This document shows, in pieces, positions 1-64,000 of a stretch of 64,000 bases of DNA. The notes beneath the pieces are model-generated. The model had not been told where the DNA came from. It searched no databases and saw nothing but the letters and a program-made list of their open reading frames with translations. The position numbers were made by a program, and so were the translations under genes. The stretch is from Ginglymostoma cirratum (Eukaryota), in the NCBI GenBank assembly GCA_024137785.1, contig JAHRHZ010000085.1:2294279-2358278 (forward strand). The letters run 5' to 3'. Each line of letters opens with the position of its first letter. Positions within the stretch are counted from its first letter, which is position 1.

Positions 1-351
1 TTCAAGCTCATTTCCAGAAAATGTCAGTTACACTATTGTGAAAGAAGTGTGGGGGTGACCTGTCCCTGTCCATACAAAGTGACCTGTATCTGCTTGCACC
101 AAAGCGGCCCATGTTTGAAAGGCACAAAATGGCCAACAAGGATTAAAACAAAATGTGAAAGCCTGCTCTCGTATTCAATTGAAACACACTGGTACCTTTG
201 AACAAGACTATCCCAAGGTCAGCAAAAGAGCCTTACCACCGACATCCGAGACAGTTCTGATAAGAAGGTGCCTAAGGATGGATAAGTAACTAATCCCAGC
301 CTCCAACAAAAGGATGATGGTCCCAGTAAACAAATAAAACCAATTGTGAGG

Positions 352-530
352 GAGATAACAAGGTGTAGAGCTGGATGAACACAGCAGGCCAAGCAGAATC
401 GGAGGAGAACGAAGGCTGACGTTTCGGGGCTAGGCCCCTCAAAGGGTCTAGGCCCGAAACATCAGCTTTCCTGCTCCTCTGATGCTGCTTGGCTTGCTGT
501 GTTCATTCATATCTGCACCTTGTTACCTCA
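352..530. mobile_element. Short palindromic Penelope pLTR-derived element
   Basis: gagataacaaggtgtagagctggatgaacac...gtgttcat...caccttgttacctc hairpin; relatives at 10054-10235, 13835-14010, 3995-4190, 59370-59525 and 62575-62760. Confidence 0.75.
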
Positions 531-3526
531 GACCAAGGTGAGTTTCAGCCCAAGCATCGGCTAGATTAACTTCCTTTAACTCCCTAAGTAGCTGCAAAAA
601 GTGACAGCTAAAGTTACTTTGATGTAAATAGTTGCTTCTTTGAAACTACATGCAATATTAAATAGACTGTAGTTAAAAATTCCTTAATCACAGAAATAGT
701 TTTAACATATATTAAAAGTGTAATACAAGCATTAGAAGAAACACATTTAAATTTACATGTTAAATTTACTTAGCCTCAGGTAATAATGTAATGCACTGAA
801 TAATAGAACTTAAGTGATAAGAAGACTGAGGAAGATCCGAAGCAGTGTAGCCAGTAGCTTTGGAATGTGAATGAATAGAATGTGTAGAAAGATCCCTCGG
901 CCTAGAGATTACAATGTCTGGTAAACGCCATAAGATCATGGGAACCTGGTGATGTCCATTGGAATGACCATAACTGATTAGATGTCCCACAGGATTGAGT
1001 ATATGGATTAAGGAGGAAGGACAGTGAGTATGCTGTATTTGATAGTTGTAACAGAGCATGTGTGAAATGCTTACTTTTCACTGTAACAATCAGAATATGT
1101 CATTGATCTCCCTTTCAATTCGGGAAGATTCTTTTGCCCTCTCCCTGATCCAACTGGTTTTTGCTTGAATAAACATCTTCCTGCCTGCCTCGTGACACCA
1201 ACACTTTCACAAAAATGGTTTACATGGTTTGATGCCCTATTCACAGCCTTAAATATGGATTCACTCACATTGTTTCCTCTAATTTCATCGTGAGCAAGTG
1301 TCGATATCTTACCCCAAGCCCCTTCTTTTTTAGCTGACATCAAATTGAAATAGCTGACGTCCAAACTCACAACTTTGCTTTACCCCACCAGTTAGACTCT
1401 ACAGTGTCAAAAATGACCCTTCTTTAAAAATCTGCTTTCTGTTTGTTGCCCATCAGCTAACTTTATACCCTCAGAGAATGAATTTATGTTCATGGTGCTC
1501 ACTGAGCTTATGTGTGACACAGGGAGAAACACTGTTAATGTTACATAACATAAAACACTAAGATATCTGCAACTGAAAAATTACAAACAAATTTAGTTGA
1601 AAAACAACCAAGCTATGCTCATGATACGGCTATAAATTCACCATTGGCCCACTTGAGTACTATCAGTTCCCCATAAACTCTTTCGTGGAACTTTATGGTT
1701 TAGCTGTTTAAAATCCAAAACAATATATGACTTCCCCCACTTCTCCCTTATTTATATTTTTACTTACACATGAGGAAATCAGCAGATGTTCACATGAACA
1801 GTGGAATTAGAGGCAAGTGCAGGTCAGTCAGTTTTTCCAGCCTGTTCTGTTATTCCGCACATTCAATAAAATGACTGGTATGAAAAATCAATCCATTTGG
1901 GAGGCTTTGTTCAAACAAGGTCATCAGAAATCTGACTGTAACCTCAAACCTACATTCAAACAGAACTGCTGATAATCTTTCACCTCTTTCCTCCATTGGA
2001 ATCTATCAGTATGGGACTTTAAAATATTGAATAACCTTACTTCTATTTACCTTTTAAGGAAGAGTGTTCCAAAGACTCAAACATCTGTGAGAGAAAAACT
2101 GTCTATCGCTGTTTTAAATGGTCAACCTCTAATTTTTTTAAAACCATGATCCCTCGTTTTAGATTTTCCCATGGAAGGAAACATCTCCACGTCTATCTTA
2201 ATCAATCATTCAACCTGTTCCTGTTTGAAGCTTTCCAATCATTTCCTACAAGACAAACAGAATTTGTCATCATCTGTGTTGCCTCTAGCTAGCATATTCA
2301 CAACTTTCCAAGCAGTCTTTGAAAATTCTTCAGACTGGTAATTCATTTTTATGGTTTTGTACTTGTAAGCTTTTGAATGATAGGTAACAAAATGCATTCA
2401 TGTCAGTCACAAATGCACAATGAAGTAACGTTGATAGATTAGATTGCTATATATTCCTGATTGATTGAGTCCATAGAATTTTTTCAAAATATAATTAGTG
2501 AAACATTCTACTTTATTTGGAATCTGTATCAGTTATATGCCAATTTTGAGAATAGAATATACAAATGTATTGAAAAAACTGCTTAGGCATATATCAACAT
2601 GATTTGTTCAACTGTAAATTGACTTTTTTTCTCTTATTTCAATCCCACATCAATAAAGAATACATTTTCATATTCAGAAACATTCATGAGTCATGTCATC
2701 TTGAGCTACAATACCATATTACAATGAGAGTGCAATGCTAATCAATGGGGGAACAAGGATAGAGCATCAGTCTGCACTGTCTTGGGCACAGTGCCACTCT
2801 ACATTGAATTAAAATTTGAAGAAGAAACTGCCAATTATTAACATAAGCAAATTAACTAAGCAAAATGAACCATCAAAATATGAGACAGATTAGCAATTGG
2901 ACCTCAATAGTTTTCTTGATATGGAAAAATCAACACAAATAATGGCACAGTAACAGCAAGAGGACAAACAGGATTAATACTACTGCCACAATGAAAGCAG
3001 AATGAAGTTATCAATTCATGTGAGAAAAGACAGTTGAAAATAAAAAAAAAAGGACAGTTAACCAACAGAAACCTGATAAGCATTTGTCACAGTAAAACCC
3101 GTCATTTCCAGGTCAAAATGTAGAACTGGAGAAAGGGAAAGTAAATATCAACATTGCCCCGTGTTGCCAGTACAAGCAGAATTATGAAATATCTCACAGC
3201 GTACAAACACAGAGAAATACACTCAGTAATTATCTTAAAGACTGTTATGTCAAACTTCATGCAGATTTAAAGGGAACAAGGAGATCATTGAAAGTTGGAA
3301 ATAATTGAATTGCGATTTTTAGTCGTACCTGTTGCATGAAATTTAAAGCTGAAATGAATTGAATCCAGGTGACAATACTCTAAGGGAAGAGATTCATCCA
3401 TGTGTTTGCAAGATTATGATAGGGTTTATATGAGAAAAATAACAGCTTAACATTGATAAGAAATGTAAACCTCTCTGTGATACACTCTGCACTTCTATCT
3501 TTGAAACATATTTTTGTTTTCCCAAT

Positions 3527-3655
3527 TTAGTAGCTGCTTTTCACCGCTGCACACACTGGACTTTTTCCTTGGTGTTTGGGTTTTGATGATGTACTGGAAT
3601 CATTGAATTTCAGAACAAGCGAAGTCGGCCTGCTATCTGTCATGCAGTATTTTGT
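3527..3655 (-). CDS. Copy A terminal cytoplasmic exon with degenerate ITIMs (TKYCMTDSRPTSLVLKFNDSSTSSKPKHQGKSPVCAAVKSSY*)
   Basis: gtttttcag| acceptor, phase 0, TAA at 3529-3527; colinear with the ITIM exon at 38563-38697. Confidence 0.72.
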   Translation of the reverse strand, partial: TKYCMTDSRPTSLVLKFNDSSTSSKPKHQGKSPVCAAVKSSY

Positions 3656-6495
3656 CTGAAAAACAACATTGAGGCTGAATTACCATTCATTTAAATCATT
3701 CTCGATGAAAACTGCACAAAGATGGTTAAATGCCATCTCAAAATCAACTCATTATAATGAGTGAACTTGTTGTATACTTATACAACCTTAAATATACCTC
3801 TATATATTTTGATTTCTTTCTGTTGTTTTGACATTATGCCATCCTCAGAACCAACTTGATCAAGAGCAGCATATTGCAGCTTATCCTCAGGCAACTCTCG
3901 TTTTCTCTGGAAAGCCAAGATTTAATGTCATTTGGTTATTTTATTTTGGAGTAAAAGTGTATGTTGTTAATATGAACAATCAGTTTGTTGTACTGAAAAC
4001 AACAAATGCTGGAGATGAAAGTGGGTCACATAACTCTCATGGAGAGAGAGAGCAAGCTAATATTTCCAGACTAGATGACTCTTCATCACAGCTGTGGTAG
4101 CTTGCTCTCTCTCCACGGATGCTGTCTAACCCCCTGCGATCTCCAGCATTTGTTGTTTCCATACAGATTCCAGCATCTGCAGTAATTTGTTGCGACAGAC
4201 TACTGTACTGACTTTGCGAACACTTCATTACAATCGTTACAATTGACAGTTTCTTCCTCTGAATTGTTCCTTGCCAGGAACATCACACCTAATCATAAGC
4301 AACAATTATTTTTCAATACTATTAATGTTAATATAATGTTAATTTAAAGTTTCCAGGGAAGAACACTGCTGAAATAGTTGCATCTGTCAGTCCAATTTAA
4401 TTAGGTTTTTGAATTCTGAGGGATGAATTCCTGTTTTATTACCTTCTGCAACAAACTGAGCATGCAATGAAATTCATTAAATAAAGCAAAAATAAATTTG
4501 TATTCATTTAATAATGACAGGTCCCACTGCTTCATTTTAAAATCATAACTGGCAACTATTTGAAATAAATTGGGAGTGTGCTTCTGAGGTGAGGTCACTC
4601 AACCTGAAACATTAACTCTGAATTCTCTCAACAGATGCTTCCAGACCTGTCGAGCTTTTCCAGCAATTTCTGTTTTTGTTAGTAACGTCTTTCATTTGAA
4701 GGATAAATAGTGCAGGATTTGATTAAAATTTCCCTGACATTAAATTGTTACTTTAGTCAGTCAGTTAGAGAGAAGGAACAACTGTATTTAACACTGCCAT
4801 TAGAAAATTAATTTTAGAATCACCCTGTTCCCTGATGAATAAAGGAAGGTAATTATTTCAATTGGCCATCGAAACAGTAATAAATAAAGGTGTTGAGGGT
4901 GAAGTGAAGACAAAGGTACAGAGCACTTTCAAAGGATTTGCAAGGCATGGGTGATGCCAGATAGCATGTTTAAAGTAAATTATTGATGTTGTAAGTCAGA
5001 AAATATGTCAACTATTTAGGGAGGAATATGGTCAGGTGAGTGACAATGTAAAAATGTGACTTTTGTCAAAAAAGTAAGCCACAATATTTCAGTGTTCTGA
5101 AATGGACTCTTTAGTCTTCTGTGAGGCATTTCTCAATCATAGATAATTTTGTTTTCTCTTTCCATCTGATCCATTGCTCATAAAACAATAAAACACAGGC
5201 TAAGCATTGCACCTGGACATCAGAGGACTTTATTCTGTTACCTACAACAATATCAGTTGCAACATTTCACAAAAAGACGCGCAGTGATGGAGTAAAGAGT
5301 TTGAAGTAATTTCTGAAGACCTCCAGGAAAGGAATTTAATTTTTGCTGCACGTGCAGTGAGTGGGTCTATTCTGCCTGAAGTACTATTTTTAATAGGATG
5401 TGACCCTCAGTGGCAAGGCCAGTATTTGATGCCAATAATCGTTTACTATGAAGAATCCAGCACAACACCAGCTTTCTTGACTGACTGCACTCCAACATTA
5501 TTGTCAGGGAGGAAGTTGCAGGCACCAAATGCAATGAAAGACGAGGGTACTTTTTGTGGTATTATACTCAAGGAAGGAGAATGATTTTTTAAAAAAAATC
5601 AAATTCAGATCCAAGACTGAAGCTGAGATAATAAAGCATTTCAATTGATAAAAAGGCTTTAACTGTTTGAAAATGTATTTAAAGAGAATAAATCTGCTGG
5701 CCTGCACTGCATTCAACCGTTGTCAAGCATAAATATGTGTAATAGCATTGTGTCCCCTGTAGTGGCCAACCAAAGACTTCACGTTTTACCAAACTGTTAT
5801 CAGTTATTCCTGGATAAATGCCACCTGCTCCTTTTCAGGTGCCACAGATAGGGATGTGTCTCTCATATGTCACTGATATTTACGTGTTGAAAATTAAAAA
5901 TGAGAGAGGTTTGCAGCACAACAGCTCATCTATTTGTTTTCCAAGATTGCATGATGCTGCAGCACGTTGCACTAGCAGAGAGACACCCGACAGTAAAAGC
6001 TTTCTCAGGAAGCCAACTTGTGCAAACTGTTGTTTGGCAGAAGTCAGACATAATCACCGAACTCAGACTAATGCTGAGTGAATTTTGAACAGTGTAGAAA
6101 AGAAGGAGGGAATAATCATCTTTATTTGCACCTGGAAACCTACCATTCAAAACAGTCATCAGCCCAATGTAATCAACATTGATTTTCATGTCTGTAACCA
6201 ATGTGGCAAAATTATTCAGCACACTGTCACTTATTAGTGCGAATGAAAACAAAAATCAAAGATATTTCACAATTATGTTTGATGATTTAAAACAGCTGCA
6301 ACAGTTCATGAAACTTCCTACCACTTTCGATTTTCTTTATTGTGTTTTCATTCAGCTGATGTTGTGTTTTTGAGAGCTGATGAAATGTTCAAGACTCACC
6401 TTGACGTGTTAGAAATATGTATTTGTGTTCCCAGCTTAAATTGTTCAATTAGACTTGAAAATTAAAATCAATAGAATGAAGGAAATTTGCCTCAC

Positions 6496-6542
6496 CTCAT
6501 CCTCATACTGAGTTCGATTTATTGATGTTTTCTTTCCCCCAT
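6496..6542 (-). CDS. Copy A cytoplasmic exon (DGGKKTSINRTQYEDE)
   Basis: ttttatttctcag| acceptor, GAG|gtgagg donor, 47 nt, phase 1-0; same-length homologue at 41664-41710. Confidence 0.75.
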
Positions 6543-6957
6543 CTGAGAAATAAAAGTGTTATAAGTCAGCAACACAAAAAAGGCTATTTGTACTTATCAG
6601 CAAACCAATGAAACCAAAAGCAATTCGACTGCTATTCAATATTTGTAAACAGGGTACAATAGGAAGAACTGTTTCGCAATACAGCTCTAAATGTCACACG
6701 CAGATGCTTTGAATTTATGTTTTCAGGATTGAAGCTACAGAAACTTCTGTCAGCAATGAATTTCATCAATACAATTTTGACCTGCACTGATACAGTTCAC
6801 AAAGCGAAACTTCAAATCTTTTTGTTTTATATTTGATGTGAAGCAGTGTCTATATTTGAAAGATGTTTCACATAAAATATTTGTTTAAATTGTCCAGTTC
6901 AGAAATTCAGCTCCCAATTATGTTAATTTCAGATAGACATTTCTATCCTGTTCATAC

Positions 6958-7071
6958 CTTTGGAGATAAAGAACAGAAAACCCTTGGCAATCATCACAGT
7001 CAATATCAGAATTGCAAGTGCACGAGCGGCACAACCGGCAGCCATAGTAACACTGATGTTAGAAGCAAAAT
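6958..7071 (-). CDS. Copy A exon 4: stalk/transmembrane (DFASNISVTMAAGCAARALAILILTVMIAKGFLFFISK), Arg-containing
   Basis: attacag| acceptor, G|gtatga donor, 114 nt, phase 1-1, open and hydrophobic; paralogues at 47268-47381 and 42147-42259. Confidence 0.85.
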
Positions 7072-7599
7072 CTGTAATATTAATATAAAATCAACATTAG
7101 GAATTGCAACAGAAACTGAAAATGCACAGGTTGAAATGTCATGTCTGTCATTTTCAATTGTACTGCCTTGTACATCTGATAAATATTGTTCATAAAGTCA
7201 CAGCATTTCAATTCTGTTGTCTCTTTGTTCAACTGATCCGTTTGCAGCCAAAAGCAAAATGTCTGGAACTTAGAGAAATAAGTAAATGACAAAAATACCT
7301 CAACGAATGACACATTTAAAATGAATGGGGAAATAGTGCTCATTGCAAAAAGCGTTCAGTTCTCTTAGCTATGTGGCACAATACTAAATTGTTTGGTGGG
7401 AGTTTAATTGAATTGTATACAGATTAATGTCAGAAAAAAGTATATAATGGAACCTGCTGTCAGATTTGCTTGAGTTTTCGGTGGAGGCAAACTTCAGTTG
7501 AAATAGTTTGAATCTCTCTGCAGCTACGACCCAATCAGCTATGACTCTGTGTTTAGTATTGAATCAAGTATGTGGCATTCTGATGAATTGGGGAAATAA

Positions 7600-8690
7600 A
7601 CTGGAGGTTGACAGCACGGAAACACGCCCTTCAGCCGTTCTTGTCCATGCCACCCAGTTTTCACAATTACTTGCGTCCCATTTGCCTACATTTGGTCCAT
7701 ATCCCTCAATACCCATTCCATCCATGTAACTGTCCAAATGTTTCTTAAATGACAAAATTGTACTCGCCTCCATCACGATCTCTGGCAGACTCTTCCTGAC
7801 ACTCACCACCCTCTGTGTGAAAAATTGCTCCTCTGGACTCTTTTGTATCTCTCTCCTCTTACTTTAATCCTGTTCCCTTTAGTCTTAGACTCCCCTACCA
7901 TCAGGAAAAGCTGTTGGCTATCTGCTCAACTCTGCCTCTCATGATTTTACAGACCTTTATAATGTCACCCTTCAGCCTGTATGCTCCAGGGAAAAATGTC
8001 CCAGCCATTCCAGCTTCTCCTTCTAACTCAATTTTCAAGTCCAGATAACACTCTGTGAAATCTTATCTGCGCTCCATCTCGTTTAATAATATCCTTTCTA
8101 TAGTAGAGCAACTAGAACTAGATGGTGAAATTTGAATTCAATAAAAACCTGTAATAGTGTTTGTCTTAAAAAGACTGATCTCCTTACTGTGGAAAAGATG
8201 TAGTTAAACTTGAAAGGGTTCAGAAAAGATTTACAAGGATGTTGCTATAGTTGGAGAGTTTGAGCAATTGGACGACTCTGAATAGTCTGTAACTGTTTTC
8301 GCTGGAGTGTCGGAGGCTGAGGGGTGACAGGTTTATAAAATATACAGGTTTATAAAATCATAGGCCATGGATAGGATGATTAATCAATTTTTTCCCCTGG
8401 GTAGGGGAGACCAAAACTAGAGGGCATAGGTGTAAGGTGACAGGCGTACAATTTAAAAGAGATCTGTGCATTGTTCTGTGTCTGCAATGAACTGCCAGAG
8501 GAAGTGGTCGAGGCTGGTCCAATTACAACATTTAAAAGGCATCTGAATGGAAGTATGAATAGGAAGGGGTTTGGAAGGACATGGACCAAATGTTGGTAAA
8601 TGGGACTAGATTAATTTAGGATATCTGGTAGGCATGGATGAGGTGGAATGATGGTCTGTTTCCGTGTTGTTCATCTCTATTACTCTCACA
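7600..8690. mobile_element. Two opposed CR1 3' fragments
   Basis: FKKHLDSYM-type C-terminal remnants on both strands; similar fragments at 13340-13810, 20780-21250, 35990-36480, 42790-43300, 44065-44315, 48010-48990, 55140-55665 and 62770-63240. Confidence 0.8.
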
Positions 8691-11462
8691 CCAGGTAGTT
8701 TACTTATGGTCCTTTTGGAAGTCATTCTACCATTGTTAACTGTCCTGCATGTGACTCATTGCAAATTGGATGGTTGTTAAGTGTTCTCTTGGCAATTAGA
8801 TACAGACAATAAATGCCCTCCCAGAAAATAACTCATTCAATGAATACAAAAACATCGACCAAACTATGTTTCTATTATGATTAATGGGGACATTCAACTT
8901 GGGCTACATTGGTTTCTGAATGTATTAGAAGATAATCAATTAACTTTAGAAGAAATAACAACACAAGGGACTGCTCAATGAATGGCAAGACACCAGGAAT
9001 TTCAGAGGAACAGGAAGATCTTGGACTTCTTGTTTACAGATCACTGAAGGTGGCAGGGCAAGTTAATAGGATGGTTCAGAAACGTACAGGGCCTATGCTT
9101 TCATCTGGAGTCAGGTAGATTATCAGAGGAGAGAGATGACATTGGAGTTTTACAGTGGGCCTTTAGTTCGGTCACAGTCGGAGTACTGTGTGTCGTTCTG
9201 GTTGCCACATGACAATCAGGTGTAGTGTTGGGGTTAAAGATATCTCCAAAACAGAACATTAGAGTGATTTGTTCTGGGTTAATTGGACATGGCAATGTGC
9301 AAGTGAAGACAAGTGGAAAATGACAAAGTTACTGCAAAACAGCGTCTCCTGGCTTGGGCGGAAACACAATATTGTGCATTTAAAAAGGAATCAACTTGGA
9401 AGTGTTTTTAACCTGTTTTTACACAGTGGAATGCGTGGGAATGCACTGAAAATACGACCAAATCGTGAAACAGCGTGTAACATTTTATTCAGAGCTGTTT
9501 TAATATCTGGAACTGTGCCCCACTCATTCCTACTTTCACTATTGGGCGTGAGACAGGTGCCGTGGAATTGGAGATACAGCTCCAAGTCCCGCCATCGCCA
9601 AAGTCCCCTGGGAGCGGAAAGGCAGTGTGAAACTTACGTGTTTAATGTGCATATCTCAGTTGGTTAACGTCACCGGTTAGTTTTAATATATCTGCGTAGT
9701 GTAAACTAACACTTGTAACTCACTTAGACCAGAATTTAAAGAGCCAGTTGGGTATTTTCAACCGATCAAACTGAATATTGTTTTTACTGTCAGAGTCGAA
9801 ATAACCAATGGATATAAATTATTTTCCCATTGTCGCTCTGTAAACATGCCATAAACATTACAGAGGCGAGGCAGGAGAGATGTACTCACTATTCAAGACT
9901 GAGCAGAGGCGAGAATGCTTGTGTTAACTTCCATGAGTATTGAAGCTCTAAAAGACAAAATTGTTAAATCTAGGCAACTAACCAAGTATTAACCTATTCG
10001 TTGCATGGACCAAATCATTAGCTCATAGATGTTAAGCAAATTGATATTTGGTTGAGATAACAAGGTGTAGAGCTGGATGAACACAACAGGCCAAAAAGCA
10101 TCAGAGGAGCAGGAAAGCTGACGCCCGAAACGTCAGCTTTCCTGCTCCTCTGACGCTGCTTGGCCTGCTGTGTTCATCCAGCACTACACCTTGTCATTTA
10201 AGATTCTCCAGCACCTGCAGTTCCTACTATCTCTGGTTTTTGACTGACATGGTTTGCAAGTTTGCGGATAGCACCGTTTAGGAAATGTATCACACCGGGA
10301 TAAATCCTAGTTCCAAAGCTAACTGAATAGATCTTCAGCTGCTCGAGCTGTGTAGTGACAGCACAAAGACATGAAGTGATCAATGTATTGCAATCTGTAC
10401 ATCTGTTGTCTTGGAAATAATTATTTCACCTCACTATTACTAACTTAATGCTTCTGCCTATTTTGTTAAAAAGTAATTGTAATGCCACAGTACGCAATGC
10501 CGATTATTTAAAATTTACTACAGCAGCAAATATGGTGCCAGTTTATCAACCTATCTCATCAGTCACGGGGTACGCTGCTGACATCAGTATTTTATGGAAC
10601 ATGGCCGGAAACAGCAATTAGACCCACTGGGAACAATAGGCCTGGTAGGCCCCTTATATTTCCCTACCTTTGAAACATCATACAATCATTTATGAAATTG
10701 GTCTGAACCACATATTTGATTCTAGAAATCATTCTGTCCACCTTATTGATAAAAGAGAGGAACCATCTGCCAATCTACTTCGGGACAAAACATATGTTAT
10801 CTACGATGAAATTAGATATAAACATCACATAATCAAAGAATGGGAGTGATAACTGTGTATCGAGTACAGTACCTCCAGTTGTTATAATTAAGAAATTGCA
10901 GGCTTTCCTTACCAAGCATCAACAGATTAGTTCTTACTTGGCAACAAAATACCATGGCTTCTTACAGCAAGAAACTGCCATGACTTACAGCCCTGATCAA
11001 TTGATTCACAAAGCAGATAATTTAGGAACCCTTACTATGTACCATTGGTGGGTCATATTTAACGGATGGTCACCAAAAGCTTCAGCAGTTCTCTCATTGT
11101 TATGTGATCCAAATGTTTATACTATTGTAGTTGTTTCTCGTTTTTATGTATCTGTGTGATGGCCTGCAAACTATATCACATGTATCAAAAACTTGTAGCT
11201 ATTGAGCAGCATGTACGCGCTTGTAAAAGGTTTTGATAATCGATTTTGAAGACATCAATGGGTGTTGTGTCGTCCAGGCTTAAAAATGACATCTCCAAAC
11301 CAGACAGTTCAGGGTTAATCATTAAAGATTAATTGCACATGAAAATCAACAACTGATGACAAGTGGAAAATCACAGTCTCAGTGTATAAAAAAGCTTTCT
11401 TTGGCTGGGAGGGAACTGCATGACGTTGGGTGGGTTGAAAACAGAACAATGTGCAATTAAAA

Positions 11463-12880
11463 CTGTCCCTGTTCAAAAAAGGGAATAGGGATAACCGTGG
11501 AAATTCAGGCCAGTTAGTCTTACGTCAGTGGTGGACAAATTGTTGGAAAGGGCTCTAAGAGACAGAATTTATGATCACTTGGATAGGCGCAGTTTGATTC
11601 GTGGTAGTCAGCATGGATTTGTGAGGGGTAGAACATGCCTCACAAACCTTACTGAATTCTTTGAAGAGGTGAATAAACACGTGGATGAAGGTAGCACAGT
11701 GGACGTGGTACACATGGATTTAAGTAAGGCCCTTGAGTTCCCCATGGTAGGCTCATGCAGAAAGTTAGGAGGCATGGGGTAGGGGAAAATGTGGCAGAAT
11801 GGATTCAGAATTGGCTGACCCTTACAAAACAAAGCGTGGTAGTGGATGGAAAATATTCAACATGGTGCTCAGTTACGAGTGGTGTACCACAGGGATCTGT
11901 TCTGGGTCCTCTTCTGTTGGGATTTTTGCAAATTATTTCAATGAAGGATGGAACCGGTGGATTAGTAATTTTGCGGATGATACGAAGGTGTGTCCAGTTA
12001 TGGATAGTGCAGAGGGCTGTTTTAGGTTACAGAGGGACATTGATAGGATGCAGAGCTGGGCTGAGAAATGGCGCGTGGAGTTTAACCCTGAAAAGTGTGA
12101 AGTAATTCATTTTGGAAGGATAAATTTGAAAGCAGAATACAGGGTTAACAGAAAGATTCGTGATAGTGTGGAGGAGCAGAGGGATCTTGGGGTTCATGCC
12201 CACAGTTCCCTGAAAGCTGCCTCCCAGGTGGATAGATTTGTTAAGAATATGTCTGGTGGGTTAGCTTTCATTAATAGAGAGATTGAGTTCAAGAGCCGTG
12301 AAGCTATGCTCCAGCTATACAAAACTCTGGTTCAGCCACATCTGGAGTATTGTGTCCAGTTCTGGGCACCTCATTACAGGAAAGATGTGGAAGTGTTCGA
12401 AAAGGCGCAGAGGAGATTTACCAGGATGTTGCCTGGAATGGAGGGAAGGTCTTACGAGGAAAGGTTGAGAGAGCTAAGGCTTTTCTCTTGAGAACAACGA
12501 AGGATAAGAGGTGACTTGATAGAGGTATGCAAAATGATCAGAGGTATAGATAGAGTGGACAGCCAGAGAATTTTTTCCGAGGGCGGACGTAGCTATAACG
12601 AGGGGGCATAGTTTTAAAGTGAGTGGAGGGAGATATAGGGGAAACGTCAGAGGCAGGTTCTTTACTCAGAGAGTGGTCCGGGCGTGGAATGCATTGCCGG
12701 AGAGGACAGTGGAGTCGGCCTCATTTGGGGCATTTAAGCGGCTATTAGATCGGCGTGTGGATGATAGTATAAGGTAGCGGTGGAGGTTAGATAGACCTTA
12801 GGTTTAGGGTAAAAGTTCGGCACAACATCGGAAGCCGAAGTGCCTGAACTGTGTTGTGCTGTTCTCTGTTCTATGTTCTA
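11463..12880 (+). mobile_element. 5'-truncated CR1/HER1 LINE (RT fragment)
   Basis: QHGF..GRTCLTNL, GVPQGSVLGP, FADDTK motifs with frameshifts; (gttctat)-type 3' tail. Confidence 0.92.
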
Positions 12881-14345
12881 AAAAGGACACATCCGGAATA
12901 TTTTTTCAGCTTATTTTCTCCGAAGTGGACTACCCGGAAGAGTTGCTGTGTGTACTATGAAATGGTGGTAGAGCATGTGACAGTAGATTCAAAACTGTAT
13001 TGATACCGGGGATTTTGCCTCATTCATTGGACTTTCACCGTTGGGCTGGCGTTCGTGAGACGGGCACTGTGGAATCTCAGATAGAGTTCCAAGTGATGCC
13101 ATCGCCAGAGTCCCCGCCGAGTACGAAAGGCAGTATGAGAATCACTTCTTAACACGTATATATGCGGAGTTTAACCTCACCATTTAACTTTAATATGTAT
13201 CGAAATTTAAAATGTCAACTATTAATTCATATGTGTATGAAGTATGAACGAAATAAATTAGCTCTAATAATGAGCGCACCTGTCTTGTAATTATTTCAAT
13301 CTAACATTAAAACAATCTGTTAAATATTTTCGACCTAACGCAGAAAGAGTTAATTGCACTGGGGAGGGTGCAGAGGGGACTCGCCGGGATGCCGCCAGGT
13401 TTGGAACATTTTAGCTGTGATGTTTCTGGAGAAGCATGGATTGTTTTCTTTGGGGCAGGGAAGGTTGAGGGGAGCCTACGATTGAGCTGTATACGATTAT
13501 GAAGGCAGAGACAGGGTGGATGAACAGCAACTGCCCGCTTTAGTTTAAGGGTGAATAATGTGAGATCATAATCTGCAGAGGGAACGGTAAGTGGTCTACA
13601 GCGACTTGGAGGATGTATTTTTCGCGAAGTGGGTGTTGGGCATCAATAATGCGCTGCCTGGGAGCGTAGTGCAGGTAACAAATCTTTCAGTAATGTACGT
13701 GGACTACGTCATAACATTCAAGTCTCTGGGCCAAGTGCTGGAAAGCGTGATTCGTGTAAATATGAGGGCTGCATCCAAGGGACGAAAAGGCTTTTTCTGT
13801 GCTGTATATCCTGATGATAGTCCTCTCACAAACGGTAAGGACTGCAGATGCTGGAATATAGAATCAATAAATGTGGAGCTGGAAAAGCGCAGTAGGTCAG
13901 ACAGCAGCGCGGGAACAAGAATGTCATCACTTCGGCCGGAAACATTCACTTTCCTGCTCTTCGGCTGCTGTCTGACCTGCTGTGCATTTCCAGCTCCACA
14001 TTTATTGACTGATTTTCCTCTCTATCTATTTGTCAGTCTTTAATGTATCCAAAAAATAAATTTAATACTGTATGTATCTTCGGAAATGAATTGTAACTTT
14101 GCGTATTTAGTTAAAACTATGGGACATCTCAACGATGAATATTCACTTTTGGCAGTATCTCACCTGGCAATAAACTACACACGTTTGGAATAAGCAGAAG
14201 AAAGGAAACCTTTGACAAGACAATAGTGTCAAATTTCGGGATTGACGCAATCAGCGGGAAATGACTGTAATCATAATGTTTTACTTCGTCAACCTTTTTA
14301 AACGATGCCTGAACGATTAACGTACAATGTGTCATAGAATCTTAC

Positions 14346-14651
14346 CTTCTTTCGTAACAGTGTAGCTGGCATTTACTGGAAATGAGCTCGAAACGTGGTA
14401 TACTTGACACACGTAGACTATGTCACTTTCGGGCATATTTGGCACGTCCAAGGAGCTGACCACTTCATAAAGTCCCTCGCCTTTTAACTGTTTTACGTTT
14501 CTAAATCCAGTGAGGATTTGTGTACCGTTTCTGCGCCAAGTCAGGTTGAAGTCTTCCGGATAAAAGCCAGATGTCCTGCATTGCAGCTCGAAAGAAACAG
14601 ACGCAGGGTCTTTTAAGGGTATCAACACAATGTTTAGGGGAGCTGGTGAAG
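14346..14651 (-). CDS. Copy A exon 3: Ig C1-set domain
   Basis: aatgcag| acceptor, G|gtaag donor, 306 nt, phase 1-1; LQCRTSGFYP...LTW...YVCQVYH C1 signature. Confidence 0.93.
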
Positions 14652-15331
14652 CTGCATTGTAAATAAAATTCACATAAATGTAGACATTGGACTTCTACTC
14701 CAAAACTGAAATGATTTAATGAACGAACCAACTGTTACTTCTGGGTATGGCGGCTGCATTGATCGTCATTATTTATGCGAGTAGGGGTTGCTGTTACTTT
14801 TATCATGTAGTGACCTCCAAAGGCAATTGATACATCAATTTATACTATCTTGTGTCTCTGTTAATTACTAAATATGTTTGAGTTTTCATACTGCACAGTC
14901 CTCGCAATCAGCGGTTGGGGAACAGAATCATTGAAAATGAAACGGCCGCAGTCCAAGCGAAGGGAAAGGGAAAATGGCTTTTCAAATTTGAAAATAAAAT
15001 GACATTTAAAGTGCTTAATATTGCCGATAACTTCTAGAAAATACATTCTGTTACGCCGTGCTTAAATTGTAATAAGTGCTTCACTTGGAAATCTTGCATT
15101 AGCTTTCAATGTAACACAAATTTAAGTACCATTCGCTGACACAGTGCAATTTCTGAACTGTGCAGTGTCGCTGGTGATGCTTTTTTTTAAAACGGCATTA
15201 TTGAACGTGTCATTCGGAAGAAGTGAACAATCTTATATTCACTGCATGCATTTAAGAACATGTAACTGCTAACTTGCATTTACTGTTCATTGGAACCAAG
15301 TTGACTGAACGTTTACTTTGGTAGCACTAAC

Positions 15332-15643
15332 CGTATACTACAAGTTGCGTAACTTGTTTCTCAGAAACCTTTCCATGCTGATTTTCGAATCTACAGTAAT
15401 ATGTTCCCGCGTCCAGGACAGTCACATTGAAGAGTTTGAGGTCGGCTCTATGTTTCATTACCGTGAAGAGTTTTCTGCTGTCTCCCTTCAGAAGCATCTT
15501 ATTACCTTCTCTCCACCAGAAAACACTTATCTTTGAAGGGTTGGGCTCGAAGGGGAAAAAGCATCGCAGGATAGCTGTTGTATTTATCAGGGTTTTTATT
15601 TGCATAATATCCGGAGTAACATCGTCCGAAGTGCAGACAGCAA
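15332..15643 (-). CDS. Copy A exon 2: Ig V-set domain
   Basis: ttaacag| acceptor, G|gttagt donor, 312 nt, phase 1-1; LRC...VFWWRE...DAGTYYC...TQLVV motifs (B-strand Cys, C-strand Trp, DxGxYxC). Confidence 0.93.
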
Positions 15644-15935
15644 CTGTTAACAAAAGCCATATATACAATGATTAAGCAGGGAAGATGAACTACAACATAA
15701 AATGAAATAATTAATCTAAGACAGTAGCTCTTTGATTTCTCCGTCACTCCCTGAATTTCTGCCCTAACTGAACTATTGCAAATATTTTTTCACTTATTCA
15801 GAGGATTCTTAAAACAAAGAACTCTGACGTTAAAAGCCTATGAGAAAAAGTGTCCGATTATCCATCAAGTATCAGTTCAATTATTCTTCCACGTCAATCA
15901 AGGACATTCCAAACACTGCAGGGAAGAGCACGTAC

Positions 15936-15990
15936 CTGGGTACGAAATGCACAGAAAACAGAAGTTCCACAGTGATCCATTCACAAACAT
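15936..15990 (-). CDS. Copy A exon 1: leader/signal peptide (MFVNGSLWNFCFLCISYP)
   Basis: ATG at 15990; 55-nt exon ending CCAG|gtacgt (phase 1); hydrophobic; paralogous exon at 60475-60529 (+). Confidence 0.85.
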
Positions 15991-16109
15991 AGCGACAACG
16001 AAACCCTGGCAGAAAATACATTGGATGTAAAAAGAGGACTGATGAAAGTTTGTTGGAACATCAGTTATGCATTAATTTTAACCACTTGCTTCTATCTGAA
16101 GGCAAGAAG

Positions 16110-16126
16110 CACGTGACTAATTCCTC
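16110..16126 (-). promoter_or_regulatory. Candidate proximal promoter motif: GAGGAA (ETS/NFAT core) - TTAGTCA (AP-1-like) - CACGTG (E-box)
   Basis: ~120 bp upstream of the copy A ATG; identical at 60339-60355 (copy D); decayed in copy B near 49056-49072. Confidence 0.35.
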
Positions 16127-16440
16127 GCGGAGTGCACAACATGCATGTGTTTTCATATAAGATCTTGTTGTGTTAACAGTGAGTGGAAATGATGACACGG
16201 ATAAACAACTGCAGTTATAGCAAAATCCAGACCCAGATGGTGAAACGACTGTCAGAGTTCGTATCCACTTACATGATCCACCAGGCTTGGGTGCAATATC
16301 GGCTGAACCAATACAAAATTCCATCTTTTTTTTACCTGTGTCCACATAACAATAATATCCTTTCTTTAAGAACATTTTTCTCAGAATTTCAATTCAACCA
16401 CAATATGCAACTGAGGCCCTTTCAAAGAAAACACATGTTT

Positions 16441-16740
16441 CGGTGGCACGGTGGCTCAATGGTTGGCACTGCTGCCTCCCGGTGCCAGGGATCCGTGTTT
16501 GAGAAAGTGACTGTTTGAAGTTTGCACATTCTTCCCGTGTCTGAATGGGTTTTTGCCGTTTCCTCCCGCAGTCCAAAGATGTGCAGGTTCGGTGGGTTGG
16601 TCATTGTCCGCAGTGTTCAGGGATATGCAGGTAAAGGTAATATAGCCGCGGGAATGCGGGGTTGCCGTGTGGAGGGGTAACGTGGCTAGGGTGGATGCTC
16701 TTCGGAGAGTCAATGCACAAGATCACAGGGATTCTATGAT
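16441..16740 (+). mobile_element. HE1-type tRNA-derived SINE
   Basis: ggtggcacggtggctca..tggtt.gcactgctgcctc head, tttgcacattct and ccaaagatgtgcaggtt core, gggattctatgatt tail; further copies at ~18960-19110, 19860-20172, 29355-29693, 32880-33380, 37285-37590, 50455-50760, 56306-56615 and 59715-60020. Confidence 0.85.
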
Positions 16741-18139
16741 TCAAAGGCATTTGGAATTTAATTCTGCTTTGAATGATACCAGGACTTATTAAATAACTAA
16801 CGTAAATCGTGCTTCCACGTAATGAGTATTTGCCCTGGCTGTTGGATCAATGACTTAATTGCATAAAAACGCAAAGTGGTTATTTCCTGCGGTGGAAGTG
16901 CTTTCGGCTTGTGATTTTAAATAAACCTGTTGGCCTATAACCTGGTGTCATGTGTCTTTGAATTTATTTCTTTCAGGTAGCTGTTGGTCGAATTAAATGA
17001 AGTTTCTGTCACGCCGGCGAGTGAATGAGGTGGATATGCTGAATTTTGCTGATGTTTCGGGCAGCCGTGGTGCAAATTTTCCACTTTCCCCGGCGAAGAC
17101 ACCCACTGACATTCACGAAAACGCTGCACTGAATATTTCACTCAGAAATCGATCAAATCCATGGAACGCATGTAAAGTTGTTGATCAGTGATTGCTTCAG
17201 TCTGCTCCTGCTCTTTAGTTACGAAGCGCATTTGGACATTAATTGATAGGTGTTCAATTAAAATGTCATTAGCAATTAAATAATAATGAATAACATATTG
17301 TTTATTCTCTGTTTTGGGAAATTCCTGACAATTAATGTCAGAGACAGTGTTTCTTTCTTGAAGCTTTAAGACAATGACTGTCTTGTCTGTCAGTTTCACT
17401 GCTTTATCCTGATGCCGTCCTTCTCAGTTCTGTGGGAGCTGTAACCATTCAGACAAGTAGAGAGATTTCAGCAAACTCCTGAATTCTACTTTTCAGAGTG
17501 AAGTAATGCATTTCCAGGCAACGATATGGATCAATACACAACGATCCCCTGCCCTGCTTCTGAAACCCTCCTGTATTCCCTCCCCAACTGCTCACTGGGT
17601 TTATCTGCGCCACGTTGACGACAGCGGATTAAGAAGGCAGCCCGAGACGGCTTTCTCGGAAGCATTTCGGTGTTTCCAATAAATACTGTGCCATGCCAAC
17701 CAAGTCTACATTCCGCGAAAGCATAACAATAAATATTGTATTGTCAGTTTGATTTCAACAGCCAACCCCATAATGATGTCTGGAAAGATCATAAAGAACC
17801 TGATAGAACACAGATAAAAGTTTCACGGTCTATTAATGCGTTGGTTTTGAATGACAGTAGAAGATGTGAATTTAATTGGCTGGAATGAGCTAAGGTTCTA
17901 ATTTTGGGGCAGGACATCAAACAAGGAGCTGCACATACCGGGGATCTGAAGCAAAAAAATAGATATTGCCGGAGAAATGCATTGCAGAGAAAACAGAGTT
18001 AACGTTTCGAGTCCAGTGACCCTGCTTTCTGCGTTTGTTTGGGACAGGACGTAGCTGACACTTATTCACATTGTTAGATTGGTGTTCGTCTGCAGCTGAA
18101 CAGAAAAAACAATGGTTGAGCATATGTGTGTAGTCCTGA

Positions 18140-18836
18140 TGAGATGCTATCAAGATAACATCCCATTGATTTCTATATTCTCTATAGTTTAATGCTCTTT
18201 ATCTGCTTACACAGAAGTATGCAGGCATTGCCTTAAAACATCCTGCCCGACTAGAATTAGGTATAAACTTTGTAAATCTTTATCTTCCTGCACAGGGGTA
18301 TGTGGAAACTGTCTCAAATCAGATTAGGTGGGAAGCGTTTGTAAAGACTTCCGAAATCCTGTAAAGTATGTAACTTCTGTTTCTGCTAAAGGGGCCAGGC
18401 CACTGACTTTTGTCCAAACTAGACACTTCGGCGGCTTGAAATTACATTCTGTCACTTCAGCAACTTGAAATCGCCTCCTGTCGTTAGCAGTCACTTCGCG
18501 AAGGATCAATACTGTATTCTGCTCTCTTTATGTTTTCGATGTGGTAATTGTTTTTGCGTCATGTCATTGTCCGATGTAGTGATTGTTTCATGTAACATGC
18601 CATTGTGAGATGTAAAATTGCTTTACGTATTGTGCACTGGATCAGGTATAAAAAGCGGGGACTGTCCGCTGCTCGGGGAGAATCGCTTATGAGACTTTGC
18701 ATTCTGTGCCGGGTTGAGTAGCGTGATCCTCCACAGCTTGTACTTGCTTTGTAATAAAGGATTTGTGCTTTTCTAAACAGGTCAGTGTCTTGTTCTTACA
18801 TCAAGTCCGTGAGGGTCTCCGAAAACGAACCTAACA
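18140..18836 (+). mobile_element. Solo LTR (Gypsy- or ERV-type)
   Basis: TG...CA ends, CTGA 4-bp TSD, TATAAAA near 18647 and AATAAA near 18753; absent at the paralogous site (~57500). Confidence 0.85.
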
Positions 18837-21629
18837 CTGAAGCCGAGATCTTCAACTATTGAGCTGCTTTTATCAAGTCTCACATTCGAGTTGTGAGCTG
18901 TTCCACTAATGGTCGAATAAGATACTTGTGTGTCGAGCAAAGAGCGCCAGCTATTGTGTTAGAATCATTAGAATCCCTACAGTGTGGAAACAGGCCCTTC
19001 GGCCCAACAAGTCCACACCGACCCTCGCAGCATCCCACCCAGACCCACCCCACCATAACCCACACACCCCTGAACACTATGGGCAATTTAGCGTGGCCAA
19101 TCCACCTAGCTAGTGTTATTTGTCGTTACGAACTATAAATAACCGAAAGTTAAAACTGATCAAAACCGAGAGTGTGAAATAATTGTTTCGAAATGTTTTA
19201 TGGTAGTATGAAACCTGCAGTAGAGGGAAGTGTTATTTCGTGACCGGAGGTGAACTGTAGAATGTTTCCGCTTATTCGTCTGTTCGGCTGAGTGAGACAT
19301 ATTGCACAATAAACCGACATATAGTTATGTTATAGCCCAACTCTGAGACAGGAGAAAGAACGCGTCCATTCAGTGCTTTTGCTAACGCACTGTGCAAAAA
19401 GAATAAGAAAAAAATGCGTTTGTGTTTTAAAGTGACTTCAGTTCCTGTCGCAATATGATGTATTTGTATACTTTCAGTAAATGAACTGAGATCCTTCCAA
19501 CAACCATTTCAATGTAGCAACAGTCTCACAAATATCATCACGTGTTTCTCACATCAGGGTCTTATGTTGGAAACTTAGGGTTGTATCCAGTGCAATGTTT
19601 ATCGAATAAGTCGACCTCAAAATTTCAGAAAAATTAACATATTATAAACCTCTGCGAACTTTCATTCGCTGATAAACAATAATTGAATGTTAATTGACAT
19701 TTTAGAGGAGGCATCAACTCGGAATACCTACAGCATGGAAAGAGCCCATTCGGCCCATTGAGTCCGCAGCGACCCTCTGAACAGTTTCCCACTCAATGAC
19801 AGTGAATATTCATTAATAATTAATTATGTAATACATCTATACAAATTTTGACTGCATTTGTATCGTATAATCCTTACAGTGCGGCGAGAGGCCTTTTACC
19901 TGTCGAGGCCACACCTACCCTTCGAAGAGCATCCCACCCAGTCCCCGTAACCTCGCATTTACCATGGCTCCCCCACCTATCCGATACACAACAGACAATT
20001 TTGCATCACTAAGCCACCTCACCTGCTCATATTTAGACTATGGGATGAAGCCGGAGCACCCGGAGGAAACCAACGGGGAGAATGTACAAATTCCACACAG
20101 ACAGTTGCTGGCGGGTGGAATCGCACCTGGATCTCTCGTGCTGTGAGTCAACAGTGTGCCACCATGCTGCCCAATCAGTAACTTGCGATGTGACCACTAA
20201 ATAAACTGATGGAATTGTTTATCGGGATTGGGAGAGAAGTGATCCAATTTGCAACTGGGATCCAAACCCAAACAAAGAGCGCAAAAGAAAAAAACAAGCC
20301 GGTGTCTAGTTTACGGTCTTCATTGGGACGAGTCTGTAACAAGCACATTCTGTTTTTAAAAATCAGCAAATTCAGGATGGGAGGCTTCAGTAAAGTTTTG
20401 ACTCAGTATGTTGTCAATTCCTACAAGAAGCACTGCAGAAATTCAGGAAAGATCCTCAGAGAGCTCCTTCTAAATCTAGGACCATGTCCATGTGGAAGGA
20501 CAAGGTCAGCAAATATATGAAGACACCATCAACTTCAAGTTCCCCTCCAAGATAATCACCATTCTGACTTGAAAATATATCATGTTCCTTCACTGTTGCT
20601 GGATCAAAATCCTGGAATTCCCTCCCTAATAGCATTATGGCTCAATCCATAGCAGGTGGACCACATCATGTGAAGAAGGCAACTCACCACATCCTTCTCA
20701 AGGGCAACTAGGGATGGGAAAGAAATGCTACCTAGTCAGCTAAACTGGGTCAAATGTGGCCTTGATGTCAAGATCATGGAGCATGGAAACAGATCATACA
20801 GCCCAAAACGTCCATGCTGACCACGTTTTCCATTCTAAACTAGTCCAATTTGCCTGCTTTGTACATGTATCCCTCTCTTCCTGTGGCAATTCATTCCATA
20901 CATGACCCAGACTCTGTGTGAAAACATATGGCCCCTCACATACTTGTAAAATCTTTCTATTCTCACCTTAAAACTGGGATCCCAAGTTTTGAACTCCTTG
21001 TCCTCAGGAAAAGACCTTGTCTATTCATCTGATCTGTGCTTCTCATGATTTTACAAACATCTATAATGTCACCCCTCAGCCTCCAAAGCGCCAGTGAAAA
21101 AAAAATCCCAGCACATCCAATCTCTCCTCATAACTCAAATGCTCCAGTCTCTAAAGTCCTTGTAAATCTTTTCTGCAATCTCCCTAATTTAATAACAACT
21201 TTCCAGAACTGTGCACAATAATCAAAAACTGGCCTCACCAAGTTCCCTTATAAACTGATCCAAGTCTTTAATGAGGTCAAGAGCTGAGTAGAAGTTGAAC
21301 TGAATATCATTGAGTCAGTTATTGAAGGACCTGTGCTAGCCCTGTGGATGTCATTTTACAGATGAATGAGATGATCCTGACAGGACAGTAATGGGGTGGG
21401 TTGCGTTTATCCTGAGACTCTTCCGCAGAGAAAAATAAAATCTTCATCTCTGTCCAAAAATGCAACGACTAATTTGAAAACTGTAACCCATAGATCTGGA
21501 CACCCTCACTCATTGCAGGTATAAAGAACAGAGGGTGCTAGAGAGAGAAACAGATTGAACATTTTGAATATGGTATGATTTCTTCAGTCATATCAGACTT
21601 GCCATGGCAACTCTGTTTTTGTGCAGGTG

Positions 21630-23955
21630 TCAGTGTGGGTGGACTGGGCCAGACAAAGTCACCCCCAAAAAAATCACATGATACCAATTGTAGTCCAAAT
21701 GGTTTATGTTATCCCAAGCTTCCGCAGTGCTGCTCCTTCTTCAGGTGCAGCGAATGAAGGCACACAGACACAGTGTTTATAAGCAGAGAGATCAAAGGAT
21801 CAAACAGCTGGTGAGTGCAGAGTGAACAAACATGAAATAGCTCATGGAGAACTGTGTTAGAAAGGAGGTAAAAGTTTGGATTGATTAAGGCACACACTAC
21901 AGAATCACTTTCAAGTCACTGCCCCAAGATAATTGAAGGCTTTTATCATTATCTGCCTAACTTTCCAAACTTCACTCAGGTGGAGATACAAAAGGTGGCA
22001 TCTCAAGTCAGACACTGAATTGTAGGTGTGAGGCCATTTTCAGAATCTGTCTCCGAATTCTAACTTGAAAACAGACTGGTTTTATTCTGAAAGCAGGAAT
22101 TTATAAAATGCCACACTGACTGACTGTGACTACAAATTGTGTGCTTTTGAACAAAAAAGAATAAGTAAATACACAAACATTTTGGATGGTGTGTGTGTTT
22201 GTGAGAGAGAGAGAGAGGTAATGATGGCAAAACATGACAGTAAGGAAGATTTTACAGATATAGAACAGTGTGGTAGGGTAACCTGCAGCATGATATGAAT
22301 CCAAAATCTCTATTGAGGCTGTCTTAATGGGTACGGAACTTTATTATCAATCTCTACTCAGAGATTTTGCTTTGTTGTGTATCCTGAATTCTGCCTTGGA
22401 GGACGCTCACCTGAAGATCAGAGTAGAGTCCTTTGGACTCATGGCAAGGAATTACTGAGTCAACTGCATAGCAATATCAGCAAGTTTCATCCCACCATCA
22501 GACTTAACATGGGGTGACAGTTGAGAATGAGTTTCATTCTTGGATACATGCATCTCCATCAAGGGTGGACAGATCAGTTCCTCACTCTACCGTAAGCCCA
22601 CGGATAACCTCACAAAGCTTCATTTCTCTAACTTTCACCCTAAACATAGTAATATAGCCATTCTCTACAGACAAACCCTAGGCATACACAGGATCTGATC
22701 AGATGAGGAGGAACACGATGGACACCTGAAGGTGTTGAAGAATGCCCTCAAAGGAATGGGAAATGATGCTCAACTCATCGATCGCCAGTTCCAACGTGCC
22801 ACATTGAAATACCGCAACAACCTGCTCAGAAGACAGACACAGGATATGACCAATAGAGTACCCTTCATTATCCAGTCCTTCTCCGGAATGGAGAAAATAT
22901 GTCATGCTCTTTGTGGCCTTCAACATGTCATTGATGACTAAGAGCATCTTGTTCCATGTGGGAACACTACCTACCACGTCCACGGCAGATATTCACGTGA
23001 CTCGGCCAATGTTGTCTTTCCCATACGCTGTAAAAAATGATGCCCCGATGTATGGTGTATTGGCAGGACCATGCAAACACTATAAAAACCGATGAATGGA
23101 CAAAAATCGGGGAACATTTCAGCAGGCAAGAGCATTCAGTATCCAATCTTTGGATAAGCGTCCTCCAAAGTGGACTGCGTGATATACATCAACACAGAAT
23201 CACAGAGCATGAACTGATAGCCAAATTCTGTATCCATGCAGACTGCCTCAACCGTGACCTTGCGTTCATGTTGCATGATTGGTGACCCCCGCCACACTAT
23301 TCTGTATGTGTAAAATCTTCATTACTGTCCTGTTTTGACAGTACTACCTCTCTCAAACACACACACACAGACAAACAAACACATGCACACACACACGCAC
23401 AAAACTATGGAGTGAATCAATTCATATGAGATATTTGTCTGTTTGCAGATATATTGCATTTTGCTCAAAAACACACAATTTGTAGTCGCAGGCAGTCAGT
23501 GTAGCATCATTTAAATTCTGACCTTCAGAAAAAAACCAGCCCGATTCCAAGTTGTAACTCGGAGACAGATTGTGAACGAGGCCTCCCACATTAAATTCAG
23601 TGTCTGACCTAAGATGTCACATTTTGTATCTCTGCCTGATTGCAGTTTAGAAAGTTAGGCAGACAGCGGTAAAACCTTTGATTATCTCGGGGCAGTGACT
23701 TGAAAGAGATTCTGGTATTTAGATCTTAATCAACCACAACTTGTGTCTCCTTTCTAACAGGGTTTTCAATCAGCCATTTTATGTATGTTCAATCCACTCA
23801 CACTAGTTGTATGATCGCTTGATCTCACTGCCTATAAGCTCTGTGTCTGTCTGGGCTCTCTCACTCCACCTGAAAAAGGAGCGGCACTGTGAAAGCTTGT
23901 GATTTCAAATATATATGTTGCACTATAACCTGGTGTCATTGGAGTTTTGACCTTA
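21630..23955 (+). mobile_element. Penelope-like element with inverted terminal repeats
   Basis: FLD...LYRKPTD...FHPKH RT C-terminus and degenerate endonuclease-region remnant; ~600-bp inverted flanks; mirror copy at ~52640-54770. Confidence 0.82.
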
Positions 23956-25239
23956 TCTCTGTTTTACAATGAACAGAACTGCTGAGTTTCTCTCGCAATT
24001 TCTGTTCTTATTCGTTTAAATTTTCCATTGACTGAAAGAATCCGTTAATTCAGCTCTGCATGAGCAGTTTGGTTCAGCGTCCCACCATATCTAGAGAACA
24101 CGTCTTCAGTACAAGAGCTAGACTGTTGTCAGGGCCAATAACCTTTGCAGCATTCGTGTTATCATGTAGAGTGATGCAAATCAGCTGATGACAAGTATTA
24201 GTGATGCTTTAGATACCTGGAGGAGGCTGATATTCTCATCCATTTAGCACTTCTGGCTGAAGTTTGTTGCAAATGATTCAGCCTCAGCATTTGCCATAAT
24301 CTGTTGGGCTCCCACATCATTAACAGTGAGAATATTTGTGGAGCCTCCTACTCCAGTAAGTTATTTCATTGTTTAACACCTCTCACAACTTGATATGGCA
24401 GTGCTGAAATTTATACACCGGAACTGTTCACAATGAATTTGACGAGGCACGTCTGTCAGTTGCTGCATGTACCATTTGGCATGCATGAAGTGCTGGCTGT
24501 CACAGACCAATTGGTTCGCAGTTCAGGAATGTAGGTGGTGAACTGTGGGCTGTTTCACAGCAATTAATTGAAAAGCATCATAAAGATGGTTGCAAGTTTA
24601 ACAGTGTAATGTCAGAGGAAGATTGCGACGCATCGCCGTCTGTGTCTCACCTGAGTTTCTCTAAAATAGACCTAAATCTAGCTGTACAATCGCGTTAAAG
24701 AATCATTCAATTCATAACCATGTTCGTTTAATTTACTCATCTTCACTACAACCTTGTCTGATATTCCAGATTGTTTGATAAACACTTCGCTTTGATTTAA
24801 TTTTAACCATGCAAGAATGGACTTTTTGAATCAATCTAACTGTCCACATTAGATATGTCACCAACAGTGCTGGGAGTAAAATAGAAGACCACATTAAAGT
24901 CCATATTAGATTCCACTCTAACAGTTTATATCCAAAACACTCTTTGATACATTGAATCCTTACTCCCAGTTTCACTCTTTATGTTGTATCTGAAGAGTTA
25001 TGTCTTCATCGATATCCCTTATCTACTCACATATATCAATCGTTACTAAAAGCCTGACTATTCCGTCCATGACAACTTAAAACAGAAACTAATTACTTCC
25101 AGTTATACAATATACTGTCAAAGAATGGAACCGTTTCCCCCATCTACTCTCTCCCAACCTTTTATAATGTTGAACATTCTGTCAGATCCCCTCTTGACCC
25201 ACTTCTCTCCATGCAGAATAATCCAAAATTCACCAACTT

Positions 25240-26730
25240 CTCCACCTGCCTACGTCTCACCTCTCTCTCTCTCTCTATCTCTGGACTCCTAGTCCTTTCA
25301 GTCTTCCTTACCCTGTCTCCTTCCTATATCCTCTCTGCTACCCCCACACTTTGTCACTGCCATTTTTTGTCCCACTGTCCCTTCTGCATTACTCTTTCTT
25401 GCCTTCTCTCTCTCCCTTTTTCCAACTGTCTCTCCCCACCTGTCACTGTTTCTTGCCCAATCTGCGTTATTGTTAGCACTTTTCCTCTTGCTCCCTCCCT
25501 CTCTACTGCTGTCGTACCTCACTATTTCCATCTATACCAAATATACACTCAATCTATCACCAATATTCCTCTCCCCATCTATTGCCCCTTCCCCACCTCC
25601 CTCAGCATCTCTCTCACCTGAACTACCCCACTTCCTTTATCCTCTGCCATTCCATCTGTCTCTATCTTACACTCATCCTGTCATTCCGATTCTCTTCTTC
25701 TCTCGGCCACCTCACTCATTCTCTCTTCCCCTGACCCTACCCAATACCCGTACCCTCTATCTCACACTCTCTCTCCTCACCTCCCCATCCTCTCTGCCTC
25801 AAGTCCCCATGCACTGTCACCCACATCCTTGCTCAATTACTCCTCCTTCTTTTCTCAGCCAGTTCTTCCTCCTCCTCCATCTCTCTTATTGTCTTTCCCT
25901 CACTGTATTCCTCCCTTCCTCCTTGTAATCTTCCTGTTGCCCTCTCTGTCTTCCTATTCACTCCCACACCCTCTCTCTGTCACTCTCACGCATCTCTGTA
26001 TTGCTTCAGCACTCCCTCCCAGTCCCCGCTAATCCTCACGTCCTCTCTATTCCCCTTATCCGCTCCATCTCCTCAGCTCTCTCTACCTCCCTGTCACACT
26101 CCCTAAGCTGCACTCTCACCCTCTTTTCATTACCCCCTCACTCTGTCCCTCTATCACGCCTTCACCTCTCACCAATCTCTGTTCCTACTGATGTCTTCCT
26201 TTTTATCTTTCTCTCCCTTCTCTTAGAGTTCTTATTTCTTTCTGTCTTTCACCATCTATCCTTCCCTTTCTCCTACTCCCCCCTCCCTTGACCCATCCAT
26301 CATTCTTACCCCTTGCTGTCTTCTACTCTTACTGCTGTCCCTCCCTCTGACTCCTTCTCCATTACCTTCTATCCCTTCCCTCAAATTTCCCACTGCTCCA
26401 CCACTCTTTCTCGTTCAAAAACTACCCCGATCCTATTCCTATCTCTCTGCACCATTTCCAAATTTCATTATCTCCCTTTCCCTTTCTATCTCTACCCTTT
26501 CCTCATTGTTCATTCCTACTTCATATTTCGCTGCCTCATCTACCACACTCCCTCCCTGACCCCACTCCTCTCGCTATCACTTGGTCTCTAGAAACATCTG
26601 CGTTGACCTGTCTTGCTCCATGCCAAATATTTCTCTCACTTTGTCAACCTCATCACCTTGCTCACCTTGAACTCTCCCTCTCCCATCCTCCAATTCCCAC
26701 ATACATGTATATTGTCCCTCTCAAAGTCTC
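25240..26730. repeat. Long polypyrimidine (CT-rich) low-complexity tract
   Basis: ~1.5 kb almost free of G on the + strand; inverted copy (GA-rich) at ~50200-52010. Confidence 0.9.
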
Positions 26731-26789
26731 ACATGTTATCTCCTCACAATTTTATGAAAGGAGATTTCATGAGTTTTTTTTACATAATG

Positions 26790-28570
26790 AAAAAGCAAGA
26801 GAATGGCAAGCGGATGGACTCCTGGGGAATGAGTGTGGAGAATTAGTATTGGGCAGCAAGAAATGGGGGAGAAACTGATTAGGTACGTTACCTCTTTCTT
26901 CACAGTGGAAGACACCAGCGGCAAACCAGTACTTCAAGAGAGTGAAGCGGAAAAGATAAGTGTAATGGAGATCAATAAGGCAAAATTACTGAGGAAGCTG
27001 AAAACTCTGAAGTTGGATACATAATGTAGACTAGATGGACTAAACCCGCGTTCTGAAGGAAATAGCTGAGGAGATTGTAGAGGCATTGGAAATGATCCTT
27101 CAGGAATCACTGGAGCAGGGAGGATCCCAGAGGACTGGAAAATAGCTAGTGGAAGACCCTTGTTTAAGAAGGGAGGGAGGCAGAAGATTGGAAACTATAA
27201 GCCAGTTAGCCTGGCCTTGGTTGTTGGTAAGTTTTTACAGCCCATTATTAAGTATGAGATTGTGGTGTACTTGGGCGTGGCTGGTAAATTAGGGCTGAGT
27301 CAGCACGGCTTCATCAAGGGGAGTTCATGCCTGACAGATCTTTCAGAATTCTTCATGGAGATAACAATCAATTGAGACAAAGAAGAGCCAGTGGACCTGA
27401 TTTATTTGAGTTTCCAGAAGGCATTTGACAAGGTACTGCACAGGATGCTACTAAATAAGAGCCCATGGTGTGAGGGGAAAGATACTGGCATGAATAGCAG
27501 ATCAGCTGACTGGCAGAAGGCAGAGAGTGGGGACAAAGCAGCCTTTTCCAGAATGGTAGCTCGTGACTAGTGGACCTCTGCAGTGGTTAGTGTTTGGATC
27601 ACTACTATTCATGCTTTCATTAACTGTCTGGGAAAAGGAACTGAAGGAATTGTTGGTATATTTGCAGAAAGCACAAAGATAGGATGGAAGGACGGACACT
27701 GTTGAGGAAGAGCAAGGCTGCAGGAGGACTTGAACGTGCTAGGCGAGTGGGCAAAGAAGTGGCAGATGGAGTACAATGTGGGAATGTGTGAGGTTATGCA
27801 GTTTGTGGGAAGAATGGAGGCACAGCCTGTTTTCTAAATGGTGAAATGCTTCAGAAACCTGAAGCACGAAGAGACTTGGGAGTACTGGGTCAGGACTCTC
27901 TTAAGGTTAACATGCAGGTTCAGTTGGTGGTTAGGGAGTCAACTGCACTGTTTGGATTCATTTCAAGATTGGTAGAATACATGAGCAGAGACTGTACGCG
28001 GTTTGGTCAGACTACAGTTGGAATACTGTTAGCAGTTTTGGGCCCTGTATGCAAGGAAGGATATGCTGGCATTGGAGTGATTCCACAGGAGGTGTACAAG
28101 AATGATCCTGGGTATGAAGGGCCTGTCGTAAGTGGAGCAGTTAAGGATGCTGAGTCTATATTCAGTGGAATTTAGAAGGATGAAGGGGATCTCATTGAAC
28201 TTTACAGAATACTGAGACGTCTAGATAGAATGGATGTGGAGAAGCGGTCTCCACTTGTAGGAGAGGCTAGGACCCGAGGCCACAGCCTAGATTGAAGGAA
28301 TGACTCTTTAGAAATGAGATGGGGAGGAATTTCTTCATCAGAGTGCACTTAATCTGTGGAACTCATTGCTGCAGACTGTTGCGGAAGCAAAGTTATACAG
28401 TGCTTTTAACCATTCGATAGATAGGTTCTTAATTGGTAATGGGATCAAGGGTTACAAGAATAAGGCAGGAGATTTGGGTCCAGAAATAGATCAGCTGTAA
28501 TTGAGTGGCAGAGCAGATTCAGTGGGTCAAATGGTCTAATTCTGCCTCTGTATCGATTGGTCCAGCGGTC
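26790..28570 (+). mobile_element. Degraded CR1 LINE
   Basis: FKKGGRQKIGNYKPVSL and QHGFIKG motifs; many stops. Confidence 0.88.
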
Positions 28571-30639
28571 TTATGAAGTTTTTACAACAATTCACATGGT
28601 TGCCATTGGACACACATTTATCTCCAAATTTTGAATGCAAAATTCACCATTCCATGGTGTGATTTGAACCCATGTCCCCAGAACATTGACTTGGGATTCC
28701 TAATTCCTTATCCAGTGACATTACCATCATGTCACCACCTCACGTATCAAATCGGTTGTTGCCTTTTATTTCAAAGTAAATGGAATATAAAAACAGGGAA
28801 GTCTTGCTAAAATTAATTAGGCCACACCGAAGTAACGGTGAACAATTTTGTCCAATTATCTGAGGAAATATGCATTGACATTGGAGGCAGGCTGAAGAAA
28901 GTTCACTGTGTTAATCCTGACATGTAAGAATGTTCTTATGAGGAGAATTTGAATAGGCTGGGCCTGTCCTCGTTACAATTAGAGGAATGAGAGGCAAACT
29001 TCTTAAACAATACAATATTCTGAAGGGGCTTGGTGCTTTTATGCAGAAAGGTTGTGTACCCCTGTGGGATAGTCCAGGACCAGACGGCATAATCTCAGAT
29101 TTGAGTGGTGGCCCAGGTGCAACAGAGTTGAAGGGAAATTTCTTCCCTTGAGGTTAGTGAATCAATGGAGTTTATTTACCATTGACAGCTGTTGACATTG
29201 GACCAAGCAGTATACTCAAGGCTACAATCAAAATATTTTTAATCAGAAGACAGTCAAGACCTATGGTTAAAAAGTCAGTAAAGTGGATTATCAGATCAAC
29301 CATCATACCATTGAATAGCAAGCAGGTTTATTGGGCCAAATGGTATTAGAATTACAGAATTTGTACACTGCAGAAAGAGGCTATTTACCCCATCGAGTCT
29401 GCACTGAGTCTCCAAAGAACATCCCACCCAAACTCTGACTCTGTCTCCAGATCCTTGCATTTAACCATGGTTAATACATGTAGTCGACAAGCCCTGGACA
29501 CTACAGACAAGTTAGCATGGCCAATCCATTTAATATGTTCGAATTTGGACTGTGAGAGCAAACTGGAGCACCTGACAAAAACCAAAATAGACACGGAGAT
29601 GATGAGCAAACTTCACACAGACAGTCACCTGAGACTGAAATCTAACCCCGGTCCCGGGAGCTATGAGGAACAGTGCTAACCACTGAGCCACCATTCCTTC
29701 TTCTCCGATATGGTATGGTGTCTATCTCTGTGGAATTCAAGCTTTTATTGAATAATTCATCCTCCTTTCTTTTTCTTTCTCCTTAAATTCCATTTCAAGT
29801 TTTGTTCATTGACTTACATTTGCATTGCTCCAATTCATCTTTCACACACTGCTCACGATCCACTTTTTCTTTCTCCTCTCTTTCCCTGTATGTTTTCCTT
29901 ATGAATCATTTCTTTTCATTTTGATTTATCTTTCTCCACGAAATTTTTTTGTCATTTGTATTTGTATCTTAGTTTCTTCCAGTTTTGAAGTCAAAATTTC
30001 TGTTTCCCTTCTTCCATTTGGAAATATTGAATAATGATTTGAAATTCCGCATCATTTCATAATCCTGCTTCGACTCCGATCTCCAATTTATTGATGATCC
30101 TTCTTAGTTTAGCATTAGCCAAGTTTTTTTGTTATCCACTGTTATACATTCCACTTCCACAAAACTCTTAACAGCATTCAAAACCATCTTCAAAGTTCAA
30201 AGAATTGCTTTGTTGTGGTGAGGTTTACTGATTGGAACAAGCAAATACCAGCAACCGAGGAAAGATCCATCTGAAGACCTTTAGAAAGCTGCTGTGGTGA
30301 TGTTACCCGAGGCCCACCGAAACATGTTTGATCGGAAGCACGGCACAATTCAAACCCAAGTGCCCAAAATATTATTTGTTACTCCAGGTTACTATTTCAG
30401 ATAACACCACTGTCATCTTCCTGATAATTGATATGATCAATCCAGCCAGTTCCTGTCTGGGAGCTGACATATTCAACAACAACATTACTGGGATTACAAC
30501 AAATGATGGCACTTGTGGAATTGAATACCCTAATTTTTAAAAAAAGAACGTAGACTTCACGTTAACAGTACTCTTCATTGTGTTGTGTGACACTATCATC
30601 GTTCAATAGGGTTATTTGTTCAGACCTAGCAGCTCAAGA

Positions 30640-32740
30640 CTGGGCATCGATGAGACATTGCGGGAGATCAGCAGCAGCAGAATTGTGTTTTAACGCAGTC
30701 TAAAAACTCATGGCCTGGCATAGCCTCACTCTAACATTATCATGACACAAAGTGCAGTGCAGAAGGTCATGCCAGGACCAGCACCAGGCCTACCCATAAA
30801 TGCAGTGAGGTGACCAAACAGGACTACATGTGTGCCAAATAGTATACACATTAAATGATAGACAGAGCTAAGGTATCCCTCAAACAACGATCTCAGCTCT
30901 GCAGTACGGTCACATCCAGTAAAGAACAGTGGTGGACAACTAAACAACTCACTGCAGGAGGGGAAGGCTCCACATGCATCTCACCCTCAATAACAAAAAC
31001 AGCCCAATGCACTAGTGCAAATAATAAGACTGAACCATATGTTGCAGCCTTCATCAGAACTACCTAGTGGGTCTTTCTTCTCAGCCTCCTTCAGAGAATC
31101 CTTTCACAGATGCCAGTCTTCAGACAGACAATTCGATTCGCTGTATGTAATGTCAAAAAAACAGTTGGAGACAATATACACTGCAAAGACTATAGGCCCT
31201 AACATCAACTCAGCAATAGTACAGAAGACAAGTGTTGCAGATAATGAGCACCCTTAGTCAAGCTGTTCCAGAACAGCTACAAAAAACTACCTGACAACAT
31301 GAAAAATTGACAAGGAAATTTCATATATCAAAAGCAGGATAAAACCAAACCGATCAATTATTGTCCCATGCCTACAGTCGATCATCAGTAAGGTGATGGA
31401 AGATGCCAACAACAATGCTGTCATGTAGCATCTGCCGAGCAATGACCTGCTGTGTGATATTCAGATTGCCCAGAGGCACTCAGCTCCTGATCTGATTACA
31501 GCCTTTTTTCGAATATGGACAAAAGAGCTGAATTGCCAAGCTGAAGTGAAAGCGGCAGTCCTTGACATCAAGTCTACATTCGACTGAGTGCGGCATCAAG
31601 GGCCCCAAGCAACCATGGAATCGATGGGAATTGGGGCATAGCTCTCCATTGGTTGGAGATGTACAAGGCACAAAGTAAGATGGCTGTGTTGGTCAAACAT
31701 CAGTCATTACCTGTCCAGGAATGTCTGCAGGAGATCTTCAGGGTAGTGTCCTAGGCCCAAACTTCTACACCTGTTTCATTAATGATCTTCCCTCCATCAT
31801 AAGATGAGAATAGGGGACATTCATTCACGATTTCACTGCAGTTAGTACCACTCACTGATCAGGTATTGAAGCAATCTGTATCTAAATTCAGCAAGCCCTC
31901 TACAATATCCACTTTGTGCGAATAAATAGTAGGAAAGCATTTGCACCACACAAATGCCAGGCAATGGCCATCTCCAGTAAGAAACAATTGTGCCGTGCTT
32001 CCGATCAAGCATGTTTCAGTGGGCCTCGGGTAACATCACCACAGCAGCTTTCTAAAGGTCATCAGATGGACATTTCAATGTCATTTCCATCATTGCATCC
32101 CTCACTGGTAACACCATGGGGTTTACCATTGACCAGAAACTGAACTGAACTATCCATTTAAATACAGTAGCTACAAGAGTAAGCCAGAGGTGAGGAATCC
32201 TGCAGTGGGTAACTTGCCTCCTGCGTCTCCAAAGACTTTTCACCGTGGATACGGCACAAGTCAAGAGTGTGATATAATGCTCCACACTCACCTGGATGAG
32301 TGCATCTCTAACAACACTCAAAAAGCTGGATACCCCTCCCCAGGACAAAGCAACCCACTTGTTTCGCAACCCACAAATACATACTCCCGCCAGTACTGAT
32401 GCTCAGTAACATCAGTGTGTTTCATCCACAAGATGCCCACTAAAATTCCTTAGACTTCACCTTGGAAACACACAACCACTTCTGTCTCAAAGGACAATGG
32501 CAGCAGATATGTGGGAACACCACGAGCTGAAAGATTCCTTTCAATCCACTAGCTATCCTGACTTGGAAATATATTACCATTCCATCACTGCCACAAACTC
32601 CTCAAATTCCTTCTCTCATGGCATTATGGGCCGGCTGACAACATATGGACAGCAGTGGTTCAGGAAGGCAGCTCAACTTCTCAAGGGCAACAAGGAATGG
32701 GCAATAAATGTCGGTCCAACCAGTGACAAGCACATCTCAT
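30640..32740 (+). mobile_element. Degraded LINE of a second CR1/L2-group family
   Basis: LDIK..FD and QGSVLGP remnants; gggcaataaatg 3' tail shared with fragments at ~20480-20740, 33925-34680 and 55750-56040. Confidence 0.75.
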
Positions 32741-35700
32741 AACTGAGTTTTCACAGAAAATATATTGTGCTTAATTTACATGATGTATTATTTCACGGAA
32801 ACACATGCACATCATGATGCTAATTCATCTTGTTAAAAACATTCAAAAATAGTTTATTACACACAAGATTGCACACAAGTGTGGCATGGTGGTCGGTGGT
32901 TAGCACTGCAACCTCACAGCACCAGGAACCGGGGCTTAATTCCACCCTTGAGCATCTGTCTGTGTGGAGTTTGCGTATTCTCCCTATGGCTGCATATGTT
33001 TCCTCCAGGCTCTCCAGTTTCCTCCTTTCCTCATTTCCACAGAATGACTGACATTTCACCACCATAGCCATCTTACTTTGTGCCATGTCCATCTCCAATG
33101 AGTGGAGATCTATCCCCTGAGTGACATTGAATTCATGTTTGCTAGGTGTCCTTGATGCCATTTTCAATCAAACATCCAGGGATGTGCAACTTATATGGAT
33201 TGGCCATGCTAAGTTACCCAAGGCGTCCAGGAACGTGCAGGCTCAGTGGATTAGCCACAGTAAATGCAGGATTATAGGGATAGGGTGAAGGGGTGAGTCT
33301 GGATGGGATACTCTTCAGAGGATTGGTGTGGTCTCGATGAGTCATTTGGCCTGCTTCCACACTGCAGGGATTCTATGATTCTTCTATTCAACATGAAGAG
33401 AAAATACAATAATACAAGCTATTTACACATGTCACATTTAACTGTTTAGAAAAACATGCCATGAATATAATCCCATCACTTTACTATGCTGCAACACCAG
33501 AAAGCGTTTTCCTCACTCTCACATCTATAGGTTTGCCTTAACTGCTTAATTCAATTTCTGTGATGAGACAGTCATAGCCTCTCACTCGTGATTATTCACA
33601 CAAACATAGTTAGATATTCTCAGCTTGAAGTATCACCTTCAAGGTTCTGACCAAAGATTTAGGGTCTGGAATTTTGAACGTAAATTCCTTAAACTGAGAT
33701 AAGCTATTTCCTAACTGTTCTGAACTGACTCCTTTTTTGAAACATTATAATCATGCTTGTTCTTCATGGTCATGGTTTACATTACCCAAGGTTTCCAACT
33801 GAGTATGTACTTTTAGAGTTATAGCATCATAGCCTTACGGAGATGGATAGCACACAAAAAGGCCCTTTAGCCCATCATACCTGCATTGGTCAAAAGCAAT
33901 CCCCTTACTATTCTAATAACATTTTTATTTATTCATTCATGGGATGCAGGCATTGCTGGCTGGTCAGAATTTATTACTGTTCAGTAGTTGCTCTTGAGCA
34001 GGTGTTGATGAGCTGCTTTCTTGAACGACTGCCATCCCTGTGCTGTAGGTTGACCCGCAATGCCTTCAGTGAGGGAAATCCAGGATTTTGACCCAACATC
34101 AGTGAAGGAATCATTGTATTTTTCCACATCAGGATGGTGAATGAATGGAGTGGAACTTGCAAGTGGTGGTGTTCCCATTTACCTGCTGCCCTTGTCCTTC
34201 AAGGTGGAAGTGATCATGAGTTCGGAAGGTGATACTTGAGGATGTCTTGGCTCGTCAGCCCAAGCCTGGGTATTGTCTATATCTTGTTGCATTTGAACAT
34301 GGACTGCTTCAATATTTGTGGAGTAGTGAATGGTGGTGAACATTTTGCAATCAATGGCAAATGTCCCCACTACTGGGCTTATGATGGAGCACAGGTCATT
34401 GGTGAAGCAGCCTAAGCTGGTTGGGCCTAGAATACTCCCATGAGGAACTCCTGTTAAGACATCCTGGAACTGAGATTACTGACCTCCACCAACCATAACC
34501 ATCTTCCAATGCGCCCTGTAAGACTCCAACCAGGAGAGATTTTGCCCCGGTATCCATTGATTCCAATATTTCTAGATCTCCTTGACGCCACTCTTAGTAG
34601 AATGTGCCTTGGTGTCAAGGGTTGTCACTCTCATCTCATGACTGGAATGCAGCTCATTTGTCCATGTTTGAACCAAGGCTATAATTGATTTCCAGCACTT
34701 GGTCCATTTTTGATTGGTTGCACCCACTAGATGGTCTCCTGATCACAGACATCATACTGTTGCATCTTCTACAGCAAATATTTATCCTACGTTGGATAGT
34801 GATGTCAAAACCATGTGCAGTATTGCAACTGAGAGCTCATAAAAACCTTTTGCACTTGCACGAGTTATTCATTTGATTCAGACATCTCACTACCTTTAAT
34901 AAAGGGTAAAATATTGTCCTCCTATTTACAGATTCATTTTCAGAAACTGTGCAACTGTGTCAAAAAATATCATTTTTCAACTATCCTCTGATACATTCCT
35001 GCAATGTGGAGTACTGATGCTTTAAAAGTTAAACAATACATTGTCAGAAACTAAATTGGTGAAATCATATCTGCAAAGATAAATTACTGAATAGTCAGAA
35101 TACTTCTATCAGCTAGTTAAGAGTACTGAATCCAGAATACTAAAGTATTTGACATTATTGAGTTTGGATGTCGCTATGACCATGGACATGCTTATAAATA
35201 CCTACCTGTTGAAAGAGGTACGCAAGGACTGGTGTAGATTAAAGGTGCACCATGTGTAAACAGAGATTTACATGTTGCTGATCCCAACTGGTGTCTTCTT
35301 TTATCCCGATCAATCAGACATCAGGTAGGAATCTGGCTTGATTGACATTAACTTTATTTGTTTGGTTTAACAAAGTGTCATCACATGGAAACAAAGTTGC
35401 AAATTTTGCTTTATCAACAAAGCAAGTGCATTACAAAAGAGCAAAGATCAAATAGAATGATTCAAATTTTCAATTTCCAATACAATTTTAAAAATGCTAA
35501 GCACACAGTTCAATGTATAATCCATTTAATCACAAAACATCCCTTTCTCAATTGGTAAGAAAGAAATTAGCTTGTGAGTGGTACCCCCCGCAAAAAAAAC
35601 AGTGCAATTCCCAATGTACCACACATGTAACACAATGCAAGTTGTTTGTATCTGACATCTTGGTAGGTTTAAGTAACTTGCCATGACAAATTTTAGACTG

Positions 35701-38700
35701 GAGCTGTGATAACATCTTCCTGGAGCTAACATACACCTGAACTTCTCAGAACTTATGCTAAGTCAGATCTTTTAGTTATCCTATCACTTCTGTTTCTTTA
35801 ATGAACACAAACTCTGAACTTCAAGGCAATCTAGTTCACTATATATGTCACATTACATCCATCCTTTTCCAAGAGCTTCACAGGACTTCACTACTCAAAG
35901 GTTCTCTCTCAGTAATGTTACATTTACCTCAATCTAAAACAAAATAACTTCCAATCCTCTCTAACGAACATTTGATAACCCATCGTTCATTTTTGGAATT
36001 GTGCATTCAATTTACAAGGATTTTGCCAGGGTTGGAGGTTTTGAACTACAGCAAGACCTGAATAGGCAGGCGCTATTTTTCCTGGAACATCAGAGGCTGA
36101 GGGGCAATTATAGAGGTATATAAATCGTGAGTGGTGTAGATAGAGTGAATAGCCAATGCCTTTTTCCCAGGATAGGTGATTTCTCAACTAGAAAGCATAG
36201 GTTTAAGGTAAGAGGGGAAAGATTTAAAAGGGATTTAAGGGGTAAATTTTTCACACAGAGGATGGTGCTTGTATGGAATAGCCGTCACAGGAAGTGTTGG
36301 AACCTGGAACAATTACAACATTGAAAAAGCGCCTGGATGGGTACATGAATAGGAAAGGCTTGGAGATATATGGGTCAAATGCTGACAAATGGGATCAGAT
36401 TAATTTAGGATATCTGGTTGGCATGGACAAGTTGGATTGAAGGGTCTATTTCTGTGTTGTACAGCTGTGTGACTCTATTGCTCTATTACTAATGTTGTTA
36501 GTTTGCAAGGAATTTTTGACAAAAAAAATCCATGAGTGCACAGAACCCATTCATCCTACAACTATGTCGTGTAATCTGTTTTTTTAAAGCATATGTCATG
36601 GTGGAAACATCTCCCAAGTTAATTATTAACTTCAAATACAGAACTTAAAAATAGCCAGTTTGTAACACAAAATCAGAAGCTTAAGCTCGCACTCAACATT
36701 ATGTATATTTAAATCCTACAGGGAAGTGTAGGACTGAATCAGGAATAACTTGAGTGGAAAAATATACCTGCTTTACTTATCATAATAATGTAAACCTTGA
36801 TATTTAGTTTTTACTGCAGTAAAACAATCAGCACAACACTCCTGAAATTTTGACTGACACAAATATGAAAACAGAGTAGCTGCAGTACTGCAGAAATGCA
36901 AAGGAAAATGAGGATTATAGACATTAAATGGTCTTGACTTGTCAAGATGTTTGTTTCTGAGATGCTGCAAGCATCTTTGTAGGGAGGTGTTTTGTTGAAA
37001 AGTGTTGGTCGTCATTAGAGGTGGGTTATCAAGGTTGAAACATTAGGAGAACATTGGAATGAAGGAGCACTACTATTTGTTACATGCACTTTAAAAGTCA
37101 TGTTTGAGTCAAAAATATTGCCAATTAACGAAGTCAAGGAGGCATTGGCAGTATGGTCATGTTGATGGTGCAGTACATCATTGAACCACAACAATGTTCT
37201 GAGATCATGGGGTAAGATTCCATGATGGCAGAAGGGGAAAATTGGATTCAATTTACAAATCCAGAATTGAAAATTAGTCTAATTTCATAGAATCGCTACA
37301 GCGTGAAAACAGGCCCATCAGCCCAACAAGTCCACACCAACCTTCAAAGCATCCCACCTAGATCCACCCACTGTAACTCACTGAATCTACTCATTCCCTG
37401 TACACTATGAGCAATTTACCATGGCCAATCCACTTAGCCTGCACATCTTTGGATTGTGAGAGGAAACTGGAGCACCTGGCGGAAACCCACGCAGACACAG
37501 GGAGAAAATGTCAACTCCACACAGACAATTGCCTGAGGGTGGAATCGAACCCAGGTCCCTGGTGCTGTGAGCCACCGTGCTGCCCATTATGTTGGTGGGA
37601 GAACTATAGGGGATTGAGTCAGGTTGGGAAATTGGAGTTGATGTGGGTCATGATCAGCTTCTCGAAGCATTCCATGATTATTGAAGTCAGAGCTATTGGA
37701 CAAACATCATTAAGGCACACTGCATGTGTTTGTGATCATGTTTCATAATTGTGATCATGTAACACTCGTGAATTTTGTAAAAACATTTTGGGATTATTAA
37801 CGCGCATTACAGAAGGAAATGTACCGATCCTTATTAGCTCTGACCTGAATGTGACTCAAGAACCAATGTCATGTGGTTGACTCTTAATGGCTCCCTAAAC
37901 ATTCCTCACAAGCTAACATGCAAGTAGGAGTGGGAAATAATTGGAGCCAATTATCACTTGGGCCTATTTAGCTTCACAAAAGAAAAAAAAAGGCATTGAT
38001 ACTTCTGCAGAACAAGCATGACATAGACAGCACTGATAAAATCAGAATTGTTGCTTGAATGATAATAGCTCGAACAAAAAAGTCAAATCAAAAAATATAA
38101 TAAAACATCAACAAATTAAAAAGATTAAAACAATGAACAACTGATACATAAGTTTGACACAGTAAAAACCATCCTACGCTGAAAGAAAAGACAAAAGGAA
38201 ATGAAAATATCAGTATTTTCATGATGTAACTAGCAGTGAAATGGTGAGAAAAATATGCCAGTTTAGGAGCTCTTAGAAAGCTATTCAAAAACAACAATAT
38301 TTACTTCTTAGGTGAAACATAACAGAGAGTTCTAGAGATTTATGAGTTTAGTAGTTTGAATGAAGCCAGTTGCTATCTCAAATTGTGCATGTTAAACAAG
38401 TTTGAAGGCAAAATAGATTTAGTTCATGAGACATTAAAAGAAGACAAGAAGTGAATGACTGCTTTTTGAAAGCGATGAAAGACCACAAAGAGGACTGCAC
38501 CAGACAGAAATGGATACGAAACACCCATAATACCAATATCTCTTCATTTTGACTGTGCATTTTTAAATTTGGCTGCTGGCTTTCACTGCTGCATACGATG
38601 GAGTTGCAGTTTTGTGTTCTGGTTTCAAGGTGAACTTGGGACCATTCAATTTCAGAGCAGCATACGTCACCTGGCTTTTTCTCATTCTGTCTTTGGTCTG

Positions 38701-39139
38701 TAAAATTACATTGAAAGTAATTCATTTTTGCTTTGAATTTCATCAAAAGCTAAGAACTTTTCACTGTTGTTCAGAAACCAAATGATTATAACTAAGAAAA
38801 TAATTACTGTATTCAAACATATGACCAGAAAAGTACCTCTGCATGTACTGTTCTTTCATCCTGGAGCTTAGGAATATTAGCATCCTGTGAGTGGACCAGT
38901 TTAAGATCAGCATACGTTAATCTGTCTTCAGATGTCTCTTTTTGCCTCTGGTAAGTTAAAGCTTAAAATCCATGAATTTATGTTTTCTGGAGTCAAGAAT
39001 CAACATTGCATAGTAATCAATAACAATTATTTTGTCTCATTGAGTTTGCTAGCATTCTGTTACATTCTTAATAGTTGAAATCCTCTGTATCCAATCTCCA
39101 TCACTTCACTGGACAAAAATGAAAGCTGCCTCATTGTCT

Positions 39140-39326
39140 GATGATGTGGAGGTGCTGGTGTTGGACTGGGGTTGACAACGTCAGAAACCACATGACACCA
39201 GGTTATAGTCCAAAAGATTTGTTTGAAAACACAAGCTTTCAGAGCCTCACTTGTTCTTCAGCTATCTGAAAATGCAACTGCAAATACTCACTCTCTCTCT
39301 CTGTCTCCCATTCACACACACACACA

Positions 39327-39364
<38 letters not shown>

Positions 39365-39915
39365 CACACACACATGCACGAACACACGTATATAAATGCA
39401 CACACACATGTGAATCTATGGGGTGAATTTGTATTTGCAGATCCATTTTATTTCGGTCAAAAAGCACACAATTTATAGGCAGTCAGTCAATGTGTGGCAT
39501 TTTATAAATTATTACTTTAGAGATAAAGCCAGTCTGACTCCAAACCAAAACACAATTCTAAGCAAGGCCTCACATCTAACATGCATTGTCTGATATTAAA
39601 TGTCATCTTTGCTTTGCACGAATAAATCCTTTAGTTGTCTCAGAACAGTGACTTGAAAGGAATTTAGGGATTCACATGGGGATATTAATCAATTAAAACC
39701 TTCTAACTGATTGAAGATTTAACAGCACCTCAGGTTTGTTTAATATATCCTGATTAGTAGTGTTTTACTAATTTTTTAATGTTTTACATATAAATTCTCT
39801 GCCTGATACTGCCTCTCTCACTAACACTTGAAGAAGGACTGAGGCTCTGAAAGCTTGTGTTTTCAAATAAACGTGTTGCACTACAACCTGGTTGTCTTGT
39901 GATTTTTGACCTTGA
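39140..39915. mobile_element. Non-autonomous Penelope-like element with inverted ends and internal (CA)n
   Basis: caccaggttatagtccaa...ttgcactacaacctgg inverted ends; same family as the flanks of 21630-23955. Confidence 0.7.
39313..39410. repeat. (CA)n microsatellite
   Basis: Direct inspection. Confidence 0.95.
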
Positions 39916-42699
39916 CAAAAATCTGGTGATACCTTGCTCGCAAGCTATGAAAATTTAAGTTTGAGTATGTTGAAGCTTAGAAGATGAACTCTGCAGAATT
40001 CAGTTTCCAGAGCATAAAATGATTGTATTAATTCAACATTATCAATTTTCAACATTCATACAGAAATCATTCAACATTACATCCTGTTACAAGTTAAAGA
40101 TACTATGAATGTTTTGCTCTTAAATTTTGATGCAACTGATCTGAATTTCCTTTACAAATATAAATAAAGTTACTTAAACATATGACTGTTCAATTGGAAA
40201 TAAAAGTACAATTCAAACCGTGCGCAATAGATAAACATCTATGCTATTATTGGTTGTCTGGTGCATTAATTGGTTTCAAAATGGCATCTATTGTATTTTT
40301 GGCTTAATGTTTAAATTAATAAGATAATTATACTGATAGAAGCAATCATTTATTGGTAAGTTGAATAGCAATGAAATAATTAGATCTCTTTAATTATGTC
40401 AATAGCACAGTTTGCATGATAATGAAGCTTTTTTAGTGAAAATGATCATGCAATCCAATTCCGTTGAATCTTTAAAGTACACAAAATACCATACAGTATT
40501 GCCCTGAAAATTGTTAATTTCTACCTGAAGTTTTTTTGTTAGGATATATACATGTGGCAACAGATTAATTGGGAACCTGGTCATGTACAGAACAATGAAA
40601 TAATTGAATAGTTAACCAATGTTGTTCCTTCCATGCAAAGAACCAAACACAAAGTGTCAATTTTGTTTTACACACGTACTCTCAGACATTTTATGCAATA
40701 TTGTTTTAATATGGGCAATTATTCATTTTCTTGATATCTGCACCTCTGCACCTGAGTCATTGAAATATGGAGTCACAACCTGACAAGACCAGGGGAAATG
40801 AAGGGAGGCATTAGCAAAGCTGAGGAACATGTTAAATAACACAATTTCAAGGGCAGCTACTCAATGCATGTAACACTGACAATAAGCTAAATGATTCAAA
40901 ACAAATAAACATAATAAATGAATGGCTTTCGTCCAATTGACATGAAAACACATCACTGCAGGGTGATCAGGAGAACTGATTATTCAATGATATTTAGGAT
41001 GGGCAAAGGAAAAGAGGATATATTTGTATTACATTAATAGTAATGGATGGGATTTGTATCTTAGGATCACAGATCAGAATAAAAAAAAGAGGAATCTTCC
41101 ATGGTGGACCTAAGAAAGAGCAAGCAGGAGGAAACATTGGCAGTTGCTTATAAGCCACAAACACCAGTAATAATGGGAAGCATAGACAAAACAAAAAGAT
41201 CGGTTAAGTGTTGTACATAGTTTTTGCAACAATCATGTCTGGATTCAATCAAAACATAGGTTTGACGAAGAAATGAGCACTGTAGTTGTGAAGGATGAGT
41301 TTCAGAGTGTGTTAGGGATAGTTTTCTGGAGCAGTTATGTTTAGGAACAGACTACAGAACTATGTCTATCTTGCAACGTGCGACAAATAATAATTAACAA
41401 TATTGTTGCAAAAGAATCTTGAAACATGAATAACTGTACAATGATGGATTTAGCCATGACAAGTATGATAGTTGTTAATGTTTGTAATACTTTCAATCAT
41501 TTCTTTCTGTATGTTACTTTCATGGTCAAGGCTAAGTTGCACTTTTGTCATGACAATAAAACTGTTTGACTTCATCCAGATAGATTAAAACAGATTACTT
41601 TGATTGCAGTGACTGAATCATTCAGATAAGTTTCAAAGCAAAGTTGATGGCGAAAGGCCTTACCTCATCTATGGGTTGAGTAGGATTTCTTGCTTTTTCC
41701 TTTGAACCAGGTGGCAATAAATTTGGCATTATTTGTCAAGACAAGCATGATGTTTGCATTCATCAGTAAGATGGCAAAATACACTGCGATTCACATCAAC
41801 ACAAGGTAGAATAAGCTAACTGGATTCAGGATGTAACTCAAAATGTTGAACTCAAGTACAATTATTTAGTTTGTGTTGAAGCTTTCAAAATATTACTTCA
41901 TCAGTGAAATTCACTGGACTACCTTCAGATCTGAAAAGATAGGAATTAGCAGACTAAAGCTGTGACCCTGAACATGTCATGCTGGTGTTGAAGTGACACA
42001 AATGCGTGCAAGCAGTTTCATGTCATATATTTATTTTAACTGGACAAGTCAGATTTCAGTACCCAATAATGTGAATGCACCACTGTTTGCTTAATCAATA
42101 CTTGTGTGGAAGTTATTTCATTTCACATGTATATTCCTATTCATACCTTTAGATATAATGAATAGAAGACACTTCACAACCATACTGTGCATAATAGAAT
42201 TGCAAATGCTCCAGTGGCATATCCAGCAACAACAGCAACACTGATTTTAGAGGCAAAATCTATGAGATGAACATAAAATTAAAATTAGAAATTGTATCGG
42301 AAACCAGAGACTTATAAATTTAAATATCACATGCTTCTTTTCCCATTAAACTGCCTTGGTAATATTCTACTACGATACATGAAATCTCACATGTCAATTT
42401 CTTCCCTCAGCTTTCCTTTATGCAGTTGGATACAAAGAGGGAAAATTATAAGAATTTGGAGAAATAAAAGCAGATGAAACAATAAAGATAATTAATATAT
42501 CCAAATTCAGCAGTATTCAATTAATGTGTTCAAATCAGATTCCAGTGAAAATGGGAGAATGTTCTCTGAGATTCATTTCTGAGCACAAATAAGTTGACAC
42601 ATTTTCAAAGAAAATCTTTCTCCATGTGCAGCCAATCTAACTGTTGAGTGAAGACAATTGCATATTCATAGTTCACTGGACTAACAATAGAGAACTCCA

Positions 42700-43980
42700 A
42701 GTTCTTGGCTCATGGATTTTAATGCCACCAGGGCAGATGGTGGAATTTGAATTCAATAAGAACCTGAAATGGTGTTTGCCAGAAAAACACAGCTCTCCTT
42801 GCTATTGGAAAGATGTTGTTAAACATGAAAGCATTCAGAAAAGGTTTGCAAGGATGTTGCCAGGCTTGGAGGGTTTCAGCTACAGAGAGAGGCTGAAGCG
42901 GCTGGGGCTATTTTCTCTGGAACCTCAAAAGCTGAGGGGTGACCTTATAAAGGTTTGTACAATCATTCCGGCTATGGATAGGTTGAATAGTCAAGGTATT
43001 TTCCCCAGGGTGGGGTAGTCCTAAATGAGAGGACATAGGTTTAAGGTGAGAGGGTAAAGATTTAAAATGGACCTAAGGTGTGACTTTACACAGAGGGGGT
43101 GGCTCGTTTATGGACTGAACTGTCAGAAGATGAGGAAGCATCTGGTACAATTTCAACATTTAAAAGGCATCGGGGTGGGTATATGAATAGGAATGGTTTG
43201 GAGAGACATGTGCTGGCAAACAGGAGGAGATTAACTTGGGAAATTTGGTCGGAATGGACGAGTTGAAGCAAAGGGTCTGTTTCTGTGTTGTATGTCTCTA
43301 TGACTGAATGATCAGGTACTTTTGGAAGTAATTCTGCCAACATTAACTGTCCTGCAAGTGAGTCACTGCAAATTGGATCATTGTTAACCACCCCTTTGGC
43401 AATTAGGTATAGACAACACATGTCCTCCCATTAAGCAATACCTTCAATGAAATCAAAAGATCTACTAATCTCTGTTGAATGTTATGATAGGTGGGTACAC
43501 TCTTGGCTACATTCTGAATGCATGTGAAGATATTTATTGGGCTTTGGAAGAAGTAACATAACAGGAATACTCAATGAAGGGCATGACACTAGGAAATGCT
43601 TGGACTTCTGACCACAGATCCCTAAAGGATGCAGGGCAGTTCAATGGGGTGGTTGGCAAAACATACAGGGCATATGATTTTATCAGTAATGGTGTAGATT
43701 TAGAAGAGAAAAGAAGCTGCATTGGAGTTTAACAGGACTTTGGTTAGGCCACAGCTGGAGCACTGTGTGCAGTTCTGGTTGCCACACTATCATGTGTTCA
43801 TCTTAAAACATCTCCAAAACAGACCATTAAGCCTTAAGGTTTAATTGGACATGACAATGTGCAATTGAAGACAAGTGGAAAATCACAATGCTTTCAGCAA
43901 AACAGCTTGTGTTGGCTGGGAGGGAAACAATATAGTGCAGTTAAAAAGGAGCCATGTTGAAGTGTTTTTCAATTTGTTTC
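42700..43980. repeat. More diverged direct duplicate of ~8110-9420 (C1-TM intron of copy C)
   Basis: Shares the CR1 fragment and the unique flanks (gtcctgca..tgcaaattggat; gaagacaagtggaaaa). Confidence 0.8.
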
Positions 43981-45195
43981 TGTTAGAAGTCATAGGACAC
44001 TAGGTTATAGTCCAACAGGATTTTTTGGAATAACAAGCTTTCCAAGCGCTGTTCATGCATCAGGTGAATATAAAAGCTTTTTCCCAGAGTGGGGGACTCA
44101 ATTACTAGGGGTCATGAGTTCGAAGTGAGAGGAGGAATGTTTACGGGAGATATGCATGGAAAGTTCTTTATGCAGAGGGTGGTGGGTGCCTGGAACATTT
44201 TGCCAGCGGAGGTGGTAGACGCAGACACATTAGTTTCTTTTAAGATGTAACTGAACAGGTACATGGATGAACAGGGAGCAAAGGGATACAGACCCTTAGA
44301 AAATAGATGACAGATATAGAATCACCCTGTTCACTTCTGAATAAGGGAGGGTAATTATTTCAACAGGCCATCTAAAAGGTAATAAATAAATGTTTTGAAG
44401 GGTGAATTGAAGAGAAAGGTACAGAGCACTTTCAAAGGATTTGCAAGGTATACCTGATGCTAGACAGAATGTTTCAAGTAAATTATTGATGTTTTAAGTT
44501 AGAAATTGTGTCAACTATTTAGGGAGGAATATGGTCAAGTGAGTGACAATGAAAAAATGTGACTTTTGTCTAAGACATAAAGCACAATATTTCAGTGCTC
44601 TAAAATGGACTCTTTGGTCTTCTGTGACGTATTCCTCAATCATAGGTAATTTTGTTTTCTCTTTCCATCTGATCCACTGCTCATGAAACAAAAAAAAACT
44701 ACAGGATAAGCATTGCACCTGGACATCAGAGGACTTTACTCTGTTACTTACAACAGTGCAGCTGCAACATTATCACAGAAAGACGTGCAGTAATGGAGTT
44801 AAGTCTTTGACATAATTTTCTGAAGACCTCCAAGGAAGGAATTTAATTTTAGCTGCACCTGCAGTATGTAAGTGGGTCTACTGTGCACGACATACTATTT
44901 TTAATAGGATGTGAGCCTCAGTGGCAAGGCCAGTATTTGGCGCCAACAACTGTTTCCTATTAAGAGTCCAGAGGCAAACCAGCTTTCTTGACTGCAGCCC
45001 AGGTAATTTAACAACATTGTTGTCAAGGACGGAGTTGCGGGTATCAGATGTAATGAAAGAGTCGGGTACTTTTTGCAGTATTTTACTCAACGAAGGAGAA
45101 TGCAATTTTTTCAAAAGCAAATTCAGATCCATGACTGAAACAGAGATAATAAAGCGATTCAACTTATTTAAAGACTTTAACTGCTTTAATTCACT

Positions 45196-45954
45196 TTGAT
45201 TCACTTTGGGAAGAATAATAGGAAAGCAGAATACTGGGTCAATGGAAAGATTCTTGGTAGTGTGGATGTGCAGAGGGATCTTGGTGTCCAGGTACATAGA
45301 TCCCTGAAAGTTGCCACCCAGGTTGATAGTGCTGTTAAGAAGGCATACGGTGTGTTAGGTTTCATTGGTAGAGGGATTGAGTTCCGGAGCCGTGATGTCA
45401 TGCTGCAACTGTACAGAACGCTGGTGCGGCCTCACTTAGAATATTGTGTACAGTTCTGGTCGCCCCATTACAGGAAGGATGTGGAAGCATTGGAAAGGGT
45501 GCAGAGGAGATTTACCAGGATGTTGCCTGGTCTGGAGCGAAGGTCTTATGAGGAAAGGCTGAGGGACTTGGGCCTATTCTCATTGGAGAGAAGAAGGCTA
45601 AGAGGGGATTTAATAGAGACCTACAAAATGATCAGAGGATTAGACAGGGTGGACAGTGAGAGTCTTTTTCCTAGGATGATGACATCGGCTAGTACGAGGG
45701 GGCATAGCTGCAAATTGAGGAGTGACAGATTTAAGACAGATGTCAGAGGCAGGTTCTTTACTCAGAGAATGGTAAGGGCGTGGAATGCCCTGCCTGCCAA
45801 TGTAGTTAACACAGCCACATTAGGGGCATTTAAACATTCCTTGGATAAGCATATGGATGATGATGGGATAGTGTAGGGGGCGAGCTTAGTTCACAGGTCG
45901 GCGTAACATCGAGGGCCAAAGGGCCTGTTCTGCGCTGTATTGTTCTATGTTCTA
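45196..45954 (+). mobile_element. Young 5'-truncated CR1/HER1 LINE
   Basis: Uninterrupted 226-aa ORF2 C-terminus (RPHLEYCVQFWSP), ttctatgttcta tail; absent at the paralogous site near 5668. Confidence 0.93.
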
Positions 45955-46802
45955 AAATGCATTTAAAGAGGTAATCAGCTGGTGTGCTTTGCATTCAATT
46001 GTAGTCAAGAATAAATATGTGTAATTGCGCTGTGTCCCTTGGTGGGTCAACCAAAGATTTCAACTTTTGCCAAACACTTCTTCCTGAATAAGTCCCACCT
46101 GCTCTTTTTCAGGTGCCACAGATAGGGATCTGCCTCTCACATGTCACTGGTATTCACATGTTGAAAATTAAAAAATGAGAGAGGTTTGCATCACTATAGC
46201 TTGATTATTTGTTCGACATGATTGCATGGTGCGGCAGCACATTGCACTAGCTGAGAGGCAGTCTTCAGTAAAAGCTTTCTAAAGAAGCCAACTTGTACAA
46301 GCTGTCTGCATAATATATTGATTTCTTTGGTAGAGTCGCTTCGCAGAAGTCAGACATATTCACTGAACTCAGACTAATGCATGATTGATTTTTGAATGGC
46401 GTGGAAAGGAAGGAGAGAACGATCATCTCTATCTGCACCTGGAACCTATCATTCAGAATAGTCATCAGCCCAAAGTAATCAACATTGATTGTAAGGTCTG
46501 TAACCAATATGGAAAAATTATTCAGCATACTGTCACTTGGTAAGTGCGAATAAAAACAAAAATCAAATCTACTTCGCAACTATGTTTGATGATTTAAAAC
46601 AGTTGCAACAGTTCATGAAACTTCCTACCACTTTCTGTTTTCTTTATTTTGTTTCTATTCAGCTGATGTTGTGTTTTTGAGAGTTAATCAAATGTTCAAG
46701 ACTCACCTTGACTTTTTAGAAATATATATCTGCATTCCCAGCTTAAATTGTTCAAAGAAACTTGAAAATGAAAATGAAAAGAACGAAGGAAATTTGCCTC
46801 AC

Positions 46803-47381
46803 CACATCTTCATGCTGAGTTTGATTGATTGATTTTATTCTTTCCTCCACCTGAGACATAAAACTGACATAAGTCGGGAACAAAAAAGGCTGACATTTGT
46901 ACTCATCAGCAAACCAAAGAAACCGAAAGCTATTTGACTACTGTTCAGTATTTGTAAACAGGGTATAATAGGAAAAACATTTTCACAATGCAGCTCTAAA
47001 GGTTACACACAGATGCTTTGAATTTATGTTTTCAGGGTTGAAGCAATAACAACTTCTTTCAGCAATGAATTTCATCAATAAAATTTTGACCTACACTGAT
47101 ACTAGTTCGCAAAGTGAATCTTAAAATCTTCTTATATTATGTTTGGTGTGAAGCAAGGTATATGCTTGAAAGAGGCTTCACATAAAATAGTTGTTTAAAT
47201 TGTACGGCTCAAAAATTCAGCTCCCAATTATGTTAATTTCAGTGAGACATTTCTACCTTATTCATACCTTTGCAGATAAAGAACAGAAAACCCTTGGCAA
47301 TCGTCACGGTCAATATGAGAATTACAAATGCACGAGTAACACAACTGGCAGCCCTAGTAACACTGACTTCAGAGGCAAAAT
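46803..47381 (-). pseudogene. Copy B: Arg-type TM exon (47268-47381, DFASEVSVTRAASCVTRAFVILILTVTIAKGFLFFICK) and frameshifted cytoplasmic exon (46803-46850)
   Basis: Lies in the direct duplicate of 4820-8670; cytoplasmic exon is 48 nt vs 47 with an in-frame TGA; ectodomain exons deleted. Confidence 0.8.
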
Positions 47382-50300
47382 CTGGAATGGTAATATAAAT
47401 TTAAAATTAAGAATTGCAACAGAATCTGAAGATACACAGGCTTAATCGTCAAATCGATAATTGTCAATCATACTGCCTTGCACAGATGATACATCGAGTA
47501 CATAAAGTCTCAGCATTTCAATTTTGCTGTCTTTTTGTTCAACTGACCCATATGCAGCTGGAAACAAAATGTCGAGAGCTTAGGAAAATAGGTAAATGAT
47601 AAAAGTACCTCAGCTAATGACACATTTAAAATTAATGGAAATAGAGAAAATTGCAATCAGTGATAACAAGGTGTAGAGCTAGATGAACACAGCAGGGCAA
47701 GCATTATCTCTGATACAAATTGCAATCAGTGTTCAGTTCACGAAGCTGTGTAGCAAGATACTAAATTGTTTGTTGGGAGTTTGTTGGATTGCATGCAAAT
47801 TAAAGTCGGAAAAGGTACATAATGGAACCTGTTTTCAGATTTACTTGGGTTTTCCATGGAGGTGAAGTTCAGTTGAAATAATTTGAATCTCTCTGCAGCT
47901 GCGACCCAATCAGCTATGACTCCATGTTCAGTATTTAATCAAGTATGTGGCATTCTGATGAATGGGGGAAATAAAGTGGAGCTATTGGATGTGTGGAAGT
48001 CTATCATCGGCTCATACAGGTTTACAACACGGAAACAGGCTCTTTCACCCAACTTGTCAATGCTGCCCAGTTTTCACAAATAAACTTGTGCTATTTGCCT
48101 ACGTTTGGTCCATTCCCCGATATACCCAGCCCAGCCATGTATTTTCCAAATGTTTTTTTAAATGACAAAATTGTACTCACCTCCACCACTATCTCTGGCA
48201 GATTGTTCCAGACACGCACCACCCTGTTTGTCAAAAATTGCTCCTCTGGATTCATTTGTATCTCTCCCCTCTTACATTAAACATATGCCTTCTAGTCTTA
48301 GACTCTCCTACCATGGGGAAAAGCTGGAAGCTAACTATGTACGGCTGCGTCTCATGATTTTCCCTTCTCCCTTCAGTCTCCTATGCTCTCGGGAAAGAAA
48401 GCCCACCCTATGCAGCCTAACCTTATAACTCAAATCTTCCAGTCCATGGAGTATCCAAGGAAATCTTATCTGCATTCTTTCTTGGTTAATAATATCCTTT
48501 CTATAATAGAGCAACTCGAGCTAAATGATGCAATTTGAATTACATAAAAACCTGGAATAGTGTTTGTCTTAAAACCAATAATCAATCAGGAGAGGCTGAA
48601 TAGGCTGGAGCTGTTTTCTCTGGAGGGTCGGAGTCTGTGGGGTGACCTTACACAGGTTTATAAAATCATAGGCCATGGATAGGATGAATAGTCACTATTT
48701 TTCCCTGTGTAGAGGATTACAAAACTAGAGGGTGTGGGTTTGAGGTAACAGGGGTATGATTTTAAAAGAGGTCAAAGGGCAACTTTTTCATGCAGAGGTT
48801 GCTGTGTGTCTGGAATGAACTGCCAGATGGAGTGGTAGATGCTGGTACAATTGCAACATTTAAAAGGCACCTGGATTGGTGTATGATAGGAAGGGCTTGG
48901 AAGGATATGGACCAACTGTTGGCAAATGGGACGAGATTAATTTAGGATAGCTAGTAGGCATAGATGAAGTGGAACAAAGGGTCTGTTTCCATGCTGTTGG
49001 AATATCAGTTATGCATCATTTCTGATCACTTGCGATCTATATGAAGTCAACAAGCACATAACTAGTTCCTGATGAGTGGACAACATACATGCGTTTTCAT
49101 GGTAACAATGAGCAGAAATGATAACATGGATAGACAACTGCAGTTATAGCAAAATCTAAGCCTAGATGGTGAAACTACTGTCAGAGCATGTATCCACTCA
49201 CATGACCCACCAGGCTTGGGTGAAATATCGGCCGGACCAATACAAAACTCCATCCTTCAATTTTTTTTAACTCGCAGCCACATAACGATAATATCCTTTC
49301 TTTGAGAACATTTTTCTCAGAATTTCAATTCTGCCACAGAACACAACTAAGGTTTTTTTCAAAGGAAACACTTGTTTTGGTGGCACCGTGGCTCAGAGGC
49401 CCCTTTATCCCCAATCTCTACCAGTCTTTTTTCCAGTCAGCCCATCTGCTATCTATGCCAGTATCTTTCCCCTAACAACATTGGCTCTTATCTCCTACCT
49501 TCCTGTGCAGTATCGTGACAAAGGCCTTCTGGAAACCCAAATAGATCAGGTCCACTGGCTGTCCTTTGTCTAACTTTGTTGTTACCTCCATGAAGAATTC
49601 CAACGGATCTGTCAGGCATGAACTCCCCTTGATGAAGCCGTGCTAACTCAGCCTTATTTTGACATGCACTCCCAAGTACTCCACAATCTCACCCTAAACA
49701 ATGGTCTCTAAATTCTTACCAACAACAGAGGTCAGGCTAACTGTCTTATAGTTTCCAGTCTTCTGCCTCTCTCCCTTTCTAAACAGGGGTGCTCTGTTAG
49801 CCATTTTCCAGTCCTCTGGGACCCTTCTGAGCTCCAGTGATTCCTGAAAGATCACTAACAATGCCTCTACAATCTCCTCAGCTGTTTTCCTCAGAACCCT
49901 GGTTTGTAGTCCATCTAGTCTATATTATTTGTCCACCTTCACAGCTTTCAGCTTCCCAAGCACCTTCTGCTTATTGATCTCTATTACACTTATCTCTGCT
50001 GCTTCAGTCTCTTGAAGTACTGGTATGCTACTGGTGTCTTCCACTGTGAAGAGGGTGGCAAAGTACCTACTCAGTTCCTCCCCCATTTCTTGCTGCCAAT
50101 ACTAATTCTCCAGCCTCATTTTCCAGGAGTCTGACACACTTTCCATTCTCTTACATTTTCAATATCTGAAAAAAAAACAACTCTTGAAATCTTCTTTTAT
50201 AAAAGTGCAGGGAGAGAGCGTGTGAGGCTCTGAGATGGATAATGTACATGTATGAGGGGATTAGAGGATGGCAAGATGGAGAGTTCAGGGTGAGCAAGAT

Positions 50301-52639
50301 GGTGAAGTTGACAGAGTGAGAGGAATATTTGGGATGGAGCAAGACAGGTCAAAGCAGATAGATCTACAGACCAAGTGATAGTGAGAGGAGTGGAGTCAGG
50401 GAGGAGGTGAAGTAGATGTGGTGGAGAAATATGAATTAGTTCATAGTTCGTAGATTCCCTACAGTGTGGAAACAGTCTCTTCGCCCAACAAGTACACATC
50501 GAAGCTCAGAGGGTCCCACCCAGACCCATCCCTCTTTTACCCATGGAACCTACACATCCCTGAACACTATGGGCAATTCAGCATGGTCAATCCAACTACG
50601 ATGCACATCTTTGGACTGTGGGAGGAAACTGGACCACCTGGAGGAAACCCATGCAGACACGGGCAGAATGTTCAAACTCCACACAGACAGTGACCCAAGG
50701 GTGGAATCCAAACCAGTTTCCTGGCACCGTGAGGCAACAATGCTAATAACTCAACAACTAAGGAGAGGGCAATGAGGAAGGGAAGAGATACAAAGGGAGA
50801 GGAAGTGAATGAAGTTTGGAAAGGCTGGAGAGGGATAAGAGTAGGTTTGAGGGGGGAGTCTGTGAGAGAGAGAAAGAGTGGTGGAGCAGAAGTAAATGTG
50901 AGGGAACGGATAGAAGGAAGCAGACAGGGAGTCAGAGGGAGGGACATCAGTAAGAGTGGAAGAGAGCGAGGGGAAGAGGGAAGAATTGGTCAAGGGAGAG
51001 GGAAATGGGAGAAAGGAAAGGAGAGATGGTGGGTGAGAGAGAGAGAGAGAAAGGAAGACATAGGTAGGGATAGAGATTGGTGAGATGTGAAGGCGAGATA
51101 AAAGGATAGAGTGAGCAAGTAATGAAAAGAGTCAGAGAGTGCAGATGAGGGAATGTGACAGGGAGTGTGACGGGGAGATAGAGAGACCAGAGGAGATGGA
51201 TAGAATGAGGGAGATAGAGGGGCAAGTGAGCATGAGAGGGGATTGAAGCAACAGAGAGAGACAGAGTGTGAGAGAGTGACAGAGAAAGGATGTGGAAGTG
51301 GACAGGAAGACAGCGAGGGCAACAGGAAGAGTACAAGGAGGAAGGAAGGGATACAATGAGGAACAGAGAATGAGAGAGATGGCGGAGGAGGAAGAACTGG
51401 CTGAGAGAAGAAGAAGGAGTAGTTGAGCAAGGATGTGGGTGAGAGTGCATGGGAATTTGAGGCAGACAGAATGGGGACGTTTGGAGGGAGGGTGTGAGAC
51501 AGAGGGTACGGGTATTGGGGAGGGTCGGGGGAGAGAGAAAGAGTGAGATGGTTGAGAGAAGAGGAAAATGGGAAAGACAGGATGAGTGTGACTTAGAGAC
51601 AGATGGAAAGGCAGAGGATAAAGGAAGCTGAGGAGGTGCAGATGAGAGATAAGCTGAGGGAGGGGGAGAAGGTACAATGAATTGGGAGAGGAATATTGGT
51701 GAGACAGTGAGTGCACATTCAGTAGAGAGTGAAAGAGTGAGGTAAGACGGCAGGAAAAAGGGAGGAGGAGAGAGGGAGAAAGCAAACTAGAATACAGATT
51801 GGGGGAGAAACAGTGACTCGCGAAGAGAGACTGTTGGAAAAAGAGAGAGAAAGCAGGTAAGAAACAGTAATGGAGAAGGGAGAGTGGGAAAAAGACTGGT
51901 AGGGACAGAGTGTGGGGTAGCAGACAGGATACAGGAAGGAGAGAGCATAAGAGAGGGTGAAAGGACCCTCAAGGGAGAGAGAGAGGTGACGGATAGGCAA
52001 TGGGAGAGGTGGGAGAGTTTGGGATTGTTCTGGATGGAGAGAAGTGGGTCAAGAGGTGATCTCATAGAATGTTCAACATTATGAAAGGTCTGGATAGAGT
52101 AGATGGGGGAAACTGTTCCCATCATTGACAGTAAATTGGAGAATTGGAAGTAAATTAGCTTCTGTTTTAAGTTTCCATGGAGGCAATTGTCGGGCTTTTA
52201 ATAAAGATCGATACATGTGGGTAGATAAGGGATATAGATGAAGACATATCTCTTCAGATACAATATAAAGAGCGAAACTGGGAGTAAGGAGTCAATGTAT
52301 CAAGAATGTCTTCGATGTCAAAATGTTCAAGTGGAATCCAATATGGACTTTAATGTGGTCTTCTATTTCACTCCCAACACTGTTCGTAACATATCCATTG
52401 TGATCAGTTAGATTGATTCAAAAAGTCAATACTTAGGTCTAATTTGGAGAAACTCAGGTCAGACAACAGTTCAGCAATAGTACTGAAGGGGTGTGCTCCA
52501 GATATGGTGGGACGCCGAGCCAAGCTGTTCATGTAGATTTGCATTGTTGGATTCTATCAGACAATGTGGAGAATTGAAACAAATAACAACAGAAATTGCT
52601 ACAGAAACTCAGTTCTGAGGATAGAAAAACAAAGTGAAG

Positions 52640-54770
52640 CTCAAAAATCGCACAACGCCTGGAAATTGTCAATCAGGTTTATTTGAAATCACGTGCTTTT
52701 GGGATGCCGCTACTTTGTCAGGTGCAGTGAGAGAGCACACACAGACACAGAGTTTATAGGCAGAGAGATCTAATGATCATACAGCTGGTGCGACTGGAGT
52801 GAACAAACACAAAATGGTTGAAGGAGAACTTTGTCAGAAAGGAGATGCAAGTTTCAGTTGATTAAGATGCAAATTCCAGAATCTGTTTCAAGTTACTGCC
52901 CTGAGATAATTTAAAGTTTTAATAGTTTCTGTCTAACTTTCCAAACTTCGGAAGAGATAAATAAAAGCTGACATCTATGGTCAGGGACTGAACTGAAGCT
53001 GTGAGGTCTCGTTCACATTCTTTCTCCGGGTTCCAATCTGGAATCAGGCTGGTTTTATTCTGAAAGAAGGAATTTATCTAATGCCACACTGACTGACTGT
53101 GACTATAAGTTGTGTGTTTTGTGAACAAAATATTTGCAAATAATAAATACCTTGGACGAAATAAGTCACGCCATAGGTTTGTGTGTGTGTGTGTGTTTGA
53201 GAGAGGTGATACTGTCAAAACAGGACAGTGAAGAAGATTTTACAGATACAGAACAGTGTGCTGAGGGCTGTCTGCATGGGTACAGAATTTGTGTGTGCTC
53301 TGCAATTCTATGTTGTTATGTATCCCGAAGTCCACCTTGGAGGACGCCTACCCGAAGATTGGAGGCTGAATGCCCTTGACCGCTGAAGTGTTCCGCAATT
53401 GTTGTGCCCTGTCCACTCATCCATTTCCATAGCGTCTACATGGTCTCACCAATATACCATACTTCTGGGCATCCTTATCTACAGCGTATGCGATAGACAA
53501 CATTGGCCGAGTCACATGAATATCTCCCATGGACGTGGCGGTGGTGTTCCAATACGTGAAGAGATTCTTTTGGTCATCAATGACATCTCAAAGGCCACAA
53601 AAAGCATGGTATAGTTTCTCCGTTCCAGGGAAGTACTGGACAAAGAAAGGCACTCTATCTGTCATGTCCTGTGTCTGTCTTCTGAGGAGGTTGTTGCAGT
53701 TTTAGGCTGTGGCACGTCAGAACTGGTGACTGATGAGTTGAGTATTGTATCCTTCAACACCTAAATGTGTCCATCGTGTTCCTCCTCACCTGATCATATT
53801 CTATCTGCATACAGGCCTTGTCCCTGGGGAAAGGCTTTTTTAATATGTTTGGGATGAAAGTTAGAGAAGTGAAGCTTCATGAGGTTATCTGTGGGCAGCG
53901 GTAGAGTGAGGTACTGAGGTGTCCATCCTTGACGGAGATGCAAGGGTCCAAGAATGAAACTGATTCTGAGAGTCGTCCATATTAGGTCTGGTGGTGGGAT
54001 GAAACATGTTGATATTGCAATGTAGTTGTTTCAGTGATTCCTTGCTATGAATCCAAAGGACTCAGCCTGTGGTCTTTGAGTAATCATCTTCCAAGGCAAA
54101 CTTGAGGATACACAACAATGCAGAATTGCCAAGCAGAGACTCATAGCCAAGTTCCATACCCATGAAGATAGCCTCAAAAGTGACATTGGGTTCATGCCAT
54201 GCTACAGGTGACCCCACCACATTGTATGACTATTTGCAGATGCATTCTATTTTGATCAAAAACACACAACTTGTCGTCACAGTCATCAGTGTAGAGCTTT
54301 ATAAATTCCTGCTTTCAGAATAAACCAGCCTGATTCCGGGTTAGAACTTTGAGGCAGATTCTGAACGAGGCCTCACACCTACAACTCAGTGTCTGACCTC
54401 AGATGTCACCTTCTGTATCTCTGCCTGACTGAAGTTTGGAAAGTTAGGCCGACATTAATAAAACCTTTAATTATCTCGGGACAGTGACTTGAAACAGATT
54501 CTGCAATGTGGGCCTTAATCAATCGAAACTTGTGTCTCCTTTCTAACAGAGATCTCCATCAGCCATTTTCTGTTTGTTCACTCCACTCACACCAGTTGTA
54601 TGATCCTTTAATCTCTCTGCGTATAAACTTTGTGTCTGTGTGCGCTCACTCACTGCACCTGTGAGCAGCACCACAAAAGCTTGTGATTTCAAATAAACCT
54701 CTTTGACTATAACCTGGTGTCATTTCATTTTTGACTTTGTCCAATCCAGTTCAACACTGGCACCTCCACA
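52640..54770 (-). mobile_element. Penelope-like element (duplicate of 21630-23955)
   Basis: Reverse-complement similarity throughout. Confidence 0.82.
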
Positions 54771-57565
54771 CAAACAGAGTTACCATTTCAACTCCGTTAT
54801 GACTGAAGAAGTCATACCACATTCAAAATATTCAATCTGTTTCTCTCTCTAGCATTCTCTGTGCTTTGTACCTGCAATGAGTGAGGGTGAGTCCAGATCT
54901 CGGGGATACTGTTTTCAAATTAGTGACTGCCTTGTTGGACAGAGATGAAAATTTTATTTTTCTCTGAGGAAGAGTGTCATGATAAATCCAACTCACCCAA
55001 TTACTGCCCAGTCAGGATCAGCTCAATCACCTGTAAAAAGATGGCTGACATCCACAGGGTGAGCACTGGTCCATTAATAACCGGCTCAATGATGCTCAGT
55101 TCAATTTCTACTCAGCTGTTGATCTTATTAGATCCTTGCATCAGATTATACAGGACTTTGGTGAGGCCACTTTTGAACGACTGTTGACAGTTCTGGAAAG
55201 ATGCTATTAAATTATACAGGGTGCAGGAAAGACTTAAAAGGATATTATTGGGACTGGAGCGTTTAAGATGGCACTTCTTTTTCTGGAGCATAGCAGGCTG
55301 AGGTGTTACTGTATAGAAGTTTATAAAATCATGAGCAGGAGACATGAGGTGAATAACAAAGGTCATCTCCTTAAGGTAGGAAAGTTAAAAACTTGGGGTC
55401 ATATTTCTAAGGTGAGAGAATGATTTGAAAGGGACGTGAGGGCCATATATTTTCAAACAGAGTGTGGATCATGTTTGAAGTGAATTGCCAGAGGAAGTGA
55501 TGGATGCAGGTACAGTTACAACATTTAAAAGACATTTGGACAGGTAAATGAATAGGAAAGATTTTGAGGGACATGGGCCAAATGCAGGCAAATAGAATGA
55601 GTTTAGTTTGGGAAACTTGGTCAGCATGGACATTTTGGATCGAACGGTCTGTTTCCATGCTCCATGGCTCAATGGAAAGAAATTAACTAAAGGTGAGGGA
55701 GGAATGACTGCAATTGACATCAAGGCCACATTTGACTGACTTCAGCTGAATGGCCCAGCATTTCTTTCCCATCCCTAGTTGCCTTTGAGAAGGTGGTGGT
55801 GAGTTGCCTTCTTCCCCGAATGCAGATCACCTGCTATGGGTTGACCCACAATGTTAGGAGGGAAGGAATTCCAGGATTTTGACCCAGCAGCAGTGAAGGA
55901 ACGGCAATACATTTCCAAGTCAGGATGGTGAGTGCCTTACGTGGGAACTTGAAGGCGATGGTGTTCCCATATATTTGCTGCCCTGGTCCTTTCAAATGAC
56001 GTGGTCCTGGATTGGGAGGGAGCTATCTGAGGATCTTTAGTGAATTTCTGCAATTCGAAATTGGCAACATGCTGGGTCAAAACTTCACTGGAGCCTCCAG
56101 TCCTGAACGTGCTCATATATAAACAACAGAATGTGCTTGCCTACACAGTAGTCCCAGTGAAGACTGCAGACTAAACACCGGATTGTTCTTTTTCGGTTTC
56201 TTTGTTTTGATTTAGGATCCCAGTTGCACAGTGGATTACTCCATTCCCAATCCCATTAAAAAATTCTATTAGATAATTTAGTGATCCCATCGCAAGTTAC
56301 CGATTGGCGGCATGGTGGCACAGTGTTGACTCAGAGCACCGGGGACCCAGGTTCGATTCCTGCCTCGGGCGCCTATCTGCGGAGAGTTTGCACATTCTCC
56401 TCATGTATGCTCGGGTTTCCTCTGGGTGCTCCGGCTTCCTCTCACAGTCTAAAGATGTGCAGGTCAGGTGGATTGGTAAAGCAAAATTAACTTTGTGAAA
56501 AAGGATAGGTGGGTGAGCCTGAGTGAATGTGAGGTAACGGGGATTTGTTGGGTGCTCTTCGGAGGGTGGGCGATGGGCGAAAAGGCTTCTTGCCGCACTG
56601 CAAGGATGACATGATTCAAAGGCAGGAACAATTTATACAGAATTTGGATGATACTAGGGTTTATTAAATGGTTTATGTAAATTGATGAATATTTACCCTG
56701 ATCCATTGGGTAGGATCTTTTTCAGAGCGTCAGTACAGACTCCATAGAACGAATGGGCTCTTTCCGTAATGTAGCGATACAAAATTGATGTCTCGTCTAA
56801 AATGAAAGTTTGCATTCAGCTTTCGTTTATCCGTGAAAGAATAGACAAAGTTGGCACGGGATCATAAGATGTTATTTTTCCTTGGAATGTTGAGCTCGAC
56901 TTATTCAATAAGTCTTGTACTGGATACACCCGTTAGTTTCCAACATAAGAACTTCACGTGAGAAATGTCTGATGATGCTTCGAAGATAGCTGCCACATTG
57001 AAATGGCTACTGAAAGGGTCTCTGTTAATTTAGTGAAAATATACAAACACATTATATTCAGAAATAAACTGATGTCACTTCAAAACACAAAGGCTTTTTT
57101 TTTCTTTTTGGGCACAGCGCATTAGCAGAAGCACTGAATGGACTGTTCGTTCTACTGACTCAGAGAGCAGCCGATGAGCCAGCGACATGTCGGTATATTG
57201 TGCAAGATGTCCCTCTCAGCAGAGCGGACAAGCAAGTGGAAACATTCTCGAGTTCACCTCAGGTCACGAAATACAACTTCTCTCTACTGCAGATTTCATA
57301 CTTCTTTTAAAAAGTTCCAAAAACTTTTATTTCACACTCTCGGGTTTGATCAGTTTTAGCTTCAGGTGTTCATATTTCCTAACGATAAACAGTACAAGAG
57401 CTGGCGCTCTTTGCTCCACACACAAAACATTCCACTCAAAACTGGGCATTTCTCGAATTTGAGAATTGATAAAAGCAAATCAATTGTTGAAGATCTCGGC
57501 TTCAGGACCACACACATGTCTAACCATAGATAACAAGCATGGGGCTGGATGAACACAGCAGGTCA

Positions 57566-57665
57566 NNNNNNNNNNNNNNNNNNNNNNNNNNNNNNNNNNN
57601 NNNNNNNNNNNNNNNNNNNNNNNNNNNNNNNNNNNNNNNNNNNNNNNNNNNNNNNNNNNNNNNNN
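57566..57665. other. Assembly gap (100 N)
   Basis: Run of N inside a Penelope insertion. Confidence 1.
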
Positions 57666-58024
57666 GGTAGGGGGGTAGGGAGGAGATAGGTCAGTCCAGG
57701 GAGGACGGACAGGTCAAGGGGGCGGGATGATGTTAGTAGATAGGAGATGGGGGTGTGGCTTGGGGTGAGAGGAAAAACCGATTAGGGAGGTGGAGATGAG
57801 CTGGGCTGGTTTTGGGATGCGGTTGGGGGAGGGGAGATTTTGAAGCTTGTGAAATCCACATTGATGCCATTGGGCTGCAGGGTTCCCAGGCTGAATATGA
57901 TTTGCTGTTCCTGCAGCCTTCGGGTGGCATCACTGTGGCATTGCAGGAGGCCAAGGATGGACATGTCATCTGAGGAATGGGAGGGGGAGTTGAAATGGTT
58001 CGCGACTGGGCAATCCCCTCCCCC

Positions 58025-58060
58025 ATTTCTGATGAAGGGTTTAGGCCCGAAACGTCAAGT
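58025..58060 (+). ncRNA. Minimal type I hammerhead ribozyme motif in Penelope pLTR
   Basis: attt-CTGATGA-agggtttaggccc-GAAA-cg-TC-aagt: catalytic core, GGG/CCC stem II, palindromic ACGT stem III. Confidence 0.65.
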
Positions 58061-60474
58061 TTTCCTGCTCCTATGATGCTGCTTGACCTGCTGTGTTCAT
58101 CCAGCCTCATGCTTGTTATCTCGGATTCTCCAGCATCGGCAGTACCTTTTATCTCTCATGTCTAACCATAGGTCTTTCTGTACAGCTGCAGACGAACACC
58201 TATCTGACAATGTCAATGCGTCAGTTCCGTCCTGTCCCAAAAAAAAAACACAGAAAGAAGGGTCACTGGACTCGAAACATTAACTCTGTTTTCTCGCCAC
58301 TGAGTTTCTCCCACAATGTCTGTTTTTGTTTCAGATCTCCAAAATCCGTAGCTCTTTGTTTGATGTCCTGTCCCAAAATTACAGCACAAGCTCATTCCAG
58401 TCAATTGACTTCACAGTTTCTACTCTCATGCATAACCCACTCTGAACGAAGTTTTAGTTAACAATGTTATTAGCAAACCAATTCATTAATATGATTTTTT
58501 TTAAAAAAATCTGCCATGTTCTTTATGTTCTTTCCCGACATCATTATCTGGTTGCCTTTTGAAATGAAACTGACAAGACAACATTTACTGTTATTTTTTC
58601 ACGGAACGTGGACTTTGTTGGCTGGGCCAGTATTTATTGGAAACACCTAAATGCCCCTGAGAAAGCCGTCTCGGGCTGCCTTCTTAATCCGCTGTCGTCA
58701 ACGTGGCGTCGATAAACCGAGTGAGCTTGTTGGGGAGGGAATACAGGAGGGTTTCAGAAACAGGGCAGGGGATCGCTCTGTGTTGATCCATATCGTTGCT
58801 TGGAAGTGCATTATTTCTCTCGAAGCAGTAGATTTCAGGAGTTTGCTGAAATCCCTCTGCTTGCCTTAATGGCTACAGCACCCACAGAGCTGAGAAGGAC
58901 GGCACCAGGATAAAGCAGCGCAACTGAAGACAAGAGGCTCGTTGTCTTAAAGCTTCAAGAAAGAAAAACTGTCTCTTGAGATAAACAGTCAGAGATTCCC
59001 CAAAGCAGCGAATAAACAAAATGTTATTCACTATTATTCATTTACTCTGGACATCTTCATTGAACTCATCTCAGTTTATGTCTAAATGCGCTTTGTAACT
59101 AAAGAGCAGGGGCGGACTGTAACAATCACTGATATACAACTTTACATGCGCTCCATGTCCGTGGTGTCGTCTTGGATTTGGTGGATTTCTGAGCGAAATA
59201 TTCAGTGCAGCGTCTTCGTGAATGTCAGTGGGTGTCTCCGCCAGGGAAAGTAGAAACTTTGTACTACAGCTACCCACAACATCGTCAAAATTAAGCAAAG
59301 CCACATCATTCACTCGCCGGTGAGTCAGCAACTTCAGTTAATGAGACAAACCTCTCCCTGCAAGACATGTTAGAAATCACACGGCTCCAGGTTATAGTCC
59401 AACAGGTTTGTTTGAAATCACAAGCTTTTAAAGCGCTGCACTTCACACGACGAAGGAGCAGCCCTCCAAAAGCTTGTACTTTCAAATAAACCTGTTCGAC
59501 TATAACCTGATGTCGTGTGACTTCTGGCTTTGTCCGCCCCAGTGCAACTCTGGCACCTCCACCACAAGAAAGAGGAATATTGCATTTTTACACAAGTAAG
59601 TCATTGATCCAAAATTCAGGGCAGATACTCATCAAGTTGAATGCACGATTTACGTTAGTTGTTTAACAAGTCCTGGTATCTTTCTAACCAAAATTAAATT
59701 ACAAATGCCTTTGAATGATAGAATCCCGAAAGTGCAGTGAATCGACCCTCTGAAGACGATCCCACCCTATCCCTGTTACCCAGCCATACCGCAACCCCGC
59801 ATTCTCGCGGCTAAACCATCTTTGCCTGCATATCCCTGGACACTGTGGACAGTGACCAATCCACCGAACCTGCACATCTTTAGACTGTGGGAGGAAACGG
59901 CAAAAAACGCACTCAGACACGGGAAGGATGGGCAAACACCACACAGACAGTCACCATCTCGAACACGGATCCCTGGCACTGGGAGGCAGCAGTGCCAAAC
60001 ACTGAGCCACCGTGCCACTGAAATATGTGTTTCCTTTGAAAGGGCCTCACCCTCAACAGTGGCTGAATAGAAATTCTGAGTAAAATGTTCTCAAAGAAAG
60101 GATATAATCGTTATGTGGACGTGGGTAAAAAAATTAAAGGATGGCGGTTTGTACTGGTCCGGCCGATATTGCACCCAAGCCTGGTGTGGCATGGGCGTGG
60201 ATACGGACTCTGACAGTAGTTTCACCATCTCGGCCTAGATTTTGCTATAACTGCAGTTGTCAGTCCGTGTTATCATTTCCGCTCACTGTTCCCACAACAA
60301 GATCTTATTTGAAAACACATGCATGTTGCGCGTTTCGCGAGGAATTAGTCACGTGCTTCTTGACTTCACATAGACGCAAGTGATTAAAATCGATGCATAA
60401 CTGATGTTCCAACAAACTTTCACCAGCTCTCTTTTTACAACCAATGTACGTTCTGCCAGATTTTCCTTTTCCCT

Positions 60475-62241
60475 ATGTTTGTGAGTGGATCACTGTGGAA
60501 CTTATTTTTTTTGTGCATTTCGTATCCAGGTACATGCTCCTTCTAACAGTGTTTGAAACGTTCTTGGTCGAGGTGGAAGAATAATTGAACTTATATTTGA
60601 AGGATAATCAGACACTTCTTTTCCGAAGTTTTTCACGGCAGAGTTCCTTGCCCTCTGGATAAGTGAAAAAAATGTTTGCGATCGTTCAGTCCGGGTAAAT
60701 ATTCAGATAGTGACGCAGAATTCGAAGAGCAAGACATGGTAAATTGTTACTCTGTGAACGTATTGAATTAATTGTTATTTCATGTTGCAGATCATCTTCG
60801 CTGTTCATTCATTGGATGTATCTTTTGTTAAAAGTAGTTGTCTGCTCTTCGGAAAACGTTAATCCGGATATTACGCAAACAAAGGCCCCGATAAATACAA
60901 CAGCTACCCTGCGATGCCTTTTCTCCTTTGAGCTCAACCGTTCAAACATTCAGGTTTTCTGGTGGCGAGAAGGTAATGAGAAGTTGATTCTGAAGGAGGG
61001 CGGCAGAATAAAAAAGCTTTACAGTACTGAAACGCAGAGCCTACCTCCATCTCTTCAACGTGACTGTCCTGGACGCTGGAACATATTACTGTCGAGACAA
61101 AACTCAGCAACAAAAGGGTTCTGAGAAACAAGCTATTCAACTTCAGAGATAAAAGGTACTGCAGATGCTGGAGAATCCGAGATAACAAGCATGGGGCTGG
61201 ATGAACACAACTTGTTGTTTACGGTTAGTGTCACCCTAGTAAACGTTAAGTCTTGGTTCCAGTGAACAGTGAATACGATTCGCAGGTACATTTTCTTAAA
61301 AATATACATATATATGCGGTGGAAGCCGAATATAAAGTTGTTCACTTCTTCGGGACGACATGTTCAATAACGCGATAAAAAAGAAAGCATCACCAGCGAC
61401 ACTGCACACTTCAGCAACTGCACTGTATCAGCATATGGTGTTGAAATTTGTGCTGTGTAGAAAGCTAATGCAAGACTTCCAAGTGAAGCATTTTTTACAA
61501 TTTAAGCATGGAGTAACAGAGTGTATTGTCTCGAGGTTATCGGCAATATTAAGCACTTTAAGTGTCATTTTATTTTGAACTTTGAGAAGCCATTTTCCTA
61601 TTCCCCTCCTTTGGACTGTGGCTGTGTCATTTTCAATGATCCACTTCCCAAACCACTGATGGCGAGGAGTGTACAGTATGAAAACTCACACATTTTTGTA
61701 TTAATTAATATGGACAGAAATTAGTTTCCAATTTTGCTGAACATACAGGTAATATATCAATTGCATTAGGAGGTCGCTACATGATAAAAGTAATAGCAAC
61801 CCCTACCAATGTAGATAATGACGATCAATGCAGCTGCCGTACTCAGAAGTAACGGTTGGTTAGTTCATTAAATTGTTCAAGTTGTGGGATAGAAGTCCAA
61901 TGTCCATATTTATGTGAATTTTATTTGCAATGCAGCTTTACCATCTCCCCTAAACATTGTATTGATACGTTCTGAAGATCCTTCATCTCCTCATTTCATG
62001 CTGCAAGGCAGGACATCTGGCTTTTATCCGCAAGACCTTAACCTTACTTGGCACAGAAACAGCACACAAATCTTCACTGGATTTAGAAATGTACAACAGG
62101 CAAAAGGCGACGGACTTTATGGAGTGGTCAGCTCCTTGGACATGCCAAATATACCAGAATGTGACGCAGTCTACATGCGTCAAATATATCACATTTCAAG
62201 CTCTTTTCCAGTAAATGCTAGTTACACTGTTTCGAAAGAAG
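60475..62241 (+). pseudogene. Copy D: leader (60475-60529), V (60835-61223) and C1 (61936-62241) pseudogene
   Basis: Splice sites retained; V frameshifted near 61005-61020 and interrupted by a 64-bp insertion; C1 frame open but both canonical Cys lost (LQGRT, YMRQ). TM exon not in window. Confidence 0.88.
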
Positions 62242-64000
62242 GTAAGATTCTGTAACACATTGCACGTTAAACTTTCAGACATCATTGAAAGAGGTTGACG
62301 AAGTAGAAAGTGATTACTACTGTCATTTGCCTCTGATTGTGCCAATCCCGAAACTTGACATTATTGCACGGTTAAAGGCTTCTTTTCTTCAGCTTATTCC
62401 GAATGTGCATACTATGTTGTCAGGAGATGCGCTGCCAAAAGTGAATATTCGTCATTGAGAGGTCCCAAATATATTAATAAAATACACAATGTTGCAATTC
62501 ATTTCCGAAGGTACGTTCGGCGTTAAATTCAATCACTGGAAAAGTTAAAGAGGGACAACGAGATAGGAAAATCCGTCAATAAATGTGGAGCTGGAAAGGT
62601 ACAGCAGGTCTGCAAGCGTCCGAGGAGCAGGAAAGTGAATGTTTCGAGCCGAAATGTTAACTTTCCTGCTCCTCGGATGCTGGTTGACCTGCTGTACTTT
62701 TCCATTCCCACATTTATTGATTCTAGCTTCCAGCATCCGCACTCCTTACTGACTGCGAGAGAAATATCATCAGGTTGTACAGCACAGAAAAAGCCCTTTT
62801 GTCCGTTGGGTGCAGACCACCTATTTACACTAATCACACTTTCTCGCACTTGGCCCATAACCTTGAATGGTATGACATTTTAATTGCTCGTCCCCGTACA
62901 TTTTTTAAAGATTTCCTGCCTGCACTACCCTCCCAGGCAGTGCATTCCTGATACTCAATACCCTCTCGGTGAAAACTAAATCCTCCATGTTGCTCTAAAC
63001 CTCTTGCCTTTCCCTCGACAATTTATGACATCTCGTCGTTCACCCTTCAACTAAAGGAAACAGTTTTTTTTTTATCCACCCTGTCCACTCCTGCATAACC
63101 GTACACACTTCAATCAGGGCTCCCCTCAACCTTCTCTGCTCTAAAGAAAACAGTCCGTGCTTCTCCAGACTCTTCACAGCTGAAATGTTCCGAACGAGAC
63201 AGCATCCTGGTGGATCTCTTCTGCACCCACTCCACATGCAATCAATTTTTTCGCATCATTTGGCCGAAAGTATCTAACGAATCTTTTTAAGATGTGGTTG
63301 AAATGATTACAAAAGATAAGTGCACTCATTATATAGCTAATTTATTCGGTCAGTACTTCATTTGTGTATGAATTAATAATTGACATTTTAAATTATGGAT
63401 ATATATTAAAGTCAAATGGTTAGATTACTCAGATATATGTTTAAAAAGTAATTCTCATATTACCTTTCGGACTCGGCGGAGAATTTGGCGATTCTGTTTC
63501 CCACCCGGCCAAGGTCATCAGTTACCTCCCAGCCGAAGAAGGGCGTTTTTGCACTAAACCTCTCATTTTCCACTTGTCTTCATTTGCTGATTTCCATGTC
63601 CAATTAACCCTGAATGGTCTGGTTTGGAGATGTCATTTTTCAGCCCACACTACACACCACTCATTGATATCTTCAAAATAGATTATCAACACCTTCTACA
63701 AGCAGGTACATTTTGTTCAATAGCTACAAGTTCTTTACACCTGCGATATAATTTACCGGCCATTACACAGTGACATAAAAACAATTAACAATAATCTAAA
63801 TCCCGTGCCAAAGAATTGAACACTTTTTTTTCCATCAGGCCTTTGAAAGATTCTAACAAACTCAATTTCGTGTTCTTTAATTGAAACTCTGTCGGAGAGA
63901 CAAGCTGACAGCTTGAGATTTTTTTTTGTTCATTCACAGGATGTGGGTGTCGCTGACCAGGCCCAGCATTTATTCCCCGTGCTGCATCGGGAAAACAACC

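Follow-up and report, generated by a model that had tools for sequence, protein, structure and literature searches.

The DNA analysed here is a 64,000-nucleotide window of the Ginglymostoma cirratum genome. It probably represents a cluster of a cartilaginous-fish SIRP-like receptor family, in which one gene, gene A, is a transcribed receptor with an Arg in its TM segment and a single ITIM, lying beside decayed inhibitory remains. The family layout appears to be a leader, a V domain, one C1 domain, a TM exon, and three cytoplasmic exons. Paired activating and inhibitory receptors are a recurring answer to pathogen pressure, and in cartilaginous fish they are little described beyond single families. 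The locus shows how pairs are made and lost, by cassette shuffling, by a frameshift silencing the distal ITIMs, by later tyrosine decay, and by the death of the inhibitory partner. It reveals no new kind of system; the system is of a known kind, here in a form annotated only automatically.

Structure and transcripts of gene A

Gene A is an intact gene of seven exons on the minus strand (15990-3527):

15936..15990 (-): leader exon; ATG at 15990; MFVNGSLWNFCFLCISYP; donor CCAG/gtacgt, phase 1; tblastn to the P0018/P0023 leaders
15332..15643 (-): V exon, 312 nt, phase 1-1; Pfam ig/V-set/I-set; splice sites
14346..14651 (-): C1 exon, 306 nt, phase 1-1, two cysteines present; Pfam C1-set 2.6e-10; splice sites
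6958..7071 (-): TM exon, 114 nt, phase 1-1; peptide ..AAGCAARALAILIL..; Arg codon CGT at 7024-7022
6496..6542 (-): cytoplasmic exon cyt0, 47 nt, phase 1 to 0; GGKKTSINRTQYEDE; tblastn to P0018/P0023; RNA joints on both sides
3798..3906 (-): cytoplasmic exon cyt1, 109 nt, phase 0 to 1; ITIM LQYAAL at 3879-3862; RNA contig with both joints
3527..3655 (-): last exon cyt2; RNA contig 3400-3657; joint 3798/3655

By sequence inspection, phases and splice sites are canonical at all seven exons. All seven are open, and the cysteines are kept in both Ig domains. Only one C1 exon lies between the V and TM exons; the homologous proteins pass from C1 directly into the TM exon, and the homologous gene models share the exon order of gene A, the small cyt0 exon included. 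The V and C1 domains reported in an initial annotation of this DNA are genuine according to Pfam (V-set/ig; C1-set, 2.6e-10), and the C1-set model fits the C1 exon better than the butyrophilin Ig-C model (1.7e-5). On the V exon, the ig, I-set, and V-set models score alike. In the family alignment, the J-like GxGTxLxV motif of a SIRP-type V-set strand (G-x-G-T-x-L-x-V) is present in most members (consensus GTGxxLxVY) and is degenerate in gene A (..KQVTQLVVY). The hydrophobic stretch at the TM exon is about 31-34 residues long. Hydropathy gives similar scores to 21-residue windows with starts from 231 to 242 and is compatible with several depths of the Arg in the membrane.

Is gene A transcribed? 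The RNA evidence comes from run X1, a small public run from 2013 whose only label is 'RNA?'; it covers the TM-to-cyt2 part of the gene, with a single contig for each joint. The contigs support splicing in the order TM, cyt0, cyt1, cyt2 through the joints 6958/6542, 6496/3906, and 3798/3655, all GT..AG. A contig matches 6958-7060 without mismatch and joins 6958 to 6542. The codon of the Arg, the basic residue of the helix, and the 109-nt cyt1 are matched without mismatch or gap, and the introns of the 3′ part are uncovered, repeats excepted. The depth is 12.4 at the joints 6496/3906 and 3798/3655 and 6.1 at a skipping joint, 6496/3655. The main transcript includes cyt1, so it keeps LQYAAL, and a minor one skips cyt1. 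Of the splicing that the initial annotation had left for RNA data to confirm, the TM-to-cyt2 part was seen in one run, with the amendment that cyt0 joins cyt1 or cyt2 depending on the form. One contig runs through the TM donor to 6885; by sequence translation, such a form would end in GMNRIEMSI. Two RNA runs of 2026 had no reads on the gene A exons.

The frame of the last exon is shifted because cyt1 is 2 nt shorter than the corresponding 111-nt exon of fragment C, which is described below. After cyt1 inclusion, cyt2 contributes just seven codons, DKILHDR, before it stops at TAG (3635-3633). After cyt1 skipping, it reads ..PTSLVL..PVCAAVKSSY up to the stop at 3529-3527, with both former ITIM tyrosines replaced. 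This old frame is open over 42 codons, for which the chance expectation is about 1 in 9. In either form, the tail extends about 59 residues past the TM exon. The initial annotation had passed from the TM exon to the last exon, missing cyt0 (6542-6496) and cyt1 (3906-3798), and had held that both tail tyrosines were lost. Gene A retains LQYAAL in cyt1 and so still has an inhibitory tyrosine; an ITIM-less tail belongs to the minor form, while the main form ends in DKILHDR. The distal ITIMs were lost first via the frameshift, not via the Y>S and Y>C changes. The retained ITIM is also compatible with gene A being simply a short inhibitory receptor.

Decayed copies around gene A

Three sets of related exons lie elsewhere in the window:

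42147..42259 (-): fragment C, TM pseudo-exon, 113 nt; peptide ..VAGYATGAFAILL..; Gly (GGA) at the Arg position
41664..41707 (-): fragment C, cyt0 remnant, 44 nt; acceptor AG>TG; donor GAG/gtaagg retained
38837..38947 (-): fragment C, cyt1, 111 nt, phase 0-0; LTYADL and TVHAE
38563..38697 (-): fragment C, cyt2; VTYAAL ... SYAAV; stop at 38565-38563
47268..47381 (-): orphan third TM exon with Arg; ..AASCVTRAFVILIL..; splice sites intact; 73% amino-acid identity to gene A
46803..46850 (-): orphan cyt0, 48 nt (+1 nt versus gene A); reads GGGKNKINQSNSA; stop TGA at 46812-46810
49397..63492 (no strand): inverted duplicate (~75-82% identity) of 13101-27544; self-blastn on the assembled sequence
60475..60529 (+): pseudogene B, leader exon; sequence match
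60835..61223 (+): pseudogene B, V exon, 389 nt versus 312 in gene A; 3-, 4-, and ~70-nt insertions; frameshifts and stop codons
61936..62241 (+): pseudogene B, C1 exon; open; both canonical cysteines replaced (C>G, C>R)

Aligned with the gene A TM exon, the assembled sequence of fragment C has a 1-nt deletion that creates an in-frame TGA at 42176-42174. No V-C1 was found 5′ of fragment C on its strand in the 64-kb window. Its identity to Stegostoma P0159 is 79% for TM, 65% for cyt1, and 75% for cyt2, and it appears from these matches to be the decayed 3′ end of a P0159-type inhibitory gene. The initial annotation had presented it as 'paralogue C', the inhibitory counterpart of gene A. The peptides on which that proposal was built do exist, all on the minus strand: the gene A TM at 7071-6958 and tail ..RPTSLVL..SPVCAAV at 3655-3527, and the C TM at 42259-42147 and tail ..VTYAAL..SYAAV at 38697-38563. 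The codons were also read correctly (CGT versus GGA in TM; TAT>TCG and TAT>TGT in the last exon), and the A/C homology is above chance in the 64-kb window (tblastn E: TM 5.5e-8, tail 2.5e-7). The exons, said to align almost residue for residue, are collinear, but their amino-acid identity is only 43-52%. As a working partner, C fails: its TM exon contains a TGA, its cyt0 has TG for an acceptor, and no V-C1 lies upstream of it.

The third TM exon, with Arg (47381-47268), overlooked in the initial annotation, is contained in a direct duplicate (44317-48574) of the gene A region 4815-8171, as detected by self-blastn. The cyt0 that follows provides a short-tail ending in the same frame as the C-terminus of Rhincodon P0008. 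This 47-kb copy is an orphan cassette of the Arg/short-tail kind. The segment 13101-27544, whose inverted duplicate carries pseudogene B, contains the gene A V-C1 and the upstream region, and the inverted-duplicate homology extends to the window end. Pseudogene B is an inverted, decayed V-C1 copy and is the only other V-C1 pair in the window. The paired-receptor reading of the initial annotation holds for the family and only partly for the window, since the inhibitory-type exons of C and pseudogene B are decayed.

Mosaic origin and relatives in other sharks

In the C1 tree, gene A and B join the P0159 clade (support 100/99), with P0158/P0162/P0008/P0160 as the sister group, and the gene A V exon has 58% identity to the Stegostoma P0159 V. 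In contrast, the gene A TM exon has 86% identity to Stegostoma P0162 and 54% to P0159. Because the C1 tree and the exon identities point to different lineages, gene A is a mosaic of a P0159-type V-C1 ectodomain and a P0162-type Arg TM/tail. P0159 has a neutral TM and four tyrosine motifs. P0162 ('SIRP beta-1-like') has the same Arg, a retained first ITIM, and the same frameshifted ending as gene A (..ASCVARAI.., LTYAAL, ..TIYR then DKTKHDR..). Since the C cassette is P0159-type and the A cassette is P0162-type, R versus G between them is not a direct substitution. The proposal that an activating member arose from an ITIM-bearing ancestor is upheld at the family level, where Arg forms derive in this way, and not as a direct change between A and C.

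On sequence grounds, the family is a germline V-C1 family composed of neutral-TM, ITIM-bearing members and Arg-TM, truncated-tail members. The co-variation of Arg with ITIM loss, put forward as a check in the initial annotation, was found at this level: all 10 Arg-TM proteins have at most one ITIM, and 12 of the 15 proteins without Arg have at least two. The tail motifs of P0158 are LTYAAL/TVYAET/LTYLAL/PVYAAV. Two near-identical ectodomains with opposite signalling parts are found in Stegostoma (P0158/P0162, whose V regions are identical) and in Heterodontus (P0018/P0023, 87% identical), so paired members exist in relatives; no such two live genes were found in the 64-kb window. The position of the Arg differs, AGCARGAL in Heterodontus and AGCAARAL in orectolobiform sharks, and each is nested beside a neutral sister. 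The TM Arg arose more than once in the relatives, independently twice in one TM type. The family was suspected to be poorly described or undescribed, but genome pipelines already name its members: the automatic NCBI names are 'SIRP alpha-like' and 'SIRP beta-1-like', and 'NCR3LG1-like' for members of some rays. No dedicated paper on the chondrichthyan SIRP-like V-C1 family was found in a literature search.

Proposed signalling design and comparison with known receptors

The predicted partner of the gene A Arg within the membrane is an ITAM adaptor (FcR-gamma or CD3-zeta type, or DAP12), contacted through an acidic residue. Such pairing would make gene A activating or dual in function, on the model of KIR2DL4/NKp44. 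Its retained ITIM could recruit SHP phosphatases once phosphorylated, and skipping of cyt1 would remove this brake. As a transcribed Arg-TM gene, gene A is a candidate for tests with shark adaptors. A bolder version, which I hold only tentatively and consider rather unlikely, is that a single gene acts as its own pair, the 109-nt ITIM exon, by being in or out, switching an Arg-TM receptor between forms with and without an inhibitory motif. That gene A and Stegostoma have the frameshift design in common would suggest that the design has been maintained. In a broader form of this reading, SIRP-type paired signalling, together with cassette shuffling and repeated independent gains of a TM Arg, would date to the base of the jawed vertebrates, and its V-C1 form may have preceded the V-C1-C1 SIRPs.

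Three other explanations were weighed. In the simplest, gene A is purely activating and ITIM-free, and C is its live inhibitory paralogue at the same locus. The TM Arg versus Gly, the Y>S and Y>C changes in the last exon, and the ITIM-free tail produced by the cyt1-skipping transcript all agree with such a pair. However, a premature TGA interrupts the TM exon of C, its cyt0 acceptor is gone, and it lacks a V-C1 in cis; the better-supported gene A transcript retains LQYAAL; and the 3′ cassettes of A and C come from different lineages. With C decayed and the ITIM kept in the main A transcript, the simple A/C pair is largely refuted and very improbable.

Could gene A instead be a short inhibitory or modulatory receptor that uses no adaptor and signals through its single ITIM, the Arg lying at the outer membrane interface or being tolerated? 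The ITIM is in frame in gene A (LQYAAL) and in Stegostoma P0162 (LTYAAL), and hydropathy permits a TM register with the Arg at the edge. On the other hand, distant family members have a conserved Lys-Gly that follows the helix and indicates where the cytoplasm begins, which places the Arg about 12 residues inside. Moreover, Arg-TM members have lost most or all ITIMs across the family, and Arg was gained twice independently in the same TM type. This explanation is unlikely. Less likely still is that gene A is transcribed but decaying, its Arg and truncated tail being free of selection. Its neighbours (B, C, and the 47-kb cassette) have all decayed, its V has lost the J-like motif, and it is weakly expressed, with no expression in two RNA runs; against this, its seven exons keep open frames, canonical splice sites, and the Ig cysteines, and an annotated Stegostoma protein has the same combination of Arg and frameshift. 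A transcribed Arg-TM receptor of activating or dual type, with one ITIM, is the preferred and probable reading of gene A.

How does this receptor compare with SIRPs? The SIRP family binds CD47. Both families have an N-terminal V domain, then C1-set domain(s), and a single TM. Inhibitory members of both carry alternating xTYAxL and xV/EYAxT/I/L motifs, collinear with the four tyrosines of SIRP alpha, and paired members have near-identical ectodomains and a basic TM residue. In Callorhinchus P0093, the tail is collinear with the rodent SIRP alpha four-tyrosine tail (E 8e-13). Inhibitory family members have this type of tail; gene A keeps only the first motif in frame. SIRP alpha clusters rank first in the Atlas (0.95), and rodent and turtle SIRP alpha were the only matches outside cartilaginous fish. 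Because these searches were word-limited, the SIRP kinship by sequence matches is a lead, not proof. The locus further suggests that the SIRP alpha tail motif array is older than the split of cartilaginous and bony vertebrates. There are also differences. The shark family has one C1 domain, in contrast to the two of SIRP (V-C1-C1), and its tail repeats up to eight motifs. SIRP beta has a Lys in TM, a tail of few residues, and DAP12, whereas the basic residue in the shark family is an Arg, its Arg members have tails of 14 to ~70 residues, and two of these, gene A and P0162, keep one ITIM.

One retained ITIM together with a basic residue in TM is also seen in KIR2DL4, macaque KIR3DS (Arg TM; FCER1G), and NKp44 (Lys TM and a cytoplasmic ITIM). 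Macaque activating KIRs combine the ectodomain of a KIR3D with the Arg-TM/tail of KIR2DL4 and have FCER1G as their adaptor (PMC8102735). Gene A likewise looks like ectodomain exons of one lineage combined with Arg-TM/tail exons of another. However, the KIR2DL4/KIR3DS ectodomains are unrelated (C2/I-type, mammalian LRC), and the likeness is one of design only. Activating receptor forms are known to arise repeatedly from inhibitory ones (PMC2213150).

The best rigid two-domain fold matches to the P0162 model were found in the B7/butyrophilin group (B7-H6, ICOS-L, PD-L1, BTN). B7-H6 and ICOS-L had Z 14.4, and PD-L1 had TM 0.74. However, SIRP gamma (Z 14.1) and single C1 domains match equally well, and fold searches do not separate SIRP from B7/butyrophilin. 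Unlike butyrophilins, the shark family has no B30.2, and its tail motifs match SIRP alpha. UrIg and UrIg2 of elasmobranchs also have germline, non-rearranging V and C1-set domains (PMC12227049), and UrIg2 was among the C1 sequence matches (E 5.9e-12). UrIg2 carries several C domains (nine in the nurse shark), and its description includes neither an ITIM nor paired-signalling logic (PMC12227049). An identity of gene A with UrIg/UrIg2 was rejected, since gene A has a single C1 domain, a TM, and an ITIM tail.

Exons and transcripts of gene A

It was found that gene A, the minus-strand receptor gene with an arginine in its TM exon, has seven exons in total:

15990-15936, minus strand: leader exon (tblastn with relatives)
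15643-15332, minus strand: V exon (Pfam ig/V-set)
14651-14346, minus strand: C1 exon (Pfam C1-set, 2.6e-10)
7071-6958, minus strand: TM exon (sequence, X1 contig)
6542-6496, minus strand: cyt0, 47 nt, phase 1 to 0 (tblastn, RNA joints)
3906-3798, minus strand: cyt1, 109 nt, ending in phase 1, with the ITIM LQYAAL (sequence, RNA joints)
3655-3527, minus strand: last exon, cyt2 (sequence, RNA joint)

The V, C1, and TM exons are each of phase 1-1 and have canonical splice sites. An intermediate exon was expected from the phases, which are 1 at the end of the TM exon and 0 at the start of the LQYAAL exon. In the relatives retrieved with the C1 exon, the TM segment is followed by a short stretch, which matched cyt0 in A. 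With cyt0 included, cyt1 is in frame and codes for LQYAAL. The cyt1 of A is 2 nt below the 111 nt of its counterpart in C, a decayed 3′ fragment of the family, and ends in phase 1. Thus, the last exon reads DKILHDR and then a stop codon. The old frame of the last exon is open for 42 codons, which would be expected by chance with a probability of about 0.11 and by itself is weak evidence. No window-encoded protein was among the family lists from HMMER and two word-index searches, and gene A seems to be absent from public protein sets. The exons of A were used as separate queries, and full-length database relatives stood in for the complete protein.

The 3′ exon chain was found to be transcribed as predicted in X1, a single small public RNA run of 2013 from the same organism, kept as contigs, with one contig per joint and examined over 3400-7200. 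The contigs show the GT..AG joints 6958|6542, 6496|3906, and 3798|3655 (depth 12.4 for each of the latter two), as well as a cyt1-skipping GT..AG joint, 6496|3655 (depth 6.1). One contig spans 6958-7060 including the Arg codon with zero mismatches, and another covers the whole 109-nt cyt1 gap-free. The only X1 coverage inside the introns falls on repeats at about 3.9-4.8 kb, and its depth is very high at 4.2-4.8 kb. The C1-to-TM junction is predicted from phase compatibility and homologue models. Because cyt0 ends in phase 0, the cyt1-skipping form reads ..PTSLVL..PVCAAVKSSY* and has no ITIM. The ITIM-less tail proposed for A by the initial annotation therefore exists only when cyt1 is skipped; the main form keeps LQYAAL and uses the other frame of the last exon. 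Two raw-read RNA runs of 2026 (X7 and X8) gave zero reads on the exons of A and only reads on the repeats at 3.9-4.8 kb.

Some further features of the X1 contigs were observed. One contig runs through the TM donor into the intron to 6885 (6885-6957, minus strand), and its continuation beyond 6885 is absent from the window. By translation of the window, intron retention past the TM exon would end the protein in ..FISKGMNRIEMSI*, a third, very short-tailed form. At position 3607, a contig (depth 11.4) reads G instead of the A of the window, which changes Phe to Leu (KFN>KLN) in the cyt1-skipping frame; the difference is probably allelic. The repeat at 4162-4796 in the cyt0-cyt1 intron, with very high depth in RNA-type runs (up to about 2650 in X1) and many loose ends, is an abundantly transcribed interspersed repeat outside the gene proper.

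Relatives in cartilaginous fish and kinship to SIRP

Using HMMER with the C1 exon and the two word-index searches, I found V-C1-TM relatives in sharks, rays, and a chimaera. Annotation pipelines have named them 'tyrosine-protein phosphatase non-receptor type substrate 1-like' (SIRP alpha-like), 'signal-regulatory protein beta-1-like', 'tapasin-related protein-like', 'NCR3LG1-like', or 'uncharacterized'. No paper on a SIRP-like V-C1 family in cartilaginous fish was found by a search whose reach mostly excludes subscription journals. The initial annotation held that the family may be poorly described or undescribed; it is not unknown, as pipelines already call its members SIRP-like.

The co-variation of Arg with ITIM loss was borne out among the relatives. 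In the alignment of family proteins (A3), all Arg-TM proteins (10/10) have at most one ITIM-like motif, and 12 of the 15 without Arg in the TM have at least two, although the proteins counted do not represent independent events. In Stegostoma, P0158 combines a neutral TM (..AGCAAGAF..) with four tyrosine motifs. Stegostoma P0162, whose V region is identical, has an Arg TM (..ASCVARAI..), keeps LTYAAL, and ends in ..TIYR-DKTKHDR.., thereby sharing the frameshifted design of gene A. In Heterodontus, P0018 (AGCAGGAL, ITIM tail) and P0023 (AGCARGAL, 14-residue tail) show 87% identity. A second TM type (..LIYRS.., ..WIVRG..) combines Arg with a short tail. Arg appears to have arisen three or four times, two of them in one TM type at neighbouring positions; in the C1 tree, both of these same-type gains are nested beside a neutral sister.

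Kinship to known families was also assessed. The only matches outside cartilaginous fish in the word-index searches, and the nearest ESM Atlas clusters, were SIRP alpha. The tail of the chimaera protein P0093 (Callorhinchus) is collinear, in an alignment that runs from C1 through the TM, with all four tyrosine motifs of rodent SIRP alpha (E 8e-13), and SIRP alpha d1-d2 matches P0158 at its V-C1 junction (E 9e-12). In contrast to SIRP, the shark family has one C1, Arg rather than Lys, and longer tails in the Arg members. The family is here termed SIRP-like rather than SIRP. In the AlphaFold model of P0162, the ectodomain is confident and a helix spans 231-264. In fold searches, the model matches B7-H6, ICOS-L, SIRP gamma, and PD-L2 equally well (Z about 14), with butyrophilins also at tied scores; thus, the fold does not decide family membership. 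A PDB sequence search with the V and C1 exons gave antibody constant domains and titin/contactin I-set domains as the best matches and did not help to assign the family. UrIg/UrIg2 were ruled out as the family, those genes having several C domains. The PRARP genes are non-rearranging VJ-C1 genes of chicken, reportedly described by Fu et al. in 2019. Paired Ig receptors are well known.

Origin of the Arg-TM cassette and predicted signalling

The initial annotation regarded A and C as activating and ITIM-bearing paralogues that differ in the TM residue and in both tail tyrosines. Its four quoted peptides are all in place on the minus strand, the TM codons are CGT (Arg) in A and GGA (Gly) in C, and the two tyrosine codons of C (both TAT) match TCG and TGT in A. 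The exons align gap-free and beyond chance (tblastn in a 64-kb search space; TM exon, E 5.5e-8; tail, E 2.5e-7), but the match described as almost residue for residue amounts to 43-52% amino-acid identity. Further family features of the window are as follows:

42259-42147, minus strand: C TM exon, in which one nucleotide present in the other two copies is deleted (alignment A1)
41707-41664, minus strand: C cyt0 remnant, acceptor TG in place of AG
38697-38563, minus strand: C last exon (sequence)
47381-47268, minus strand: third TM exon, with Arg and intact splice sites (sequence)
46850-46803, minus strand: orphan cyt0 with one extra base and a stop after GGGKNKINQSNSA (sequence)
60475-62241, plus strand: pseudogene B, the sole other V-C1 pair (sequence)

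The C1 tree joins A and B to Stegostoma P0159 (support 100/99), with P0158, P0162, P0160, and whale-shark P0008 as the sister clade. The V of A is also closest to P0159 (58%). However, the TM, cyt1, and cyt2 of A are 86, 69-71, and 70% identical to those of P0162/P0158 versus 54, 46, and 34% to those of P0159, to which the same exons of C are 79, 65, and 75% identical. This pattern indicates that C still carries the inhibitory 3′ end that was original to the lineage of the A ectodomain. Gene A is a mosaic, its Arg-TM/tail cassette having been acquired from the P0162/P0158 lineage. Since the two cassettes are of different lineages, the Arg/Gly contrast did not come about by direct substitution, and the neutral cassette to set against that of A is of the P0158 type. 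Nor is C a live inhibitory partner: the deletion in its TM exon creates an in-frame TGA at 42176-42174, its cyt0 acceptor is TG, and on the same strand the window contains neither a V nor a C1 exon 5′ of it.

A is an intact gene with a transcribed and spliced 3′ end and an Arg codon in its TM exon; its main transcript carries one ITIM, and the minor transcript lacks any. KIR2DL4, NKp44, SIRP beta, and related receptors provide an established basis for predicting adaptor and SHP use. By analogy, an ITAM adaptor would supply the acidic residue that pairs with the Arg of A, and the phosphorylated ITIM would recruit SHP-1/2. The depth of the Arg in the membrane is not fixed by hydropathy alone; judging from Lys-Gly at the cytoplasmic edge in distant members, it may lie about 12 residues inside. 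Macaque activating KIR likewise have an Arg TM with one ITIM and an ectodomain joined to a foreign TM/tail cassette, and they use FCER1G (PMC8102735). Activating receptors have been born recurrently from inhibitory ones (PMC2213150), and A fits this course. Nothing relevant on shark ITAM adaptors was found in the literature searched.

Orphan exons, duplications, and other features of the window

The orphan cyt0 is read in the frame of the C-terminus of P0008 (WGKKKINKSNST), whose TM has Gly. Together with the TM exon at 47 kb, it may represent a ready-made activating, short-tail cassette without V-C1. In pseudogene B, the V exon is frameshifted and carries insertions (3, 4, and about 70 nt), and both cysteines of the C1 are gone. 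The window yielded no TM exon on the plus strand, and a search with all family proteins revealed no additional family exons in it at E 0.01 or better. The tail end of another C1 exon (SSSFPENVSYTIVKE) was observed at the window start (2-46, plus strand); thus, a further family gene must lie leftward.

Self-comparison of the window revealed that 13.1-27.5 kb is duplicated in inverted orientation at 63.5-49.4 kb, which places A and B head to head, and that 4.8-8.2 kb is duplicated in direct orientation at 44.3-48.6 kb. A 400-bp piece that lies close upstream of the leader (16051-16458) recurs at 48995-49395 (direct) and 60002-60414 (inverted). The 49-kb copy adjoins the orphan TM cassette, an arrangement that would result if the leader, V, and C1 had been deleted from a copy of gene A. 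A 100-N assembly gap (57566-57665) lies inside the inverted duplicate, and collinear homology with the A side continues on both sides of it.

An Rfam scan of the window gave no match, and a tandem-repeat scan gave a single simple AC-rich array only. Decayed reverse-transcriptase fragments of non-LTR retrotransposons, 74% identical to each other, lie at 11528-12873 (plus strand; weak RVT_1 matches at 11.5-12.5 kb) in the C1-TM intron of A and at 45196-45954 (plus strand) in the duplicated TM region. CT-rich low-complexity tracts at 24800-26900 and 50200-52400 (extreme GC skew, -0.39 and +0.49) are mirror copies within the inverted duplication and yield many long spurious Ser/Leu/Pro-rich ORFs.

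What the first reader, a model, noticed from the sequence alone, without database searches (positions are those of the whole stretch)
14346..15990. Antigen-receptor-like V + C1 ectodomain encoded without rearrangement
Seen: one exon encodes the whole V domain including the G strand (SEKQVTQLVV), keeping TxLxV but lacking the J-type FGxG diglycine. No heptamer-spacer-nonamer was seen next to it, and a true C1 exon follows. Established: C1-set domains are largely confined to Ig, TCR, MHC, tapasin, SIRP and B7-like proteins. Inference: a germline-joined V-C1 signalling receptor bears on models of the pre-RAG antigen-receptor ancestor. Loss of GxG suggests it does not pair V-V like Ig/TCR. Six N-x-S/T sites (NTT, NVT, NLT, NGT, NAS, NIS) predict heavy glycosylation.
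Basis: partly seen in the sequence, partly recalled or inferred. Interest (0 to 1): 0.7.

Follow-up and report, generated by a model that had tools for sequence, protein, structure and literature searches.

The report
Tail-swapped shark SIRP-like paired receptor
This is a spliced shark gene for an antibody-like cell-surface receptor, one of more than sixty copies, whose outer part is almost identical to a neighbouring 'brake' receptor but whose membrane anchor and shortened inner tail match a different copy, so it likely acts as the weakened or activating partner of that brake.

Summary
The exons are real and spliced, but this is no lone relic. The gene (leader, V-like, C1, TM, three tail exons; 321 aa) is one of at least 65 V/81 C1 copies on two contigs, and the family occurs in sharks, rays and a chimaera. 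Most members keep J-like GxG (47 of 50 public proteins); this subclade lost it recently. The first domain lacks C'/C'' and folds I-set/VNAR-like; C1 is genuine. Intact members carry a SIRP-alpha-like four-tyrosine tail; others a short tail with TM Arg: a paired-receptor system. This copy is 98% identical in its ectodomain to a four-tyrosine twin 78 kb away, but has a different Arg-bearing TM and a frameshifted one-ITIM tail; the match switches inside the C1-TM intron and the trees conflict, which points to tail swapping. Flanking genes (AMFR, BBS2, BCAR1) place the family on the human-16q counterpart, likely paralogous to the SIRP (20) and TCR-alpha/delta (14q11) regions; no link to the MHC class I contig was found. 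The scan noted this family before on neighbouring DNA; I saw neither the swap nor the synteny in those notes.

The parts
15936..15990 (-). Leader exon (18 codons, split leader completed by the next exon)
   Evidence: ATG, GT donor, phase 1; same exon in 15 paralogues; its joint is not seen in RNA
15332..15643 (-). Short V(J)-like domain exon, no C'/C'' strands, G strand without GxG
   Evidence: RNA joint to C1
14346..14651 (-). C1-set domain exon
   Evidence: Pfam C1-set E 3e-10; relative's C domain matches MHC class II beta2, Z 16.3, rmsd 1.3 over 99 residues
8533..9764 (.). Interval in the C1-TM intron where similarity switches from the twin gene (91-93% upstream) to other paralogues (89-92% downstream): inferred recombination point, beside LINE fragments
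6958..7071 (-). Transmembrane exon with Cys238, Arg241, Lys254
   Evidence: RNA contig with 0 differences and joint to tail exon 1. The C1-TM joint itself was not shown in RNA
6496..6542 (-). Tail exon 1 (one Tyr, Y-E-D-E)
   Evidence: RNA joints on both sides
3798..3906 (-). Tail exon 2, 109 nt, with the one remaining ITIM (L-Q-Y-A-A-L); 2 nt shorter than the 111-nt form that keeps the last exon in frame
   Evidence: RNA contig with 0 differences, joints 3906/6496 and 3655/3798; paralogue alignment
3527..3655 (-). Tail exon 3: read out of frame in the main form (stop ends at 3633, 321 aa); read in the old frame when exon 2 is skipped (stop ends at 3527, 320 aa), where both distal tyrosines are lost
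15968..16006 (+). 23-RSS look-alike across the leader exon, judged incidental
38566..47399 (-). Orphan signalling modules of the same family: an Arg-type TM exon with tail exon 1, then a frameshifted Gly-type TM exon with four-tyrosine-type tail exons; no same-strand V-C1 upstream in the window
60480..62240 (+). Broken paralogue (leader, frameshifted V exon, C1 exon without its cysteines); start approximate

Best explanation
This gene is one member of a large cartilaginous-fish family of non-rearranging V(J)-C1 paired receptors; it joins the ectodomain of an inhibitory-type twin to a different Arg-bearing transmembrane exon and a truncated one-ITIM tail, likely through recombination in the C1-TM intron, and so likely binds the same or a nearly the same ligand as the twin while giving a weaker brake or an activating signal. 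Shown: exon structure, four of the six joints plus an exon-skipping joint in RNA contigs, family size, the twin, the switch in similarity, the loss of the distal tyrosine motifs. Inferred from established knowledge: four-tyrosine members recruit SHP-1/SHP-2 as SIRP-alpha does; a TM Arg near the outer face couples to an FcR-gamma/CD3-zeta-type adaptor as in KIR2DL4 (about 0.4 for this copy); the exon-2-skipped form has no ITIM and would be the activating or decoy form. Inferred: expression on myeloid or NK-like cells, a self or pathogen ligand bound by the BC and FG loops as a monomer or non-Fv-type dimer, and pathogen pressure as the reason for repeated re-pairing of ectodomains and tails.
For: Family: 70 V and 98 C1 matches in the genome, i.e. 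at least 65 V and 81 C1 places on C84/C85 after merging split hits and removing 10 C1 hits on other contigs. 53 public relatives, all chondrichthyan, including Callorhinchus; they fall into ITIM/ITSM-tailed and short-tailed TM-Arg forms. Twin at C85:2.231 Mb: ectodomain exons 98.1% identical, TM region 64.4%, no Arg, four-tyrosine tail. Gene at C85:2.494 Mb: ectodomain 86.1%, TM region 93.3%; it has its own Gly-type ectodomain partner at 2.850 Mb (bootstrap 99). Ectodomain and TM trees of 14 genes reject each other (AU p 1.6e-6 and 1e-56, 2000 replicates, fewer than the program advises). TM Arg in 10 of 22 TM exons of this group, Lys in 22 of 22. dN/dS about 1.1 and 1.0 in BC and FG loops against 0.38 in core strands among 6 close paralogues. 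SIRP likeness: SIRP-alpha domain 3 is the best-scoring lone C domain among the five chains shown (48.9 bits; Ig and UrIg2 C domains 22-35); SIRP-alpha clusters rank first in the Atlas for a four-tyrosine relative (0.96).
Against: No functional data. The C1-TM joint was not seen in RNA, so ectodomain-TM linkage rests on nearest same-strand exon and phase (one public model of the sister group, P0222, links the same TM type). RNA support comes from contigs of runs whose RNA nature is a guess; a poly-A raw-read run gave 1 read on V-C1. The TM exon derives from the inhibitory type: its Lys aligns with the residue that ends the helix in relatives, and best 19-23-residue windows place Arg at the outer boundary (rough recalled scale), at a spacing unlike the family's own short-tailed Arg forms. 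Most tails of this group are damaged (1 of 14 keeps all motifs in frame), which also fits decay. Loop dN/dS near 1 fits relaxed constraint as well as diversifying selection. For V+C1 together Ig light chains score 72-74 bits (others up to about 90), SIRP-alpha 66, so sequence does not single out SIRP. Which of the two twins is the recombinant is not settled.
Confidence: 0.7

Rival explanations
1. A decaying copy or signalling-dead decoy: the gene is still spliced but the tail frameshift, stop and Tyr losses are steps of pseudogenisation in a birth-and-death cluster, and the TM Arg is neutral drift.
For: Many neighbours have stops or frameshifts; 13 of 14 tails of this group are shortened or damaged; low RNA depth.
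Against: Leader, V, C1 and TM are intact with canonical splice sites; the ITIM is kept; the Arg/Lys TM type is shared with a Stegostoma model (P0222), so it is old; core strands are under purifying selection.
Confidence: 0.18
2. A B7-H6/B7-like ligand or co-signalling molecule rather than a receptor.
For: V+C1 layout; B7-H6 is the best two-domain structural match of a relative (Z 15.6, rmsd 5.0 over 193; tied with several others); several relatives are auto-named NCR3LG1-like or CD276-like.
Against: ITIM/ITSM tails and charged-TM short-tail forms are receptor features; J-like GxG and short V; dozens of copies; earlier scan notes (unchecked) place the deposited shark B7-H6 on another piece.
Confidence: 0.05
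3. [quoted passage not shown]
For: Two-domain VJ-C1-TM is the layout proposed for the precursor (PMC12227049, Fig. 2 legend); split leader; light chains score highest for V+C1; chromosome likely paralogous to 14q11.
Against: V lacks C'/C'' and the Phe/Trp of FGxG; this copy has lost GxG; tail is SIRP-alpha-like; no RSS; UrIg/UrIg2 have fuller V domains and closer linkage to MHC and TCR/IgH (PMC12227049).
Confidence: 0.07

Closest known systems
SIRP family (SIRP-alpha/SHPS-1, SIRP-beta1, SIRP-gamma)
   Same: Germline VJ + C1, paired inhibitory and charged-TM forms, tandem cluster, two-unit four-tyrosine tail; best lone C-domain score and top Atlas clusters; RefSeq often names members 'PTPNS1-like'.
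   Different: One C1 instead of two (PMC12975943); V shorter still; activating forms use Arg, not a DAP12-type central Lys (SIRP-beta Lys recalled); lies among 16q-type genes; no Ig exon found in 300 kb around shark NSFL1C/FAM110.
KIR2DL4 and KIR/LILR-type paired receptors
   Same: Charged TM residue plus one ITIM (KIR2DL4 has an ITIM and associates with FcR-gamma, PMC3533184); near-identical ectodomains on opposite tails.
   Different: KIR/LILR use C2-type domains; no sequence relation tested; analogy of mechanism only.
UrIg / UrIg2 (shark non-rearranging antigen-receptor-like genes)
   Same: Single-exon VJ followed by C1, split leader, cartilaginous fish; UrIg2 V also lacks the G-strand bulge and pairs unlike an Fv (PMC12227049).
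   Different: UrIg has 3 and UrIg2 9-11 C domains, single genes, MHC- or TCR/IgH-linked; V+C1 score only 60 bits to this family's profile.
IgNAR V domain (VNAR)
   Same: No C'/C'' strands; best V-only structural match of a relative (8ht3, Z 15.0, rmsd 1.9 over 99).
   Different: VNAR rearranges; 19% identity; the shared deletion may be convergent.
NKp30/NCR3 and teleost NITR
   Same: Germline VJ with G-x-G-T-x-L-x-V, TM Arg or ITIM forms (recalled; listed as joined-VJ genes in PMC11599192).
   Different: NKp30 is V-only and MHC-linked; NITR has V + I domains; neither has a C1 domain (recalled).
RefSeq-modelled chondrichthyan V-C1 genes (e.g. XP_067853500.1, XP_067853492.1, XP_078066431.1, XP_067905929.1)
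   Same: Same family; subfamilies shared across shark orders.
   Different: Only automatic, inconsistent names (tapasin-related, Ig lambda-like, NCR3LG1-like, MHC-like, PTPNS1-like); this gene's own subclade had no close record.

Membership tests
SIRP | One V-set plus two C1-set domains (PMC12975943) | tested here: not met
   One C1 exon only; no further Ig exon between 14346 and 7071; relatives 230-490 aa with one C1
SIRP | Germline-joined VJ with GxG | tested here: met
   Met for the family (47 of 50 public, 24 of 44 own V exons); lost in this gene
SIRP | Inhibitory member with two ITIM/ITSM units; paired charged-TM member | tested here: met
   Twin and relatives have two tail exons each with Y-x-x-L and T-x-Y-x-x-V type motifs; short-tail Arg forms exist. 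This gene keeps one ITIM
SIRP | Position beside NSFL1C (human 20p13; neighbours recalled) | tested here: not met
   NSFL1C and FAM110 lie on C87, the family on C84/C85 beside AMFR, BBS2, an OSGIN-type and an SLC38-type gene
SIRP | Monophyly with tetrapod SIRPs | not testable with these tools
   No SIRP sequence was returned as a usable protein; only profile scores and Atlas ranks
SIRP | CD47 binding | not testable with these tools
   Needs binding assay
Ig/TCR (rearranging antigen receptors) | Split V and J segments flanked by 12/23 RSS | tested here: not met
   G strand in the V exon; none of 44 V exons has an abutting RSS, 4 of 44 have only loose look-alikes 15-22 nt into the intron
Ig/TCR (rearranging antigen receptors) | Nine-strand V domain with C'/C'' and F/W-G-x-G | tested here: not met
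   Models lack C'/C''; 1 of 47 has F/W-G-x-G
Ig/TCR (rearranging antigen receptors) | C1-set constant domain | tested here: met
B7-H6 (NCR3LG1) | V + C1 ectodomain | tested here: met
B7-H6 (NCR3LG1) | One-to-one orthology | tested here: not met
   At least 65 paralogous V exons; B7-H6 is not among the 60 best PDB chains for the family profile, which alone is inconclusive
TAPBPL / tapasin | Long N-terminal region before the C1 domain, low copy number (recalled) | tested here: not met
   Only a 103-residue domain precedes C1; multigene family
UrIg/UrIg2 | VJ followed by three or more C1 domains, MHC or TCR/IgH linkage | tested here: not met
   One C1; MHC class I matches on C2, C146, C197, none on C84/C85; no proteasome-subunit match on C84/C85. 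Contig-level only

The most novel reading that the evidence does not exclude
The family is the surviving third sister of SIRP and of the Ig/TCR precursor: a pre-RAG VJ-C1 paired-receptor locus was copied by the vertebrate genome doublings onto the chromosomes now seen as human 16q (this shark family), 20 (SIRP) and 14q11 (TCR-alpha/delta, with IgH in sharks). That would move the birthplace of antigen receptors from the MHC paralogon to the 14q11/16q/20/8q paralogon, and make the ancestor an on/off innate receptor that diversified by swapping ectodomains and tails before RAG arrived.
Probability: 0.15. Interest if true: 0.9.

Novelty: new variant of a known kind. Interest (0 to 1): 0.55.

Why it matters
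No KIR, LILR, SIRP or NITR counterpart is established for cartilaginous fish in the papers I could read, and a 2022 review states that the origin of SIRPs is unknown (PMC9652883). A 60-plus-gene paired VJ-C1 family reaching back to the shark-chimaera split is the obvious candidate for the shark self-recognition system and for the root of SIRPs. This gene and its twin are a ready-made natural experiment: the same ectodomain on two tails. The position among 16q-type genes gives a testable alternative to the view that antigen receptors arose in the MHC paralogon.

Tried and rejected
Single-exon protein search found no relative; the profile search of representatives was swamped by titin-like proteins, with turtle multi-V receptors the best per-domain non-shark hits at 44-52 bits against 102-121 for shark members. 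RSS idea rejected. A first gene model ending inside tail exon 2 was corrected by RNA joints. Marker searches for MHC class I, SEP, cadherin, forkhead, homeodomain, TALE and proteasome gave no match on C84/C85; only the 7tm_1 search did. A Pfam scan of 149 of 205 unmasked ORFs from 190 kb of samples gave one weak IBR hit of no use for synteny. Ten stretches beside the C84 cluster and four on C85 were all N. The group statistic compared only two labels and was not used; losses were read from the tree. Four rows (L053, L061, L068, L074) were left out of that tree as broken. No run on record as RNA was listed as a holder. Ten full-text searches found no paper describing this family; Ohta 2019, Dornburg and Yoder 2022, Flajnik 2023 and Flajnik 2012 were not held and may mention it. 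The elephant-shark genome supplement had no hit for SIRP, NKp30, ITIM or LILR.

Full report
Observation. The window is shark DNA, G000:C85:2294279-2358278. On the minus strand lie a leader exon (15990-15936), an Ig exon (15643-15332) and a C1 exon (14651-14346), then after a 7.3-kb intron a TM exon (7071-6958) and three tail exons (6542-6496, 3906-3798, from 3655). Contigs of runs that are probably RNA show the joints V-C1, TM-tail 1, tail 1-tail 2, tail 2-tail 3 and a skip of tail 2; the pieces on the TM exon and tail exon 2 have no differences from the window. Leader-V and C1-TM joints were not shown. The main form is 321 aa, the skipped form 320 aa.

Domains. Exon 3 is C1-set (E 3e-10); in a relative the domain matches MHC class II beta2 at Z 16.3. 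Exon 2 is borderline: V-set 28.6, I-set 28.4 bits, 56 residues between the cysteines. The model (pLDDT 88.6) has A', B, C, D, E, F, G and no C'/C''; NCAM2 and titin I-set domains head both fold searches. A GxG-bearing relative from Heptranchias also lacks C'/C'' and its best V-only match is a VNAR (Z 15.0). All 41 aligned V exons match V-set, 39 match I-set. So the domain is a shortened VJ-type domain.

Family. The V exon gives 70 and the C1 exon 98 matches in the genome (lower bounds). After merging 5 and 7 split hits and removing 10 C1 hits on other contigs, at least 65 V and 81 C1 places remain, in clusters at C85 1.76-3.78, 9.6-9.86 and 14.4 Mb and C84 0-0.06 and 6.74-7.48 Mb; many carry stops or frameshifts. 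A profile search returned 53 proteins, all from sharks, rays and Callorhinchus, under inconsistent automatic names (only the 7,993 candidates sharing most words were scored, so bony-fish relatives are not excluded). Within most species the records share one chromosome length. Of 50 with a readable F strand, 47 keep G-x-G, 43 of these with a glycosylation sequon at the start of the G strand and 1 with Phe/Trp. On a 77-row tree the GxG-less group holding this gene (14 rows, support 100/99) has a GxG-bearing sister, and three other losses lie elsewhere. The loss is therefore recent and repeated.

Signalling parts. Relatives carry either tails with two to four tyrosine motifs in ITIM + ITSM-like units, or a short tail with Arg at the outer end of the TM. 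This is the definition of paired receptors (PMC3533184, passages read). Among 22 TM exons of the group around this gene, 10 have Arg, 1 His, 11 Gly at that site, and all 22 have the later Lys. In this gene tail exon 2 is 109 nt; the 111-nt form seen in 4 of 14 paralogues keeps the last exon in the frame that encodes two more tyrosine motifs. Here the main form stops early with one ITIM, and the skipped form reads the old frame but both tyrosines are gone.

Tail swap. The gene at C85:2.231 Mb is 98.1% identical in V+C1 exons but 64.4% around the TM exon, has Gly instead of Arg and a full four-tyrosine tail. Similarity to it is 91-93% from 17.5 kb down to 9.76 kb of the window and then falls to about 72%; from 8.5 kb down the window is 89-92% like the modules at C85:2.507 and 3.536 Mb. 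Ectodomain and TM trees of 14 genes reject each other, and a second Arg/Gly pair with matched ectodomains appears. Genes were paired with the nearest same-strand TM exon. I infer recombination or conversion in the long intron; the direction is open. BC and FG loops have dN/dS about 1, core strands 0.38 (6 genes), which fits a variable binding surface but does not prove positive selection.

Mechanism. Most likely the twin is a SHP-recruiting brake and this copy is its weakened or activating partner, in the manner of KIR2DL4 (ITIM plus FcR-gamma association, PMC3533184). Adaptor coupling is uncertain (about 0.4): the TM exon is a modified inhibitory-type exon and Arg sits at the outer boundary of the best hydrophobic windows (recalled scale). 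Decay is the main rival.

Position. No MHC class I match lies on C84/C85. The C84 cluster is followed within 120 kb by AMFR and BBS2; BCAR1 and several LTB4 receptor-like genes lie at C84:17.1-17.25 Mb; the C85 cluster is followed by an oxidoreductase and an amino-acid transporter that I read as OSGIN1 and SLC38A8/A7 (Pfam; names recalled). From memory these are human 16q13 and 16q23 genes, LTB4R and the BCAR1 paralogue EFS are at 14q11-12, and CASS4 at 20q13. Papers give SIRPA 20p13, TRAC and TRD 14q11.2 (PMC13112774, passages) and ZFHX2/3/4 at 14q11.2/16q22.3/8q21, TSHZ1/2/3 at 18q22/20q13/19q12 (PMC2211742, passages), in line with a 14q11/16q/20/8q paralogy that is otherwise recalled. That C84 and C85 share a chromosome is inferred from these markers. 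In 300 kb around NSFL1C and FAM110 on C87 my V and C1 profiles found no Ig exon; the rest of C87 was not searched. Current models derive the 14q11 antigen-receptor region from the MHC paralogon (PMC12227049, first three of eight parts read; PMC10751288, passages and one section); immune clusters also move, so the position is suggestive only.

Comparison. It works like SIRP-alpha/beta: SIRP-alpha domain 3 is the best lone C domain among five chains shown (48.9 bits) and SIRP-alpha clusters lead the Atlas list. It is not filed as a SIRP: one C1 instead of two (PMC12975943, passages) and no NSFL1C linkage; for V+C1 together light chains score as high or higher. It fails the tests for Ig/TCR, UrIg, TAPBPL and one-to-one B7-H6.

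Novelty. The genes are modelled in RefSeq and the scan has noted the family three times. Ten searches found no paper on it, but four key papers were not held, and their supplements may list members. Of PMC9652883, PMC11599192 and PMC6795676 I saw passages only; of PMC3964593 a supplement search only. Verdict: real, a new variant of a known kind, interest 0.55.

Noticed in passing
window 38566-47399 (-): Two orphan signalling modules in tandem (Arg-type TM + tail exon 1, then Gly-type TM with a frameshift + four-tyrosine-type exons), opposite in strand to the broken V-C1 at 60.5-62.2 kb; possibly split by an inversion.
   Followed up: partly
window 1-46 (+): End of the C1 exon of another broken paralogue (G000:C85:2293049-2294324).
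   Followed up: no
window 15968-16006 (+): Perfect RSS heptamer, 23-nt spacer and 7/9 nonamer across the leader exon; heptamer intact in about half of 15 paralogues.
   Followed up: yes
L132-L141, L112-L114 (G000:C84:17.12-17.25 Mb): BCAR1 lies next to a cluster of LTB4 receptor-like genes (three read in full, two more partly); in humans LTB4R sits near the BCAR1 paralogue EFS (recalled), so this may be a retained genome-doubling copy.
   Followed up: partly
L072, L073, L075 (G000:C84:5-62 kb) and L061-L063 (G000:C85:2.61-2.75 Mb): The start of C84 repeats three genes of the C85 cluster in the same order at about 90% identity: a segmental duplicate or a second haplotype in the assembly.
   Followed up: no
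P0046, P0067, P0095: Turtle multi-V receptors with N-G-T-G-T G strands and an ITIM/ITSM tail are the best non-shark per-domain matches (44-52 bits); possible tetrapod relatives without C1.
   Followed up: no
L107:3364-3837 (G000:C85:14.44 Mb): Cys-rich RBR/IBR-like exon beside the lone family member at 14.42 Mb; not identified.
   Followed up: partly
L046, L048: A SINE is inserted at the same place at the start of tail exon 2 in two paralogues, removing the acceptor.
   Followed up: no
L183:3780-4754 and L200-L201 (G000:C87:11.08-11.22 Mb): A TRH-receptor-like GPCR and an MFSD2-like transporter flank NSFL1C/FAM110 where tetrapods have the SIRP cluster (names recalled).
   Followed up: no
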